A stretch of 53,769 bases of DNA, from the NCBI GenBank assembly GCA_903994795.1, contig CAJEYI010000003.1, positions 1-53,769 on the forward strand. The letters run 5' to 3'. The position numbers and the translations under genes were made by a program. Position 1 is the stretch's first letter, and every line of letters begins with the position of its first letter. Below are positions 1-53,769 of this stretch, in pieces. Below the pieces are notes generated by a model. That model worked only from the letters and a program-made list of their open reading frames with translations. It was not told the DNA's origin and did no database searches. This DNA comes from an uncultured bacterium. GTDB lineage: Bacteria; Patescibacteriota; Minisyncoccia; Phycocordibacterales; Phycocordibacteraceae.

Positions 1-40
1 CGCTCCGTGACTGGAGTTCAGACGTGTGCTCTTCCGATCT
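1..40 (+). other. Illumina TruSeq adapter contamination (assembly artefact)
   Basis: 7-40 is GTGACTGGAGTTCAGACGTGTGCTCTTCCGATCT, the TruSeq read-2 primer/index adapter sequence; 1-6 is probably part of the index. Confidence 0.98.
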
Positions 41-48
41 CAACTCAA

Positions 49-609
49 ATGAAAACACTTTCTATTTATACAAATAAAAAGCCACACGGATTCACACTTA
101 TCGAATTGCTCGTGGTTGTTTCAATTATTGGTTTGTTGTCATCCGTGGTTTTGGCTGGTATGAATAGTGCCCGATATGCCGCAAACGATGCGAGGCGTTT
201 TTCAGACCTCCGACAAATGGAAAAGGCACTTGATACGTACTATGCAGACAATGGGAGATATCCATCAACGAGTGGTCAATGGAATTCCCAGTGTAATACA
301 TTTACAAACGTTACGGCAGAAAATGCCATTGTTGGAGCATCTCCTTCGCCCGCATTTATCGGAACCTATATACCTGTAATACCTCAAGATCCTAATTTCA
401 ATTCAGGCACGCTTACTTCTAACTGTTACGCGTATAACTCAAATGGTACGGACTATAAACTCGTCGATTATCTTCCATCAAACTCTGCGACAACAAATGC
501 GCGATACGCAAATTTTGTAGATCCATATTATACATATTCTTTATCACATGGTGGAGGCTTTAATTTCAGATGGGCAGTTTGGAGTGCGGGGTATGCGCAG
601 CAAAACTAA
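49..609 (+). CDS. Type IV pilin / GspG-like prepilin
   Basis: Class III signal peptide HG|FTLIELLVVVSIIGLL, then ARR-x-SDL...ALDTYY-D-GRYP. Start set at ATG 49 because the upstream in-frame part is adapter-derived. Confidence 0.9.
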   Translation: MKTLSIYTNKKPHGFTLIELLVVVSIIGLLSSVVLAGMNSARYAANDARRFSDLRQMEKALDTYYADNGRYPSTSGQWNSQCNTFTNVTAENAIVGASPSPAFIGTYIPVIPQDPNFNSGTLTSNCYAYNSNGTDYKLVDYLPSNSATTNARYANFVDPYYTYSLSHGGGFNFRWAVWSAGYAQQN

Positions 610-621
610 CATTTAAAATCC

Positions 622-873
622 ATGGAAGGTGTTACATTTAACGACGATACAGAAACTGCTCCACGAAGGACAGTGCCTTCAAAAAAGGAATCAATTCTGG
701 TGCGTCTAGTGTTGGCCTTCGGTCTTGCGAAAGATGCTGCGGGAGCACAGGTCGTGCTCTTTATCCTTGCTGTCTTGTGTTTTGCGGGAGCGATTTTTGT
801 ACAGGTTTGGTTGAGTCAAACGTATTCAACACCGAAAGCTGCCCCAGGTACTCTCACTCAGTCACATAAGTAA
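622..873 (+). CDS. Small membrane protein, unknown function
   Basis: 83-aa ORF with a hydrophobic segment (VVLFILAVLCFAGAIFV), tightly packed between pilin and rpe. Confidence 0.7.
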   Translation: MEGVTFNDDTETAPRRTVPSKKESILVRLVLAFGLAKDAAGAQVVLFILAVLCFAGAIFVQVWLSQTYSTPKAAPGTLTQSHK

Positions 874-890
874 GTAAGGAGACAAATAAC

Positions 891-1619
891 ATGAGTACCA
901 TCGTCCCAGCAATACTTTCAACAACAAGGGAGGATCTCGAAAAGAAACTTGCCGTGCTCGATGGTTCGGCTATGTCAGCACAGATTGATGTAATAGATGG
1001 AAAGTTTGCTACGCCACCAACGTGGCCATATGTGGATTCAAAGCAAGTGGGTGTGCCAATTTTGTCATCCGATTCTGGTGACATGTTTCCATATCTTGGA
1101 CAGCTTGAATACGAAATAGATTTAATGGTTGCTTCACCTGAAGACGTAATCGGTGCGTGGATAGAGGCTGGCGCATCGCGCATTACAATTCATGCAGAAA
1201 GTGCAAAAGATCTTGCGAAAGTATTTGAAGAAATACGTCTGAAGTATGGCCACGAGAAGAACTTTGTTCCAGGTCTCTTGTCTATTGGGCTTGCGCTAAA
1301 TATTGAAACTGAGATTGCACTCATAGAGCCATACCTAGATTCTGTCGACTACGTGCAGTTTATGGGAATTGCGAAAATCGGCAGGCAGGGTGAAGCTTTT
1401 GATTCACGAGTAATACGCAAAATCACAACCTTTCATGCAAAATATCCCGAGATGCCAATACAGGTAGATGGTGGAGTGTCACTTGATACTGCGCCGTTAC
1501 TTTTGAAAGCGGGTGTGAAGAGACTGATTGTGGGATCAGGAATATGGAAGACCACAAATCCTATTGAATCAATTCAACGATTCACTGCACTAGCGCAAGA
1601 ATTTGGTTTGTACGAATAG
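891..1619 (+). CDS. rpe: Ribulose-phosphate 3-epimerase family protein (divergent metal ligands)
   Basis: IVPAIL, QIDVIDG, EIDLMV, VQFMG, QVDGGV and IVGSGI motifs; next to transketolase. Confidence 0.85.
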   Translation: MSTIVPAILSTTREDLEKKLAVLDGSAMSAQIDVIDGKFATPPTWPYVDSKQVGVPILSSDSGDMFPYLGQLEYEIDLMVASPEDVIGAWIEAGASRITIHAESAKDLAKVFEEIRLKYGHEKNFVPGLLSIGLALNIETEIALIEPYLDSVDYVQFMGIAKIGRQGEAFDSRVIRKITTFHAKYPEMPIQVDGGVSLDTAPLLLKAGVKRLIVGSGIWKTTNPIESIQRFTALAQEFGLYE

Positions 1620-1662
1620 TCATACGTAGTTTTGTATCTTTGCATGGTATCGTATACAGAGT

Positions 1663-2562
1663 ATGGCACTCACTGATGCAGAAATTTTACACATTGAAGA
1701 TAAGGCAGAAAAAATTCGCGAGACGATCATTGAAATGCTTGTAGCTGCTGGAAGCGGACACACTGCGGGTCCACTTGGTACGGCAGACATTTTTGCAGCA
1801 CTGTACTTTCATGTATTGAAGCATGATCCGCAAAATCCTGAATGGGAAGAACGTGACCGACTTATACTCTCGAACGGGCATATTGTGCCAGTACGGTACG
1901 CCGCGATGGCACATGCAGGATATTTTCCAATAGAGGAGTGCCTGACGCTTCGAAAGTTCGGTTCACGACTGCAGGGACATCCTGAACGCCCGCGCCTACC
2001 AGGGCTTGAGACGACGTCTGGGCCACTTGGTCAGGGACTGTCACAAGGAAACGGGCTTGCATACTCGCTTCTGATGGACGCGCAACGCCCGCAATCCGGA
2101 GCCGGCATACGCACGCCGGCACCCGTCTCAAGACGTGTGTACGTTGCGATGGGAGATGGTGAGCAAAACGAAGGAAATGTGTGGGAAGCAGTGATGTGGG
2201 CAGGAAAGAATAAGCTACACAACCTCACTGCGATTATTGATCGCAACAACATTCAGATAGACGGTATGACCGAAGATATCATGCCACTCGACTCGCTACG
2301 TGCGAAGTACGAAGCATTTAACTGGCACGTGCTTGAAGTAGATGGGCACAATGTCCGCGCGTTCATTGATGCAGTAGATGAAGCAAGAGCGATTTATGAA
2401 AAGCCAACCGTCATAATCGCACACACAATTCCAGGAAAAGGCGTGCCCGAAATTGAATTCGATTATCACTGGCACGGGAAGCCGCCAACAGCAGAAGAGG
2501 GCAAGCAGTTCTTAAAAGATATCCGTACACTTAAAGGAAAACTCCCACACGAATATGCTTAA
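1663..2562 (+). CDS. tktA: Transketolase, N-terminal (TPP-binding) subunit
   Basis: SGH, DRLILSNGH, LQGHP, GDGE..EG..WEA TPP motif, HTIPGKG. Confidence 0.95.
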   Translation: MALTDAEILHIEDKAEKIRETIIEMLVAAGSGHTAGPLGTADIFAALYFHVLKHDPQNPEWEERDRLILSNGHIVPVRYAAMAHAGYFPIEECLTLRKFGSRLQGHPERPRLPGLETTSGPLGQGLSQGNGLAYSLLMDAQRPQSGAGIRTPAPVSRRVYVAMGDGEQNEGNVWEAVMWAGKNKLHNLTAIIDRNNIQIDGMTEDIMPLDSLRAKYEAFNWHVLEVDGHNVRAFIDAVDEARAIYEKPTVIIAHTIPGKGVPEIEFDYHWHGKPPTAEEGKQFLKDIRTLKGKLPHEYA

Positions 2563-3595
2563 CCCACATGCAAAATTAGTGCAGAATATTTTTGACGCAA
2601 AACTTGAACAGAAACCAACGCGTGATGGTTTTGGTACTGGAACAATAGAAGCGGGAAAGAGTAATGAAAACGTATTGGTGCTTTGTGCGGATCTTGCAGA
2701 AAGCACGCGAGCAGAATGGTTTCAAAAAGAATTCCCTGAGAGATTTATTGAAATGGGAATTGCGGAGCAAAATATGGCAGCAACAGCTGCTGGCTTCGCG
2801 CTCGCAGGAAAAGTTCCATTCATGGCTTCGTATGCAGCATTCTCACCTGGACGAAACTATGAACAAATTCGCACGACTATCGCATTAAACAACTTGCATG
2901 TAGTCGTGTGCGGTATGCATGCGGGGGTTTCTGTTGGACCAGATGGTGCAACTCACCAAATGCTTGAAGATATTGGTCTTATGCGTATGCTCCCGGGCAT
3001 GACCGTCATTGCGCCAAGCGATGCAGAAGAGGCGCGGAAGGCAGTGGTCGCCGCGTCCAAAATGAGCACCCCTGTATATATTCGCTTTGGGCGTTCTCCT
3101 GTGCCGTCGTATACCACACCTGAGACGCCATTTGAAATTGGTAAAGCACTTGTATTGTGGGATTCAGAACTTGCAGAAGGGGTTGAGGGTATACAAATAC
3201 CTCAGAAAGCAAAAGTTGCAATTATGACAACAGGCAGCATGTCACATCAAGCGCTTGTCGCAGCACGTGCGCTTGCTGCAGAAGGAATTGGCACTATCGT
3301 GCTTTCAGTGCCAACAATTAAACCGCTTGATACAGAAGCAGTCGTCTCAGTAGCGCGACGTACAAGTCATGTGGTTACAATCGAAGAGCATACTGTGATG
3401 GGAGGCTTCGGAAGTGCAGTTGCTGAGTGTTTGAGCGAGCAGTACCCTGTGAAAATAGTGCGACTAGGAACACAGGATGTCTTCGGGCAGTCAGGAACTC
3501 CAGATGAGCTTATGCAGCACTACGGTCTTTCTGCAGTGCACATTGGTGAAGCTGTGCGAGAGATTTTGAATCATACCCAGCATAAGAAGAACTAA
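2555..3595 (+). CDS. tktB: Transketolase, C-terminal subunit
   Basis: GIAEQNM, GPDGATHQ, TIKPLD, VVTIEEH; overlaps the N-terminal subunit gene. Confidence 0.95.
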   Translation: MLNPHAKLVQNIFDAKLEQKPTRDGFGTGTIEAGKSNENVLVLCADLAESTRAEWFQKEFPERFIEMGIAEQNMAATAAGFALAGKVPFMASYAAFSPGRNYEQIRTTIALNNLHVVVCGMHAGVSVGPDGATHQMLEDIGLMRMLPGMTVIAPSDAEEARKAVVAASKMSTPVYIRFGRSPVPSYTTPETPFEIGKALVLWDSELAEGVEGIQIPQKAKVAIMTTGSMSHQALVAARALAAEGIGTIVLSVPTIKPLDTEAVVSVARRTSHVVTIEEHTVMGGFGSAVAECLSEQYPVKIVRLGTQDVFGQSGTPDELMQHYGLSAVHIGEAVREILNHTQHKKN

Positions 3596-3604
3596 AAATA
3601 CATC

Positions 3605-3766
3605 ATGGCTATAGACCCGCGAGGAATGAAGCGTTTAGAAATTAATCCCTATTTAGGTTTTACGTTGCTTACACTCTTTGGGCTAGGTATGGTATGGCTC
3701 ATTGTGCACGAAATTTCTCTCGTGAATTTCCAATACGTCGACTATCCGAAGGACTTAGTAAACTAG
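3605..3766 (+). CDS. Putative 53-aa single-pass membrane protein (not in the ORF track)
   Basis: MAIDPRGMKRLEINPYLGFTLLTLFGLGMVWLIVHEISLVNFQYVDYPKDLVN*; fills the gap and its stop overlaps the pfkB stop. Confidence 0.55.
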   Translation: MAIDPRGMKRLEINPYLGFTLLTLFGLGMVWLIVHEISLVNFQYVDYPKDLVN

Positions 3767-4755
3767 ATCAGCTCAGAGACTTTGTATTCTGCAGGTGCGT
3801 CCTTGAGGAATGTTTCCAATGCTTCTCGTGTGAGAAGGCCTTTTTGTGCGCCGACTTCCTGGACGACACTCATAGAATTGATTGGCCCCCAAAGGAGTGC
3901 TTCGTCGAGCGGTTTTCCAAGCGCGAGCGCAACACTCACACTAGATGCAAATGCATCACCAGCACCGGTCCGTTCGTATGGAGCTTTTTGGTCAGGATAC
4001 ATTGGCACAAATAGCATTCGTGTGCCGTCGTATGCGTATGCGCCACGTACATCATCTGTAATAACAATGATGCGTGAACCAAGGTCGTGCATCATCTTTA
4101 GAAGCTCCTGTATGGTTTTGTTTTCAACCTTCAAAATACGCTCAGCCTCTTCCTTGTTTACCACAACCAATTCTGCGCGTGCGTACATTGTCGCAAGCGC
4201 CTCCACTCCCATTTTCATCTGAAATGTGCCGGGCTGGAATACGAGCTTAGTGTCAGGATTTGCTCCAAGCCAGTCAACTAGTTGATGGTGAAATTCAGTG
4301 CTATCACCAAGTGATGATAGGTACAGATATTTCGGCGCAATCATTCCCTCAGGAATTGCATAGGGGAATGGGTTCTGCTTCACGAGGATTGTGCGCTCAT
4401 TTTCATACCAAAGCACATAGTGCTGATTCGATTCACTCTTTGGGTCAGGGACTATATATGTAGTGTCTACATTATTTTGCTTGAGCTCGTCAATACAGCC
4501 ATGGCCGTTCAAGTCATCACCAGTCCAGGCAAGAAGTCCAGACGACAAACCAAGACGTGCAGCACTCACAGCTGCGTTTGCACTATTTCCAACCCCGCGC
4601 ACAGTGACCGCGAATTCGAAGGGGATCTTGTCGCCCCAACGCATGCATATTACGCATTCTTCGTGATTGAGTTCGCAATGCACCTCTGCATCTTTGAGGC
4701 GGATAAAGATGTCGGTCGTAATGTCGCCGATGGCGAGGAAATCAAGTTTTTGCAT
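3763..4755 (-). CDS. PfkB/ribokinase-family carbohydrate kinase
   Basis: GNSANAAVSAARLG, NKEEA, C-terminal ERTGAGDAF signature. Confidence 0.92.
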   Translation of the reverse strand: MQKLDFLAIGDITTDIFIRLKDAEVHCELNHEECVICMRWGDKIPFEFAVTVRGVGNSANAAVSAARLGLSSGLLAWTGDDLNGHGCIDELKQNNVDTTYIVPDPKSESNQHYVLWYENERTILVKQNPFPYAIPEGMIAPKYLYLSSLGDSTEFHHQLVDWLGANPDTKLVFQPGTFQMKMGVEALATMYARAELVVVNKEEAERILKVENKTIQELLKMMHDLGSRIIVITDDVRGAYAYDGTRMLFVPMYPDQKAPYERTGAGDAFASSVSVALALGKPLDEALLWGPINSMSVVQEVGAQKGLLTREALETFLKDAPAEYKVSELI

Positions 4756-4770
4756 GTATGCATTTTACCA

Positions 4771-4926
4771 TGCAGGAAGTGACAACTGTTATTTTAGGGG
4801 CTTTCGGAAAAAGAATGAGATTTCTGAGCCGTAGGGAGTTTGCGAAGAAATTCATTCTTTTGAGAGTGAGGAAGTTTTTAGCAAAAAACTATCCGTACCC
4901 TAAAATAACAGTTGTCACTTCCTGCA
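4771..4926 (+). repeat. Palindromic intergenic element, family A copy 1
   Basis: 29-bp perfect inverted arms (4771-4799 / 4898-4926) around a core GGGCTTTCGGA...GAGAGTGAGGAAGTTTTTAGCAAAAAACTATCCGTACC shared with 30900-31045 and 18565-18679. Confidence 0.9.
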
Positions 4927-4951
4927 GTTGGTAGCATGCTACAATTTACAT

Positions 4952-5965
4952 ATGTTTGACCTTTCTGAAATCGCACGCGACCTCGTAGTACCTGGTAAGG
5001 GAATTCTTGCCGCAGACGAAAGCAATCACTCGGCAGATGAGAAGCGCCTTGCACAGTACGGCATTGCAACGGGTCCTGAAATGCGCCGCCAGTTCCGAGA
5101 CATGCTACTTGAGACACCGGATATTGAAAAGTACCTTTCTGGAGTTATTTTGTTTTCTGAAACACTTGATCAGAAAGATGATGAAGACGGACTCTTTTTC
5201 CCAGAGTCACTAAAGGCACGTGGCATTATCCCTGGAATAAAAGTAGACGAAGGTCTTGAGCCATTTCCAAACAGTCCAGATGAAAGTATCACAAAGGGTC
5301 TCGTAGGACTTGCAGAGCGAGTTGCAGAATTTAAAAGTCGTCATCATCCGGGATTCACGAAGTGGCGTGCAGCGATTACTATCGATGGCGACAGGCTTCC
5401 TACAACAATGGCGCTTGTTGAGAATGCAAAACGTCTCGCTGTATATGCATTTGAAGTACAAAAGGCTGGGATGGTGCCTATAGTCGAACCAGAAGTATTG
5501 CTGGACGGAAACCATAGTCGACTTCGCTCACGAGAGATCATTACCAAAATGATGCATGCATTGGTCGCCGCACTTGAGGATCAGGCAGTAGATATGAGTT
5601 CAGTGATTATAAAGACCTCAATGGCGCTTACCGGAAAAGATGCAAAGAATGCTGGAGGGAAAACTGACACTCCTGAAGAGGTTGCAGAGGATACCCTCGC
5701 AGCTCTTATGGAATCAGTTCCTGCAAGTATTCCAGGCATAGTGTTTCTTTCAGGGGGACAAACTCCCGACGAAGCAATCGCAAACCTTGCAGCAATTACA
5801 AAGCATGCAAAAGAGGTACATGCGCCGTGGCCGCTCACATTCTCATACGCTCGAGCGTTTCAGGAAGAAGCAATAATTGCATGGGCAGGGAAGCAAGAAA
5901 ACGTTGAAATTGCTCGCGAGGCCTTCACAAAACGTATAAAGCAGGCATCTGAAGCTATTCAATAA
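4952..5965 (+). CDS. fba: Class I fructose-bisphosphate aldolase
   Basis: KGILAADES, GIKVD, KWR, VPIVEPEV, FLSGGQ, PWPLTFSYARA; ATG 4952 lies 6 nt after TGC-TACAAT. Confidence 0.95.
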   Translation: MFDLSEIARDLVVPGKGILAADESNHSADEKRLAQYGIATGPEMRRQFRDMLLETPDIEKYLSGVILFSETLDQKDDEDGLFFPESLKARGIIPGIKVDEGLEPFPNSPDESITKGLVGLAERVAEFKSRHHPGFTKWRAAITIDGDRLPTTMALVENAKRLAVYAFEVQKAGMVPIVEPEVLLDGNHSRLRSREIITKMMHALVAALEDQAVDMSSVIIKTSMALTGKDAKNAGGKTDTPEEVAEDTLAALMESVPASIPGIVFLSGGQTPDEAIANLAAITKHAKEVHAPWPLTFSYARAFQEEAIIAWAGKQENVEIAREAFTKRIKQASEAIQ

Positions 5966-6030
5966 GCCCTATATAGAGCATCTCTTGCACTTTCTGCATT
6001 TTTCAGGCATACTCGACATACTATCTATAT

Positions 6031-6660
6031 ATGACAACGCTCACCGCAACACCCCGAACAATCACCGGAAAAACATCTGTACGCCTAGCAAAAGAAGGTC
6101 AAATGCCTGCTGTAGTATATGGTCCAAAACAGGAGACCATTGCTATCTCAATCCCACTCCTTGATTTCAAGCGAATTCTTCGTGACGAAGGTGAATCAAC
6201 AGTTATTGATCTTGAAGGACTTGGAAAACCAATGCAGGTTCTTATTCATGAAGTTGATCGTGATCCTGTTACAGAAAACCCTCGCCACGCAGACTTCTAC
6301 GCTATTGTGAAAGGCTCAAAGGTTGAGGTCGCTGTACCTCTATCATTTATCGGTGAGTCTGCAGCTGTTAAGGCGGGAGCAAACCTTGTAAAGGTTATGC
6401 ACGAACTCGAAATTGAAGCAGGTGCAGCAGATCTCCCACATGAAATCGAAGTCGATATTTCAGTACTTGAGAATGTTGGTGATCAAATTCACGTAAGTGA
6501 CATTAAACTTCCAAAGGGCGTAACAGCCACTGTTGAAGGAGATGAGGTTGTCGCTCTTGTTCAAGAGGTTGAGTCTGAGGAAGCAACTGCAGGACCAGAC
6601 ATGGATGCAATTGAGGTAGAAAAGAAAGGAAAGACTGAGGAAGCAGAAGAAGCTGAATAA
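6031..6660 (+). CDS. rplY: 50S ribosomal protein L25/CTC (long form)
   Basis: MPAVVYG, HADFY, LPHEIEVDIS, IHVSDI, acidic tail. Confidence 0.95.
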   Translation: MTTLTATPRTITGKTSVRLAKEGQMPAVVYGPKQETIAISIPLLDFKRILRDEGESTVIDLEGLGKPMQVLIHEVDRDPVTENPRHADFYAIVKGSKVEVAVPLSFIGESAAVKAGANLVKVMHELEIEAGAADLPHEIEVDISVLENVGDQIHVSDIKLPKGVTATVEGDEVVALVQEVESEEATAGPDMDAIEVEKKGKTEEAEEAE

Positions 6661-6670
6661 TAAAGTTTCA

Positions 6671-6709
6671 GACGAAAACACCAACCGTTACCGGTTGGTG
6701 TTTTCGTTT
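6671..6709 (+). terminator. Intrinsic terminator after rplY
   Basis: GACGAAAACACCAACCG / CGGTTGGTGTTTTCGTT hairpin followed by a T-rich tract. Confidence 0.75.
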
Positions 6710-6797
6710 ATTTGAGGGTTCAAAAAAAGCCTGACCTTTATAGAATAATTCCCTTGCATTTTATTGTCAAACGAATGGCGTGATATACTGAAACTCC

Positions 6798-8219
6798 ATG
6801 CGAAAAGGGAGTTTTCGGAGTATTTTAATAACGCTTTCGGTGCTATTTCTCACAGGCGCTACGCTCGTAGTCGCTCCAGTATTTTCACACGCACAAACAA
6901 GTACTCAGGGTGCAGACGTCGCAGCACGCCGTGCTGCTCTTCAGGCACAGCTCAATCAGCTTGATGTTCAAATTTCACAGACTCAAGACACATTAAATAC
7001 ACTTCATGGTCAGCATACGTCACTTCAAAACCAAATTAATATTCTGAATGCGCAAATTAAAAAGGCACAACTCCAGCTCCAAGCAACAAAACTCGAAATC
7101 CAAGCATTGCAGAGTAACATTGTAATTCACAGCAACACGATCGTGACGCTTTCTGGAACACTCACTAATGAACAGCAGTCACTTGGAGAAATTCTTAGAA
7201 AGACGAACGAGCTTGATCAGTCGTCGCTCGTGCAGGTTGCGCTTTCGGCGCAGGACCTCTCAAGCTTTTTTGGAGATCTCGATTCATTTAATGCTATCAA
7301 GCAGGAACTATCTTCTTCATATACAAAAATTACAAACACACGTACTTCAACAGTCGCAGAAAAGAACGCACTCGAAGATCAACAAACTCAGGCACAGAAA
7401 CTAGCGACTGAGCAAACTCTCGAAGAACAATCTATTCAAGCGTCGCAGGCTCAAAAGCAAGCTCTCCTTAATCAGACCAAAGGACAGGAGGCTACGTATC
7501 AGGGTATTTATAATATTCAGAAGCAAACAATCGCTCAAATTCAAGCAGAGCTCTTCGCACTCGCAGGAAGTTCTGGAAGTATTTCACTTCCAGCAGCTAT
7601 CGCACTAGCGAAGACTGCAGGTGCAGCAACAGGGGTAGATCCCGCACTGATTCTTGGTATTTTGAAGCAAGAGACTGACATAGGAAAGAACGTCGGCACA
7701 GCGAGCTATCATGATGCAATGCATCCAACACGCGACGTGCCAGAGTTCCTCGCAATCACCGCGCAGCTAGGTCTTAATCCAGAAACTTTAAAGGTCTCAG
7801 CTGCTCCTTCATATGGTTGGGGTGGTGCTATGGGGCCAGCACAGTTTATTCCGTCAACATGGGCGTGCTATGGGGGATTTGTAAATGCCACCACGGGATC
7901 ATGCGGAAAAGGTACTGATGGTACATATGCAGGACCATGGCAATACAATGCTGCAAAAGACCGCATCGCCAAGCTCGCTGGTCATCCAAATACGCCATCT
8001 AATCCGTTTAATAATCTCGACGCATTCACTGCGACTGCGCTTCTCATGGCAGACAATGGTGCGACCACAAAGACCTTTGCAGCTGAGCGAACTGCTGCAC
8101 TTCGATACTTCGCTGGATGGGGAAATGCAAGTAACCCCGCGTATGCGTTCTATGGAGATGATGTCATGGCATTTGCAGCGCAGTTCCAATCGGATATTAG
8201 TACACTGGGCGGGTCGTAG
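6798..8219 (+). CDS. Secreted coiled-coil lytic transglycosylase (peptidoglycan hydrolase)
   Basis: Signal peptide ending SHA, long Q/L coiled coil, LILGILKQET catalytic Glu, GAMGPAQFIPSTW motif. Confidence 0.85.
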   Translation: MRKGSFRSILITLSVLFLTGATLVVAPVFSHAQTSTQGADVAARRAALQAQLNQLDVQISQTQDTLNTLHGQHTSLQNQINILNAQIKKAQLQLQATKLEIQALQSNIVIHSNTIVTLSGTLTNEQQSLGEILRKTNELDQSSLVQVALSAQDLSSFFGDLDSFNAIKQELSSSYTKITNTRTSTVAEKNALEDQQTQAQKLATEQTLEEQSIQASQAQKQALLNQTKGQEATYQGIYNIQKQTIAQIQAELFALAGSSGSISLPAAIALAKTAGAATGVDPALILGILKQETDIGKNVGTASYHDAMHPTRDVPEFLAITAQLGLNPETLKVSAAPSYGWGGAMGPAQFIPSTWACYGGFVNATTGSCGKGTDGTYAGPWQYNAAKDRIAKLAGHPNTPSNPFNNLDAFTATALLMADNGATTKTFAAERTAALRYFAGWGNASNPAYAFYGDDVMAFAAQFQSDISTLGGS

Positions 8220-8293
8220 TTTTTTACAAGGAGTTTTCTTTTCCACAAGCTACAGAATATGGGGGGCTTGCAAGGTGTATGATGAATATACGT

Positions 8294-9211
8294 ATGATGA
8301 GCCTTACTCGTGCACAAAAAATATTGATAGGAGTTGGGATTGTGTTGATTTTAGTGATTGTGATAAGTGTCGCTGGATATTTTTATTTTAAAAGTGTAAC
8401 CACAAAGCCAAATGAAATTCGGTTTGCAATGGTTGAGCGAACAGGTAAGCAGTGGTATGCACTATCTGGACATAAGGTTATAAAAGTTGAGAGTCCATTT
8501 GGCATGGATTCCGTGAATCCTATCGTACGAGATGTTGCGCTGCCATTAAAATCAAGCGACGTGCCCGTACTGGTTAGAGTTAGCAATGGGTCTCAGCTTG
8601 CTGTAGTGCGCGGATCAAAAAAAGTATTTGTACCGTTTCTTCCAAATGACACCTCATACAAAGTCGACATAACCGATCGACCTGACGGCATGGTTGCGTT
8701 TTCTGAATACAGCATAGCGACGAGTACGGGAGGTGTCGAGGGGAAGTGGACACTTGCTTCATATTCTTTATATCCCCAAGGAGGACTAGCTCCTGAAACA
8801 AAAGCATTGCTCATAGGAAACGGATTCAGTCCTCGTTTTGTAGCTGATGGAAGTCTTGTTGCCATTAATTCAGAAGGTCTTGTGCGAGTCGACCCAACCT
8901 CAATAGGTCACTCAGTACTTATAAACCGTCCAAACGTGCAGTACGGTACTGCAGCAATTTCACAAGACGCAACACGAGTGCTCCTGCCAAATTCTGTAGC
9001 AAAAACTATCGATTTTTTCTCGATTGATGCAAAGCACGCAAACAGCATTTCATATATTGGTTCAATACAAGGCGAGAAAGTGGTAGGTGCAGTACCAGTT
9101 GCGTTTCTTTCCGACACGTCGTTTGTTGCAGAGCAAGCTCCGGGAGTATTCACCGTGTATGATGTAGGTAAGACAGGTATCATTTCAAAGACGCATACAG
9201 CAACACTATGA
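8294..9211 (+). CDS. Membrane-anchored beta-rich (propeller-like) protein
   Basis: N-terminal TM; repeated short strand motifs (PDGMVAF, FVADGSLVA, ISQDATRVLL); start codon uncertain (8279-8297). Confidence 0.7.
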   Translation: MMSLTRAQKILIGVGIVLILVIVISVAGYFYFKSVTTKPNEIRFAMVERTGKQWYALSGHKVIKVESPFGMDSVNPIVRDVALPLKSSDVPVLVRVSNGSQLAVVRGSKKVFVPFLPNDTSYKVDITDRPDGMVAFSEYSIATSTGGVEGKWTLASYSLYPQGGLAPETKALLIGNGFSPRFVADGSLVAINSEGLVRVDPTSIGHSVLINRPNVQYGTAAISQDATRVLLPNSVAKTIDFFSIDAKHANSISYIGSIQGEKVVGAVPVAFLSDTSFVAEQAPGVFTVYDVGKTGIISKTHTATL

Positions 9212-12200
9212 ACACATATATGAAATATTCTAACGTGCTTTTCGTTGCATTGATGCTAGTAATTTTCGCTGGTTATCCTGCAACCACACATGCAGCTTTG
9301 ACTTCAACTGGTCTGAATTCACAAGCAAACCAAAAGTGCACAGGAAGTCTACTGAAGTCGTCTCTAACATCGACAGATGGAACCACAAATACTATTACTG
9401 TTGGGAATGGAACTGGCCAATTACCATCTGACTATGCAACATCTGGAAAGTATTGTATTCAAGAAACTGACCTGACGTCAAGCTGTAGTCTGGGCACAAC
9501 GGCTAATGCATTTGCTCTTTACAATACTTCTTCTACAATTATAAATAATGGAACAATATGTCCCGACCCTCCAAAAGGAAGCGGCGTTTCATATATAACT
9601 TACACCTACGCAACTCCGACGGTAACCCTTTCAGCAGCATCACCATCAATTACTGCAGGCGCTTCAGACCAGTTGACGTGGGGAGTGTCAGGTGTGCCGT
9701 CAGCGACATGTACAGGTACAGGCACAGGTTTCACTACAGGTAGCGGCATGTCTGGAGTAGTATCAGTAACACCCTCAACAACGACAACCTACTCCGTAAG
9801 TTGTACATACGCTGGATCGACTTCTTCAGCGAGTGCAACTGTCACTGTGTATCCAGTCTTAAGTGCTTCGGGAGTATCGTGTACCGTTTCCTCAACGCAC
9901 AATCCAACACTTATGCAACAACTAGTTAGTTGGAGTGCGACTATCACAAGTGGTACGCCACCATACACATATCTTTGGGGAGGAGATGGTGCACTTGCGG
10001 GCAGTACCACATCTAATCCCTCGGTCTCATACTTGTCAGGTGGTGTAAAGTCAGGGACGGTGCGAATAACGGATTCTTCGTCATCAAAAACAACAAGTGT
10101 GCAGACGACTCAAATACAACCTGGTCAATGTACAGGAAGTCTAACCGGATACTCTTTCACAGATACACAAGATGGAGCTACTACAGGTGGATATGGTCCA
10201 GGTGGATATGGTCCAGTAGTAATGCAAAATGCAGCAGATGCTTTTTCAGACGTCGGACTTGGATGGCCAGCTGATTTTTACGCAAATCCTCAAAACTATT
10301 GTGTGCAAGCATTAGATCGGTTAATTGGGTGTGGACAATTGGCTTGTTCTTACCAGCTGAAGATACAGTTATATAGTACAAATGCAACAATTCCTTCATC
10401 AGGAGGTACTCAAATAGGTGCTGTTACCGGAACCTTTGGATCTGGTGCTCCAAGTGTTGTACAGATATGTTCGCCAACACTTACTGTAAACTCTGCACCT
10501 TCAGCACCTGCTCTTGTTTGCCCTACTAGTGCAGTGGTAGGTTATCCCGCGTCTACTACTGCCACCGCAGTTGATGTGGATGGTGACACCATTCGCTATG
10601 GGGTGAGTTGGACTAATGGCTCAACTATGGACTCGTGGCTACCAGCTGGAAATACATACGTTCCTAGTGGTACTCCACAAACATTTACACACACATGGAA
10701 CACACCCGGAACATACACAATTGGTTTACTTGCTCAAGATGTAAACGGACAAAACAGCACGACTACTACCTGCACAATTAACGTCACTAATCCATCCAAC
10801 CTTACACCAACAAACCTTTCTCCAATTCCACCACAAGGAGGAACAAATGTACTATTTATTGGATCAATTAGAAATACTGGTGGTGATGCAGCAGCATTTC
10901 CATCGCAGTTGTTTATTTGTAAATCTGGCGATACTGCCTGCGAAGCGCAGACCACAAGCATTACAAATACAGTTCAAAACATATCAATGGGAAACCCTTC
11001 TTTTTTTGATAAACTAAAAGGAAGCCTATTTGCGTTCCTCGGTACTTCTCATGCTCGTGCCGATGCTGTAACTCAAATACAACTTGCTGCTACAGCAATA
11101 GCTGGTAGCACAACAGGAACTCAGACAGCACAAACAACTTGGGCAGCCCCAGCTTCAGGTGGAAGTTACGAATATAAATTATGTGCAGACTCAGACGCAA
11201 CTGGAAATATTATCGTCCCGGTTACAAGTCGCTCAGCACTTTGTGGCACATGGACAAGCATGCCCGTCACACTTGCCGCAGCTCTGACAGCAGCAGATGC
11301 AACTCCTATATCTGCTGTAGCCGGACAAGCAATTACTGTCACAGGCCTTGCAAAGAATATAGGCTTAGTTGCATCAGATGCTAGTCAGAGAGGTTTCTGG
11401 AATAATTTCCAAGTTTGTGATCCTACAAGTGCAGGTAGCAAAGGGAATATAAATGGAAACTGTACCGTTTATAACTACTTGAACGGTGGTGAAACAGGTG
11501 GGTATTGGGTTAATGGTTCAGTTCCAGCAGGTGGTACTACACCACTTACATACAGTTTTACTCCTCCTGCTACACAGCCATATGTAAGCCTTGAGAGAGA
11601 AATGAACACTAATTTTGCAATGCTTATCAAGAAGCCATCGCTCTCACATGTCCTCTCAGTCGTACAGACATTCTTTAAACAAGTTATTACCCCTGCTCAT
11701 GTGTATGCATCTGGTGGTAGCTATACACTTGCATATCGTTGGTGCGCTGATGAAAACACACTATGGGACCCAACTATAAATGTTTCTAACTCCGGCACAC
11801 AATGCGGAGGTTGGGGTACCATGACTGTCGCCTTGCCTACAGTATCATGTACTGCTGATACACCATCCCCATCGTCTGCGGTTGTTGCTCAGCAAGTTAC
11901 ATGGAAAGCAGGAACTGCCACAGGTTTCGCTAGTACTCCTACGTACACATGGAGTGATGGTGGGATTCTGGGCGGATACAGTGGTGCTATTGGTGGAAAT
12001 ACAGGCTCTACATATACCAATTACTACAAAACAGGCGGCGCCGGCTACTACGTCACACTCGTAGGAACACTGGGTGGCTCATCGGCTAGCCAGCAGTGCC
12101 CGATAGTCACAGTCACCGCCCCAACCGTCACTCTCACTGCCACACCAAACCGTGTCCAAAAAAATACAGCAGGAGTAGTGCTCACCTGGACTTCAGCAAA

Positions 12201-12423
12201 TCTCACTGACTCGTATGACACCTGTACGCTCTCTGGAAATGGTAATTCCTGGACAAGCCTCCCAAGTACAAGCACGTCAGGAACACAAAAAACTGACCCT
12301 AATGCCGTTACTGCACAGACTACCTATACCATCACCTGTCACTCAGGTACCAATGCTCGACCAGGTACAGATGTCTCTGGTACAGCTACAGTGAATATTG
12401 TCCCAGTCATCTCGAATTTCTAG
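9208..12423 (+). CDS. Large secreted Thr/Ser/Gly-rich surface protein with Ig-like/PKD/CARDB-like domains
   Basis: Signal peptide ending THA; repeated TLTW..C / TTYTITC Ig motifs, HTWNTPGTYTI PKD motif, paired Cys. Confidence 0.85.
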   Translation: MNTYMKYSNVLFVALMLVIFAGYPATTHAALTSTGLNSQANQKCTGSLLKSSLTSTDGTTNTITVGNGTGQLPSDYATSGKYCIQETDLTSSCSLGTTANAFALYNTSSTIINNGTICPDPPKGSGVSYITYTYATPTVTLSAASPSITAGASDQLTWGVSGVPSATCTGTGTGFTTGSGMSGVVSVTPSTTTTYSVSCTYAGSTSSASATVTVYPVLSASGVSCTVSSTHNPTLMQQLVSWSATITSGTPPYTYLWGGDGALAGSTTSNPSVSYLSGGVKSGTVRITDSSSSKTTSVQTTQIQPGQCTGSLTGYSFTDTQDGATTGGYGPGGYGPVVMQNAADAFSDVGLGWPADFYANPQNYCVQALDRLIGCGQLACSYQLKIQLYSTNATIPSSGGTQIGAVTGTFGSGAPSVVQICSPTLTVNSAPSAPALVCPTSAVVGYPASTTATAVDVDGDTIRYGVSWTNGSTMDSWLPAGNTYVPSGTPQTFTHTWNTPGTYTIGLLAQDVNGQNSTTTTCTINVTNPSNLTPTNLSPIPPQGGTNVLFIGSIRNTGGDAAAFPSQLFICKSGDTACEAQTTSITNTVQNISMGNPSFFDKLKGSLFAFLGTSHARADAVTQIQLAATAIAGSTTGTQTAQTTWAAPASGGSYEYKLCADSDATGNIIVPVTSRSALCGTWTSMPVTLAAALTAADATPISAVAGQAITVTGLAKNIGLVASDASQRGFWNNFQVCDPTSAGSKGNINGNCTVYNYLNGGETGGYWVNGSVPAGGTTPLTYSFTPPATQPYVSLEREMNTNFAMLIKKPSLSHVLSVVQTFFKQVITPAHVYASGGSYTLAYRWCADENTLWDPTINVSNSGTQCGGWGTMTVALPTVSCTADTPSPSSAVVAQQVTWKAGTATGFASTPTYTWSDGGILGGYSGAIGGNTGSTYTNYYKTGGAGYYVTLVGTLGGSSASQQCPIVTVTAPTVTLTATPNRVQKNTAGVVLTWTSANLTDSYDTCTLSGNGNSWTSLPSTSTSGTQKTDPNAVTAQTTYTITCHSGTNARPGTDVSGTATVNIVPVISNF

Positions 12424-12478
12424 TGACATTGCCCCAAAAGTTGCTCCGTGACACCGTATCTGGTATAGTGTTTTCAAC

Positions 12479-12739
12479 ATGAAAAAAGATATTCACCCAG
12501 CAGATTACCGTCTAGTTATCTTCGAGGATATGGCTTCTGGAGCCCAGTTCCTTATTGGTTCTACTATTCGTACTTCAGAAACAGGTACATTCAAGGAAGA
12601 CGGCAAGGAATACCCAAAGTACGTAGTGGAAATTTCAAGCAAATCCCACCCATTCTACACAGGTGAAGATCGTACGCTCGATAAGACAGGACGAGTTGAG
12701 AAGTTTAAGCAGAGAGCAGCAGCCGCAAAAAAGAAGTAA
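12479..12739 (+). CDS. rpmE: 50S ribosomal protein L31 type B (Cys-free)
   Basis: MKKDIHP..Y, EISSKSHPFYTG, GRVEKF. Confidence 0.95.
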   Translation: MKKDIHPADYRLVIFEDMASGAQFLIGSTIRTSETGTFKEDGKEYPKYVVEISSKSHPFYTGEDRTLDKTGRVEKFKQRAAAAKKK

Positions 12740-12769
12740 ACAAAAAGACCGCGGAAGCGGTCTTTTTGT
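12740..12769 (+). terminator. Intrinsic terminator after rpmE
   Basis: ACAAAAAGACCGC-GGAA-GCGGTCTTTTTGT. Confidence 0.8.
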
Positions 12770-12809
12770 GTAAGTATCAAATAGTTCTGAGTTTTGGTAC
12801 TATAGCTAA

Positions 12810-13766
12810 ATGATTGAGTATAATTCTGAATATAAAGTAAACCATAAGACCGCATACTTCGCGGAAGAATATGAGCGCCTAGGCGCGGAACTCGCTGGTG
12901 CTCGTGAGAGCGCTGGAAGTGATCCAGAACTCATGGCAATGGCTGAGGAGGATGCTGTTCGTATCCAGACCCGTCAGCAGGAGCTACTTGCCGAAATTGA
13001 AAGAATTCTAGACAAGGATAAAGAAGAGGCAGAAAAACCAAAGGCCATTGTGCTGGAATTCCGTGCTGGTGCAGGAGGCGATGAGGCGACACTTTTCGCA
13101 CAGGATTTGAAACAAATGTATGAGAAGTATGGAGAAGCTAAGGGTTGGAGAGTAAAAGTATTGGATGAGCTCACACTTGAAATTCAGGGTGCTGACGCAT
13201 GGGAAGCACTTCGTTATGAGACAGGCGTGCACCGAGTACAGCGTGTGCCGGCAACAGAAAAGACCGGACGAATTCATACATCAACTGCTTCGGTGGCTGC
13301 ACTACCGATTCGTACGAAGCCTACGTTTGTCATTAATCCCGCAGATATAGAAATGGAATTTTCAAGAAGCGGGGGAGCAGGAGGACAAAATGTGAACAAG
13401 GTAGAAAGCGCAGTGCGACTTATACATAAGCCGACTGGCATAGATGTTCGCGCTACAAGCGAGCGAACCCAAATAGGGAACAGAGAAGCTGCCATGAGTC
13501 TTCTCTCTGCCAAGCTCGAAGCGCTCGCCATAGAAGAAGAGGCGAAGAAGCATTCTGCTGACCGAAAGTCGCAAATTGGAACCGCTGACCGATCAGAAAA
13601 GATCCGCACTTATAATTTCCTGCAGGATCGTGTGACTGACCATCGTCTCAAAGAGTCGTGGCATAATCTGCCTAAAATCATGCTTGGAGGAATTGATCCT
13701 ATTGTGGATGCCCTTGCGAAAGCTGCTGCGGAGGGAGGTGTGGGTTCTGCTGAGGACAGCGACTAA
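12810..13766 (+). CDS. prfA: Peptide chain release factor 1 (short N-terminal domain)
   Basis: [10 protein letters not shown] (PxT, RF1-type), GGQ motif, [11 protein letters not shown]. Confidence 0.95.
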
Positions 13767-13767
13767 A

Positions 13768-13807
13768 ATTCAAAAAATCCCTCAAATGAATGAAGGATTT
13801 TTTGAAT
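13768..13807. terminator. Probably bidirectional terminator after prfA
   Basis: ATTCAAAAAATCCCTCA / TGAAGGATTTTTTGAAT inverted repeat. Confidence 0.65.
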
Positions 13808-13884
13808 ATGTGTTTCGTCTTTGGACGATACAAGCTTTCGCTCGCAGACATGTCTATAGTATATAAGTCTATTATAAATAGTCA

Positions 13885-13941
13885 AAAACTCAGAAAAACT
13901 TTAGAACACTTTGAAGATTATTTCATCACTGAAATTATAAT
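13885..13941 (+). promoter_or_regulatory. Repeated promoter module, copy 1
   Basis: AAAACTCAGAAAAACTTTAGAAC (13885-13907), TTATTTCATC 10 nt later, TATAAT at 13936-13941. Confidence 0.8.
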
Positions 13942-13949
13942 ATGAATTG

Positions 13950-14261
13950 ATGCAGGTAATTACTCATTCTTCAGTCAAAGATTTTTTCTTGAAGTTAGAT
14001 AGCGTAGTTAGTGTCAAAGTTGATAAGTTAGTTCATCGCCTGAAAATTTATAGAAGAGAATTGCACATGCCTGACGCTAAGCCAATTGGATCTGGACTAT
14101 GGGAATTACGAAGCAGAGGACACCCAGCAATTCGAATTATTTATGGATTTTACGAAGATAAAGCAATATTGTTATTTGCATTCAAGAAGCAGGCTAATGC
14201 AATAAGGTCTCACGATTTAGCATTGGCACGAAATAGATTTAATAAGTTTTGCGATAAATAA
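13950..14261 (+). CDS. RelE/ParE-superfamily (HigB/Gp49-like) toxin
   Basis: MPDAKPIGSGLWELR, RIIYGF, LLFAFKKQ, LALARNR; AT-rich. Confidence 0.85.
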   Translation: MQVITHSSVKDFFLKLDSVVSVKVDKLVHRLKIYRRELHMPDAKPIGSGLWELRSRGHPAIRIIYGFYEDKAILLFAFKKQANAIRSHDLALARNRFNKFCDK

Positions 14262-14282
14262 TCTAACTGATATTATGCATAT

Positions 14283-14477
14283 ATGAACAAAGATGAATTT
14301 ATTCCTTTCTCAGAAATACATGATAGAGCAATGCTAGATCCTGAATTTCGCAGATTATATGAATTACCTGACGAAGAAGATTTGGCCATGCGAGCATTCA
14401 TGGATGCAAGAATCGAGGCTAAGAAAATGAAGGAGAATCAACTTCGTGCTTCAGGATCACCGCAGTTTGCCACCTAG
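14283..14477 (+). CDS. HigA-like antitoxin N-terminal part, lacking the HTH
   Basis: MLDPEFRRLYE...ARIE resembles the N-terminus of XRE-type antitoxins that follow Gp49-like toxins; it ends before any HTH. Confidence 0.6.
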   Translation: MNKDEFIPFSEIHDRAMLDPEFRRLYELPDEEDLAMRAFMDARIEAKKMKENQLRASGSPQFAT

Positions 14478-14501
14478 AAAAGCCTGTGGTATCTTCTATC
14501 T

Positions 14502-15203
14502 ATGACTACCGATACATCGGCGCGTGCTAATGTTGAACGCCTCTTTAAGACAGGCGCTCATTTTGCACAGCTAAAAAGCCGCCGCCACCCTTCAATGAAG
14601 CCGTTTGTTATAGGATCTAAATCAAAAGTCGAGATTTTCGACCTTGCAAAGACCGATGCCCAGCTTCAGGCTGCAAAGGAGACCATGAAGGCTCTAGGAA
14701 GAGACGGAAAGCTTGTGCTTTTCGTGGGGGGAAAAAGTGAGGTTGGGCCAGCTATTAAGGATGTAGCAAATAGAATTGGACAGCCATATGTAGCTGGACG
14801 ATGGCTCGGAGGAACTATCTCAAACTTCGTTGAAATCAAGAAGCGAATCGACCGGCTTGCTGATCTCGTGCAGAAGCGCGATTCTGGTGAGCTTGCAAAG
14901 ATGTACACAAAACTTGAGCGCGTATTCATCGACCGAGAGATTGAACGTCTTGAAACTCGTCTCGGAGGAATTTCACAGCTTACTCGAAAGCCGGATGCAT
15001 TTGTTATTGTAGACACTCGTCACGAATCACATGCTACAAAGGAGGCTCGTGACGCGCGCATTCCAGTTATTGGTGTAATGAGTTCAGACTGCGACTTGAG
15101 CGATGCTGCATATCCTGTGGTAGTAAATGACGCATCACGTGAGACAGTGAAGCTTGTTCTTGGAGAGCTTTCTGATGCGTACGACGAAGGTCGCAAGGCG
15201 TAA
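14502..15203 (+). CDS. rpsB: 30S ribosomal protein S2
   Basis: GAHF, HPSMKPF, RWLGGTISNF, LGGI, NDAS; upstream of tsf. Confidence 0.97.
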   Translation: MTTDTSARANVERLFKTGAHFAQLKSRRHPSMKPFVIGSKSKVEIFDLAKTDAQLQAAKETMKALGRDGKLVLFVGGKSEVGPAIKDVANRIGQPYVAGRWLGGTISNFVEIKKRIDRLADLVQKRDSGELAKMYTKLERVFIDREIERLETRLGGISQLTRKPDAFVIVDTRHESHATKEARDARIPVIGVMSSDCDLSDAAYPVVVNDASRETVKLVLGELSDAYDEGRKA

Positions 15204-15337
15204 GTAAGTGGCGCGTCGCGAAAAGTTCCTGTGAGGCTCGGTGCGGGACCCAGGAATATTTTAAGGTCATCTCGCAATTCAGACCAAAATATTCCATCCC
15301 TGCGCCTCGCTTCTCGGAAGCCTTTCGCTTTGCTTAC
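15204..15337 (-). repeat. Long imperfect hairpin element between rpsB and tsf (possible distant relative of family A)
   Basis: Nested stems GCGAAA/TTTCGC, GAGGC/GCCTC, GGAATATTTT/AAAATATTCC; minus strand begins AAGGCTTCCG like family A. Confidence 0.55.
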
Positions 15338-15412
15338 ACACATACGCTTGTCGAGATCCTCGCGAAGCGCAGCATATTTTAGTACAATTAAAACATAAGT
15401 AATTTTAACGAC

Positions 15413-15997
15413 ATGGAAATCACAACTGACACAATTAAGGTTCTTCGAGACAAGACTGGTGTATCTATCATGCAGTGCAAAAAGGCACTCGAAGAAGCGG
15501 AGGGCGACATGGACAAAGCTGAAGTAATTCTTCGCAAACGTTCAGGTGCTGCCGCAGATAAGAAGGCTGACCGTGAGCTCGGTGCTGGCGCAATTGGTGT
15601 ATATGTCCACGAAGGAGCTATTGGTGCCATGGTGCTTCTTTCTTGTGAGACAGACTTTGTTGCTCGCAATGAAGAATTCCCGGTGCTAGCGCGTGAAATC
15701 GCAATGCAGGTAGCTGCAACAAACCCTACATACCTTTCAGATGCTGAAATCGCTCCTGAGGCACTTGAGGCGGCAAAGGCAGTCTTCCAGGCAGAAGTTG
15801 CTGATAAACCAGCTGAGATGCAGGAGAAGATCCTAGAAGGAAAGATGGCTTCATACTTTAAGGATCAGGTTCTTATGAATCAGCCCTTTATTAAGGACGA
15901 AGGAAAGACTATTCGCGATCTCATCACAGAGGCTTCTCAGAAGTTTGGTGAGCGTGTGGAAGTGTCGAAGTTTGTACGCCTCTCAGCACGAGGTTAG
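15413..15997 (+). CDS. tsf: Elongation factor Ts (short form)
   Basis: LRDKTG..MQCKKAL, CETDFVARNEEF, AMQVAA. Confidence 0.97.
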   Translation: MEITTDTIKVLRDKTGVSIMQCKKALEEAEGDMDKAEVILRKRSGAAADKKADRELGAGAIGVYVHEGAIGAMVLLSCETDFVARNEEFPVLAREIAMQVAATNPTYLSDAEIAPEALEAAKAVFQAEVADKPAEMQEKILEGKMASYFKDQVLMNQPFIKDEGKTIRDLITEASQKFGERVEVSKFVRLSARG

Positions 15998-16002
15998 TCT
16001 CA

Positions 16003-16416
16003 ATGCTTTATCTCATACTAATTCTCGCCAGTATCGGACTATTTGCAGCGTTCCTCGGACTAACCGTTCTTGAGGCCCGTTCTGGCACTCGAGTGCTCGC
16101 TTCACAACGCACAAAGCTCGATAAAATCATCGCTCAGTATACGTTTATAGCAAAACACGTAGATTGGGGAGCTTTTGTGAAAAGCGCCCTCCAGAGCGCA
16201 TTTGAGCGGGTTATACACGATGTTGCACAGGTAAGTCTTATTTGTGTGCGGTTCCTTGAGCGTCAGCTCACAGGGCTTATTCGCACTCTCCGTACTCGCC
16301 GACCAAACATGCTAGCACCGAAGCCATCTCGCACTCCTATGCTCGTGCAGATGAGTCGGTTCGTACGTAGACGACTTAGGATCTTGGGAAAAAAGCTAGA
16401 ACACGACGAGTTCTAG
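16003..16416 (+). CDS. Hypothetical membrane protein
   Basis: N-terminal TM and basic C-terminal part; directly follows tsf. Confidence 0.7.
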   Translation: MLYLILILASIGLFAAFLGLTVLEARSGTRVLASQRTKLDKIIAQYTFIAKHVDWGAFVKSALQSAFERVIHDVAQVSLICVRFLERQLTGLIRTLRTRRPNMLAPKPSRTPMLVQMSRFVRRRLRILGKKLEHDEF

Positions 16417-16461
16417 GAAATTTTGCTCCTTTTCAAAGGAGATGATATTGTAGGTACTATT

Positions 16462-16537
16462 GCCGCCTTAGCTCAGTTGGTAGAGCAACACTTTTGTAAA
16501 GTGAAGGTCCCCAGTCCGAATCTGGGAGGCGGCTCCA
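16462..16537 (+). tRNA. tRNA-Thr(UGU), CCA encoded
   Basis: GCCGCCT/AGGCGGC acceptor stem, GCTC-AGTTGGTA-GAGC D arm, loop TTTGTAA, CCCAG-TCCGAAT-CTGGG T arm, TCCA end. Confidence 0.93.
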
Positions 16538-16543
16538 AATCGT

Positions 16544-17248
16544 TTATTTCTTGGTAGCTTTTGTGCTTGTAGCAGCAGTGCTTGTCGCGAATAGTGACGC
16601 AGGGAAGTTCTTCTGGAAATCAGTGAGGTTCGTAAAACCATAGTACTGTTTGTGATTAATAACGAATGCAGGAAACTGAGGCTGTATTTTTTCCACCTGC
16701 TCAAGTGTCTTGAGTGCTCCGAGGTTGAGATTGTAATCGAAGGAATACACGCGGATAGATGGATACGTTTGACGAAGGTAGGAAAGTGCATAGCTCGCTC
16801 GGTCACAGGTATCCTTACACTCGCCAGAGTTTGTGTAGAAGTAGAGAACGACAGTTGGGTTTAAGTGACATGTCTTCGCGAGTTGTTGAGTCAGGATATA
16901 GTCTCGGATTTCGAGGAGTGTGTACTGGTTTTTTAACTGCACAACCTGTGGGTCTTTAATGCCGAGTTTGTCTTCGGTGTATGAGAGTTTATCTCCGATG
17001 TCACTTACTTCTTGTGAAAGGAGCGTGTCTTCAGTTGAGGATCCTTGTGTGAAGTTTTCACATGGAGCGTTTTCTAGAAGTGCATACTGAGTTTCAACAG
17101 AGAGGGTTTCAGTTGAAAGTTGATTCTCGATAGTGCTAAGTTCTGCTACGCGCTTTTGATTTAGATAATTGATAGCGTAGACAACTGTGCTAATAAGCAC
17201 AACAGTGATAACAAATGAAATGATGATGTTTCGGTTTAGGATAGACAT
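16544..17248 (-). CDS. Membrane-anchored protein with coiled coil and thioredoxin-like C-terminal domain
   Basis: N-terminal TM; VVLYFY...CKDTC...IRVYSFD...FPAFVIN resembles a Trx fold. Confidence 0.7.
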   Translation of the reverse strand: MSILNRNIIISFVITVVLISTVVYAINYLNQKRVAELSTIENQLSTETLSVETQYALLENAPCENFTQGSSTEDTLLSQEVSDIGDKLSYTEDKLGIKDPQVVQLKNQYTLLEIRDYILTQQLAKTCHLNPTVVLYFYTNSGECKDTCDRASYALSYLRQTYPSIRVYSFDYNLNLGALKTLEQVEKIQPQFPAFVINHKQYYGFTNLTDFQKNFPASLFATSTAATSTKATKK

Positions 17249-17286
17249 AACTGTAATTATTTAAATAAATCGTACCATACTCGCTG

Positions 17287-18528
17287 CTACCTCCATGCAC
17301 GACGAGTTCCTGTAAAGAGGTCGTATGCGGAGCGTATGAGCCAAAATGGGGCAATAAAACCATATAGGAACAGGTAGGTAACAATGCCGATAAAGAGGTC
17401 GCCAGGAGTTTTGGAGATTTTCTTCCCCAGAAGCATGATTGCCACTCCGCATGTCAGTGTAAACACACTAAGGACGAGTAGCGCTGTAAGTGGTACGTAG
17501 AACCACGAGAATTCAGTGAAGTGCGGCATAAGTGTGTATGAGAGAGGAACGCCAGAAGTAATCGTGTAGCGCTTCACGATATTGATAATGAATTGTGCAA
17601 TGATCACAACAAACATAAGTATGCCGCTTACGTTTGCAAGGAGGCCTAATGGAAGCATGATGATACCAAGTGTGCCGAATTTCGGATTACCTATCATGTC
17701 GTTATAGTCGTAGATCACATTTCGAAGGAATCCTGTGGTCCAGCGGGTACGCTGCTTTATAAGCGCAGGAATGGACTTCGGTGTCTTTGTGTATACGCGA
17801 GCTCGTGGCGCATTTTCTATAAGGAAGCCAGCGCGCTGCATGCGGAGGGCCATTTCAAGGTCTTCGGTGTTGTGGCCTTTGTGGAAACCGCCGACGGAGA
17901 GAATCATATCTCGACGATAAAACGAAAATGGTCCAGGTGTCACATAGAGACCATTGAGCGAAGAAATAACGTGACGAAGTGTGATGCCGTGAATGTAGTC
18001 AGCGTGCTGCATTTTTTCAATCCAGAGCTTTGGTTCATGCACTGACATTGCGGCGGTGACAGCACCAACTTTAGGATCATCAAAATAGCCGATGATTTCT
18101 CGAAGTGCATCTGGTGCGACAAATGAGTCAGCGTCGAGGCATCCTACGAACTCTGCCTGTGGTGACATCTCGATTCCAAGATTCACTGCACTATGTTTTC
18201 CTCCGTTTTCTTTATGGATAACGGTAACCTGTGGGGTACCAATAAAGGTATCCATGACTTTGGCAGTGCCGTCAGTTGAACCATCATCGACGAGGACAAT
18301 GGTGAGGTTCTCTTGCGGGTAGTCGAGAGCCAGAAGCGAGTCGACTGTTCCTTTTATTGTGTGCTCTTCGTTCCAGCAAGGGACAATGATTGCGATGTTT
18401 GGTGTCTTTGTGGAAAGGGTCTGTGCGCGTCGAGTTTTCGCTGGTGCTGAGAGGAATGTCACTAGCAAAAACACCTCAAAAAAGATGGCAACGAATAGAA
18501 ACGGGTAGGTGAGTACCTCGAGAGACAT
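17287..18528 (-). CDS. GT2 processive membrane glycosyltransferase (PgaC/IcaA-like)
   Basis: IIVPCWNEE, DDGSTD, DADS, TED and QRTRW (QxxRW) motifs with flanking TMs; start set at ATG 18528. Confidence 0.92.
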   Translation of the reverse strand: MSLEVLTYPFLFVAIFFEVFLLVTFLSAPAKTRRAQTLSTKTPNIAIIVPCWNEEHTIKGTVDSLLALDYPQENLTIVLVDDGSTDGTAKVMDTFIGTPQVTVIHKENGGKHSAVNLGIEMSPQAEFVGCLDADSFVAPDALREIIGYFDDPKVGAVTAAMSVHEPKLWIEKMQHADYIHGITLRHVISSLNGLYVTPGPFSFYRRDMILSVGGFHKGHNTEDLEMALRMQRAGFLIENAPRARVYTKTPKSIPALIKQRTRWTTGFLRNVIYDYNDMIGNPKFGTLGIIMLPLGLLANVSGILMFVVIIAQFIINIVKRYTITSGVPLSYTLMPHFTEFSWFYVPLTALLVLSVFTLTCGVAIMLLGKKISKTPGDLFIGIVTYLFLYGFIAPFWLIRSAYDLFTGTRRAWR

Positions 18529-18564
18529 ATAGTGGGATTGTTGTGTAGTATAGCAAATTATCGT

Positions 18565-18679
18565 GAAAACCGCGAGATATGCTTTCAAAAGGTACGCCGT
18601 ATTTTTCTGCTGAAAAATCGTCTCGCCCTCGCGTCGTCACGCTCCGGAAGCCCTTTTGAAAGCACATCTCGCGGTTTTC
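18565..18679 (-). repeat. Palindromic intergenic element, family A copy 3 (reverse orientation, short variant)
   Basis: 28-bp inverted arms with one mismatch (G.T on the minus strand); minus-strand core GGGCTTCCGGA-GCGT gacg ACGC-GAGGGCGAG...TTTTTCAGCAGAAAAA...CGTACC. Confidence 0.85.
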
Positions 18680-18816
18680 GTACGAATGATAAAGTGGCGT
18701 GCTGAGAATCAGTTGGAGTGCTTAACTGCCAGTGTGTTAAAAGTAACACCCACGCCTTCGCGAAATACTCCGATGCTCTACTTCGCGGATGAAGAAATAA
18801 GCGGTATACTCGTGAC

Positions 18817-19641
18817 ATGAATGAAGGACGATTGCATCCTATAACTGTGGCAGTACGCGAGATTGCGGACATTTTTGGCCGTATGGGTTTTGGTGTTGCG
18901 TATGGTCCGGAACTTGAGGATGAGTGGCATAACTTCACGTCGCTCAATGTTCCTGCTGATCATCCTGCGCGAGATATGCAGGATACATTCTGGTTGGGAG
19001 ACGCGGTGGCTACGGGTGTGGTAGGCGGGACTAGTGCAGTGGGCATCGAAGACAGGCGTGCAGAAGATGAAAAGAATCGCGTACGAAACGTGATGCGTAC
19101 GCACACGTCCCCAGTGCAAATGCGTTATATGGAAGAGCAGATGGAAAAAGGTATTCTTCCGCCGTATCGGATTATCGTTCCAGGAAAAGTTTTTAGAAAC
19201 GAGGCAACAGATGCAACACACGAAGCACAGTTCTATCAGAACGAAGGGCTTGTCGTGGGTGAGGGAATTTCTCTTGCGAACTTAAAGGAAACGCTCGAGC
19301 AATTTTTTAAAGAATATCTAGATAAGGATGCGAAGGTTCGTTTTCGTCCGAGCTTCTTTCCATTCACCGAGCCGTCAGTGGAGGTGGATGTGTGGTTCGC
19401 ACCCGTAAAAGATGGAGTCGCGCAGGCTGGACGATGGCTCGAAGTGATGGGTGCTGGAATGGTGCATCCTGACGTTCTTGAGAATGCAGGAATTGATTCG
19501 AAGAAATACCAAGGCTTTGCCTTTGGTGGTGGTATCGAGCGGCTCATCATGGTGAAGCATGGAGTGAACGATGTGCGAAATTTTCATTCAGGAGATCTTC
19601 GCTTTGTATATGGAATGGATACCATTCCTGAAAATAATTAA
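18817..19641 (+). CDS. pheS: Phenylalanine--tRNA ligase alpha subunit (no N-terminal coiled coil)
   Basis: GRLHP, HPARDMQDTF, RTHTSPVQ, FPFTEPS, GFAFG. Confidence 0.97.
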   Translation: MNEGRLHPITVAVREIADIFGRMGFGVAYGPELEDEWHNFTSLNVPADHPARDMQDTFWLGDAVATGVVGGTSAVGIEDRRAEDEKNRVRNVMRTHTSPVQMRYMEEQMEKGILPPYRIIVPGKVFRNEATDATHEAQFYQNEGLVVGEGISLANLKETLEQFFKEYLDKDAKVRFRPSFFPFTEPSVEVDVWFAPVKDGVAQAGRWLEVMGAGMVHPDVLENAGIDSKKYQGFAFGGGIERLIMVKHGVNDVRNFHSGDLRFVYGMDTIPENN

Positions 19642-19644
19642 TGT

Positions 19645-21618
19645 ATGAAAACTTCACGCGCCTGGCTTCAGAAATACTTTGAGAATCCGCTTCCATCAGC
19701 GGATGAAATTGCTGATGCCATTACTTTTCATGCATTTGAAATTGAGGAAGTGGTTGGAGATGATTTAATTGATGTCAATGTATTGCCGGATCGTGCTGCG
19801 GATTGTCTGTGTCATCGAGGAATTGCGCGCGAAATCAGTGCAGTGCTTAATGTGCCAATTCAAAACGATTCGCTTCGGGCAGAAACTCCCGTTTTCAGAC
19901 CTACGAGCACTCTCGCTGTTTCGATTGAAGATGAGTCAAAGTGTCTCAGGTATATTGGAGCTGTAGTGCGTGGGGTTGAGGTGGGTCCTTCGCCTGCGTG
20001 GCTTAAGGAAGCTCTGGAGTCCGTAGGTCAGCGGTCAATCAATAATGTTGTGGATGCAACGAACTACGTAATGCTCGACATTGGCCAGCCACTTCATGCA
20101 TTTGATGCAGATAGGCTTGTAGAAAAAGATGGCGCGTATTCAATACGTGTGCGTGATTCAAGACCTGAAGAAAAAATCACAACACTTACCGGAGATGAAT
20201 TTACACTTCCTGCTGGAACACTTTTAATAACTGATGCAAACTCAGACGCCCCTGTTGGTATTGCTGGGGTGAAAGGTGGTATCGCTGCACAAATCACAAC
20301 AGCAACGACAGACATCGTAATTGAGTCTGCAACTTTTGATGCTTCGCTTGTACGAAAGACCTCTCAGAAATTAAAGCTCTGGACTGACGCATCTCAGCGA
20401 TACCAAAACAGCCTCACACCAGAACTAGCTGCATATGGGATGAAGGAAGTGCTGGAGTTAATTCAGAAGGTTGCGGGTGGAGAAGTCGAGGGTGTTGTTG
20501 ATGTGTGCCCAAACACCGATGGAGCAGGTACTTCGGTAGGTAGACGTGAATCACAGAATGGGTCTGCTGGAGTTAGTGTTGCACTTGGAAAGATTAACTC
20601 GGTTCTCGGTTCGTCATACAGCGTGAGTGATGTCGAAGACGTCTTTAATCGTTTGGGATTTGAATACACGAGTGCGAATGAAGCGTTTGAAGTTGTTCCT
20701 CCTTTTGAGCGTCGCGACATAACAATTCCAGAGAATCTAATAGAGGAAGTCGGACGAATTCTTGGGTACGAGCACATTGCCCCGGTACTACTTCCGAAAC
20801 TCGCAACTGCACCTGATCAGAATCGATATAATGGTATCGAGCGGATTAAAGATTTCCTGATTGATCGAGGATTCACCGAGCTTTCAACACAGACCTTTGC
20901 GACTGCGGGCGAGATTGGGCTCGCAAACCCGCTTGATCAAACTAAACCAGCGCTTCGCGCTGGCCTCGCAGAAAATATGCAGAACGCGCTTACGCGCGCA
21001 GTTAGTGTAGCGCCACGAGTGCTCGGTCCTGCTTCTGAAATCAAGCTATTTGAAATCGGCACTGTTTTCAAAAAAGACGCTGAGTACCTCTCGCTCGTTC
21101 TTGGATATAAGCAACTCGTAGGGAAGCAATCAGCGACGCTTTTAGCTGAGGTTATTTCGCAACTCGAAGCAGAAATGATAGGTGTTGCTGCAGAGCGACC
21201 AGCGGTTGCAAGTGCAGAAGTTACAGAAATACTTCTTGCTGACTCAAATCTTGCACAACTCGGCGCAAGCTACGCACCAGGAAAGATTCGTGCAGGCGCA
21301 TACAAGTCATTTTCGATTTATCCATTCGCGCTCCGTGATATTGCAGTCTGGACTCCCGAGCGCACGGAGCAAGACGAAGTCTCAAATATCATTATAGGAA
21401 TTGCAGAGCAGGAAGACTTCGAGCTCGCGAGAATTGATCTCTTTGACCGCTTCTCAAAAGTTATCGACGGAAAAGAGAGAATCTCATACGCATTCCGACT
21501 TGTCTTCGAATCATTTGAGCGCACACTTTCTGATGAAGATCTCAATCCGCTCATGGACAAAATCACATCCGCACTAAATGCAACGGTAACAAACGGTGAA
21601 CAGTGGGAGGTTCGTTAA
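19645..21618 (+). CDS. pheT: Phenylalanine--tRNA ligase beta subunit (lacks the B2 OB domain)
   Basis: DCLCHRGIAREI, SINNVVDATNY, GQPLHAFD, RRDI...EEVGRI, C-terminal RDIAVW FDX-ACB domain. Confidence 0.95.
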   Translation: MKTSRAWLQKYFENPLPSADEIADAITFHAFEIEEVVGDDLIDVNVLPDRAADCLCHRGIAREISAVLNVPIQNDSLRAETPVFRPTSTLAVSIEDESKCLRYIGAVVRGVEVGPSPAWLKEALESVGQRSINNVVDATNYVMLDIGQPLHAFDADRLVEKDGAYSIRVRDSRPEEKITTLTGDEFTLPAGTLLITDANSDAPVGIAGVKGGIAAQITTATTDIVIESATFDASLVRKTSQKLKLWTDASQRYQNSLTPELAAYGMKEVLELIQKVAGGEVEGVVDVCPNTDGAGTSVGRRESQNGSAGVSVALGKINSVLGSSYSVSDVEDVFNRLGFEYTSANEAFEVVPPFERRDITIPENLIEEVGRILGYEHIAPVLLPKLATAPDQNRYNGIERIKDFLIDRGFTELSTQTFATAGEIGLANPLDQTKPALRAGLAENMQNALTRAVSVAPRVLGPASEIKLFEIGTVFKKDAEYLSLVLGYKQLVGKQSATLLAEVISQLEAEMIGVAAERPAVASAEVTEILLADSNLAQLGASYAPGKIRAGAYKSFSIYPFALRDIAVWTPERTEQDEVSNIIIGIAEQEDFELARIDLFDRFSKVIDGKERISYAFRLVFESFERTLSDEDLNPLMDKITSALNATVTNGEQWEVR

Positions 21619-21635
21619 CGATCAGAAATTTCTCT

Positions 21636-21989
21636 ATGGATTACATCACAATTGATGACCTGCGTATTCAGGCAAAGCACGGGCACTACGAAAACGAACG
21701 ACGCGTCGAACAGGAATTCCTTGTTTCTCTAAAGGTTGGTGTAGACGCAAAGGATGCGGGTGCTTCGGATGTGCTCGTGGATACTATCGACTATGATGCC
21801 TTGCGCGGAATTATTGTCGATGTCTTTCATGGAAAGTCACATTTCTTAGTTGAAGCACTTGCAGAAGATATTGCTCAACTCGTACTTGAAAATACATCAG
21901 CTCAAGAAGTCACGATTACAATCAAGAAGACTGCGGTGTGGCCGAGCGGTGTTCCGGGAATAGTTCTCACACGAACTAAGTCGAATTAA
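21636..21989 (+). CDS. folB: Dihydroneopterin aldolase
   Basis: DYITIDDL..AKHG..E..Q, DTIDY, LVEALAE; start at ATG 21636. Confidence 0.88.
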   Translation: MDYITIDDLRIQAKHGHYENERRVEQEFLVSLKVGVDAKDAGASDVLVDTIDYDALRGIIVDVFHGKSHFLVEALAEDIAQLVLENTSAQEVTITIKKTAVWPSGVPGIVLTRTKSN

Positions 21990-22006
21990 TAAAATAAAAT
22001 GCATCG

Positions 22007-22336
22007 ATGGAAAAGAAGATTATAAAATTTAGAGACTTTCTGGTGCCGCTTGTGCTTAGTGGTGAAAAAGATTCGACCTGGCGACTATTTGATGATAAAG
22101 AGCTGCGCGTTGGGGATGAAGTAGATCTCATTAATTGGAATACGAAAGAAAAGTTTGCCGACGCAGCTTTAATAGAAGTTCGTGAAAAAGAATTGGGACA
22201 GCTCGAACCAGAAGATTTCGATGGACATGAGAAGTTTGAGAGCGAAGAAGCTATGTATGAATCATACAGAACATACTATGGTGATGGTGTAACTCCGCAG
22301 ACCATTGTAAAGATCATTCGTTTCAAACTGCAATAG
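22007..22336 (+). CDS. ASCH-domain protein
   Basis: VLSGEKDSTWR (GxKxxTxR), LRVGD. Confidence 0.85.
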   Translation: MEKKIIKFRDFLVPLVLSGEKDSTWRLFDDKELRVGDEVDLINWNTKEKFADAALIEVREKELGQLEPEDFDGHEKFESEEAMYESYRTYYGDGVTPQTIVKIIRFKLQ

Positions 22337-23230
22337 CTATTGTGGCTGAATTGGGTCGAAGAGTGCAATGAGATATGCATTAATGGTGCGTTGATCGAGT
22401 GTGTAGAAGTTCTGATTTTCTGCGTGAAGCATTGCAGCGAGCTTCACTCCGACAAATCTCCAATGCCATGGTTCATACGTGTAGTATCCGTTACCGCTTG
22501 GATATGAAAGTATGAAGCCGTATTTGTATGCGTTCGCAGTAAGCCACGTATTTGCAGGTGTCTTTTCAAATCCCGTAAACGAGTCCTTCACGGTCTTTGT
22601 CGTAAGGTCTACCGCTGTACCGAGCTGATGTTCCGAATATCCTTGGTCTGCAGAGAATGCATTTGCCGTGCCTTTTCCGTACGTGACTTTGTATGCGGAC
22701 TTTAGAATTGCCTGTGTGCCAAACGAACGATACGAAGAAATAACAGAAAGGTCAGCTCCAGATGCTCGCGAAGCATCAATCATTGCTGTAAGGAATGGAA
22801 GCGCATCTGATTGGAATTGCAGAGTCTTTATTCCGTACACATATGATGGGTCAATATTTGAAAGTTTCGCTGGGACGTAGTTTTCACTGAGGAAGAAAAC
22901 CTTTGAATATTTTTCGAGGAGTTCAGGATCTGTACTGGCGAGTTTTGAAAGCGTGCCGACGGTTGTTGAAAGGGAACTGATTTGCGTACCGAAAGAATTA
23001 TTGAGTTCTGATAGTTGCGCTTCTAGTTGAGCATTCTTTGATTGCTCGTTTGTGAGCGCATCTGACTGTTGTTGCGCTGCAATTGTAAGCGAGGCGGTCG
23101 TGGACGCGAGGTCGGACTTCGTGATTTGGAGTTCCTTTGTGAGAAGGTAGTACCGGTACCCGCCAAATGCTACGACAGCGACAAGAATAATTCCGCCAAT
23201 CCAAGGTCCCCAAGTGCGTAGAATAGTCAT
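22337..23230 (-). CDS. Membrane-anchored M15B (VanY-like) D,D-/L,D-carboxypeptidase
   Basis: TM + coiled coil, SSYRS, SEHQLGTAVD (SxHxxGxAxD), YEPWHWRF. Confidence 0.92.
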   Translation of the reverse strand: MTILRTWGPWIGGIILVAVVAFGGYRYYLLTKELQITKSDLASTTASLTIAAQQQSDALTNEQSKNAQLEAQLSELNNSFGTQISSLSTTVGTLSKLASTDPELLEKYSKVFFLSENYVPAKLSNIDPSYVYGIKTLQFQSDALPFLTAMIDASRASGADLSVISSYRSFGTQAILKSAYKVTYGKGTANAFSADQGYSEHQLGTAVDLTTKTVKDSFTGFEKTPANTWLTANAYKYGFILSYPSGNGYYTYEPWHWRFVGVKLAAMLHAENQNFYTLDQRTINAYLIALFDPIQPQ

Positions 23231-23286
23231 GTATTTTATTGTACGGCAAGAATCAAGAAATCATACTTTTGACGATACGATAGATA

Positions 23287-23319
23287 GAAAAACACCTCGG
23301 TTTTTCCGAGGTGTTTTTC
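23287..23319. terminator. Intrinsic terminator hairpin (bidirectional-type)
   Basis: GAAAAACACCTCGG-TTTTT-CCGAGGTGTTTTTC. Confidence 0.75.
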
Positions 23320-23400
23320 CTGTATCCCGCTTGGAAGCGGTGCAGATTGCCTTTATTAAGAATATTCTAAGTACGTATTTTGTCAACACATACATAACTA

Positions 23401-23469
23401 TGCCGGCGGAAGGAATCGAACCTTCGGGATACAAGTTGGCAATCTCACACCTGCTACCAAGCCGCCGAC
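23401..23469 (-). ncRNA. Non-canonical tRNA-like RNA (GCC/Gly-type loop, shrunken D arm, 8-bp anticodon-like stem)
   Basis: Minus strand: GTCGGCG GCT-TGGT-AGC A GGTGTGAG-ATTGCCAA-CTTGTATC CC GAAGG-TTCGATT-CCTTC CGCCGGC A; -10 box 7 nt upstream. Confidence 0.7.
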
Positions 23470-23476
23470 CGTATTA

Positions 23477-23535
23477 AGAGTAGCAATTCACTCATGAAGG
23501 AATCCTCAAGTGGTTCTAAAGTTTTTCTGAGTTTT
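23477..23535 (-). promoter_or_regulatory. Repeated promoter module, copy 2 (upstream of the tRNA-like RNA)
   Basis: Reverse complement of 23513-23535 is AAAACTCAGAAAAACTTTAGAAC; TTCCTTCATG 10 nt later; TGC-TACTCT at 23482-23477. Confidence 0.8.
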
Positions 23536-23647
23536 GCCCCCAAAATAAGAAGTGCGTCACGACTGTATTTTAGGAGGCCGTCGCGTACTCACGACGCAGA
23601 ATAGTTGAACAGTTACAGAAGATTTGTGATATAATAAAGGGACAATT

Positions 23648-25726
23648 ATGGCAAAGAAAGTAGATAAAACATCGGAATACGATGCGTCAAGCATTACGGT
23701 CCTTGAAGGACTAGAGCCAGTTCGTAAACGTCCCGGCATGTACATCGGAACCACTGGTCCTGATGGTCTTCACCACCTCATCTGGGAAATCTTCGATAAC
23801 TCACGCGACGAAGCGATGGGCGAGTATGCTGACGACATCGAGATCACACTTCTTCCTGGTGGATACGTGCGAGTTGTAGATAACGGTCGTGGTATTCCTG
23901 TGGGAATTCACCCAAAGACAAAAGTCTCTGCGCTCGAGACAATCATGACGACCCTCCATGCTGGAGGAAAGTTCGGTGGTGAAGATTCAGGATACAAAGT
24001 GTCTGGAGGTCTTCACGGTGTGGGAGCATCTGTGGTGAACGCACTTTCAGAGCACACAAAGGTGATTGTGCACAAAGAAGGCTCGAAGCACATGCAGGAA
24101 TACAAGATTGGTATTGCACAATCGAAAGTGAAAGTCATTGGAAAAACTGCGAACACTGGTTCGATAGTGTTCTTCAAACCAGACGTCACGATCTTCAAGG
24201 ACGGTATTAATTTCAGTTGGGAGAAAATCGTCGCGCACATTCGTCAGCAGGCATATCTCGTGAAGGACACGCGCATGACGATCATTGATGCTCGTGAAGC
24301 AGGAATGGTAGACACCGAGGAAGATTTTTATGTACGTGACCAGATGAATTCTGGAAAGCTTGATGTGCCAAGCATGACGTTCTATTTCGAGAATGGTCTT
24401 CGCTCACTCATTGCATTTTATAATCAGCACCAGGTACCAGTTCACAAGAATATTTTCTATGTAGATAAAGAGCAGGACAACGTGATGGTTGAGCTTGCGC
24501 TTCAGTACGTCGATGACACCACTCCTCGACTCACAGCGTTTGCAAACAATACATACAACTCTGAGGGTGGCACGCACGTCACGGGTTTCAAGACTGCTCT
24601 CACACGTATTCTCAATAACTACGCTCGTTCAATTGGTGTACTAAAGGAAAGCGAAGAAAACTTCACGGGAGACGATGCACTTGAAGGTATCACTGCGGTG
24701 GTATCTGTGAAGATGCCTGAAATTCAGTTCGAAGGACAAACAAAGGCAAAGCTTGGATCGGTTGAGGCACAGGGAGCAGTGAATACAGTCTTCACTGCAG
24801 CATTTACTTCATTCCTCGAAGAGAATCCTGACGACGGTCGTGCAATTGTAAACAAGGTGCTTCTCGCACTCAAGGCTCGAAAGGCAGCAAAGGCAGCAAA
24901 GGACTCAGTGCTTCGAAAGGGGGCACTCGAAGGAATGACACTTCCCGGAAAGCTTTCTGACTGTCAGAGTAAGGACGCAACAGAGTCAGAGATCTTCATT
25001 GTGGAGGGAGATTCAGCTGGAGGTACTACAAAGGCTGGTCGTGACCGTCGCACACAGGCCGTGCTGCCGCTTCGAGGAAAGATTCTAAACATTGAGCGAG
25101 CACGACTTGATAAGATGCTCGCGTCAGAGCAGATCAAGAACATCGTGATTGCGCTTGGTACAGCGATAGGAGACGTCTTCGATCTCTCAAAGCTTCGCTA
25201 TCACAAGATCATCATTGCAACTGACGCCGACGTGGACGGTGCCCATATTCGCACGCTCCTACTCACACTCTTCTACCGACACTTCCGTGCCGTTATTGAT
25301 GGAGGATTTATATACATCGCACAACCACCTCTCTACAAAATCAAGAAAGGAAAGGAGATTTTCTACGCATACACAGACGAAGAACGAAACAAGATTTATA
25401 AAACTCTTGGTGGAGAAGATGTGGTTATCGAAGAAGTGGAAAGTGATGCAGATGAACAGGAAGAGGAGAGTGAGGATGAGGCAGCAACAAGTAAGACAAA
25501 GCGTGTAAACAAAATCCAGCTCCAGCGATACAAAGGTCTCGGAGAGATGAACGCGTCAGAGCTTTGGGAAACAACTATGGATCCAAATCGTCGTGTGCTT
25601 AAGCGTGTCACTGTAGATGATGGCGCAGAAGCAGACCGTATTTTCGATATTCTTATGGGCTCAGATGTAGCAAGCCGAAAGTCATTCATTCAGTCAAACG
25701 CAAAACTCGCGAATCTGGATGTTTAG
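23648..25726 (+). CDS. gyrB: DNA gyrase subunit B
   Basis: LEGLEPVRKRPGMYIG, LHAGGKF, VEGDSAGG, PLRGK, DADVDGAHI, QRYKGLGEM. Confidence 0.97.
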   Translation: MAKKVDKTSEYDASSITVLEGLEPVRKRPGMYIGTTGPDGLHHLIWEIFDNSRDEAMGEYADDIEITLLPGGYVRVVDNGRGIPVGIHPKTKVSALETIMTTLHAGGKFGGEDSGYKVSGGLHGVGASVVNALSEHTKVIVHKEGSKHMQEYKIGIAQSKVKVIGKTANTGSIVFFKPDVTIFKDGINFSWEKIVAHIRQQAYLVKDTRMTIIDAREAGMVDTEEDFYVRDQMNSGKLDVPSMTFYFENGLRSLIAFYNQHQVPVHKNIFYVDKEQDNVMVELALQYVDDTTPRLTAFANNTYNSEGGTHVTGFKTALTRILNNYARSIGVLKESEENFTGDDALEGITAVVSVKMPEIQFEGQTKAKLGSVEAQGAVNTVFTAAFTSFLEENPDDGRAIVNKVLLALKARKAAKAAKDSVLRKGALEGMTLPGKLSDCQSKDATESEIFIVEGDSAGGTTKAGRDRRTQAVLPLRGKILNIERARLDKMLASEQIKNIVIALGTAIGDVFDLSKLRYHKIIIATDADVDGAHIRTLLLTLFYRHFRAVIDGGFIYIAQPPLYKIKKGKEIFYAYTDEERNKIYKTLGGEDVVIEEVESDADEQEEESEDEAATSKTKRVNKIQLQRYKGLGEMNASELWETTMDPNRRVLKRVTVDDGAEADRIFDILMGSDVASRKSFIQSNAKLANLDV

Positions 25727-26502
25727 TTCCCAGTCTGTGTGATAGTGACTGCGGCAGCTGCGCTATTGTTACCTTCGTTTGACTCGAAGATTGTATTGTT
25801 TGAATCTGCTTGAATTGTAATAGTTTGTGCAGGGCCTGGAATTGCTTGATTGAATCCAAGTGTGAATACTGTGTGGTCTCCAGGATTAAGAGATGGTTCG
25901 ATAGGGGAATTAAAGAAGGTATTATTGATTGAAGGAATGCGTGCGATAAAGTTCCATGGGCCGGTAGAATTTGTGCCGTTGTTTGCTATAGAAAATTTCA
26001 CCGCAGGGCGTGCGCCGGGCGGGATGATGTTTGCCGGCACGAAAGACTCAGTAGATTCTGTAGTGAGATATCCAGTAGCGATGATAGATACTGAAAGGTC
26101 CGAGTATCCATATGGTGCAGATGCATGAGAGGTTGACTCAGGCGGCACTGTCTTGTGAGGTGTAGTAGGTACAGTGACAGGTGCAGTTAAAGCAGCGGCA
26201 ATGATTGGAGAGGAACTTGCTGTTGGAGGATTGATTGTGGTTGTCTGTGAGACAATCATTCCAGAATTATTTGGTGGAGTCGTTGATGAGACAACAAGCA
26301 CTGGCGTGTCATCAGAATGCTTCGGCCCAGTGAGTTTTGAAATAGCTAGAGGAATGTATCGAGCACTATAAATAGCAAGTGTAATACCTAGAATAAGTAG
26401 TGCAATAAATCCAACAGTCGCAAGTGCCGCAACGGCTGAACGTCGCGCAGGGGACTGCGTGGTTGTTCGTGTTGTCTGGTCGATGGTTACATTCGAAGTC
26501 AT
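25723..26502 (-). CDS. Membrane-anchored protein with Pro/Thr linker and C-terminal CARDB-like domain
   Basis: TM segment, PT-rich stalk, DLSVSI...IANNGT...ADSNNTIFESNEGNN; start set at ATG 26502. Confidence 0.8.
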   Translation of the reverse strand: MTSNVTIDQTTRTTTQSPARRSAVAALATVGFIALLILGITLAIYSARYIPLAISKLTGPKHSDDTPVLVVSSTTPPNNSGMIVSQTTTINPPTASSSPIIAAALTAPVTVPTTPHKTVPPESTSHASAPYGYSDLSVSIIATGYLTTESTESFVPANIIPPGARPAVKFSIANNGTNSTGPWNFIARIPSINNTFFNSPIEPSLNPGDHTVFTLGFNQAIPGPAQTITIQADSNNTIFESNEGNNSAAAAVTITQTGN

Positions 26503-26621
26503 ATGTAACTTATATTTAACATACTCAAATACCTTTGTCAATAGGTCATACTCAATTATGAAGAAAATGTCAAAAGACCTTGACAATTGCTTCATTGTGG
26601 TGTATTTATATAGAAGGCCAT

Positions 26622-27407
26622 ATGAATGCAGCACAAACAACAGTCAGTGTTATCCGAGCCGGAAAACAGGCATATGCTAAGAAAGGGACCTTCTTGGTGC
26701 TTTTCCTAGTCATCACATTGATAGTGGTACGTGTTGCATTTGTCACGGGATTCGTTCCGAATCCCGTCGACTTCAGCACAATCGGTAGCGACGTGTCGAA
26801 TTCAAGTGTCTCACTTGGGAACTCACCACTAGCTGTTGGATTGCCGCTAAGTGTGGTCACAGGCACACCTGATACTTCGACACACACAGATACGAATGCA
26901 TCAGCACAAACTCAGAATGCTTCGCAGGCACATGCTTCAGCCGGATCTCTAAATATGAATGGAGAACTCCCGGTGAAGATTACTATTGCAAGCATCGGAC
27001 TTTCTGCTAAAGTTTCAAATCCTGCAACGACAGATGTTGATGCGCTTGATCAATACCTTCTGTCAGGCACTGCTCGATACCCAACGTCGTCTACGCTTGA
27101 TCAGGAAGGAAATGTGATTCTCTTTGGACATTCAAGTTATCTACCTGTTGTGATCAATAAGGCATTTAAGACCTTTGATGGAATTCAGAAATTGAGTGCA
27201 GGAGATGAGATTAAGGTGTACAGCTCCACTCATGTCTATACGTACTCAGTAACAAACGTGCAACAGCAAAGCGCCACCTCAGACGGTATTCCTCTTACCA
27301 CATCTGGTCACACACTTACACTCGCAACGTGTGACTCATTTGGAAAGAAGAGTGATCGTTTCGTTGTGACCGCAACACTCGTTGGAAGCTCTGCGCTTGG
27401 AAGCTAG
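26622..27407 (+). CDS. Sortase (class D/F-like)
   Basis: N-terminal TM; catalytic triad H (ILFGHSS), C (LTLATC), R (SDRFVV); start at ATG 26622. Confidence 0.9.
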   Translation: MNAAQTTVSVIRAGKQAYAKKGTFLVLFLVITLIVVRVAFVTGFVPNPVDFSTIGSDVSNSSVSLGNSPLAVGLPLSVVTGTPDTSTHTDTNASAQTQNASQAHASAGSLNMNGELPVKITIASIGLSAKVSNPATTDVDALDQYLLSGTARYPTSSTLDQEGNVILFGHSSYLPVVINKAFKTFDGIQKLSAGDEIKVYSSTHVYTYSVTNVQQQSATSDGIPLTTSGHTLTLATCDSFGKKSDRFVVTATLVGSSALGS

Positions 27408-27567
27408 TCTCACGACCAGTCTTGCAATTGTAGAGCTCCTCATGAGGGCTTCATGAGCAATCATGTAAGTTTCGAATGGGGTAGAGCTCGACCGCACACG
27501 CGGTAGGAGAAATGTTCTATAGGCCAGCCGTCCCATCCCGGGGCGGCGCAACAAGGGAAAAAGTTCG

Positions 27568-28560
27568 ATGAAGAGTATCCTCATCGCCCTCATCGCGCTG
27601 CTCACTTTCGGGTGGGCCGCGCAAGCGGTCGCGTCGGCAGAGATGCCGATGTTCTATCGCACAGGGCAACACGATGGTCGGGGTAATTTTGTGGTCGCAA
27701 GACTCATTCAAGATTCCCTCGACCGAGACAGAGACGGGAATGCCTACATTCAAGGCACGCCATGTCTGACGCCCAAGATCTTGCTGGACACAATCAATCA
27801 CTATCAACCGGACGTTCAAGTCCGGCACGTGAAAGATTTGCCCGACCTGTATCGGACTCTTATCCCGCATAAAGCGCGGGCCGAGGGCTTCACTGGGCCT
27901 CAGACCATGTCTCGAATGGTCTGTGCCAGGCCTGGCTCACACCAGCCTGGTGATCATTTCGATCCTGTCGGTTGGTCGCGGGAGTTTCGAGCCGACGAGT
28001 ACGCGTACTTTCTTCCAAACCATACCGAGCCGTTCTCGGCGGAAGACTGCACGAATATCCCGCTGGTGGAGAAACATCTTCCGCCCCCGCCTCCTCTGCC
28101 GCCACAAATCCCGCCTGCGCAGCCCCCAATTCCGGACTGCGTGACGATCCGAGTGCCGGCGAACTACCTGCCGGCAAGAACTACAAAGGTTCGGCATGAT
28201 TACGAGATTGTGGGTCACCACGGTCTCGCGCCGTCCTTCTGCCTGGTCAAAGGACATATATGCCATATGTGTACGTTTGACAAGGCTGAGTCGGAAGACG
28301 GTGTCGGCGTGTACGTGTATCACGATCGCCGAGCCCACGTCTTCGCTCCGGGTCCTGGACACGACTTCATGGAGATTGAAGTCTCACCCGAGGTCAAATC
28401 GGGGGGCTTCCACTTCAAGGACTGCTCAGAGATTCAGCTCGAGGATGGCACCGTGCTGTACTCGACGACTACTGAGGATATCAACTTCGACCAGTTTCCT
28501 AGTCGACTGCACTTTCAGACGGCGCCCTTCGTTTACACGACGGTGCGTCCGCAACGCTGA
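27568..28560 (+). CDS. Secreted Cys-containing protein with poly-Pro linker, GC-rich, unknown function
   Basis: Signal peptide MKSILIALIALLTFGWAAQAVA; PPPPPLPPQIPP linker; visibly higher GC than flanks. Confidence 0.75.
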   Translation: MKSILIALIALLTFGWAAQAVASAEMPMFYRTGQHDGRGNFVVARLIQDSLDRDRDGNAYIQGTPCLTPKILLDTINHYQPDVQVRHVKDLPDLYRTLIPHKARAEGFTGPQTMSRMVCARPGSHQPGDHFDPVGWSREFRADEYAYFLPNHTEPFSAEDCTNIPLVEKHLPPPPPLPPQIPPAQPPIPDCVTIRVPANYLPARTTKVRHDYEIVGHHGLAPSFCLVKGHICHMCTFDKAESEDGVGVYVYHDRRAHVFAPGPGHDFMEIEVSPEVKSGGFHFKDCSEIQLEDGTVLYSTTTEDINFDQFPSRLHFQTAPFVYTTVRPQR

Positions 28561-28570
28561 GCTGAGAACA

Positions 28571-28602
28571 GGCGAACGGATCAGGCTATCGATCCGTTCG
28601 CC
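28571..28602 (+). terminator. Strong hairpin after the GC-rich gene
   Basis: GGCGAACGGATC / GATCCGTTCGCC, with a T run about 10 nt downstream. Confidence 0.55.
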
Positions 28603-28677
28603 GACTCAACTCTTTTTTGTACGCCGTTTACGGCAGGAGTAATTATTTATTACAACATTATTAGAAACACCACAAAC

Positions 28678-30882
28678 ATGAAAAAAATCAATCTTAATTT
28701 CATATTTGCAAATCATAAACCTGTATTAACGGGGGTATTAGTAATACTCTTTGTTGTTTTACTTGGTTCAAGTGTTGCATATGTGACAGGACTCACTTCT
28801 CCGCATCAAGCGCAGGCAGATGAGTTTGATATAAGCTCAGGAGATGTTGGAGGAGATTTATTTAGTGGATCTCTAGGAGATTCTGGCGGTGACCCATCTA
28901 GTTTATTTGATGATAGTTTTGGTCCAACTGATACTGCTAATGATCCGACCCTAACTGATACTCCTACTCCACTAGATAGTTCTTCAGGAGATACGTCATA
29001 TTATGACTCCACTTCACAAGCTCCATGTAACTGTGATAATGTCCCAACACTAACGGACAATCCTACTCCTGTTGATAGTCCAGATATAACAATTCCAGAC
29101 TCAACCTCACAAGCTCCATGCGATTGTGATAACGCACCACCCGTAGACACCCCAACTGACACAACTCCGCCAATAGACATTCCCCCAGTTATTGTACCGA
29201 TCGTCGTACCACCCGTTGTAATCCCACCTGTCGTGCACACATGTCCTGCAGGGCAGACGGGAACGTATCCGGATTGTCATACTCCGCCACCGCCACCACC
29301 TCCTGCGCAGCCAGAATGTATTTCACTAACTGGTACCCCTACACAGATAAGTGCTGGAGACGCAGTGACTCTCGCATGGCAGACAAAGAACGCAACCTCT
29401 ATCACTATTGATAATGGTGTGGGTTCTGTGACTCCTGTTGCTGCTGGTTCTACAATTGTGCACCCAACAACGAGCACTACATACATTGCTACTGTTGCAA
29501 ATGCAGTTGGAAGCGTACACTGTCAGACTTCGGTACAGGTCGTGACGACTCCGCCACCACCACCAGGTCCATCCTGTGTGCAGCTTACTGCGAATGCCAC
29601 AACTATCACTCCAGGTCAGTCCGTAACACTAAGTTGGGTTACTGCTAACGCAACTGCAATTTCAATTGATAACGGCATTGGAAATGTAACTCCAGTTGCG
29701 AATGGCTCAACAACAGTTACGCCTTCTGGAACAACTACCTACACAGCAACTGTTCCTGGTGCAGCACTAAATACTGCATGCCAGGTAACGGTCACTGTGC
29801 AACCTGCTGTTTGTACTTCAAACTGTCAGACTGGTGGAGGAGGAGGTGGAGGTGGGGGTGGAGGAGGTACAATCTTCAGTGGCGGATACTTCGGTGGCGT
29901 CTCTGGACAGATTATTCGTCCTGTACTTCAGTCAGCTCCAGTTGCCTCAATGGTGTACCTCTCTCAAATTCCATACACTGGTCTTGATCTAGGTCCTGTT
30001 GGAACAGTGGTGTACTGGGTACTTCTTCTACTCATCTGTGCAGTCGCTACATACCTCATTTTATTCATGCTCATCCCGTTCGTGTATCACCGAATACATA
30101 ACTTCGGTACTACGGTAAACGGAATGCTTAATGGAACGGATGCAGGTCATGGAGCTCATGGCGCTCATGATGCTCACGCAACGCCAGCACACGTTGCACC
30201 TGCTCACGCTCCAGCTCCTGTGCATCACATACCAGCAACTAATCACGCTCCAACACCAGCGCACGCTCCAAACCCATCTGCATATGCAGCGGCAGAAGGT
30301 TTCCGAACCTTTGCTCAGGGCGAGAGTCTTACTATCGATGATATCGTAAAGGGTCTCTCACGAATTCCAGAAGTACAGCACTCACAAGCTGCTCCGCACA
30401 CGACTACCCACACTGAGACTCACATCGTGCAGGATCACGTTGCAGAAGAGCCAGCTACATATCACACTGCGAGCGAAGTAATTGCTTCACACGCTCCTGT
30501 GCACGCACCAGCGCACATGCCTACTAATCGTGCAGAAGCTCCAGCAGCTGCTATCTCTACGGATGTGCGTGACTTCTGCGATGCTCTTCTTAAGGGTGAT
30601 CGCGATACAGTCTTCGGTACACTTCGCCAGATCGTACGAGAGGGAGGTGATGCAGAGACATTTATCACGCAAGTGGTTTGTGCACTCGACGATGCATATC
30701 GAAATCGTGTAGATGGAACGAAGGTTAATCCTGAAATCGCACAGCTCACAAAGAACTGCGCAACGTCATTCCTCGAACGACTTACTGGCGCACTTACAAA
30801 TGCAGTGGACTCAAGCTATTCACCTGGTATTACAGGATCGAAGCTTGCACTTACTCGTGCGCTAGCAGTAGTTGAGGGATAA
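28678..30882 (+). CDS. Surface protein: signal peptide, Asp/Pro repeats, two Ig-like domains, internal IPYTG + TM, large cytoplasmic region
   Basis: AQA cleavage site; duplicated DSTSQAPCxCDN repeat; two TLxW..NAT.I.IDNG domains; poly-Gly; LSQIPYTGL at 29959-29985; TM; His/Ala/Pro-rich linker; helical C-terminal domain. Confidence 0.85.
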   Translation: MKKINLNFIFANHKPVLTGVLVILFVVLLGSSVAYVTGLTSPHQAQADEFDISSGDVGGDLFSGSLGDSGGDPSSLFDDSFGPTDTANDPTLTDTPTPLDSSSGDTSYYDSTSQAPCNCDNVPTLTDNPTPVDSPDITIPDSTSQAPCDCDNAPPVDTPTDTTPPIDIPPVIVPIVVPPVVIPPVVHTCPAGQTGTYPDCHTPPPPPPPAQPECISLTGTPTQISAGDAVTLAWQTKNATSITIDNGVGSVTPVAAGSTIVHPTTSTTYIATVANAVGSVHCQTSVQVVTTPPPPPGPSCVQLTANATTITPGQSVTLSWVTANATAISIDNGIGNVTPVANGSTTVTPSGTTTYTATVPGAALNTACQVTVTVQPAVCTSNCQTGGGGGGGGGGGGTIFSGGYFGGVSGQIIRPVLQSAPVASMVYLSQIPYTGLDLGPVGTVVYWVLLLLICAVATYLILFMLIPFVYHRIHNFGTTVNGMLNGTDAGHGAHGAHDAHATPAHVAPAHAPAPVHHIPATNHAPTPAHAPNPSAYAAAEGFRTFAQGESLTIDDIVKGLSRIPEVQHSQAAPHTTTHTETHIVQDHVAEEPATYHTASEVIASHAPVHAPAHMPTNRAEAPAAAISTDVRDFCDALLKGDRDTVFGTLRQIVREGGDAETFITQVVCALDDAYRNRVDGTKVNPEIAQLTKNCATSFLERLTGALTNAVDSSYSPGITGSKLALTRALAVVEG

Positions 30883-30899
30883 AGAGTTCGTAGAAAAGA

Positions 30900-31045
30900 A
30901 GAAAAAGCATATACAAATTAGGGGCTCTCGGAGCCGGAGTGACATTTGTGAGCCGTAAGGGGGCTGCGAACAAATTCACGCCGGCGAGAGTGAGCAAGTT
31001 TTTAGCAAAAAACTATGCGTACCCTAATTTGTATATGCTTTTTCT
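30900..31045 (+). repeat. Palindromic intergenic element, family A copy 2
   Basis: 24-bp perfect arms (30900-30923 / 31022-31045); core GGGGCTCTCGGA...GAGAGTGAGCAAGTTTTTAGCAAAAAACTATGCGTACC. Confidence 0.9.
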
Positions 31046-31050
31046 GTTTC

Positions 31051-32850
31051 CTACGCTCTATCTTTTATTTCCTGACTGATCTTCGTAACGAAGTCTGCTA
31101 CCGATGACGCATCGAGTTTTCCATGATCACGGCTTTCAACTGACACGGTCTTGTCAGTGATTTCTTTATCACCAACAACGAGGAGGTAGGGAAGCTTCTG
31201 CATCTTTGCATCACGGATTTTCTTTCCAAGTGATTCACTAGCCGTGTCTACTTCTGCGCGAATACCAGCTGCTCTAAGTGTTGTGAGAACTTCTTGTGCG
31301 TAGTCTCCTTGTTTGTCAGAAATTGGTAGCACGCGCACTTGCACTGGAGCGAGCCATGCAGGAAATGCGCCACCATAGTGCTCGATAAGAATACCCATGA
31401 ATCGGTCTGGAGAACCAATGAGCGCGCGGTGAATCATAACGGGTGTTTTCTTTGCGCCGTCTTCTGCAGTGTATTCAAGTTGGAATCGACTTGGTTGTAC
31501 GAAGTCGAGCTGTACTGTTGAGATCTGCCACTCACGACCAAGTGCATCCACTGCCATAATGTCGATCTTTGGACCATAAAATGCTGCTTCACCCTCGGCT
31601 TCTTTGAAAGTAATATTCTTCTCTTTCAGAAGTGTGCGCATTATTTCTTCTGCCTTGTTCCAAGTTTCATCTTCTCCAATATATTTTGCCTTATTTTGTG
31701 GATCGCGAAGAGATAGACGCATCCACGCTTCGATCTTGTATGTTGCTAGTGCTTTCTGAATTGCAGCCAGTACGCTTTCTACTTCAGCTTCGATTTGATC
31801 TTCGCGACAGAAGATATGCCCATCATCTTGAGAGAACGCGCGAAGGCGTGTGAGTCCTGATAGTTCTCCTGGACGTTCATCGCGGTATAGAACTGCGAAG
31901 TCTGAGTATCGGATGGGGAGGTCACGGTATGAACGAGGCTGAGAAGCATAAATTTGTGTGTGTTGGGGACAGTTCATTGGCTTCAAAAACATCTCATCTT
32001 CAACATACTGGGAATGCACACTAAGCATACCTTCTTTGTACTGGTCGTAGTGGCCTGAAATTTTAAAAAGGTCTCCTTTGTTTACGTTTGGCGTGTGTAC
32101 TTCGCCAAAGCCGAGTTCGTTGTTAAGCTCGCGTGAGTAGTTGATGATTGAAGAGCGAACGATATTTCCTCGAGGCGTAAAGAGTGGCATCCCAGAACCT
32201 ACGAGGTCTGAGAATGTGAAGAGGTCGAGCTCCTTCCCAAGCTTGCGGTGATCACGCTTCTTCGCTTCTTCACGCTGTGCCTGATACGCCTCCAGTTCTT
32301 CTTTTGTATTAAAGGCGAGGCCATAGATGCGAGTGAGCATTGGTTTGTTTTCGTTTCCTCTCCAGTATGCTCCTGCGATGCGGTCGAGCACGAAGGAATC
32401 CTTCGCAATGTCTTTAGAAGGACGCTCTGCATGTCCACCACGGCAGAGGTCCGTGAAGTCACCAGCTGTGTAGAGTGTAAGCTTTTCGCCTTTAGCTACG
32501 ACCTCGTCAATAATCTCGAGCTTGTATTCGTTCTTTGCAAATCGTGAACGAGCATCATTCTCGGACACTTCAGTTCCGAGCATTTCATTCCAAGAGGGAA
32601 GTAGTTCACGCATGGTCTCTTCAAGGCCAGCTAAATCAGCCTCGGTAGGTGTTGCGTGCTTGTGACCAGCTGTACCGTCCGAGGAGTCAGTGCTTGAGAA
32701 ATCGAAGTCATAATAGAAACCATTATCGATAGCTGGACCGATAGTCGCCTTTGCGTGAGGGAAACGCTCATGCACTGCTGCAGCTAGTAAATGAGCCAGG
32801 GTATGACGTTTTTCTTCGAGTGAGGCGGGGTTTGAAGGTGTTGAATCCAT
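31051..32850 (-). CDS. thrS: Threonine--tRNA ligase (no TGS domain)
   Basis: RHTLAHLLA, DLCRGGH, RDHRKLG, KPMNCP, FYGPKID, MIHRA. Confidence 0.97.
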   Translation of the reverse strand: MDSTPSNPASLEEKRHTLAHLLAAAVHERFPHAKATIGPAIDNGFYYDFDFSSTDSSDGTAGHKHATPTEADLAGLEETMRELLPSWNEMLGTEVSENDARSRFAKNEYKLEIIDEVVAKGEKLTLYTAGDFTDLCRGGHAERPSKDIAKDSFVLDRIAGAYWRGNENKPMLTRIYGLAFNTKEELEAYQAQREEAKKRDHRKLGKELDLFTFSDLVGSGMPLFTPRGNIVRSSIINYSRELNNELGFGEVHTPNVNKGDLFKISGHYDQYKEGMLSVHSQYVEDEMFLKPMNCPQHTQIYASQPRSYRDLPIRYSDFAVLYRDERPGELSGLTRLRAFSQDDGHIFCREDQIEAEVESVLAAIQKALATYKIEAWMRLSLRDPQNKAKYIGEDETWNKAEEIMRTLLKEKNITFKEAEGEAAFYGPKIDIMAVDALGREWQISTVQLDFVQPSRFQLEYTAEDGAKKTPVMIHRALIGSPDRFMGILIEHYGGAFPAWLAPVQVRVLPISDKQGDYAQEVLTTLRAAGIRAEVDTASESLGKKIRDAKMQKLPYLLVVGDKEITDKTVSVESRDHGKLDASSVADFVTKISQEIKDRA

Positions 32851-32954
32851 AGCCTAGAGAATACCATAAAATTGTACACATATGAACGCTTCATGAACTC
32901 TTTAGTGCTATTATTTATCTGTATTACTTATTTAACATTTGCTCGCACACATTT

Positions 32955-33401
32955 ATGAAAAGTTTCGATTATTACACAGAGGCACTAAAGAATTACGTAA
33001 AATTTGAAGGTAGGGCCAGCAGAAAGCAGTATTGGTACTTCACTCTTTGGAATATCATTATCTCTATTGTAGTAAGTATCGTATTAGGGATTATTCTCCA
33101 AGGAAATGGTGTATACGTAAGCTGGATTTATAGTCTTGCAGTATTATTACCATCTTTAGCATTACTCATTCGCAGAACTCACGATATTGGGAAGTCAGGA
33201 TGGTGGGTATTGCTTTTGCTCGTTCCAATTGTGGGAGCAATCGTTATTCTCGTTTTCCTTTGTACGCCAGGAGAGCCAGGCACAAATAAGTACGGAACTA
33301 ATCCAAACGAAGTAGCCGAAGTACCGTCAACTTCAGCTCCAGAACCAGCTCCAATGTCTGAAGCTACTCCAGTTGAGTCAACTCCAAATGCTAACGGATA
33401 A
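32955..33401 (+). CDS. DUF805 (YhaH-like) membrane protein
   Basis: FEGRASRKQYWYF, RRTHDIGKSGWW, NKYG. Confidence 0.9.
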   Translation: MKSFDYYTEALKNYVKFEGRASRKQYWYFTLWNIIISIVVSIVLGIILQGNGVYVSWIYSLAVLLPSLALLIRRTHDIGKSGWWVLLLLVPIVGAIVILVFLCTPGEPGTNKYGTNPNEVAEVPSTSAPEPAPMSEATPVESTPNANG

Positions 33402-33882
33402 GAAACTCATAATCCGCAAAACTCTTAAGATTGAGATCATTGTTCTTGGACAGATTCTGCTCGGTGCGTTATTTGGAATGGCATCAATTTTACTTGGTTT
33501 ATATTGTGATTTGCGATGCCAGGAATATGGTAGCTTAAACTCGATCATTCTGGTGGTACTAGGTAGTGTCATTTTGTTTGTGGTATTTATCCCGGCCTTC
33601 ATATATGAGTTGCTATTCCAAAATGTGATAGTTGCAGATGAAAACGGAATACGTGTCTATGCATCTATAACGCAGCCAGTACGATTCCTGAAGTGGGAGC
33701 GTATACAAGGTTTTCGGTTTCCGAGAGAACAAATCGGAAAGAACATATTTGATTTTTTTGCTATCGATTATCAGGGAAGCAAGAAAGATAAGTGCGTCTT
33801 TATTCCTTTGAAGAAATTACCAGATTCCGGTGAAGTAACACTGTCTAAACTTAGTGTATTTAGGGAGTCTATAGGGAAATGA
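33388..33882 (+). CDS. Two-TM membrane protein with PH-like C-terminal domain
   Basis: Two hydrophobic segments then IVADENGIRV...FLKWERI; overlaps the DUF805 gene end. Confidence 0.65.
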   Translation: MLTDKKLIIRKTLKIEIIVLGQILLGALFGMASILLGLYCDLRCQEYGSLNSIILVVLGSVILFVVFIPAFIYELLFQNVIVADENGIRVYASITQPVRFLKWERIQGFRFPREQIGKNIFDFFAIDYQGSKKDKCVFIPLKKLPDSGEVTLSKLSVFRESIGK

Positions 33883-33884
33883 TG

Positions 33885-36800
33885 TTAGAGGGCTTTGAGG
33901 TTGTCGACGGCGAAACTTGTTTCGCCGTTTCGGCTTGATACCTTTCCTTTCACAAGTAGACAGGTACCTGCGTTCACGAGCAGTGCGTGCTCCTTATATA
34001 ACTTCGGAAAGATGACTGCTTCGAGCGATGCGGTCTTATCCTCGAGTCGCACGAATGCCATCTTGTCGCCTCCTTTTGTAAGTACTGGCCGGACTTCTGC
34101 GAGAAGCACCGGAAGGATCAGGTCTTTGCCTGGGTGCGGATCTGCGAGGATTTCTTTTATGGAAATAGTAGCTTTAGCGACTTTTTCTGCGTGTGCATCG
34201 AGTGGATGACCAGAGACGTAGATACCGAGAAGTTCTTTTTCCCAGGCAAGTTTGTCGGCTAGCTTGGTGTGATGACCTTCGTCTTTTGGAAGGACGAGCG
34301 ATGGCTTCGCCATCGCTCCGAAGAGTGAGTCCTGCGGAGCAGACATCGTCGCATCTCTATGGAATGCAAGCATGAGCTCGATGTGTGTCATCATAGTTTC
34401 TCGTCCACCGATTTCGTCTGCAAACTTATCAAGCGCTCCACACTTAATGAGTGCTTCGAGTCCTTTCTTATTTAAATTTCGTGATTCAACTCTGCACAAA
34501 AAATCAGATAGGGAAGTGAATGGTCCACGTGCGTTTCGTTCAGAAATAATTGCATTTGAAATGCCTTCGCCAAAGTTCTTGATAGTGGTAAGTCCGAAAC
34601 GAATGACTTTTCCTTCAGGAGTCATTGCGACAGTGAAATCTGAGTTTGATTCGTTGATGTCGGGTGGAAGCACGCGAATCTTCATGCGTTCGCACTCCGT
34701 AACAAATGTTGAGATAGATTCTGTGTCACCAGCGTCAGCAGTGAGCACCGAAGCCATATATTCGTATGGATAATTGGCCTTCATGTAGGCTGTTTGATAT
34801 GCGACTTTGCCGTAGCTTGCTGCGTGGGAGTTATGCACGATGAAGTTATTTGCGATGAAGTTTTCGTGTGCAGGCACCGAAAGATCGTATGTCATTTCAG
34901 TACCGTCAGGAATTATGGAAACGACTTCATCCCAGAAGATGTCTGAGTCATCAGATGTACTAATTTTTTCTGAGACTTGTTCGTTAGGCAGCGGAAGTTT
35001 TTTAGGCGTAGCAACCGAAGTGCCAGGAGTTAGAGCTTCAAGACGTGCCCACCCATCATGTGTAAGAAATGGATGGTTAGCAGTCGCTCGAATATTTTTG
35101 CCTGACTGAGTTGTAAGTTTAAATACTTCTTTGATACCGTTCTCAAATGGAATGCTAGCAACCGAGGAAACCAACTTGAAATCTTTGTTGAGAGAAACAA
35201 CATTAGGTGGAGTGTTACGTGTAAGTAGTTCTGCAATAGTCGGATACGTGCCAGTCACGCTGTCATATATTTGAGTATCTGCAGTTAAACATTTGTTGAA
35301 ACCGTACGCCTGGAACGGCTCGAATAGGAGCCAGAGCTTATCAGCAAACGCAGCTGTCTGGCCGTTTGCGACGATACCTTCCGTGAACTGCTTCTTTTGT
35401 TTTGCCATTTCTACGGGGTTCTTTTTTCCAATAGCCTTTCGGAATTTATCCACTTCAAGCCATGAGTACCCGGCAAGGTATACGGCGCAATACAGAAGGT
35501 CGTCTTGGTACACGAGAAGTCCGTATGACTCTGTGAGGAATTTCTCCATGCGCAGGTCAAGGTACTTTACGAGTCGCGCATTATTTTTTCGCTCAATGTA
35601 TTCCGGAATCACATCCATTGGTCCCGGACGATAGAGTGCCACCATTGCGTTGATGTCGTGAATGGTTGAAGGTTGCAGCTCTTTTAAGTATCGAGTCATT
35701 CCCGAGCCACTCAACTGGAAGACACCTTCAGTCTCACCTCGTGCAAGCATTTCAAATGTCTTCGTATCATCGATGGGTACGAATTCGATATCAATAATTT
35801 CACCAGAACTTTCCTTCACTCTGCGAAGTGCATCAGAAAGAATTGCCAGGTTTTTAATGCCGAGAAAGTCGAATTTCAAAAGTCCCACGCCACCGTATTC
35901 GTCAGAGATCGAATACATATCGTACTGCGTGATGAGTTTCGTGTTGCTTTCGTCGGTGCTCTTTGGGTCGGGCTGAAGGGGAGTCCATTCTATAAGTGGA
36001 GTCGGAGCAATCACCACACCTGCGGCGTGCACTCCAACATGTCGCACGCATCCTTCAATTTGTCGTGCGAGATCAATTACTTCTTTCGCATCATCATCTT
36101 CGTTATAGAGCGCTTTCAAATCTTTTTCAATCTTAAGTGCGTGGTCAATCGTCATCGGGAATCCTTGCGAACCAATTGGAATAAGTTTTGCAATTCTATC
36201 TCCAACAGAATATGAGTGACCAAGCGCACGAGCAACGTCGCGTACAGCGGCACGTGCTGCCATCGTTCCAAATGTTCCAATCTGTGCAACGTGGTCTTCT
36301 CCATACTTTCGCTTCGCATACGCAATCATTTCATCGCGTCTGTTGTCGGCAATGTCCATGTCGATGTCCGGCGCCTTTGGTCGCTCAGGGTTGAGGAATC
36401 GTTCGAAGGGAAGTTTGTAGTACAGAGGGTCTACGTTTGAAATGCCGGTGAGGTACCCGACGAGGGAGCCAGCAGCAGAACCACGAGTGGTAGTGAGAAT
36501 CCCCGCACTTTTTGCAAAGGTGAGGAGGTCAGAAACAGCGAGGAAATACGGGGCGAAACCCTTCTTATTAATAATTCCAAGCTCATACTCGATACGTTCT
36601 GTAACGACTGGTGTTTCTTCCATTCGACGCGTAACGAGTCCTGCAAATGTCTTCTCGCGAAGTTCGTCTTCATGCGTCATCCCGGGCTTCGTTGGAATGT
36701 TTGGGAAAATCCACTTTCCAAGATCAAATTCTAAGTTGCAGCGGTCTGCGATTTTCTGCGAGGCATCGATAGCTTCAGGTGTGCTCTTGAAAAGTTTAAT

Positions 36801-37550
36801 TGCTTCTTTTTCTGTGATGAATGAAAAATCTTCTTCTTCATTTCGTCCGCGTGAGCCATGCTGAATACGTCGCATGACTTCGCATGCTTCGCGGTCGCCT
36901 GGTTTCAAATAGTACACGTCGTGCTGAGCAACGAGTGGCACTTCTTCGGACTTCGCCAGCTCGATTACCTTCTGCATTTTTTCTTCGTGCCCGGCAACAC
37001 TCGGGTGATGGGTAATTTCGAGGAACAGATTTTCGCCAGTCTCTCCGGGCACGAAGATACTTTTATATGTAGCAAGTGATGCTGCTGCGCCTTGTGTATC
37101 TCCAGCTGCAAGCATGAGTGGAATTTCTCCAGCAAATGACGGAATGATCGCGATTACTCCTTCACGGTATTCCTTTAAGAGGTCCATGTCGACACGTGGC
37201 TTCTCGAAGAATCCTTCTACGTATGACTTCGTCACAATGGCGAGCAGATTTTTGTATCCAATATTATTCTCAGCAAGAAGCACGATGCGCGCGCGTTTTG
37301 CGTCGAGTGTCGGGTCTTTTAGAAATCGTGAGCGTGGAGCGACAAACGTGTCTACACCGAGAATTGGTTTGATACCCTCATCCTCTGCGGCTTTAAAAAA
37401 TTCAATTGCACCGTGCATGTTGCCGGCATCGGTAAGACCGACTGCGTTCATGCCGTTCTTCTTTGCTGCTGCCACAAGCTCCTCAACTTTCGGCATTGCT
37501 TCAAGGAACGAGTAGTGACTGTGTGCGTGGAGATGGATGAAACGACTCAT
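33885..37550 (-). CDS. dnaE: DNA polymerase III alpha subunit containing an intein
   Basis: PHP HLHAHSHYS, RGSAAGS, PDIDMD, GLLKFDFLG, YGFNK[intein]SHAASY, C-terminal OB fold. Confidence 0.97.
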   Translation of the reverse strand: MSRFIHLHAHSHYSFLEAMPKVEELVAAAKKNGMNAVGLTDAGNMHGAIEFFKAAEDEGIKPILGVDTFVAPRSRFLKDPTLDAKRARIVLLAENNIGYKNLLAIVTKSYVEGFFEKPRVDMDLLKEYREGVIAIIPSFAGEIPLMLAAGDTQGAAASLATYKSIFVPGETGENLFLEITHHPSVAGHEEKMQKVIELAKSEEVPLVAQHDVYYLKPGDREACEVMRRIQHGSRGRNEEEDFSFITEKEAIKLFKSTPEAIDASQKIADRCNLEFDLGKWIFPNIPTKPGMTHEDELREKTFAGLVTRRMEETPVVTERIEYELGIINKKGFAPYFLAVSDLLTFAKSAGILTTTRGSAAGSLVGYLTGISNVDPLYYKLPFERFLNPERPKAPDIDMDIADNRRDEMIAYAKRKYGEDHVAQIGTFGTMAARAAVRDVARALGHSYSVGDRIAKLIPIGSQGFPMTIDHALKIEKDLKALYNEDDDAKEVIDLARQIEGCVRHVGVHAAGVVIAPTPLIEWTPLQPDPKSTDESNTKLITQYDMYSISDEYGGVGLLKFDFLGIKNLAILSDALRRVKESSGEIIDIEFVPIDDTKTFEMLARGETEGVFQLSGSGMTRYLKELQPSTIHDINAMVALYRPGPMDVIPEYIERKNNARLVKYLDLRMEKFLTESYGLLVYQDDLLYCAVYLAGYSWLEVDKFRKAIGKKNPVEMAKQKKQFTEGIVANGQTAAFADKLWLLFEPFQAYGFNKCLTADTQIYDSVTGTYPTIAELLTRNTPPNVVSLNKDFKLVSSVASIPFENGIKEVFKLTTQSGKNIRATANHPFLTHDGWARLEALTPGTSVATPKKLPLPNEQVSEKISTSDDSDIFWDEVVSIIPDGTEMTYDLSVPAHENFIANNFIVHNSHAASYGKVAYQTAYMKANYPYEYMASVLTADAGDTESISTFVTECERMKIRVLPPDINESNSDFTVAMTPEGKVIRFGLTTIKNFGEGISNAIISERNARGPFTSLSDFLCRVESRNLNKKGLEALIKCGALDKFADEIGGRETMMTHIELMLAFHRDATMSAPQDSLFGAMAKPSLVLPKDEGHHTKLADKLAWEKELLGIYVSGHPLDAHAEKVAKATISIKEILADPHPGKDLILPVLLAEVRPVLTKGGDKMAFVRLEDKTASLEAVIFPKLYKEHALLVNAGTCLLVKGKVSSRNGETSFAVDNLKAL
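34830..35291 (-). mobile_element. Contiguous mini-intein (154 aa, no homing endonuclease) in DnaE
   Basis: Starts CLTADTQI; block B ATANHPF; block F TYDLSV; ends IVHN followed by Ser; inserted in FNK|SHA. Confidence 0.93.
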
Positions 37551-37608
37551 AGACTAAGAATACCAAATTTCACACATTTACGCGCTTCAGTTTATCCGTA
37601 GCGACTAA

Positions 37609-38664
37609 TTATGCATCTTTTCCTTTCCAAGAAATCTTTGGTTTTTGAGCATTGCTCGGATAATCCTTTTGTAGCCGAGGTGAAAATTGCAGTAGTTCAA
37701 GTGGCGGAAATTGGTTAAGACGCTGACTCTCCTCAATAGTGTCGACTGGAATAAAGGTAGTGTATTGCGGATCATTTCCATTCACCCAGTCAATTTCTTC
37801 ATAGAACTCAAAAAAGTAGAGCTGGCCACACTCACGACATTTAAGTAAGTATCGCCATAAATGACTCTCCTGAACATACGTATGAATTAGCTCAAAGAAA
37901 TCTTTCAAAGGACAGCTTTCTACAAGTTCTGGTTTATTCCATAGAACACATTGTGTTGGCTTTTGCATTACTCCGACAGAAGCTGGTATATTTTGCGTGA
38001 CTTGACCCATAAATTCCTTAACTATTTTATCTTCTGATTTTTCTGCAGTGCTAACGAGCGCGATAAGTCTTCGACCATCCTCCGCAGGGGGAGTAAGTTT
38101 TTCCAGTTTGGTCAGCAAACCCTTGAGGTCTTCTGCAAGAGGACTCTCGGACCAGCGGTTTAGAAGTGCCTCTATTACTCGCTTTTGATTTTGAATAGTC
38201 ACTTCTTTTCCTGCGTTGAAGCGCATAAACACCTCGTCACCATCTTGTTCATAATCAGCGAGTAGTTCGGTTACATTGCTGAGTACATCAGCTGACTTCA
38301 CGAGGACTGACTCATTTGAGAAATGCTGGATGTGCCCAAGCGCTATTTGTTTGCGCGCCTCCCAAGAAAGGCTCCTGTCTTCTTCTGTAACGCTTAAGAC
38401 AAGTTCTGCGACATACGGACCGAAATGTTTTTCAATAACCCCTGACGTCACTTTATGTTCAGGCACACTATCCTCAATGGTGTCGTGAAGTATTCCCGCT
38501 ACAACTGTATCCTCATTCGCTCCTGCTCGGGAAAGAATTAGGCCAACGGTGAGTGGGTGAGTGATGTAGGCGATATCTTTTCCTTTTCGCTTTTGTTTCT
38601 GGTTTAGTTCGTGAGTTTCTATTGAGAAACTTATTGCGTTGCTAATTTTGTTGCTGTATATCAT
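37609..38664 (-). CDS. HD-domain (SpoT/Mesh1-like) hydrolase fused to a Cys-containing C-terminal domain
   Basis: H..QKRK...YITHP, AGILHDTIED, VKSADVLSN; C-terminal LKCRECGQLY domain. Confidence 0.8.
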   Translation of the reverse strand: MIYSNKISNAISFSIETHELNQKQKRKGKDIAYITHPLTVGLILSRAGANEDTVVAGILHDTIEDSVPEHKVTSGVIEKHFGPYVAELVLSVTEEDRSLSWEARKQIALGHIQHFSNESVLVKSADVLSNVTELLADYEQDGDEVFMRFNAGKEVTIQNQKRVIEALLNRWSESPLAEDLKGLLTKLEKLTPPAEDGRRLIALVSTAEKSEDKIVKEFMGQVTQNIPASVGVMQKPTQCVLWNKPELVESCPLKDFFELIHTYVQESHLWRYLLKCRECGQLYFFEFYEEIDWVNGNDPQYTTFIPVDTIEESQRLNQFPPLELLQFSPRLQKDYPSNAQKPKISWKGKDA

Positions 38665-38682
38665 ATTTGTTTGCGTTACTTA

Positions 38683-38884
38683 GTAGTGGCCCCGTGCCGT
38701 TTCGTAGCTGACTAAGCAAATAAAAAAGCGAGTCGGAGTTTTGATCCAACCCAAGGGCTGAATGAAATCTCCCAATCGCTTTTTGCAATTAGTCGCGCAG
38801 GTCATGTGGTTTCTCGCAGATTTCCCAAGTTACCTACTCCACCATGGAGAGATATGCGCGGTCCAAATTAATGGCATGGACTAC
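38683..38884 (-). ncRNA. Putative ~200-nt structured RNA / leader upstream of the HD gene
   Basis: End-to-end pairing GTAGT-CCATGCC / GGCACGG-ACTAC, internal GCGCA/TGCGC domain, long hairpin 38710-38794 containing a U6 tract. Confidence 0.6.
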
Positions 38885-38894
38885 CAATAGATTA

Positions 38895-38923
38895 ATTATA
38901 CAACGATGTAGACTTAATCGCAA
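38895..38923 (-). promoter_or_regulatory. Sigma70-type promoter
   Basis: TTGCGA-N17-TATAAT on the minus strand, just upstream of the structured RNA. Confidence 0.75.
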
Positions 38924-38926
38924 TTA

Positions 38927-39241
38927 TTATTTCTGTAATCCATGTCCGTGCAGGCATTCTTCGTACGCGGACTGATAAGCAATGTCATATATGCTTTGAT
39001 TTTTCAAAAAATCAGCACCTTCATCCCTCCCGCTTGCTAATTTACTTGCTTCCTTTGAGCAAGTTGCTCGAGTAATACTTGGTAAAATTTCATACCAGGA
39101 GAATAAAATAAGACTAAACACAACAATTGTAATTAGTACCCGGTTCTCTTTTAAATAGGTCAGACTTTTCCTTGTTCCGTGTTTGAACATATTAGCAAGT
39201 TTAACATATTTTCTGAATGTTGATTCAGGAATGCGAGACAT
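38927..39241 (-). CDS. Small single-TM protein with a Cys pair
   Basis: TM followed by ATC...YEECLHGHGL; AT-rich. Confidence 0.65.
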   Translation of the reverse strand: MSRIPESTFRKYVKLANMFKHGTRKSLTYLKENRVLITIVVFSLILFSWYEILPSITRATCSKEASKLASGRDEGADFLKNQSIYDIAYQSAYEECLHGHGLQK

Positions 39242-39281
39242 AAGAAGTAATTATAAAATTTCCATCTGCTATGATTTCGAG

Positions 39282-39881
39282 ATGTCAGTGATTATTGGAA
39301 TTGATGAGGCGGGCCGTGGGCCGATTGCGGGCCCGGTTTCGGTGGGTGTAGTTCGTGTGGAAGAAGGATTCGACGTGCTCGGAGCTTTTCCTGGGCTGAA
39401 TGATTCGAAGCAGCTTTCGGAAAAGAAAAGGGAAGTGTTATTCAGGTTGCTTGAGGAAGAGGTTGCGAAAGGCACTGTGGCATTTAGTGTTGAGCTTCGA
39501 AGCGCGCAGATGATCGATACGGGTGGGATTGTGCCTTCGATTCAAAATGCACTCGATACTGCACTCGGTTCACTCCTTGGAATTTCGGAAACCGTGCAGG
39601 GAAAAGTGTTTCTTGATGGGTCCCTCCATGCTCCAAAGGAGTACATGCAGGAAACGGTGATTGGGGGTGACGGAATTATTCCGGTCATTATGCTCGCCTC
39701 AGTAGCAGCGAAAGTCGTTCGGGATCGTCACATGGTGAATGAGGTGGCCTTGCGATTTCCTGCCTATAATTTTGAAAAGCATAAGGGATACGGGACAAAA
39801 GCTCACTACGACGCTATCACCTTGCACGGACTATGCGAAGAGCATCGTCGCTCGTATCTGAAAAGAATTACGCAGTCGTAG
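39282..39881 (+). CDS. rnhB: Ribonuclease HII
   Basis: IGIDEAGRGP, LNDSKQL, ASVAAKVVRD, HKGYGT, HRRSY; start at ATG 39282. Confidence 0.96.
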   Translation: MSVIIGIDEAGRGPIAGPVSVGVVRVEEGFDVLGAFPGLNDSKQLSEKKREVLFRLLEEEVAKGTVAFSVELRSAQMIDTGGIVPSIQNALDTALGSLLGISETVQGKVFLDGSLHAPKEYMQETVIGGDGIIPVIMLASVAAKVVRDRHMVNEVALRFPAYNFEKHKGYGTKAHYDAITLHGLCEEHRRSYLKRITQS

Positions 39882-40449
39882 ACTTCGCAGGACGCATCAC
39901 GATGAACTTTTGTTTCCATGCCTTTCGGAAGGCATCTGTTGATATTTGTTTCTGGCCGCCTTTCGCTGCTGGGTCGTTGTAGTACACAACTCCATTGCTG
40001 ATACCGTCAATAACTACCATGTGTGGAATAGGATTCTTTGGGTCGAATTTATAGTGCACAGAAACTATCACGGGGCCGTCCTTAGTGTAGGAAGAAAGTG
40101 TGTCGAAAGCCGTAGTCGAGTTTTTACCACTTAAATCATAGCTAGAACCATCGAGTCCATGTGTCCTTGCGACAGCAATAAGGTCTTTGTGTTTCCATCC
40201 AGCATTTTTATCATATGCGCCTGCTGCAACTGCTTCTTTGAGTAGGGAATTAACGGTGACTTCTTTTGGGGTATAGAAATCAATCACCATTGCCATGCTT
40301 GTAACGCCGCATCCGACTTTCTGCCATGTTGTTGACTGAATATCTGCAAACTGCGAATAGAACGGTACTTGTGCGATGTGTGCAGGAATTGAAATCGCAG
40401 AAGGCGCTGAGCTTACTGGCGGAAGGGACGCAGGTATAAGTGGGATCAT
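39868..40449 (-). CDS. Peptidase C39-like protein
   Basis: VPFYSQ, GCGVTSMAMV, HMVVIDG, YYNDP (Cys-His-Asp triad). Confidence 0.85.
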   Translation of the reverse strand: MIPLIPASLPPVSSAPSAISIPAHIAQVPFYSQFADIQSTTWQKVGCGVTSMAMVIDFYTPKEVTVNSLLKEAVAAGAYDKNAGWKHKDLIAVARTHGLDGSSYDLSGKNSTTAFDTLSSYTKDGPVIVSVHYKFDPKNPIPHMVVIDGISNGVVYYNDPAAKGGQKQISTDAFRKAWKQKFIVMRPAKSTTA

Positions 40450-40499
40450 GCGAGCATTGTGTCAGGTATGGTTAGTATTGCAAGAAAGATGAAGACGAA

Positions 40500-41366
40500 T
40501 TAATTCTGCACAATTACAGGTGTGCCGATGTCTGCCCAGTAGTAGAGTTTCTTTGCATTTGCAGGTGAAAGATTTACGCAACCATGTGACCACGGTTTTC
40601 CAAATTGATCATGCCAATATGCACCATGAATGACTGCTCCGTCGCGTGTGAAATACAAATCCCACGGCACACCAGGCAAGTCATATACCTGACTACTTAC
40701 GCCTGGAAGTGGTCCTTGCATGTATCGCGCTGGTGTCTTTCTAAATATCGAAAAGGTGCCGTGAGGTGTTGGTGTGAATTCAAGTCCTGTTGAAATCGGT
40801 TCCCGCATGAAAAGTGTCTCGCCATCGTATGCAGAAAGTTGTTCCTTTGATATGTCGACAACAATTCGTTTGGTCGTTGTTGCAACCGTACCTACCGGAA
40901 CGTTCTCATCACCTGTATCAGAGAAGAGTTGCACCGCATCTGCATATACATACCAGTCACTAGTGATGCGCTCGGCATAGCGAATGTCGGCGCCGGGATT
41001 TATTTTGTACCAGTCGTGCCCATCGATAGTGACGGTGCTCGCGACTTTCAGTACTACTCCTGTGCGAAGTCGCTCGACAACGGGGAATTGCGCGCCCGGA
41101 CCTGATCGCAAGTTAACGCATGTGCCAGTATAGTCCCAAGCGCACCCATCGATGACTTCGATGTAGTGAATGTCTCCAAGGCTCGTGACTATGGGAGGAG
41201 TCGCAGTGGATGGGGTCGAGGTTGCTGCAATTGGCGTAACAATAGGGGAAAGGTTTTCGGGTGTTACCCACACAATTCCAAACACCCACATGAGGAAGAA
41301 GTAGAGAAGTACGCTACCTAGAATTGGGAGAATAAGTAGTGAGTATGAAGTAGTGGAGGATTTCAT
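40500..41366 (-). CDS. L,D-transpeptidase (YkuD) with SH3-like domain
   Basis: [12 protein letters not shown]3b-like domain, IHGAYWH...SHGCVNL; start uncertain (41366/41378/41411). Confidence 0.9.
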
Positions 41367-41478
41367 TGGTATACTCATAATACCACTACTTTTGTATTTT
41401 GCAAATTTCACATTATGCAGAACACCGCGGAATCATATTGTTTTGCCTTTTTTATCCCCGCATGGTACGGTATTACAC

Positions 41479-41871
41479 ATGTCAGTACGAATGCGCCACA
41501 CCAGTTCTCATAGCAAAAACCGCCGTAGCCACCACGCGCTCACGGGGACTACTATCGTAACCGATGCAAAGACGGGTAACCTCCGCCTTCCACACCGTCT
41601 CGATGAAAAGACAGGAATGTATAAAGGTATCCAGATCGTTTCTAAGAAAGAAATGCACAAAGAAGAACTAAAGGACAAGAAAAAGGCTGCTCACAAGCGC
41701 GAACACATCCATGCAGAAGGTGCAAAAGAACCAGTTCACGCTGAGAAGCACATGGCTCAGGAAAAGAGCGACAAGAAGTCACAGGGACTACTCGGACGCA
41801 TGAGTACAGGTCGCGCACGATCACGAAGTGGAATGGGAGGAGGTGCAGGACCAGCAGCAAAAAGCTCATAG
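41479..41871 (+). CDS. rpmF: 50S ribosomal protein L32 (Cys-free) with long basic C-terminal extension
   Basis: [13 protein letters not shown]...LPHR...GMYKG; in rpmF-nusB-rnc order; start at ATG 41479. Confidence 0.85.
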
Positions 41872-41905
41872 TTTTCGTTAATTCGTTTTTCATAAAAGTT
41901 ATACA

Positions 41906-41931
41906 CACACCCGCGCTCTTGCGCGGGTGTG
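41906..41931 (+). terminator. GC-rich hairpin after rpmF
   Basis: CACACCCGCGC-TCTT-GCGCGGGTGTG; weak U tract. Confidence 0.45.
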
Positions 41932-41965
41932 CTGTGTCATACATACTCATATATAGCTCTTTCAT

Positions 41966-42892
41966 ATGGCCAACCGCCACCTAGCCCGATCAGTAGTACT
42001 CCAGACACTCTTTGAGTGGGATACTTCGAATGCTCCTGATACAGAGGCACCAGAGATGCTCGCACGAAATGTCGACGAGTTTGGAGGTGAAGAAACGGAC
42101 AAGGTCTTTATGGAACAACTCCTCCAGGGCGTACTCGCAAAGCGTGAAGATCTAGATTTAGTAATTGGGAAGGCTGCGCCGGACTGGCCAATTGAAAAGA
42201 TTGCGCCCGTAGACCGTAATATCCTTCGTATAGGCCTTTTTGAGCTTTTATTTGCTGACCGTACGCAGGTACCCGCAAAGGTTGCTATAAATGAGGCAAT
42301 TGAATTAGCAAAGATTTTTGGTGGAGACTCGTCAGGGCGTTTTGTAAACGGTGTGCTTGGTGCTGTCTATAAAGAAATGGGTGAACCAGGAAAGGACGAG
42401 ACCGGAAAGAAGAGCAAGGCTGTTCGTCGTGAGGATCTTCCTGTCGAAGAGCTTGGAGGAGCAATTGTGTATGCTATGCAGGACGGTCAGTACTTCCTTG
42501 CGCTTGTGCACGATGTGTTTGGACACTGGACTCTTTCGAAAGGAAAGATTGGTGACGCTCCTGAGATTGCAAACGAAACTCTTGAAGAAGGTACTATTCG
42601 AGAGATAAAAGAGGAAATGGGTATTGATATTGAAATCGAAGGGAAAGTTGGTGAGAATGAATATGTTGCATCACATCCAGAGAAAGGAAAATTCCGAAAG
42701 CACGTCACCTACTTCCTTGCGAAGTCAGACTATGTGCCACTCAAACTCCAGGAAGGAAAGGGAGGTCTCGATGATGTGCGATGGTTCCGACTCACTGATA
42801 TTCTCGATCTTAATTTCTATGACGACATGCTTCCAATTGTCACCTCAGCTGTGCAGCGCCTTCTCGATAAAACACCCGTAAAGACGCGTTAA
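41966..42892 (+). CDS. nusB: NusB fused to a C-terminal NUDIX hydrolase domain
   Basis: RHLAR..LQTLF, DRNILR, VAINEAIELAK, FVNGVL; then WTLSKGK...REIKEEMG NUDIX box. Confidence 0.92.
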   Translation: MANRHLARSVVLQTLFEWDTSNAPDTEAPEMLARNVDEFGGEETDKVFMEQLLQGVLAKREDLDLVIGKAAPDWPIEKIAPVDRNILRIGLFELLFADRTQVPAKVAINEAIELAKIFGGDSSGRFVNGVLGAVYKEMGEPGKDETGKKSKAVRREDLPVEELGGAIVYAMQDGQYFLALVHDVFGHWTLSKGKIGDAPEIANETLEEGTIREIKEEMGIDIEIEGKVGENEYVASHPEKGKFRKHVTYFLAKSDYVPLKLQEGKGGLDDVRWFRLTDILDLNFYDDMLPIVTSAVQRLLDKTPVKTR

Positions 42893-43023
42893 GAGTTACG
42901 TCAGCGTGCCTCGAGTAACGCAGTCCCGAAGGCGGAGCATTGTGATTGGAGTTGCGCGACAATCTTAAAATGCGACTGTGCTGAGCCGCGGGACGAGTAA
43001 CGCCGAGGACATGCTCCCAACTC
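42893..43023 (+). other. Long structured intergenic element upstream of rnc
   Basis: Nested stems GAGTT/AACTC, AGCGTG/CATGCT, CCTCG/CGAGG, GTCCC/GGGAC; CGAGTAACGC occurs at 42912 and 42994. Confidence 0.6.
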
Positions 43024-43064
43024 GCCCCTCGCTTTTTTACCCATTTTTGGTATAAGATATCCAC

Positions 43065-43754
43065 ATGCCCGATTTCGCCCCCTATGCTGCAAAGCTTGGT
43101 GTGAGCTTCAAAAACCTCAATCTCCTCGTTGAGGCTCTTACCCATCGCTCCTATTTAAATGAAAACCGTGGCCTCATATCTACACATAACGAGCGTCTAG
43201 AGTTCCTTGGAGATGCTGTTCTTGAGCTAGCCGTTACACACTTCCTCTTCCTTAAGTTTCCTCAGAAAGACGAAGGAGAACTAACTGCGTACCGGGCTTC
43301 GCTAGTGAACACTGTATCGATTGCTGGAGTTGCTGAGACACTTGGACTAAACGATATGCTTCTTCTTTCGAAAGGTGAAAGCAAAGACACGGGGCGTGCT
43401 CGACAGATTATTCTTGCGAATGCGTTCGAAGCACTACTCGGTGCAATTTATCTTGATCAGGGCTATGACGTTGTGGAGGCATTTCTTGCAAAGCATCTTT
43501 ATGAAAAGATTGATGGCGTAATCGAAACGCGTTCATGGCAGGATGCAAAGAGTCATTTCCAGGAAGTTGCGCAGGATAAGCGTGGAACAACTCCAAGCTA
43601 CAAAACTCTTCAGGAAGTCGGACCAGATCACAACAAGCAGTTCACTGTCGGAGTCTTTTTAAAGAATGACGAAATCGCTCGTGGAAAAGGACAGTCAAAG
43701 CAGGAAGCAGAACAGTCAGCAGCACAGGCAGCACTCGAGAAGACGGGGTGGTAG
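43065..43754 (+). CDS. rnc: Ribonuclease III
   Basis: ALTHRSY, NERLEFLGDAVL, EALLGAIYLD, C-terminal dsRBD. Confidence 0.97.
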   Translation: MPDFAPYAAKLGVSFKNLNLLVEALTHRSYLNENRGLISTHNERLEFLGDAVLELAVTHFLFLKFPQKDEGELTAYRASLVNTVSIAGVAETLGLNDMLLLSKGESKDTGRARQIILANAFEALLGAIYLDQGYDVVEAFLAKHLYEKIDGVIETRSWQDAKSHFQEVAQDKRGTTPSYKTLQEVGPDHNKQFTVGVFLKNDEIARGKGQSKQEAEQSAAQAALEKTGW

Positions 43755-43788
43755 TAAAAAAAGCAGGGCACAGAAGTGGTAATTGTCG

Positions 43789-43847
43789 AAAACTCAGAAA
43801 AACTTTAGAACGACTTTAGTTTTTCTTCAGCATCAAAATGCCAGACT
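43789..43847 (+). promoter_or_regulatory. Repeated promoter module, copy 3
   Basis: AAAACTCAGAAAAACTTTAGAAC (43789-43811), TTTCTTCAGC 10 nt later, degenerate TGC-CAGACT at the copy-2 spacing. Confidence 0.75.
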
Positions 43848-43881
43848 AGTTACGTGAGAGTTACTAGTTAACGCATTTTAT

Positions 43882-44145
43882 ATGTTGGAATATCGCCTAC
43901 AAGAAAAGAAAAAAAGAATTATTCAGGTGCAAGTGTTTGAGGATGAAGCGTACTTCGTAGCGACGTGTACAGATCTCGCAGTCTTCGTGCAAGGGAAGAC
44001 TCTAAATGAACTTGCTTATAACATTCGCGAAGCAGTATCGCTTGCGGTCGAGACCGAGAACTTGCCGGAAATGGGGTACGTGGAAAACCCTTTAATTCTT
44101 GCAAATATTGAACTCGGCTTTGTGAATCCTCGGAGTGGTCCGTGA
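43882..44145 (+). CDS. HicB/DUF1902-like antitoxin-family protein, orphan
   Basis: YFVATC.DL.VFVQGKTLNEL..NIREAVSL partial RNase H-like fold; no HicA adjacent. Confidence 0.75.
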   Translation: MLEYRLQEKKKRIIQVQVFEDEAYFVATCTDLAVFVQGKTLNELAYNIREAVSLAVETENLPEMGYVENPLILANIELGFVNPRSGP

Positions 44146-44205
44146 TACACAGTCATACATAAACTTGAAGAGTGTTTGCCTCAGAGTTTGGTACAATGAG
44201 GACAA

Positions 44206-46473
44206 ATGCTGAAGCGCTTAGAGATAGCGGGATTTAAATCATTTGCACGGAAAACCGTGCTGGACTTCTCGTCGGCAGCCACGGCCATTGTTGGTCCAAA
44301 TGGATCAGGAAAATCAAATGTTGCGGAAGCCTTTCGTTTTGCACTCGGAGAGCAGTCAATGAAGTCCATGCGTGGGAAGAGAAGCGAAGATCTTATCTTT
44401 GCAGGCTCAAATATGGCTCCTCGCGCGAATCGTGCTGCGGTAGCGATAGTCTTTGATAATACGCCACATACACGTCCACACGGAGGAAATGGTGCCTCGC
44501 AGGGTCCGGTACGGATTTTCCCAAAGCTCGATTTTGATGAGGTCGCTATTGAGCGTGCAGTGTTCCGAGACGGAACAAGTGAGTATTCAATAAATGGCTC
44601 CAAAGCACGCCTCCGAGATATCCAAGAACTTCTCGCAAGTGCAAACATTGGTGAGACCGGTCATCACATAATTTCTCAAGGTGAGGCCGACCGAATACTT
44701 CTAGCGCATCCGCGTGAGCGCCGTGCAATGCTTGAAGATGCACTTGGACTGAAAGTCTTTGAGTTCAAGAAGCAGGAAGCAGAACGCAAGCTTGAAAAGA
44801 CTGAGGAGAATGTAAAGCAAGTGGAGGCACTTCGCCGGGAAATTGCTCCGCATATAAAATTCTTGAGTAAGCAGGTCGAGAGGCTTGAGCGAGCAGATAG
44901 TCTTCGACAAGAGCTTCAGAATGCATACCTTCAGTATTTTGCCATTGAGGAGTTATATCTTGAAGTTGAAAAGAAAAAGGCACATGAAGATAAGGCGCGA
45001 GCCGCGGAGCGGCTCGCGGCAGCAGAAGCAGAGCTCACAATCTTTGAAGAGCGAACCACTCACGACACAGAGGGTATAAAACGCACTGAAGCAGTACGCA
45101 CAGCAGAACGAGAGCTCGATAAGGCCACAAACGAGCGAGCTCAACTCTCTCGAGAAATCGGACGCATGGAAGGTTCGCTCGAGTCTGCAAAACGACGTAG
45201 CCTACAAGTCGCACGAGAAAAAGACATTCAGGTTAAAATCTCACGTGACGACTTCGAGTCATTGCGAAAAGAACTTGATTCACAGTGCAGTATTTCAGAC
45301 ACAGCTGCTCCTGAGTCAATCCGTGCAGCGCTACTATCTGTCCGTCATACTATTGCAGTTTTCTTTGAGCGATTTGCATCAACGACTGAAACATTCCTCG
45401 CAGAGGAGGAGACAGCTGTGTATGGGTACGAGGATCAGATGAGGGATCTCACCACCAAAGACACAGAACTCGCACGTCATATTGATGAAGCCCGAAATGC
45501 GCTCGCACGTGCACGTGAGGCAGTATTTGCCTATGAAGAAACTGGACGCGAAGAACGTCACAAGGTATTCGCTGCTGCAGAAGCTAAGGCGCAGGAGGAA
45601 GGTGTGATTGCGAGACTCGAAGCAAGACTCCAAACACTCACGATGGAGCACGAGGCGTATGTGGTTGAAAGAAATGAAGCGCTAGCGCTTGTGGGTATTC
45701 CTGCACTTGCATACGAGAAGCTCACAGAACTTCCACAAGAAGATCGTCGCGTACAGGAAGATCGTAGACGTGCAATAGATAGACTTAAGATCCGTGTCGA
45801 GGAAGCTGGTGGCGCGGGTGAGGATGTGCGCACAGAACACAAAGACGCTGTTGAGCGCGAGGCGTATCTCGCGCGAGAACTCGAAGACCTTTCAAAATCA
45901 GCACTCGGTCTCCATGAGCTTATTTCTGAACTTAGTGAGGAGCTCACGAAAAGTTTCAATGAAGGTCTACATAAAGTTAATGCATCATTTGGAGAATTCT
46001 TCGCGCTTATGTTTGGTGGTGGAACTGCAAAGCTTATTCTTGAAGATGTTTCAGTTGCGAATGACGATGAAGAGGATGAATTTGATGAAGGCATGCCTCG
46101 TCCTGTCATGAAAGGCAAGCCAGGCATTGATATCTCCGTGGGGCTTCCAAAGAAGCGCGTGCAGTCGCTTATGCAGCTTTCAGGTGGCGAGCGTGCGCTT
46201 ACATCCATTGCGCTCATATTCGCAATGAGTCAGGTGAATCCACCGCCATTCCTTATACTGGACGAAACAGACGCTGCGCTCGACGAGGCAAACAGCCGCC
46301 GCTATGGCGACATGATTGAGAATCTCGCAAGGCGTTCTCAGCTCATCGTGATCTCGCACAATCGCGAGACGATGAGCCGTGCCGGAATTCTGTATGGAGT
46401 CACCATGGGCGCAGATGGTATTTCAAAACTACTCTCAGTGAAATTTGAAGATGCAGTCACGGTAGCGAAGTAG
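44206..46473 (+). CDS. smc: Short SMC-family ATPase (no recognisable hinge)
   Basis: GFKSF, GPNGSGKSN, IISQG, LSGGE, LILDE, IVISH; only 755 aa; downstream of rnc. Confidence 0.9.
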   Translation: MLKRLEIAGFKSFARKTVLDFSSAATAIVGPNGSGKSNVAEAFRFALGEQSMKSMRGKRSEDLIFAGSNMAPRANRAAVAIVFDNTPHTRPHGGNGASQGPVRIFPKLDFDEVAIERAVFRDGTSEYSINGSKARLRDIQELLASANIGETGHHIISQGEADRILLAHPRERRAMLEDALGLKVFEFKKQEAERKLEKTEENVKQVEALRREIAPHIKFLSKQVERLERADSLRQELQNAYLQYFAIEELYLEVEKKKAHEDKARAAERLAAAEAELTIFEERTTHDTEGIKRTEAVRTAERELDKATNERAQLSREIGRMEGSLESAKRRSLQVAREKDIQVKISRDDFESLRKELDSQCSISDTAAPESIRAALLSVRHTIAVFFERFASTTETFLAEEETAVYGYEDQMRDLTTKDTELARHIDEARNALARAREAVFAYEETGREERHKVFAAAEAKAQEEGVIARLEARLQTLTMEHEAYVVERNEALALVGIPALAYEKLTELPQEDRRVQEDRRRAIDRLKIRVEEAGGAGEDVRTEHKDAVEREAYLARELEDLSKSALGLHELISELSEELTKSFNEGLHKVNASFGEFFALMFGGGTAKLILEDVSVANDDEEDEFDEGMPRPVMKGKPGIDISVGLPKKRVQSLMQLSGGERALTSIALIFAMSQVNPPPFLILDETDAALDEANSRRYGDMIENLARRSQLIVISHNRETMSRAGILYGVTMGADGISKLLSVKFEDAVTVAK

Positions 46474-46547
46474 TGAAACTTTTATACGGTAGCTTTTGTT
46501 TAATACTTGGGGTATAACTGTTCAACACCAGAAAGGAGGGGCTGCCC

Positions 46548-46742
46548 ATGCAAGTGTCCATGTTTACGTGCAAAGTATGCGCGAAGAAAGTAAGCCCCTT
46601 CTTCAAGGGTCCGCATTTTTCATTTCCTATGATGTGCCATCTGTCACGGGAACATGAAGAAATTAAATTTGACGGAGAAGATTATAGGCTTCATTTTGAA
46701 GAAGAAATGACTGAAACTAGCTTCTTCTGCAGCCCTGACTAG
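46548..46742 (+). CDS. Small putative Zn-finger protein
   Basis: Strong SD (AAAGGAGG) and TATAAC upstream; FTCKVC...CHLSREH. Confidence 0.55.
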   Translation: MQVSMFTCKVCAKKVSPFFKGPHFSFPMMCHLSREHEEIKFDGEDYRLHFEEEMTETSFFCSPD

Positions 46743-46876
46743 GGCTCAATAGGTCTTTTGTATGCACGCGCTGACAATCCGGTCATGTGCGTGTCGCTGT
46801 TTTATACACACTCGCATATGAAATAAAACGTAGTATCCTTACGTATCTATAGCATTACAATAATCTTTAACCCCTC

Positions 46877-48109
46877 ATGGCCGCCTTTGACTACTTTAAA
46901 ATGAATGTGCACCGCGCTGCAGCACTCCTCGGATACTCGCAGGAGACTGTCGACAGACTTCTCACTCCAGACCGGGTATTGAAGGCTCCGCTTTCTATCA
47001 CTATGGATGATGGATCTACTCAGACATTTCAGGCATACCGTGTGCAGTTCTCAAATGCTCGTGGTCCGTATAAAGGTGGTATACGATTCCATCCAGACGC
47101 TGATGAAGACGAAGTATCTGCACTTGCAGCGATGATGGCCATAAAGTGTGCAGTGGTGGACATACCGTTTGGTGGTGCAAAGGGTGGTGTTGCTGTTGAT
47201 CCAAAGAAGCTTTCACTGAATGAACTTGATGCAATTGCGCGGGCATACGTGCAGGCGTTTGTAGAACACTTGGGGCCGGAGCTTGATGTACCTGCTCCAG
47301 ACGTGTACACAAATTCGCACATCATGGGAGTGATGCTTGAAGAATACGAACGCATCACGGGAACAAAGGCACCAGCCATGATCACCGGAAAGTCGCTCGA
47401 CATGGGTGGCATAGTTGGACGTGACACTGCGACATCTGATGGCGCGATTGCTGTACTCGATGCTCTTCTTGCAGATCAGCACCGAGACATTACAAATCTC
47501 ACCGTCAGCATACAAGGCACAGGAAATGCAGGAGCGAGAGCGGCTACACTGCTCTCGGACTTAGGAGCGAAGGTTGTTGCAATGTCAGACAGTAAAGGCG
47601 CACTTCGAAATCCCGAAGGTATTGATGTGCAAAAGGTTCTCGAAAAGAAAGACGCGGGGAAGTCATTGAACGATACAGAGTTTGCAGACGAACCATTTTC
47701 TCATGCGCAGTATGATGCAGAAGAGATTATTGGTATGTCAGCAGACATTTTAATTCCTGCAGCGCTCGAGGAACAGATTCGGCTTGATAACGTCGAAAGC
47801 GTAAAGGCAAGTATCGTGCTTGAAATTGCAAATGGTCCGATCACTCCGGAGGCTGATGAATCACTCGCAGAACGACGTGTGGTGATTGTGCCAGATGTGC
47901 TAGCAAATGCCGGCGGCGTAACCGTCTCGTATTTCGAATGGTTGCAGAATCGCTCAGGAGAAACATGGACGAAAGAACGAGTCGCAGAACGACTCGAAGA
48001 AACCATGCATGACGCATATCGCGACGTCGCTGACTTCGCACTTGACCGAAACTGCACACTTAGGGAAGCTGCGTACGCACTCGCACTTGGTCGCATTAAC
48101 GACGCATAA
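46877..48109 (+). CDS. gdhA: Glu/Leu/Phe/Val (glutamate) dehydrogenase
   Basis: GPYKGGIRFH, FGGAKGG, DVPAPD, ANGP, NAGGVTVSYFEW. Confidence 0.92.
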   Translation: MAAFDYFKMNVHRAAALLGYSQETVDRLLTPDRVLKAPLSITMDDGSTQTFQAYRVQFSNARGPYKGGIRFHPDADEDEVSALAAMMAIKCAVVDIPFGGAKGGVAVDPKKLSLNELDAIARAYVQAFVEHLGPELDVPAPDVYTNSHIMGVMLEEYERITGTKAPAMITGKSLDMGGIVGRDTATSDGAIAVLDALLADQHRDITNLTVSIQGTGNAGARAATLLSDLGAKVVAMSDSKGALRNPEGIDVQKVLEKKDAGKSLNDTEFADEPFSHAQYDAEEIIGMSADILIPAALEEQIRLDNVESVKASIVLEIANGPITPEADESLAERRVVIVPDVLANAGGVTVSYFEWLQNRSGETWTKERVAERLEETMHDAYRDVADFALDRNCTLREAAYALALGRINDA

Positions 48110-48111
48110 AC

Positions 48112-48816
48112 TTACGCTTCAGGGGAGATAACAATACCTCGTCCGGCATAAAAACTCTTAAATTCCCCAATAGGGAGAGTGTGATTAATTTGTGTATCCA
48201 TACTCACAAACCCTGAAGGATTATTTATTGTTATTGTATGGTCACGCAAATTATATCCAGTGACCAAGACGAGATGTCCACCTTTTTGCTCGATAGGTGC
48301 TGTATTGTGGCCTCGTATATTTGGGTTAACTGAGACAATAACAAGTTTGCCTTTAGATAATGCATACTCAATACCCTTGATACTTAGCTTGCTGTACACG
48401 GCAGCTTTCAAATTATGCTTTTGGATCCATGTAGCAAATTCTTGATACTTCATTCCAGACAGCCCATCCTTCTCTACTGCATACACTCCTGACTTCAATG
48501 CGTCTTCTGCAAGTTCAGCAGGTGGAATTCTTTTGTGAGTAAAATACTCTAGAGCCATTGCTGCTGATGCCATGCCACACATGGTGAAAGCCCACTCCGC
48601 GTATCGTTCTGGGGACTGTGCACCAGTCTCTTTCCAGTGAGGGTCATTTATCGGTGCTAGCTCCTTCTTCAGACTCAGCTCAGCATGTTCTGGTTTTGCA
48701 AATTGGCACACATACGGAACGTTGTAGTTAGTCTTTGGTTGAATCTCTACAGAGCGAACTTTTCGTTCGTATAAAATATTTTTCGCTTCTTGTGAAATCT
48801 TATCTACTACTTTCAT
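48112..48816 (-). CDS. Peptidase C39-like protein
   Basis: VPYVCQ, MCGMAS, GGHLVLVTG, INNP. Confidence 0.82.
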   Translation of the reverse strand: MKVVDKISQEAKNILYERKVRSVEIQPKTNYNVPYVCQFAKPEHAELSLKKELAPINDPHWKETGAQSPERYAEWAFTMCGMASAAMALEYFTHKRIPPAELAEDALKSGVYAVEKDGLSGMKYQEFATWIQKHNLKAAVYSKLSIKGIEYALSKGKLVIVSVNPNIRGHNTAPIEQKGGHLVLVTGYNLRDHTITINNPSGFVSMDTQINHTLPIGEFKSFYAGRGIVISPEA

Positions 48817-48823
48817 TCAGCTA

Positions 48824-50872
48824 TTATACAACCAATGTGAAATCTAGCTCCCGTTCAAACATGCGCACGGCCGCAAGCTTCACACGTATAGGATCACCAA
48901 GTGAGTACTGCTTTTGTGTACGACTTCCGACAAGTCGGTATCGCTTTTCATCAAAGGTAAAAAAGTCATCGCCGAGATTTCGTACGCTCACCATACCTTC
49001 TGCGTGAGTTTCCTTGAGTTCTACATAGAGACCACGATCAGACACACCACTAATCACTGCATCAAACTCCTGACCAACTTTGTCTTCCATGAATTCCACG
49101 AGCTTCATCTTCACTGAGTCACGCTCTGCATTTGAGGCTGCAACTTCTCGTTCGCTTGAGTGAAGTGCGAGCGCATCGAGTTGATTGAGTTCTGCTTGTG
49201 TAACTTTCTCGCCATCTGAGAAGTGCTTCACCATGCGGTGTGTAAGGAGGTCTGGGTATCTGCGAATTGGGGAAGTGAAGTGGGTGTAGAAATCAAAGGC
49301 GAGACCGAAGTGCCCGGCATTGCGCGTAGTGTATGTGGCTCTGGCCATTGAGCGAAGTGCTGCAGTCTTTATTAAATATTCCTCTGGTTTTCCTTGAGTC
49401 TCTGCAAGAAGTTTATTTAAGTCCGTGCCCTTTACGTGACCAAGCTTTGACTCGAGATTGTACCCCATGACTTTCAGGAATTGTGTAAGGTCTTCGATTT
49501 TGTCTGGGTTTGGCTGATCGTGCACACGGTATATAACTGCACTCTCGAGTTTTGCTTTCTTTGTTTCTTCTGCTAGGTGCTCAGCAACTGACTCGTTTGC
49601 GAGAAGCATGAAGTCTTCAATGAGCAGGTTGGTTTCCTTTCGTTCCTTCAGGACGACTTTGATTGGTTTGCCATTTTCGTCGAGCAAGACTTTTATCTCT
49701 GCAGTATCAAATGCTATTGCACCTTTTGCGACACGTCGCTCACGAATCTTTCGAGCAAGTGCAGCAATTGCAACAAGTTCATCACGCATATCGCCTTTAC
49801 CAGTGTCGAGTACTTCCTGTGCGTCTTCGTATGTAAATCGTCGGTCAGAGTGAATGACTGTTTCGCCAAACCATTTCTTCTGCACTTCAGCATTTTGATT
49901 TAGCTCAAAAACTGCTGATACCGCGAGACGTGGCTCGTGCGGATTAAGTGAGCAGAGGTTATTTGAGAGTACTTCTGGAAGCATTGGAATCGTACGGTCC
50001 ACTAGGTATACAGAGGTCGCACGATTTTGTGCCTCGTCATCGATAGAGGTACCAGGACGTACAAAGAATGACACATCCGCAATGTGTACTCCCACTTCGA
50101 TATTTCCGTTCTCTAGGAATTTCACTGAGAGCGCGTCATCAAAGTCTTTCGCATCGAATGGATCGATGGTGAATGTATGCGTATCACGGAAATCTTTTCG
50201 GCGTCCAGATGCAATTCCTTCTTCAGCTTCCTTTGCAATCATTGCCTTGCCTCCAGTCTCGTCAGTTGCTTCTAGCTTCTTCGCTTCAGAAATTACGCCA
50301 GGCGGGAAGTCAGAATGGAATCCTTGCGAGAGTGCGAGTGCGCGCATTTCAGTCTCGTGTACACCTGCTGCACCGATAACTTCTTCAACCACACCCCATG
50401 GAAGTGCAGGAGCTTGGTCAGTTGGTTCGAGCCATCCTTTGAAACGAAGTACGACTTTAAAACCGACAGGGAGGTTTTCGCCACGGACGATAAACGGCGT
50501 GTACATTTTCTTTGAGTCAGCAATCATGAGGACTTGTCCGTGTGGCGCTCCAGCGTTTTCGTCTGGTATGAGTTTTCCAACGAATGTCTCACGTGCGCGA
50601 CTTACAATCTCCACCACCTTTCCATTCTCGCGCTTCGCGCGAGTCCTCGGATCTTCAACCATTCCCACAGACACCACACGCACAACGTCACCAGGAAATG
50701 CACCCAGCACATCCTTTGCAGGAATGAAGAGGTCTTCTCGGGGTGCGGCAGTCGGATTCTTTTGTAGGGTCTCGTCGTCCTCGACAGGGAACTTGAAAAA
50801 CCCCATGCCCTTGGCAGTCATTGAAATTGGCCCGACGTATGTTTGCTGGCCTGCGTAGGTAGTGTCTTGCAT
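48824..50872 (-). CDS. rnr: Ribonuclease R (RNB + S1)
   Basis: FTIDPFDAKDFDDA, HIADVS, IEDFMLLAN, YTHFTSPIRRYPDL, C-terminal S1. Confidence 0.95.
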   Translation of the reverse strand: MQDTTYAGQQTYVGPISMTAKGMGFFKFPVEDDETLQKNPTAAPREDLFIPAKDVLGAFPGDVVRVVSVGMVEDPRTRAKRENGKVVEIVSRARETFVGKLIPDENAGAPHGQVLMIADSKKMYTPFIVRGENLPVGFKVVLRFKGWLEPTDQAPALPWGVVEEVIGAAGVHETEMRALALSQGFHSDFPPGVISEAKKLEATDETGGKAMIAKEAEEGIASGRRKDFRDTHTFTIDPFDAKDFDDALSVKFLENGNIEVGVHIADVSFFVRPGTSIDDEAQNRATSVYLVDRTIPMLPEVLSNNLCSLNPHEPRLAVSAVFELNQNAEVQKKWFGETVIHSDRRFTYEDAQEVLDTGKGDMRDELVAIAALARKIRERRVAKGAIAFDTAEIKVLLDENGKPIKVVLKERKETNLLIEDFMLLANESVAEHLAEETKKAKLESAVIYRVHDQPNPDKIEDLTQFLKVMGYNLESKLGHVKGTDLNKLLAETQGKPEEYLIKTAALRSMARATYTTRNAGHFGLAFDFYTHFTSPIRRYPDLLTHRMVKHFSDGEKVTQAELNQLDALALHSSEREVAASNAERDSVKMKLVEFMEDKVGQEFDAVISGVSDRGLYVELKETHAEGMVSVRNLGDDFFTFDEKRYRLVGSRTQKQYSLGDPIRVKLAAVRMFERELDFTLVV

Positions 50873-50924
50873 TTCTTATACTCTAGCAGATTCCGAACTT
50901 TCTGCATCAAGGTTGCTTGCTCTT

Positions 50925-51281
50925 CTATAAAAATTTCCTAATCAAAATAAAGCCAAGGCAAATAAGTCCAAACACTGCAGCCCACACAACAGCCGCTGCA
51001 GCTAAATCTTTACTACGTCCAATCGCTTCATCGTGCTCAGGGTGGAGTTTGCTGAGCGCCACTTCGATTGTAGTGTTTTGAAGCTCGGTGACCATTACAA
51101 AGAACCAGCAGAAGATTAGTAGGAGCATCTCATTAGCAGAAAGATGGAATAGGAAATAAACGATGGGGAGTCCAATAATACCGAGTCCTATCTCGATCTG
51201 AATGGCCTCGTCATGTATAAGCGCATACTTCAATCCCCGGAATGGGTGCGAGAATCTGTTAATCCAATACTTCATACACAT
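50925..51281 (-). CDS. dgkA: Diacylglycerol/undecaprenol kinase
   Basis: ELQNTTIE, IGRSKDLAAAAV, three TM segments; start may be 51275. Confidence 0.88.
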   Translation of the reverse strand: MCMKYWINRFSHPFRGLKYALIHDEAIQIEIGLGIIGLPIVYFLFHLSANEMLLLIFCWFFVMVTELQNTTIEVALSKLHPEHDEAIGRSKDLAAAAVVWAAVFGLICLGFILIRKFL

Positions 51282-51353
51282 ATCTTACCTTATGTGCCGT
51301 CTGTGTGGGACTAGTTGATTATTTATGGGTACTCTGGTAGTCTACTCCTCATT

Positions 51354-51848
51354 ATGTTGATGATCCGTTTCCAGCGAATTGGCCGAAAGAACGACCCGGC
51401 TTTTCGTATTGCTGTGCTTGAGAAGACTTCTGGCCCAAAAGCTGGTAAGTACGTTGACCTCGTTGGTTCTTATAACCCAAAAACCAAGGCAACTACCGTC
51501 CTCGCTGAAAAGGTGAAGGAATGGGTAGCTAAAGGCGCTCAGATCTCACCAAGCGTTATGAACCTCCTTATCAAGGAAGGTGTATACGAAGGAAAGAAGC
51601 ACGCAGTTGTCTCAAAGAAGAATCTTGAGAAGAACGTAGCGGCAAACGAGGAAAAGGCTCGAAAGGAAGCTGAAGCAGTTGCCGCAGCAGCCGCCGCAAA
51701 GGTAGAAGCAGAAAAGGCTGCCGCAGAAGCTGCAAAGGCCGCAGCCGAAGCCCCTGTTGAGGAAGTAGTAGAAGCACCTGCTGAAGTAGCAGAAGAAACT
51801 CCTAGCGAAGAAGCTCCTGTAGAAGAAGTTGCTGTTGCGGCTGAATAA
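51354..51848 (+). CDS. rpsP: 30S ribosomal protein S16 with Ala/Glu-rich tail
   Basis: MLMIRFQRIGRK..P.FRI, GSYNP, GAQISPSV; start at ATG 51354. Confidence 0.96.
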   Translation: MLMIRFQRIGRKNDPAFRIAVLEKTSGPKAGKYVDLVGSYNPKTKATTVLAEKVKEWVAKGAQISPSVMNLLIKEGVYEGKKHAVVSKKNLEKNVAANEEKARKEAEAVAAAAAAKVEAEKAAAEAAKAAAEAPVEEVVEAPAEVAEETPSEEAPVEEVAVAAE

Positions 51849-51925
51849 GCCCACGGCTGAGTGCGAAGCGCAGCTTCGCACTGATGTCTTAATTCTTTAT
51901 CCGTATTCTGTAAACTCTGAACTCT

Positions 51926-52240
51926 ATGGACCAAGACCAGCTATTCCTCGAACAAGTAGTAAAAGCACTAGTAGATAATTCAAACGACGTCGTTATTACA
52001 CGTACTGTCGACGAAATGGGTGTACTCCTCACACTCACCGTGCATCCAGACGATATGGGAAAGATTATCGGTCGTGATGGAAACATCGCAAAAGCTCTCC
52101 GTACACTACTTCGTGTAGTGGGAATGAAGCATAATGCTCGCGTAAACCTCAAGATCAACGAACCAGTTGGTGGAAAGCGTGTGGGACTTGAGCACGAAGA
52201 AAAAAGTGTCGATCAAGTGGTTGATGAGCTCGGGCGTTAG
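51926..52240 (+). CDS. khpA: KH-domain RNA-binding protein KhpA
   Basis: DMGKIIGRDG..AKALRTLL; follows rpsP. Confidence 0.92.
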   Translation: MDQDQLFLEQVVKALVDNSNDVVITRTVDEMGVLLTLTVHPDDMGKIIGRDGNIAKALRTLLRVVGMKHNARVNLKINEPVGGKRVGLEHEEKSVDQVVDELGR

Positions 52241-52265
52241 TCCACAACAGTTTCCCAGAAAGTCG

Positions 52266-52323
52266 AAAACTCAGAAAAACTCCAGACTGTCCACAGAATT
52301 ATTTCATCTCGGGTTGGTATACT
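52266..52323 (+). promoter_or_regulatory. Repeated promoter module, copy 4
   Basis: AAAACTCAGAAAAACTCCAGACT (52266-52288), TTATTTCATC 10 nt later, TGG-TATACT at 52318-52323, ATG 7 nt after. Confidence 0.8.
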
Positions 52324-52330
52324 GAGTGTA

Positions 52331-52762
52331 ATGATAACCGAGCAAGACCTCACAAGATTTAAGAAAGTTTTTATAACCAAGAAAGCATCAGAAGCTTTTG
52401 CAAAGAAGTACGATTTAAAGAACTATGTAATTAAAGAAGATCATGAGGCAGATGTGGCAATGCTGGTTGCAAACATGGCTACCAAAGATGATATGACTGA
52501 GTTGGAAATTCGTCTTAATGAACAATTGAGAAACGAGCTCGCAGCTCATATTGCACCGCTCATTGCTAGCAATAAAACCCTAATTAAAAGACAAGACGAT
52601 TTGGATCAGAAATTCAATCATATGATGAATACTATCGACGGTCTTGCTGTGCCGATTGCACGACTACTTGAGGAAAATTCAGTCTCTGCCGCTCAATACT
52701 CTCGGCAAATTGATTGGAACAACAAAGTTGGTGCAAAAGTTGGAATACCTTTTGAATACTGA
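52331..52762 (+). CDS. Coiled-coil hypothetical protein (ATKDD-type)
   Basis: FITKK / MATKDD repeats, heptad-rich C-terminal half, AT-rich; occupies the usual rimM position. Confidence 0.75.
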   Translation: MITEQDLTRFKKVFITKKASEAFAKKYDLKNYVIKEDHEADVAMLVANMATKDDMTELEIRLNEQLRNELAAHIAPLIASNKTLIKRQDDLDQKFNHMMNTIDGLAVPIARLLEENSVSAAQYSRQIDWNNKVGAKVGIPFEY

Positions 52763-52784
52763 TAGTATTTGAGCTCATTCCACT

Positions 52785-53510
52785 ATGCTTCGATTCCATC
52801 TCATAACGCTCTTTGAGGAAGCCTGCGAGCCGTATTTAAATGCGTCTATTTTAGGCCGTGCTCGAGCAGCAAAGAAAATCAGTGTCGCATATCAAAACCC
52901 TCGCACATACGTCGATAATAAATGGGGGAAAGTAGACGAGCGTCCCTATGGCGGTGGTCCCGGTATGGTAATGACTGCGCTTCCTGTGGTGAAGGCTGTG
53001 AAGAAGGCTCTTGCAGGATCAAAACCAAAGACAGTTAAGAACCCACAGACCAAGGTTTCTGAGAAGATTGCACCAAAAATTGCACTTGTGTGGTTTGTGC
53101 CTGGAGCAACTCCTTTTACAAACACAGAGGCGGACAAGCTCGGAAAGTTTGATGACGTAGTACTAGTTTGTGGACGATACGAAGGAATTGATGAGCGTGC
53201 ATTTCAAATACTTAAGACATTTGCTCCAAACGGCCAGAAGCTCAAGATATTTACGTACTCAGTTGGAGAAGCAACGCTTACTGGTGGGGAAGTTCCAGCG
53301 ATGGCAATTGTAGACGCAGTCACAAGACGGTTACCAGGAGTACTAGGAAAGGATGAATCTATCGAGGAACGACGCGTGGCAGCACATGAAGTCTTTACTC
53401 GTCCTGAATCAATCGCGTGGGAAAAGAAATCATACCGAGTTCCAAAAGTTCTTCAGACAGGAAATCATAAAGACATAGACGCGTGGAGAGCTGGGAAGAC
53501 GGGGAAGTAG
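52785..53510 (+). CDS. trmD: tRNA (guanine37-N1)-methyltransferase
   Basis: VDERPYGGGPGMV, CGRYEGIDER, LTGGE, RLPGVLG, VPKVL.GNH. Confidence 0.96.
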   Translation: MLRFHLITLFEEACEPYLNASILGRARAAKKISVAYQNPRTYVDNKWGKVDERPYGGGPGMVMTALPVVKAVKKALAGSKPKTVKNPQTKVSEKIAPKIALVWFVPGATPFTNTEADKLGKFDDVVLVCGRYEGIDERAFQILKTFAPNGQKLKIFTYSVGEATLTGGEVPAMAIVDAVTRRLPGVLGKDESIEERRVAAHEVFTRPESIAWEKKSYRVPKVLQTGNHKDIDAWRAGKTGK

Positions 53511-53555
53511 CAAAAAAGCCACAACAAGATTTTAAGACTTATCCACACCACATTT

Positions 53556-53769
53556 TGTTAGTTCAACAAGTAATTGCACCACTCCGCTAATATAGCGGAT
53601 ATGGCACACAAGCAATTAACAATAGAAGAACGCGAGGAAATACAACGTGGCGCCTGGCATAAGGAGTCGGTGCGTTCGATCGCACGGCGTCTCGGACGTC
53701 CGCACTCAACAATCGTGCGGGAGATCAACCGGAATCTGCCACCCCAACATCGCGTATACACGCCACGTC
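53556..53769 (+). mobile_element. IS30-family insertion sequence, left end and truncated transposase (ATG 53601 to window end)
   Basis: MAHKQLTIEEREEIQ...SVRSIARRLGRPHSTIVREINRN...Y is the IS30 HTH; putative left IR TGTTAGTTCAACAAGTAATTGCACC from about 53556 (boundary approximate). Confidence 0.88.

Follow-up and report, generated by a model that had tools for sequence, protein, structure and literature searches.

A four-repeat promoter signature ahead of DNA-uptake genes, toxins and small RNAs in a Patescibacteria genome

A promoter signature of about 70 bases occurs in about thirty copies in the genome of an uncultured, Paceibacteria-like member of the Patescibacteria, where it stands ahead of DNA-uptake genes, toxins and small RNAs. 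Four copies lie in the window, the whole 53,769-nt stretch of DNA that was analysed, and we consider it fairly likely that they are members of a set of some 30 activator-dependent promoters making up a competence-type regulon, with the response regulator RR-X as candidate activator. The genes behind these promoters are probably one co-regulated set that is switched on by a response regulator.

The distal part of the signature is the 23-mer AAAACTCAGAAAAACTTTAGAAC, which an exact search of the window finds at 13885-13907 (+), 23513-23535 (-) and 43789-43811 (+); none of 100 shuffled windows contains any match to it at up to 3 mismatches. An earlier note on this DNA had described these three sites together with a variant fourth, and the description is borne out: the fourth site (52266-52288), which is not picked up by the 23-mer search at up to 3 mismatches, has the exact 16-mer AAAACTCAGAAAAACT in common with the others and can be aligned along the entire module. 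The count of four is correct for the window but, as a total, is a window artefact, as the 902 kb (0.9 Mb) genome contains 28 copies by nhmmer (E<1e-3) and 33 by a covariance model (E<=0.01). The 16-mer core is exact in seven copies and carries a single mismatch in ten others, and the distal 23-mer is near-identical in five copies, a similarity that exceeds the usual degeneracy of binding sites. Pairs of window copies are 75% and 64% identical over 59 nt and 74-78% identical over 63-66 nt. The features of the window are as follows.

13875..13952 (+): module copy 1, with four 11-bp-phased CTTyAG units; nhmmer E 1.1e-12
13936-13941 (+): -10 element of copy 1, TATAAT, with the ATG at 13950
13950..14261 (+): HigB/Gp49-family toxin gene, 103 aa; PF05973 E 2.7e-13, weak TIGR02683 (RelE/ParE) match
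14283..14477 (+): ORF of 64 aa without matches in Pfam, NCBIfam or PDB; putative antitoxin or partner
23288..23353 (-): predicted sRNA of about 66 nt with an intrinsic terminator
23359..23386 (-): putative sigma70-type promoter of the antisense sRNA, TTGACA-N16-TATTCT, canonical by sequence
23401..23472 (-): tRNA-like RNA of about 70 nt; model R2 E 5.6e-14
23468..23545 (-): module copy 2; nhmmer E 2.2e-14
23477-23482 (-): -10 element of copy 2, TACTCT; predicted RNA 5' end at about 23469-23470
43779..43856 (+): module copy 3; nhmmer E 8.9e-16
43842-43847 (+): -10 element of copy 3, CAGACT; predicted start at about 43852-43854
43882..44145 (+): 87-aa ORF with a leader of about 28 nt; HicB-like by weak leads
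52256..52333 (+): module copy 4, with variant units CTCCAG and CCACAG; nhmmer E 7.8e-12
52318-52323 (+): -10 element of copy 4, TATACT, with the ATG at 52331
52331..52762 (+): 143-aa coiled-coil ORF; weak leucine-zipper match alone, leaderless by geometry

The module consists of four CTTyAG units at an exact spacing of 11 bp, with centres at about -58, -47, -36 and -25 if transcription is taken to start at the ATG. Aligned across 25 copies, the module has an invariant A at columns 18, 29, 40 and 51, and its information content autocorrelates most strongly at lag 11, so that the tandem repeat, previously described as phased at ~10 bp, is real and has a phase of exactly 11 bp. The repeats are direct rather than inverted, without a dyad, and have the period of OmpR/PhoB-type operators; within CTyAG, the T, C, A and G are invariant, and variation is restricted to particular columns. 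The conserved block is ~45 bp long, its four units running from about -62 to -24. Units 3 and 4 (-40..-35 and -29..-24) abut or overlap the -35 region, where there is no proper -35 hexamer, the TTGA-like portion of unit 3 being located 19-20 bp from the -10 element as opposed to the 16-18 bp of a consensus hexamer. The -10 element itself is weak (TAnAcT; columns T64 A65 .. T69), and an ATG (columns 76-78) or an RNA 5' end follows 6-7 nt further on. All four window copies have TTnnTTCA 10 nt past the 23-mer and a -10-like box 28-30 nt past it (TATAAT, TACTCT, CAGACT and TATACT), as the earlier note had it.

The module is not placed at random relative to gene starts. An ATG or GTG ORF of at least 50 aa begins at offset 60-67 in 19 of the 28 copies, against control rates of about 6.5% (random anchors, 1276 of 20000; TANNNT anchors, 1555 of 22587), which indicates leaderless transcripts. 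The HigB/Gp49-family gene, with its ATG at offset 65, is leaderless by this geometry, and in three further copies a tRNA-like RNA begins 7-8 nt after the module end. The predicted start sites, at the A of the ATG or the first base of the small RNA, rest on this geometry; a leaderless-type arrangement, TAGTATACT-N6-ATG, is found at dprA throughout the genus. Judged by its sequence, the module is a promoter class distinct from those of rnpB, which has an extended -10 (TGTGGTATAAT), and of the sRNA genes and the sequence ahead of 16S rRNA, where TTGACA/TTGACG-N17-TAnnnT is found; none of these carries the module.

The genes behind the module in the host genome (G000) include T2SSE (7e-109), which adjoins T2SSF in a ComGA/GB-like pilus operon, DprA (3.7e-52), ComEC (8e-37), a ComM-type Mg-chelatase (6.9e-77), RadC, UPF0102/YraN and a PIF1-like helicase, so that one cis motif is shared by comEC, dprA, the pilus ATPase operon, comM and radC. 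ComEA was not found, and comFC has, by eye, a two-repeat version of the module at most. Accessory targets comprise two HigB, two to three MazF, three LAGLIDADG (homing-endonuclease-like) and two HTH_23 genes, together with coiled-coil proteins and tRNA-like RNAs, while NDK and a class I aminoacyl-tRNA synthetase are targets of a housekeeping type; the latter two and the many selfish genes are not what a pure competence programme would contain. The earlier suggestion of an unknown regulon controlling toxin/antitoxin and RNA effectors is thus retained as to the regulon, but in an altered form, with about 30 promoters and a core of DNA uptake and processing genes, and the targets as a whole are not confined to accessory genes.

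Among the window genes, the RelE/HigB-like toxin behind copy 1 is confirmed by its PF05973 match, and the coiled-coil ORF behind copy 4 is consistent with the leucine-zipper match. The 87-aa ORF behind copy 3 is HicB-like at the level of leads (2yzt_A, E 0.0015; Atlas clusters HicB/DUF7387/DUF1902 at 0.90-0.91), but Pfam and NCBIfam yield nothing for it; the absence of DNA-binding domains from the putative antitoxins has missing Pfam and NCBIfam family matches as its sole basis. The description of the targets as accessory inserts amid core genes is confirmed by synteny for copies 1 and 4, which sit at insertion hot spots. The interval between prfA and rpsB is empty in the relatives G106 and G017, where the 64-aa ORF is also missing, and in G067 is occupied by an unrelated toxin-antitoxin-like pair; G067, G072 and G017 have nothing between khpA and trmD, where G055 has another toxin-antitoxin pair. 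Downstream of khpA in G106, an orthologous module precedes an ORF that is 37% identical to the 143-aa coiled-coil ORF.

The congener G106 has 20 module model matches, and the module lies there ahead of orthologues of DprA, ComEC, T2SSE, PIF1, subtilase and MazF, and also ahead of coiled-coil genes, a 50-aa ORF and tRNA-like RNAs; in G072, the module precedes RadC. As the proteins of G000 and its congener are only about 65-78% identical, the presence of the module at orthologous core genes of both implies that it is old and under purifying selection. This conservation bears on the alternative that the module is a mobile promoter, which spreads by recombination or with single-gene cassettes and whose copies are alike through recency rather than through being read base by base. 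The exact or nearly exact 16-mer cores, the numerous selfish targets, the position of copies 1 and 4 at sites that are empty or otherwise filled in relatives, and the multi-copy HTH_23 family (65 of 101 genomes of the genus) all favour such mobility, and the reuse of promoters has been documented (PMC3575422). As the main explanation it is nevertheless improbable, given that the module is found at orthologous dprA, comEC, pilus ATPase, PIF1 helicase and subtilase genes in G000 and G106, that its variation is column-specific with other columns invariant, and that it keeps a constant orientation and spacing relative to the start codon. The flanks on either side are also unrelated between copies, no inverted repeat or fold is found within or around them by alignment and fold check, and a module 20-mer is absent from viral contigs and has 11 metagenome matches, all without the remainder of the module. 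Putative mobile promoters, as defined by Matus-Garcia, Nijveen and van Passel, are similar sequences upstream of non-homologous genes in one genome, with 80% identity or more across a minimum of 50 nt at -150 to -50 from the start codon (PMC3575422). The module resembles them in standing ahead of non-homologous genes within one genome; it differs in its conservation across species at orthologous genes, and the window pairs, with 64-78% identity over 59-66 nt at -75 to -1, fail the definition. An end of a known IS or MITE is likewise rejected, as terminal inverted repeats are lacking, the flanks are unrelated and all 28 copies point at an ORF or RNA downstream. Accessory members, copies 1 and 4 being at insertion hot spots, may still have a mobile-cassette origin.

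The regulon reading is accompanied by a candidate binder, RR-X, a response regulator of the OmpR/PhoB family that is linked to the module by association; the earlier idea of a tandem-binding transcription factor fits both this association and the exact 11-bp phase. G000 encodes two full OmpR-type regulators, and OmpR-type DNA-binding domains number three in G000, five in G106 and two in G055, with one each in the module-poor G017 and G003. Orthologues of RR-X (at least 54% identity) are found in 16 of 100 congeners; they are present in eight of the 12 genomes with a model match and in all five with three or more matches, and model matches are absent from eight of the 16 RR-X-positive genomes. 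Upstream of dprA, nhmmer hits (E<1) occur in four of five RR-X-positive genomes (three of four without G000) and in one of 25 RR-X-negative genomes. G112 is RR-X-positive, yet its dprA lacks the module, and in G018 (84% complete) module-like sequences are present and RR-X was not found. The closest RR-X (73% identity) is that of G067, with three weak model matches; that of G106 (65%) accompanies 20.

By eye, a module-like promoter lies just after the RR-X stop codon in G000, G067, G094, G107 and G116. The adjacency is a reconstruction, because the RR-X gene is split over two contig ends that bear sequencing-adapter sequence and whose overlap differs at two residues. Across 17 loci in other members of the Patescibacteria there are 15 weak model matches, 11 of them no more than 150 nt away from the regulator gene; of the matches close to RR-X outside this genome, most have E>0.001. 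The flanks of RR-X have 4.76 phased YTTYA pairs per kb, compared with 1.67/kb in other non-coding sequence and 0.21/kb in coding sequence, an excess of about 3-fold over other non-coding sequence (20 vs 6 events). A generic three-repeat pattern stands out only in G000 (12 matches vs 4 control) and has no phyletic signal across genomes. RR-X falls beneath every NCBIfam equivalog cut-off (PhoB equivalog, 178 bits vs 296 required). Its association with the module is correlative and confounded by relatedness, and the RR-X-positive genomes may form one clade.

In the proposed mechanism, a winged-helix regulator of the OmpR/PhoB family would bind as two tandem dimers, arranged head-to-tail along a single face of the DNA, replace the contact between sigma region 4 and the -35 element, and recruit RNA polymerase. 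RR-X is the candidate, its gene ending, as reconstructed, directly upstream of one module. Leaderless mRNAs would start at the A of the ATG and small RNAs at their first base. The core of the regulon would comprise DNA uptake and processing (ComEC, DprA, the ComGA/GB-like pilus operon, ComM, RadC, YraN and the PIF1-like helicase), jointly induced in a competence-like manner, and accessory genes, the four window genes among them, would have been recruited into it or have joined it.

A bolder extension, to which we assign a low probability, makes the module the switch of a two-component DNA-uptake programme in Patescibacteria that also fires new tRNA-like RNA effectors with antisense anti-effectors. 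The RNA behind copy 2 has a 7-bp acceptor stem, a T arm with a TTCGATT loop and an enlarged variable middle, and its earlier description as tRNA-like is upheld: in this group of RNAs the acceptor and T stems covary and are the only conserved arms. The middle varies, with a loop of 9-12 nt as opposed to the 7-nt anticodon loop of a canonical tRNA; a canonical tRNA is rejected, as neither ARAGORN nor Rfam calls one and the middle is not of the cloverleaf type. The sRNA is antisense, over its 5' 20-25 nt, to the middle of the tRNA-like RNA, the predicted duplex having -37.4 kcal/mol for the cognate pair vs -11 to -28 for non-cognate pairs, and the arrangement of tRNA-like RNA and antisense sRNA promoter is seen in seven cassettes of G000 and G106 and recurs in at least six of nine additional genomes examined. 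Leaderless tRNA-like RNAs of ~70 nt would be made from the module, and each would have its own constitutive antisense sRNA, encoded just 3', that could sequester 20-25 nt in its middle. If true, effector and anti-effector would both be RNA, in a competence-coupled counterpart of a toxin-antitoxin pair.

The module might instead be read by a dedicated small protein of the sigma-70 family, with no separate activator. Competence regulons under alternative sigma factors exist, the competence genes of Firmicutes being read by ComX/SigH. Three small sigma70_r2 proteins are encoded besides the primary sigma, one of them some 1.3 kb ahead of the module at C7:27469 in a synteny repeated in G106, and the module has no -35 element at the proper distance. 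We hold this to be unlikely, as a block of ~45 bp with four equal, 11-bp-spaced units extends far beyond sigma contacts, small sigma paralogues are no fewer in the module-poor G017 (seven sigma70_r2) and G003 (five), and the -10 element resembles the ordinary TAnnnT of the genus. Promoter stimulation by A-tracts and UP elements is established, and A-runs do precede the first two units at the 11-bp phase, so that phased A-tracts might bend the DNA and boost a weak -10 element with no specific regulator; such a factor-independent element is very unlikely, however, as the invariant bases of CTyAG go beyond the A-runs, what lies ahead of units 3 and 4 is T-rich or mixed, the presumably strongest promoters (rnpB, ahead of 16S rRNA, sRNA genes) lack the module, and dprA is without it in 24 of 25 RR-X-negative congeners. 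That the block is an RNA 5' leader or processing signal transcribed from upstream of the repeats is hardly credible, even though some highly conserved non-coding blocks ahead of unrelated genes do turn out to be leaders or riboswitches (PMC3575422), as RNAalifold finds no base pairs in 25 aligned copies, Rfam has no match to the module, a -10-like hexamer lies 6-7 nt ahead of the ATG or RNA 5' end, and the unrelated upstream sequences share no common promoter.

Among known systems, the favoured activator-dependent regulon is closest in architecture to the PHO boxes. Streptomyces coelicolor PhoP operators are described as two to six direct repeat units of 11 nt (PMC2275107), and Mycobacterium tuberculosis PhoP complexes are described as having tandem dimers that displace the sigma R4/-35 contact (PMC11825685). 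The likeness lies in head-to-tail 11-nt repeats that reach into the -35 region and take its place, of which the module has four, with no proper -35 element. In contrast, the CTTyAG unit is unrelated in sequence, module transcripts are leaderless by geometry, and the module stands ahead of DNA-uptake genes, toxins and small RNAs, no phosphate genes being seen among its targets.

Shared promoter motifs, such as ComK boxes and ComX cin-boxes, define competence regulons. The Sxy/CRP regulon of H. influenzae similarly has one cis motif ahead of comEC/rec2, dprA, comM, radC and pilus genes, and includes a horizontally acquired toxin-antitoxin operon, toxTA (PMC6957337). Conserved com genes are a feature of Patescibacteria, and transformation of a Saccharibacterium requires comEC, according to a report in which the term 'regulat' occurs 0 times (PMC10633639); among titles and abstract openings, no account of a competence promoter regulon in Patescibacteria was found. 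Unlike the known competence regulons, the module combines four direct repeats with an OmpR-type candidate instead of CRP-Sxy, ComK or a sigma factor.

Leaderless-mRNA promoters are common in Actinobacteria and Deinococcus, where the -10 hexamer lies 6-7 nt ahead of the start codon, and to our knowledge they need no upstream repeats. The module shares with them a TAnnnT followed by an ATG after 6-7 nt, and differs in its additional 45-bp repeat array and its weaker -10 element.

The earlier note described a 23-mer occurring identically at three sites of the window, 13885-13907 (+), 23513-23535 (−) and 43789-43811 (+); this was confirmed, and shuffles of the window gave no match to it at up to three mismatches. 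The variant fourth site at 52266 differs from the 23-mer at more than three positions, yet shares an exact 16-mer core with the other sites and aligns with them over ~70 nt, and the reported spacings (TTnnTTCA 10 nt past the 23-mer, and a TAnnnT box 28–30 nt past it) were recovered as described. The four copies of this promoter signature, hereafter the module, are thus present, but they are not the total. In the source genome G000 (902 kb in 66 contigs, 45.7% G+C, with the window as contig C3), 21 sites were found by a 16-mer search with up to two mismatches, 28 copies by an nhmmer profile (E < 1e-3), and 33 copies by R1, a sequence-only covariance model built from 25 copies (E ≤ 0.01). As the profile searches place 28–33 copies in the genome, four is the window's share only, and the motif is real and larger than first noted.

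In an alignment of 25 copies, the invariant and near-invariant columns form four units with the consensus CTTyAG, the invariant A of each unit falling at columns 18, 29, 40, and 51, in exact 11-bp steps, and the autocorrelation of the information content peaks at lag 11. A −10-like TAnAcT occupies columns 64–69 and an ATG columns 76–78; if transcription starts 7 nt past the −10, the start would be the A of the ATG, and, numbered from this predicted start, the units lie at approximately −62 to −57, −51 to −46, −40 to −35, and −29 to −24. No TTGACA-like hexamer stands 16–18 bp from the −10 in the module, RNAalifold predicts 0 pairs of RNA-level structure, and Rfam leaves the module unmatched. 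In 19 of the 28 copies, an ORF of 50 aa or more opens with ATG or GTG at offset 60–67, measured from the motif's first A, compared with 6.4% of 20,000 random anchors and 6.9% of 22,587 TANNNT anchors. Three of the other nine copies stop 7–8 nt short of a tRNA-like RNA, and six have leaders of ~12–85 nt (the 87-aa ORF of window copy 3, PIF1, a coiled-coil gene, NDK, a ThiF-family gene, and RadC).

The ordinary promoters of the genome look different: rnpB has an extended −10, TGTGGTATAAT, which is the same in 27 congeners, while small antisense RNAs and the region ahead of the 16S rRNA carry TTGACA/TTGACG-N17-TAnnnT promoters. The weak −10 and absent −35 of the module therefore set it apart as a separate promoter class. 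A weak −10 without a −35 usually points to activator dependence, and the most plausible account of the module is that it marks, in cis, a class of leaderless promoters that depend on an activator and would serve a competence-type regulon. Judged from sequence, promoter function with leaderless starts is highly probable, and the existence of some activator that binds the repeats is likely.

Two assignments of individual modules proved wrong. One module had been read as an rRNA-operon promoter; its real target is a tRNA-like RNA, and TTGAyA-type and TTGACG-N17-TAGTAT promoter-like sequences stand further downstream, ahead of the 16S gene. The module at C8:41099 had been taken for the RNase P RNA promoter; it precedes a ThiF-family ORF with a ~50-nt leader, and rnpB sits at C41:988 behind its extended −10. 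At the rnpB loci of nearly all congeners (L031-L058), this −10 lies ~6–7 nt ahead of the mature 5′ end, a position from which the primary transcript of RNase P RNA would need no 5′ processing.

Downstream genes were assigned by Pfam scans. A ComG-like operon (a T2SSE ATPase, then T2SSF and small ORFs) stands behind one module, and further targets in DNA uptake and processing are ComEC, DprA, a ComM-type Mg-chelatase-family ATPase, RadC, UPF0102/YraN, and a PIF1-like helicase; comFC, judged by eye, has a two-unit version of the module with a leaderless ATG, and ComEA was searched for and not found. From this Pfam content, the conserved core of the targets is the classical late-competence gene set. 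Housekeeping-type genes and enzymes are also represented (NDK, a class I Trp/Tyr-type aminoacyl-tRNA synthetase, a subtilase, an LCAT-like lipase, an NYN-domain protein, and a ThiF-family protein), as are two Gp49/HigB toxins and MazF toxins, one of the latter joined in frame to an EPSP-synthase-family domain, three LAGLIDADG and two HTH_23 proteins of selfish type, two coiled-coil proteins, and several small ORFs without a family. The four window targets, namely a HigB/Gp49 toxin, a tRNA-like RNA, the 87-aa ORF, and a 143-aa coiled-coil ORF, are accessory members of the regulon.

The in-frame joining concerns a 606-aa ORF at C24:2979-4799 of G000 (L124:480-2297), with a MazF/PemK domain at residues 26–124 and the EPSP-synthase-family domain at 181–594; its counterpart in the congener G106 is a 129-aa MazF-like protein alone, and the ORF is either a real fusion or the product of a missed stop or frameshift. 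The LAGLIDADG and HTH_23 genes behind modules directly adjoin tRNA genes (Ser, Gln, Ile, Gly; Met upstream in C57), at the following loci of G000:

C8:39167-39916, LAGLIDADG or HTH_23 gene with tRNA
C14:20524-21314, LAGLIDADG or HTH_23 gene with tRNA
C1:59193-59957, LAGLIDADG or HTH_23 gene with tRNA
C4:8181-8918, LAGLIDADG or HTH_23 gene with tRNA
C57:1-435, LAGLIDADG or HTH_23 gene with tRNA

In four of these cases, the tRNA lies within ~20 nt 3′ of the ORF or overlaps it, an adjacency that suggests either module–ORF–tRNA co-transcripts or tRNA-targeted insertion.

An exact 20-mer search of 40 relatives gave no match, which reflects a sensitivity limit; by the profile model, 12 of 100 congeners carry the module, G106 at 20 sites, G055 at six, G072, G067, and G020 at three each, and seven others with a single weak match apiece. 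Metagenome contigs yielded 11 20-mer matches, all without the rest of the module and nine of them in AT-rich loci (27–33% GC), and viral contigs yielded 0; a generic three-repeat pattern, tried as a phyletic marker, gave no usable signal, with G000 alone standing out. The module-to-start geometry of G106 is the same as that of G000, and its module-preceded orthologues include DprA (67% identity), PIF1 (74%), the subtilase (67%), and a 50-aa ORF (80%), together with ComEC, T2SSE, MazF, both coiled-coil genes, YraN, and four tRNA-like RNAs; in G072, RadC is preceded by a module. Protein identities between G000 and G106 are ~65–78%, hardly above those to other congeners, and GTCAAAAACTCAG and the unit positions are nevertheless retained between the two, which argues for purifying selection on a sequence that is read out, rather than recent copying.

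The alternative put forward earlier, that the module travels as a promoter with single genes, is secondary to the regulon reading. The downstream genes had been called accessory inserts among core genes, and comparison of orthologous loci bears this out for copies 1 and 4: nothing intervenes between prfA and rpsB in G106 and G017, and an unrelated opposite-strand two-gene insert separates them in G067 (L223:2400-3070); khpA and trmD directly adjoin in G067, G072, and G017, hold the module and coiled-coil gene in G000 and G106, and hold a different toxin–antitoxin-like pair in G055 (L229:900-1500), the toxin–antitoxin-like reading of the G067 and G055 inserts being taken from translations. Copies 1 and 4 thus sit in recurrent insertion hot spots, which the module may have reached together with its gene or only later. 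The nearest published match to the travelling-promoter idea is the putative mobile promoter (PMC3575422), and the window copies fall short of the identity by which such elements are defined.

An activator-dependent regulon calls up the question of its regulator. The HTH_23 proteins, which stand behind two modules and were considered as an auto-regulated master regulator, were rejected: 65 of 101 genomes, module-poor ones included, hold several copies of this probably selfish gene family, and G106 has only a weak partial match. G000 encodes three receiver domains, two complete OmpR/PhoB-type regulators, and two histidine kinases, one of which adjoins the second OmpR-type regulator, encoded at C7:37119-37760, and not RR-X, the candidate considered here:

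C31:690-34, minus strand, RR-X gene, running into adapter sequence at the contig start

The C-terminus of RR-X recurs within C8 after adapter sequence, with two residue differences, and ends 22 nt ahead of the module at C8:41099. The adapter-like stretches at L023:2060-2115 (C8 ~40860-40915) and L121:1-52 (the start of C31), which we take to be Illumina sequence, are chimeric or artificial assembly joins that split the RR-X gene.

RR-X orthologues occur in 16 of 100 congeners (at least 54% identity, clearly separated from paralogues at up to 47%) and in eight of the 12 R1-positive genomes, including all five with at least three matches. Twelve orthologues share a conserved sequence, SNTIExH[IV]LSLR[KR]K, in the region predicted to be the recognition helix. 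G017 and G003, both poor in modules, each encode a single OmpR-type regulator, which belongs to a different orthologous group. A promoter with phased repeats resembling the module could be discerned by eye after the stop codon of RR-X in G000, G067, G094, G107, and G116, where the next gene is of the ThiF family (G000, G067, and G107), a GAF histidine kinase (G094), or an AdoMet-decarboxylase-family protein (G116); in G072, a 7TM kinase lies downstream without such a promoter. The ThiF-family (E1-like) genes are at L023:2290-2812 (C8:41089-41611), L131, and L140, and the ~50-nt leader of the G000 gene opens with a hairpin. RR-X flanks contain phased YTTYA pairs at ~3 times the density of other non-coding DNA (20 vs 6 events). 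Across 17 loci of other Patescibacteria/Paceibacterota, 11 of 15 R1 matches (E ≤ 1), most of them individually weak, lie within 150 nt of the regulator gene, where tandem units such as TTTTTCTTTAC-TTTTTCTTTAC can be made out.

At dprA, module-like sequence (nhmmer E < 1) was found in four of five RR-X-positive genomes, against one of 25 RR-X-negative genomes, where the upstream region is mostly a bare TAGTATACT-N6-ATG. The same arrangement, beside a divergent gene start, is seen in many of the dprA upstream regions (L290-L317), and dprA appears leaderless genus-wide. Several genomes run counter to the association: G067 has the closest RR-X, yet few R1 matches; G112 has RR-X and a dprA without a module; G018 has module-like sites, but RR-X was not found in this genome, which is 84% complete; and eight RR-X-positive genomes have no R1 match. 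These associations are all correlations within one genus, whose related genomes are not independent. RR-X is accordingly proposed only as a candidate regulator of the competence-type regulon, and that it is the module binder is a tentative assignment, held at slightly under even confidence.

Members of a family of ~70-nt RNAs, among them the one behind copy 2, share a covarying acceptor stem of 7 bp and a T arm of 5 bp with the loop TTCGATT, and vary in the middle. The copy 2 RNA is encoded in a cassette with a second small RNA:

Window 23288-23472, minus strand, paired genes of tRNA-like RNA and sRNA
L022:376-567, further cassette
L020:308-518, further cassette
L079, L081, L083, and L092, cassettes of G106

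In all seven cassettes of G000 and G106, a TTGAyA-N16-18-TAnnnT promoter sequence lies 9–20 nt past the tRNA-like RNA, followed by an sRNA of ~64–78 nt (~66 nt in the window cassette) with an intrinsic terminator; the 5′ 20–25 nt of the sRNA are antisense to the central part of the tRNA-like RNA from the same cassette. Cognate duplexes reach −25 to −45 kcal/mol, compared with −8 to −28 for non-cognate ones, and the cognate duplex is the best in each row and column of the 7 × 7 table. R2, the model of the family, has matches in 22 of 100 congeners (E ≤ 0.001), the weaker of which may be ordinary tRNAs. In nine further genomes, a TTGAC(A/G)-type promoter was caught in seven, six of which have cognate duplexes of −30 to −47 kcal/mol, with only −10 kcal/mol in G067, the seventh; in G072, the antisense segment was seen by eye, with a promoter outside the search pattern. 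Phased repeats tend to stand upstream of the tRNA-like gene in RR-X-positive genomes, and G066, G073, and G097 show a −10 only (by eye and from weak R1 scores). Rfam (E ≤ 1) gave no match to the paired RNAs, save for one sRNA, over which BjrC68 scored weakly and below threshold, and a literature search on tRNA-like RNAs with antisense partners in Parcubacteria found no description.

Two other observations concern RNA genes. The window holds, at 4771-4926 and 30900-31045, the genome's only two copies (81% identical) of a 110-nt conserved core, each closed by a perfect 24–29-bp stem whose sequence is wholly different between the copies, as expected of a structured RNA; the first copy has no Rfam match (E ≤ 1). 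ARAGORN predicts 36 tRNAs and a tmRNA in G000, with one CAT-anticodon tRNA only and none for Asp or Phe in this 96% complete assembly; the missing tRNAs may be unassembled or unusual.

To our knowledge, almost nothing is known of gene regulation in the Patescibacteria (CPR), a mostly uncultivated group with few transcription factors. If correct, the present reading would provide a directly testable regulon: its cis element is long and rich in information, its ~30 targets centre on DNA uptake, and its one candidate regulator has a conserved recognition helix. It would further demonstrate how selfish genes, such as toxins and homing-endonuclease-like genes, come under a host programme, imply that some lineages of the genus rewired dprA from a bare −10 to an activator-dependent promoter, and offer a strong, tightly positioned leaderless promoter part for CPR genetic tools. 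The motif was not described in the literature searched on Patescibacteria competence regulons and promoters and on CPR leaderless promoters; a published TSS table includes one CPR species (PMC12641261).

Natural competence has been shown experimentally in a Saccharibacterium, where comEC is required for transformation, and Com genes are conserved across Patescibacteria (PMC10633639); the available portion of that report, from which the word stem 'regulat' is absent, gives no account of competence regulation. Streptomyces PhoP recognizes 11-nt direct repeat units, of which at least two are needed and up to six occur in complex operators (PMC2275107), and the cryo-EM structure of M. tuberculosis PhoP reveals that tandem dimers displace the contact of sigma R4 with the −35 (PMC11825685). 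The architecture of the module, with 11-bp direct repeats known here from sequence, matches such OmpR/PhoB-family operators, and the gene content of its targets matches competence regulons, including that of H. influenzae, in which a toxin–antitoxin operon is under competence control (PMC6957337).

What the first reader, a model, noticed from the sequence alone, without database searches (positions are those of the whole stretch)
23401..23482. Non-canonical 69-nt tRNA-like RNA with its own promoter
Seen (minus strand): a 7-bp acceptor stem GTCGGCG/CGCCGGC with A discriminator and a perfect T arm GAAGG-TTCGATT-CCTTC. The D arm is reduced to GCT-TGGT-AGC with no linker, keeping the GG needed for D/T-loop contact. 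The anticodon-like stem is 8 bp and G.U-rich with loop ATTGCCAA (GCC = Gly), the variable region is 2 nt, and CCA is not encoded. The -10 box of promoter-module copy 2 ends 7 nt before the 5' G. Established: acceptor pairs U2.G71 and C3-G70 do not match canonical tRNA-Gly identity (C2-G71, G3-C70), and there is no G3.U70 alanine determinant. Inference: a short D arm plus long anticodon stem looks like a designed L-shaped mimic rather than random decay. Possible roles are a decoy for anticodon nucleases or toxins, a non-ribosomal aminoacyl donor (it is next to a cell-wall peptidase), or a regulatory RNA.
Basis: partly seen in the sequence, partly recalled or inferred. Interest (0 to 1): 0.75.

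Follow-up and report, generated by a model that had tools for sequence, protein, structure and literature searches.

The report
tRNA mimic with its partner RNA
A compact tRNA-shaped RNA gene in a tiny-genome bacterium is one half of a repeated two-gene RNA cassette, whose second small RNA is built to base-pair with the first; I found no description of such a pairing.

Summary
Window 23469-23401 (minus strand) encodes a 69-nt tRNA-like RNA (TLR). ARAGORN does not call it and Rfam scores it below threshold. It is not a decayed tRNA.

A covariance model built here finds 3 copies in this 0.9-Mb genome. It finds such copies in 18 of 151 sampled genomes of the same genus and 1 of 150 elsewhere in the order. 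Stems covary.

In 42 of 46 TLRs a TTGAC-N16-18-TAnnnT promoter follows and drives a ~65-80-nt terminated small RNA. The 5' end of that RNA is complementary to the TLR's anticodon-like loop and 5' stem strand. A second block usually matches the 3' stem strand.

Sequences differ between copies but stay complementary:
- The intermolecular helix is 76% paired, against 57% in shuffles.
- The cognate partner ranks first in 33 of 45 modules.
- G.U-type exceptions outnumber A.C-type 31 to 9.

Neighbouring genes are unrelated housekeeping genes, and the cassette is present or absent at the same site in relatives.

Best reading: a self-contained RNA-RNA pair in which the small RNA opens and silences a tRNA mimic. 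Expression and biological purpose are not shown. No matching Rfam family or paper was found.

The parts
23513..23532 (-). Upstream element ACTCAGAAAAACTTTAGAAC of the organism's standard promoter module
   Evidence: Exact copy. The genome holds 13 copies with at most 1 mismatch, mostly in front of TTCA..TAnnnT..ATG.
23477..23498 (-). Core promoter of the tRNA-like RNA: TTCATG (23498-23493) and -10 box TACTCT (23482-23477)
   Evidence: Read. All three G000 copies share the layout TTCA, 11-12 nt, TAnnCT, 6-7 nt, G1. This is a prediction; no transcript data exist.
23401..23469 (-). tRNA-like RNA (TLR), 69 nt: acceptor stem, 3-bp D-like arm, 8-bp anticodon-like stem with 8-nt loop ATTGCCAA, T arm, discriminator A
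   Evidence: Sequence. Covariance model R1 scores it 69.6 bits. ARAGORN and Rfam are negative or below threshold.
23359..23386 (-). Promoter of the partner small RNA: TTGACA, 16 nt, TATTCT
   Evidence: Consensus scan matches 10 of 12 positions. A TTGAC-type promoter stands at this place in 43 of 46 family members, and TTGAC is invariant in alignment A3.
23288..23352 (-). Partner small RNA, about 65 nt (ends predicted)
   Evidence: Bounded by the promoter and a terminator. Its internal blocks are complementary to the TLR. The dimer folds at -63.4 kcal/mol, against -52.7 for the two RNAs apart.
23344..23351 (-). Block 1 seed GGCAATCT at the predicted 5' end of the small RNA, complementary to TLR AGATTGCC (23445-23438, loop plus two stem bases)
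   Evidence: The equivalent segment starts 5-8 nt after the -10 box in 37 of 42 modules. The intermolecular helix covaries.
23329..23334 (-). CCAAGC, complementary to TLR GCTTGG (23462-23457, D-like arm 5' strand plus GG). It is the end of block 1, a diverged antisense of TLR positions 8-32.
   Evidence: third-ranked diagonal. By eye on the and 44 outputs, the same hexamer relation appears in L016, L032 and L073.
23319..23329 (-). Block 2 CGGGATACAGG, complementary to TLR CTTGTATCCCG (23435-23425, 3' strand of the anticodon-like stem), 11 pairs with one G.U
   Evidence: Duplex energy is -18.5 kcal/mol.
23288..23318 (-). Intrinsic terminator AAAAACACCTCGG-AAAAA-CCGAGGTGTTTTT
   Evidence: Sequence; fold. 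A hairpin followed by a T run was found in 38 of 46 modules.

Best explanation
The element is one gene of a two-gene RNA cassette.

Gene 1 is a tRNA-derived RNA (TLR). Its acceptor stem and discriminator equal those of the elongator tRNA-Met of relatives, so it probably descends from that tRNA. It is transcribed from the organism's standard promoter, starting at or next to G1. It folds into a compact cloverleaf that keeps the acceptor/T-arm half of a tRNA. The D arm is shrunk to 3 bp plus a 4-nt loop, and the anticodon arm is lengthened to about 8 bp with an 8-9-nt loop.

Gene 2 lies 15-60 nt downstream on the same strand. It has its own near-consensus sigma-70 promoter and an intrinsic terminator. 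It makes a ~65-80-nt small RNA with two complementary blocks. Block 1, starting at its very 5' end, is antisense to the TLR loop, the 5' strand of the long stem and the D-like arm. Block 2 is antisense to the 3' strand of that stem.

Proposed mechanism:
1. The free 5' end of the small RNA nucleates on the exposed loop.
2. The duplex spreads by strand displacement through the 5' strand and the D arm.
3. Block 2 captures the released 3' strand.
4. The D/anticodon half of the mimic is unfolded, while the acceptor/T minihelix stays intact.

The small RNA is thus a private off-switch or titrator of its own tRNA mimic, and the long duplex is a likely RNase III substrate.

Shown here: the family, the architecture, and co-variation of the complementary segments on the RNA-sense strand. 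Inferred: that both RNAs are made, that pairing happens in trans, which partner controls which, and what the free mimic does in the cell.
For: Family and fold
- Three copies lie in G000, scoring 69.6, 53.8 and 33.6 bits against at most 26.7 for true tRNAs.
- TLR-type hits (67-70 nt, at least 40 bits) occur in 18 of 151 genomes of the genus and in 1 of 150 genomes elsewhere in the order.
- ARAGORN calls only 1 of the 45 TLRs tested (L032, as an odd tRNA-Glu).
- Cloverleaf covariation is shown.

Partner RNA (46 TLRs)
- 43 have a downstream TTGAC-N16-18-TAnnnT promoter.
- 42 have at least 8 nt of complementarity within 40 nt of the -10 box, starting 5-8 nt after it in 37 of those 42.
- 38 have a terminator.
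- The metagenome pattern used only TLR features, yet 6 of the 8 new sequences with a 7/7 acceptor, 5/5 T stem and no ARAGORN call carried the partner; L091 is identical to L016 and is not counted again.

Specificity
- The cognate downstream region ranks first in 13 of 15 modules by RNAduplex.
- It ranks first in 33 of 45 modules by ungapped score.
- It ranks first in 18 of 20 rows within single genomes.

Co-variation between the two genes
- On a plain MAFFT alignment of 24 whole modules, the 14-pair intermolecular helix is 76.3% paired.
- Shuffles give 57.1% (0 of 500 reach the observed value), and slid registers give 37-46%.
- 12 of 14 pairs change on both sides.

RNA level, this strand
- Internal exceptions are G.U-type 31, A.C-type 9, other 18.

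Not protein-coding
- No frame anchored on the T loop is consistently open; median open stretches are 30-58 codons, with minima of 5-13.

Energetics for the window pair
- The dimer folds at -63.4 kcal/mol, against -24.5 plus -28.2 for the two RNAs apart.
- Block 1 gives -34.7 and block 2 gives -18.5 kcal/mol. The structures they replace are worth -7.0 and -9.3.

Autonomy
- Flanking genes are unrelated housekeeping genes.
- The grpE-dnaK spacer holds a cassette in G000 and G114 but not in G020, G122 or G143.

Supernumerary
- G122 (99% complete) has canonical tRNA-Asp, Thr(GGT), Gly, Val and Met besides its TLRs.
Against: - There are no expression data at all. No RNA run was available, so promoters, ends and trans action are predictions.
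- The window copy has the weakest complementarity of the family (8 + 6 + 11 nt).
- In the within-genome matrix, its TLR scored slightly higher against the C10 downstream region (20.5 against 18.3). That match is a G.U-rich one to the C10 terminator.
- Complementary stretches of 12-16 nt (G.U allowed) occur by chance across the genome. The case therefore rests on position and family-wide co-variation, not on the window alone.
- Three of 46 TLRs lack a partner (L172, L128, L179). L172 looks intact, and no complement exists elsewhere in its genome. So a TLR can exist unpaired.
- No terminator separates the two genes in most copies. Read-through RNA is predicted to form the same pairing in cis in 6 of 7 modules folded, so trans action is not required by the data.
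- Family members are related, so shuffle controls overstate significance. MAFFT register slips lower the D-stem and anticodon-stem counts.
- Block 1 plus block 2 together form a crossing topology that the folding programs used cannot evaluate.
Confidence: 0.55

Rival explanations
1. Reversed direction. The small RNA is the effector, with other targets such as anticodon loops of real tRNAs or 5' ends of mRNAs. The TLR is a stable, tRNA-scaffolded sponge or antisense that keeps it in check.
For: - Loop motifs recur in classes while the flanking stems vary: CCTCATCAA in 9 TLRs, NGTCA in 19, YGGTA in 12. That is expected if the seed must also match something conserved.
- The window loop contains UUGCCAA, the exact 7-nt anticodon loop of the genome's real tRNA-Gly(GCC).
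- The small RNA has the classic seed-hairpin-terminator build.
- A tRNA shape is a good stabilising scaffold (recalled from work on engineered tRNA scaffolds, not checked here).
Against: - Matches to real tRNAs are short: 5 nt for the window small RNA against tRNA-Gly, and about 4 nt for the CAT class against tRNA-Met (read and the G122 set).
- No outstanding second target of the three G000 small RNAs was found.
- Outside the complementary blocks the small RNAs share no conserved scaffold, whereas the TLR scaffold is strongly conserved.
Confidence: 0.2
2. One cis-acting RNA. Transcription from the upstream promoter runs through both parts, and the long-range pairing is an intramolecular switch or processing signal rather than a two-RNA interaction.
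For: - Most copies have no terminator between the TLR and the small RNA.
- Co-transcripts are predicted to form the block 1 pairing in cis in 6 of 7 modules. The window co-transcript folds at -72.9 kcal/mol, against -61.7 for separate domains.
Against: - The internal TTGAC-N16-18-TAnnnT promoter is kept in 43 of 46 copies, and the complementary block starts at the predicted +1.
- By eye on the output, three copies (L176, L180, L198) have a hairpin directly after the TLR, so the units are separate there.
- Downstream genes differ, and by eye they have their own promoters.
Confidence: 0.1
3. A working, unusual tRNA or aminoacyl carrier. It would be charged by a synthetase and used in translation or as a non-ribosomal amino-acid donor, with the small RNA gating it.
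For: - The acceptor/T half is fully tRNA-like, and D-loop GG and T-loop TTCGATT are kept.
- D stem plus anticodon-like stem is about 11 layers, close to the roughly 10 of a tRNA (inference).
- The discriminator tracks the loop class: CAT has A in 8 of 9, GTC has T in 18 of 19, GGT has T in 9 of 12, GAC has A in 2 of 2. The real tRNA-Thr(GGT) here has U73 and tRNA-Met has A73.
Against: - The loop is 8-9 nt, not 7.
- The window copy has U2.G71 and C3-G70, where the genome's tRNA-Gly(GCC) acceptor starts GCGGATA.
- TLRs duplicate anticodons that canonical tRNAs already cover.
- The GTC class has T73, whereas the real tRNA-Asp has G73.
- No FemAB-type transferase was found in G000.
- Distribution is patchy: 18 of 151 genomes.
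Confidence: 0.07
4. A decayed tRNA pseudogene or the remnant of an integration site, with the downstream complementarity due to chance.
For: - ARAGORN does not call it and Rfam scores it below threshold.
- The folding z-score is only -0.99.
- The window's complementary blocks are short.
Against: - 46 copies share the same non-canonical architecture with compensatory changes.
- The promoter, partner RNA and terminator are conserved.
- Intermolecular co-variation is seen.
- No integrase is nearby, and there is no duplicate of a resident tRNA end.
Confidence: 0.02

Closest known systems
IS10 RNA-IN / RNA-OUT antisense pair, and related loop-initiated antisense systems (CopA/CopT, hok/Sok). Recalled from the literature; no paper read here.
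   Same: A stable stem-loop RNA is attacked at its loop by the free 5' end of a second RNA. The duplex then spreads into the stem. Each pair has private specificity, and the two genes are tightly linked.
   Different: - Those pairs are transcribed from opposite strands of the same DNA and control an mRNA.
- Here the two genes lie in tandem on one strand.
- The window's small RNA has no start codon at its 5' end.
- The stem-loop is the anticodon-like arm of a tRNA-shaped RNA.
- The complementary blocks are in permuted order (block 1, then block 2).
T-box riboswitch-tRNA recognition (recalled)
   Same: An RNA that ends in an intrinsic terminator base-pairs with the anticodon-loop region of a tRNA-shaped RNA. 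The paired segment contains the matching 'codon' (GGC opposite GCC in the window).
   Different: - No T-box family hit.
- No Stem I platform, and no UGGN bulge for the NCCA end was seen by eye.
- Pairing is 8-23 nt plus a second block, not 3-4 nt.
- The partner is a dedicated mimic rather than a cellular tRNA.
- Downstream genes are unrelated and, by eye, have their own promoters.
tRNA-linked sRNA sponge 3'ETS-leuZ (recalled)
   Same: An RNA coming from a tRNA-type transcription unit base-pairs with, and titrates, small regulatory RNAs.
   Different: The sponge there is a spacer released from a real tRNA operon and acts on global sRNAs. Here the tRNA-shaped body itself carries the pairing site, and its partner is encoded next door and is specific to it.
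RNA-toxin / RNA-antitoxin modules such as CreT/CreA (search listing and abstract starts of PMC8501985 and PMC10097628 seen)
   Same: - Small two-RNA cassettes.
- Patchy distribution.
- A translation-related mode of action is proposed for the toxic RNA; the abstract describes tRNA-sequestering CreT.
   Different: CreA works through a CRISPR effector that represses creT transcription. No cas genes were seen among the flanking genes scanned, and the interaction here is direct RNA-RNA pairing. Toxicity of either RNA is untested.
Other tRNA-like RNAs: the tmRNA tRNA-like domain, bacterial Y RNA YrlA, viral 3' tRNA-like structures, mascRNA (recalled)
   Same: An acceptor/T-arm mimic with a reduced D region and an altered or missing anticodon arm.
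   Different: - There is no G3.U70 and no coding domain, and the real tmRNA lies on contig C1.
- No Ro/TROVE protein was found in the genome.
- It is not at the end of a viral genome or of a long precursor.
- As far as I recall, none of those has a dedicated complementary RNA gene.

Membership tests
Canonical tRNA (Rfam RF00005 / ARAGORN) | 7-bp acceptor stem with discriminator, and a 5-bp T stem with a 7-nt T loop (TTCRANY) | tested here: met
   GTCGGCG/CGCCGGC plus A; GAAGG-TTCGATT-CCTTC. Across 14 homologues the acceptor is 99% paired and the T stem 100%.
Canonical tRNA (Rfam RF00005 / ARAGORN) | 2-nt linker (U8, N9), 3-4-bp D stem with a 7-11-nt loop, 5-bp anticodon stem with a 7-nt loop, variable region of at least 4 nt | tested here: not met
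   No linker; 3-bp D stem with a 4-nt loop; 8-bp stem with an 8-nt loop; 2-nt variable region. The whole family has the same layout.
Canonical tRNA (Rfam RF00005 / ARAGORN) | Scores above the family threshold or is called by a tRNA finder | tested here: not met
   20.5 bits against a gathering score of 29. ARAGORN gives no call.
Canonical tRNA (Rfam RF00005 / ARAGORN) | Supplies an anticodon that the genome needs | tested here: not met
   tRNA-Gly(GCC) is present on contig C4. In G122 the TLR loop classes are all covered by canonical tRNAs.
Non-proteinogenic cell-wall tRNA-Gly (Fem-type donor) | GlyRS acceptor identity (C2-G71, G3-C70; recalled) and a Fem-family transferase in the genome | tested here: not met
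   The TLR has U2.G71 and C3-G70, while the genome's own tRNA-Gly(GCC) acceptor starts GCGGATA. PF02388 and PF13480 were not found in G000, which is 96% complete.
tmRNA tRNA-like domain | G3.U70 alanine determinant, a tag reading frame and pseudoknots | tested here: not met
   C3-G70. The element is 69 nt with no reading frame. The genome's tmRNA lies on contig C1.
T-box riboswitch | Match to the T-box model; Stem I specifier plus an antiterminator bulge that pairs with NCCA; controls the downstream gene | tested here: not met
   No Rfam hit in the window or in 20 module loci. No UGGN complement was seen by eye. Downstream genes vary.
Bacterial Y RNA (YrlA) / Ro system | Ro60 (TROVE) protein in the genome, and a Y RNA model match | tested here: not met
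   PF05731 was not found in G000. No Rfam hit.
Loop-initiated antisense RNA pair (IS10 RNA-IN/OUT, type I TA type) | Complementarity between a hairpin loop and the 5' end of the partner, maintained by co-variation | tested here: met
   37 of 42 start at the predicted +1; 76.3% paired against 57.1% in shuffles; cognate first in 33 of 45.
Loop-initiated antisense RNA pair (IS10 RNA-IN/OUT, type I TA type) | Overlapping transcription from opposite strands; the target is an mRNA for a toxin or transposase | tested here: not met
   Both genes are on the same strand in tandem. The window small RNA has no start codon. No frame is conserved.
RNA-toxin / RNA-antitoxin (type VIII-like) module | One RNA is growth-inhibitory and the other neutralises it | not testable with these tools
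   Only indirect evidence: patchy distribution, cassette presence or absence at one site, and private specificity. The orphan but intact TLR L172 argues against strict dependence.
tRNA fragment at a mobile-element integration site | Partial copy of a resident tRNA's 3' end next to an integrase or a foreign island | tested here: not met
   Neighbours are a VanY peptidase and a GyrB/ParE-type topoisomerase subunit. The only other genomic match is the paralogous TLR on contig C10. Both acceptor strands are present.

The most novel reading that the evidence does not exclude
The cassette is an RNA-only addiction or abortive-infection module. The very stable tRNA mimic jams a tRNA-dependent step chosen by its anticodon-like loop (a synthetase, a modification enzyme or the ribosome). 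A short-lived private small RNA, made from a stronger promoter, continuously unfolds it. When transcription stops, through cassette loss or phage takeover, the mimic is freed and translation is blocked. That would be a toxin-antitoxin pair in which the toxin is a tRNA mimic and no protein is involved.
Probability: 0.2. Interest if true: 0.9.

Novelty: new variant of a known kind. Interest (0 to 1): 0.8.

Why it matters
I found no described small-RNA regulators for bacteria of the candidate phyla radiation. Record titles of homologue-bearing genomes read Paceibacterota, Parcubacteria and Kaiserbacteria. Here a compact cassette of about 260 bp recurs up to six times per genome, and each copy carries its own matched pair of RNAs.

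If the pairing is real, three things follow:
- It is a natural example of a tRNA scaffold used to present a programmable recognition hairpin.
- It offers a set of orthogonal RNA-RNA pairs in one cell.
- It may be a protein-free control or addiction system acting on the translation machinery.

It also shows that standard tRNA finders silently skip a whole family of tRNA-derived genes. The prediction is directly testable with transcripts made in vitro and with compensatory mutations.

Tried and rejected
- BLAST of the module against 60 relatives found only ordinary tRNAs through the shared T arm. Pattern and covariance-model searches were needed instead.
- Of the 14 genome contigs pattern hits, 8 were ordinary tRNAs or chance.
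- Of 119 metagenome pattern matches, most were tRNA-Phe, Cys or SeC, or chance. L127 (GC-rich, no partner) was judged to be chance.
- No RNA holder was listed for the module.
- Viral contigs gave 10 pattern hits, none a TLR (best 27.6 bits).
- Rfam at permissive threshold over the local 401 nt gave only sub-threshold terminator look-alikes (MCS4, SpF25, rimP leader) and the partial tRNA match.
The faster k-mer version found only chance-level 12-16-nt matches.
- The idea that TLRs replace missing tRNAs was rejected. G000 lacks detectable tRNA-Asp and its C9 TLR has a GTC loop, but G122 has both a canonical tRNA-Asp and a GTC-class TLR.
- The idea of an antisense protein gene was rejected.
- The idea that loops are strict copies of real anticodon loops was weakened. 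The window loop matches 7 of 7. Read by eye, the other copies compared match about 4-6 of 7.
- YUNR U-turn motifs do not fit all loop classes (by eye).
- Four literature searches returned nothing on this RNA pair: tRNA-like with Parcubacteria; candidate phyla radiation, noncoding RNA, tRNA-like; Patescibacteria, small RNA, tRNA-like; and RNA toxin, CreT.
- Earlier notes of this scan held nothing on it.
Full report
**What is at the coordinates.** On the minus strand, 23469-23401 reads as follows:
- GTCGGCG, acceptor 5' strand
- GCT-TGGT-AGC, a 3-bp D-like arm that follows with no linker
- A
- GGTGTGAG-ATTGCCAA-CTTGTATC, an 8-bp stem with four G.U pairs and an 8-nt loop
- CC
- GAAGG-TTCGATT-CCTTC, the T arm
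- CGCCGGC, acceptor 3' strand
- A, the discriminator

No CCA is encoded. The -10 box TACTCT (23482-23477) ends 7 nt before G1.

ARAGORN finds only tRNA-Thr(TGT) in the window. Rfam at gathering threshold finds the same. At a permissive threshold the tRNA model aligns only the T arm and acceptor, at 20.5 bits against a cut-off of 29. The minimum-energy fold is close to the cloverleaf (-24.5 against -22.9 kcal/mol). It is no better than shuffles (z -0.99). Taken alone, the element could be dismissed.

**The host and the promoter.** The window is contig C3 of a 902-kb genome in 66 contigs, 96% complete. Records that carry homologous modules are titled Candidatus Paceibacterota, Parcubacteria or Candidatus Kaiserbacteria. 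The host is therefore a small-genome bacterium of the candidate phyla radiation.

The upstream 'module' ACTCAGAAAAACTTTAGAAC occurs 13 times in the genome with at most 1 mismatch. It is mostly followed by TTCA, 10-12 nt, TAnnnT, and an ATG 6-9 nt later. It is the organism's standard promoter, and many of its mRNAs would be leaderless. In the three TLR copies of this genome the same layout puts G1 where those ATGs stand. The RNA would then start at G1 with no leader.

**It is a family, not a relic.** A BLAST of the region within the genome found a second copy on contig C10. A motif search found a third on C9. I then ran two pattern scans:
- 201 genomes of the same genus
- the species-representative genome collection

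A third scan, of metagenome contigs, used only features of the tRNA-like part. Together these gave further copies.

On a MAFFT alignment of 14 copies the cloverleaf is 87.5% paired, against 79.6% in shuffles (0 of 500 reach it). Twelve of 20 pairs change on both sides. The acceptor is 99% paired and the T stem 100%. The D and anticodon-like stems reach 69-70% because of register slips.

Covariance model R1 separates the three G000 copies (69.6, 53.8 and 33.6 bits) from all 36 true tRNAs (at most 26.7 bits). The C9 copy was not in the training set and carries a 27-nt hairpin insertion.

- In 151 genomes of the genus, hits of 67-70 nt with at least 40 bits occur in 18 genomes, with up to 6 per genome.
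- The 71-90-nt hits at 32-44 bits that I inspected are real tRNA-Met and tRNA-Leu.
- In 150 genomes of the rest of the order, one genome has a copy, with the full cassette.

In all I examined 46 distinct TLRs. ARAGORN calls one of the 45 tested (L032, as an odd tRNA-Glu).

The acceptor GCCGGCG/CGCCGGC plus A73 is identical to that of elongator tRNA-Met genes of relatives (L181, L182 and the G122 tRNA-Met). One loop class keeps CTCAT..AA. The family therefore probably derives from tRNA-Met.

**The partner RNA.** Directly downstream of the window TLR lie four features:
- TTGACA, 16 nt, TATTCT (23386-23359)
- a segment GGCAATCT (23351-23344) that starts 7 nt after the -10 box
- a small hairpin
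- a strong terminator (23318-23288)

GGCAATCT is the complement of AGATTGCC in the TLR loop. CCAAGC (23334-23329) complements GCTTGG of the D-like arm. CGGGATACAGG (23329-23319) complements CTTGTATCCCG, the 3' strand of the long stem.

Read together, the first 23 nt of the small RNA are a diverged antisense of TLR positions 8-32, with perfect ends. This is block 1. It is followed by an antisense of positions 35-45, which is block 2.

The same design recurs with different sequences in the other copies. Examples:
- CCTGACAGTCT with AGGCTGTCAGG (C10)
- GGATCGGTATTGTCA with TGACAATACCGATCC (C9)
- 14 + 11 nt in L016
- 20 + 11 nt in L014
- 23 nt in L178

Of 46 TLRs:
- 43 have the downstream promoter.
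- 42 have at least 8 nt of complementarity within 40 nt of the -10 box.
- In 37 of those 42 it starts 5-8 nt after the -10 box, that is, at the predicted 5' end.
- 38 have a terminator.

Three TLRs lack a partner (L172, L128, L179).

**Is the complementarity selected?**
- The cognate downstream region is the best RNAduplex partner in 13 of 15 modules. Cognate mean is -38.5 kcal/mol, against -23.1 (sd 6.4) for non-cognate.
- It has the best ungapped score in 33 of 45 modules. Most exceptions lose to a module of the same loop class.
- Within single genomes it is best in 18 of 20 rows.
- On an ordinary MAFFT alignment of 24 whole modules, the 14 columns of the intermolecular helix are 76.3% paired. 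Shuffles give 57.1% (0 of 500 reach the observed value) and slid registers give 37-46%. Twelve pairs change on both sides.
- Internal exceptions are G.U-type 31 times and A.C-type 9 times. That asymmetry points to pairing of RNA read from this strand, not to a DNA palindrome.
- No reading frame anchored on the T loop is conserved on either strand.

Caveats:
- The sequences are related, so shuffles overstate significance.
- The window copy has the shortest blocks of the family.
- In one scoring its TLR matches the C10 terminator region slightly better than its own partner (20.5 against 18.3).
- Chance complementary stretches of 12-16 nt exist across the genome.

**Energetics and topology.**
- For the window pair the dimer folds at -63.4 kcal/mol, against -52.7 for the two RNAs apart.
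- Block 1 gives -34.7 and block 2 gives -18.5 kcal/mol.
- The structures they replace are worth -7.0 (TLR arms) and -9.3 (small-RNA 5' domain).
- The two blocks together form a crossing arrangement that leaves the acceptor/T minihelix intact. The folding programs used cannot score it.
- Read-through RNA would form the same block 1 pairing in cis in 6 of 7 modules folded.

**Context.** Flanking genes are unrelated housekeeping genes:
- VanY peptidase and a GyrB/ParE-type subunit at the window.
- grpE and dnaK, an amino-acid kinase, dnaE, a release factor, CTP synthase, GAPDH, peptidyl-tRNA hydrolase, signal peptidase and others at other copies.
- The C9 copy lies about 350 nt upstream of the 16S rRNA gene.

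The grpE-dnaK spacer carries a cassette in G000 and G114 but not in G020, G122 or G143, although all three have cassettes elsewhere. The two occupied sites hold different loop classes. The cassette therefore behaves as a dispensable, autonomous unit of about 260 bp.

None of the 10 viral-contig pattern hits is a TLR. No Rfam family matches 20 module loci.

**What the loops say.** Loop motifs fall into classes:

| Loop class | Number of TLRs | Discriminator |
|---|---|---|
| CCTCATCAA | 9 | A in 8 of 9 |
| NGTCA | 19 | T in 18 of 19 |
| YGGTA | 12 | T in 9 of 12 |
| CTGACA | 2 | A in 2 of 2 |
| TTGTTAA | 1 | T |
| TTGCCAA (the window) | 1 | A |
| unclassed (L179) | 1 | G |

L239, found later, is not in this table.

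The window loop contains UUGCCAA, the exact anticodon loop of the genome's tRNA-Gly(GCC). Read by eye, the other copies compared match the corresponding real loops in about 4-6 of 7 positions. This hints at anticodon-loop mimicry but does not prove it.

TLRs are extra. G122 (99% complete) has canonical tRNAs for Asp, Thr(GGT), Gly(GCC), Val(GAC) and Met besides its four TLRs.

The window acceptor (U2.G71, C3-G70) differs from the genome's tRNA-Gly(GCC) acceptor, which starts GCGGATA. No Fem-type transferase and no Ro protein were found in G000.

**Reading.** The best-supported explanation is a two-RNA cassette in which a dedicated small RNA pairs with, and unfolds, the D/anticodon half of a tRNA mimic. 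Pairing would nucleate between the free 5' end and the loop, as in the IS10 RNA-IN/RNA-OUT type of antisense control (recalled, not read here).

What the free mimic does is unknown. Which partner is the regulator is also open. Two points favour the small RNA as the dedicated partner:
- The TLR scaffold is strongly conserved.
- The small RNAs share no scaffold of their own.

The recurring loop classes keep the reversed reading alive, in which the TLR is a sponge. The patchy, multi-copy, site-polymorphic distribution and the private specificities resemble addiction modules. Against a strict toxin-antidote reading, an apparently intact orphan TLR (L172) has no complement anywhere in its genome.

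**Novelty.** No Rfam family matches. No paper emerged in four full-text searches, of which I saw only listings and abstract starts. The parts belong to known kinds: a tRNA-like RNA and a base-pairing small RNA with a terminator. To my knowledge their combination into a tandem, co-varying, multi-copy cassette has not been described. I rate it a new variant of a known kind, with high interest.

Noticed in passing
window 13888-13907 (+), 43792-43811 (+), 23513-23532 (-); many other G000 contigs: A genome-wide promoter module: ACTCAGAAAAACTTTAGAAC, about 20 nt, TTCA, 10-12 nt, TAnnnT, and an ATG only 6-9 nt later. This implies that many mRNAs of this organism are leaderless. The 20-mer also occurs in G114 (L014).
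   Followed up: partly
L073, L169, L171, L175, L177, L178, L184, L207 (spacer between the TLR and the small-RNA promoter); near-matches in L173 and L173b: In 8 of 46 modules a DnaA box stands at offset 8 (0-based) after the TLR 3' end. It is perfect (TTATCCACA) in seven and one base off (TTTTCCACA) in L175. By eye it lies about 15 nt upstream of the -35. In these modules the second block of the small RNA pairs with the T arm (GAGGGTTCGA) instead. The three G000 copies do not have it.
   Followed up: partly
G000 whole genome; G122 whole genome (L208-L238): ARAGORN and Rfam find only one CAT tRNA in each genome. It is of elongator type (G1-C72 paired), and no initiator-type tRNA is seen. G000 also lacks detectable tRNA-Asp and tRNA-Phe. 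G122 (99% complete) lacks tRNA-His and tRNA-Ala calls. L238 holds the 5' part of a tRNA-Ala(TGC) that breaks off after the anticodon arm, possibly because of an intron.
   Followed up: partly
G000 contig C9:4717-4815 (-) (L159:1501-1599): The third TLR copy carries a perfect 12-bp hairpin (27 nt) inserted just before the T loop, replacing the 5' strand of the T stem. It still has a 15-nt perfect complement in its small RNA, and it lies about 350 nt upstream of the 16S rRNA gene.
   Followed up: partly
G000 contig C10 about 23200-23240 (terminator of the C10 small RNA) against window 23439-23458: The terminator loop and 3' strand of the C10 small RNA (GCAATCTGGTGCTTGTTGCT) form a 20-nt G.U-rich complement to the window TLR positions 12-31, and share GCAATCTG with the window small-RNA seed. 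This is either cross-talk between cassettes or chance.
   Followed up: no
L014, L100, L176, L180, L198, L202, L203, L205, L206 (CAT-class modules): All nine small RNAs of the CCTCATCAA class begin with AUG AGG G.. or AUG GGG G.. at the predicted 5' end. In most, a stop follows after 6-15 codons, so they could also be read as leaderless mini-ORFs. The AUGAGGG is forced by complementarity to the loop, so this is not independent evidence (read).
   Followed up: no
G122:C2:99122-99190 (L172:1501-1569): An apparently intact TLR (61 bits) has no downstream promoter or small RNA, and no complement to its loop anywhere in that genome. An ORF starts right after it.
   Followed up: partly
window 25723-27407: A CARDB-domain protein gene (minus strand) lies beside a sortase gene (plus strand), just past the GyrB/ParE-type gene. 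This suggests a sortase-anchored surface protein pair.
   Followed up: no
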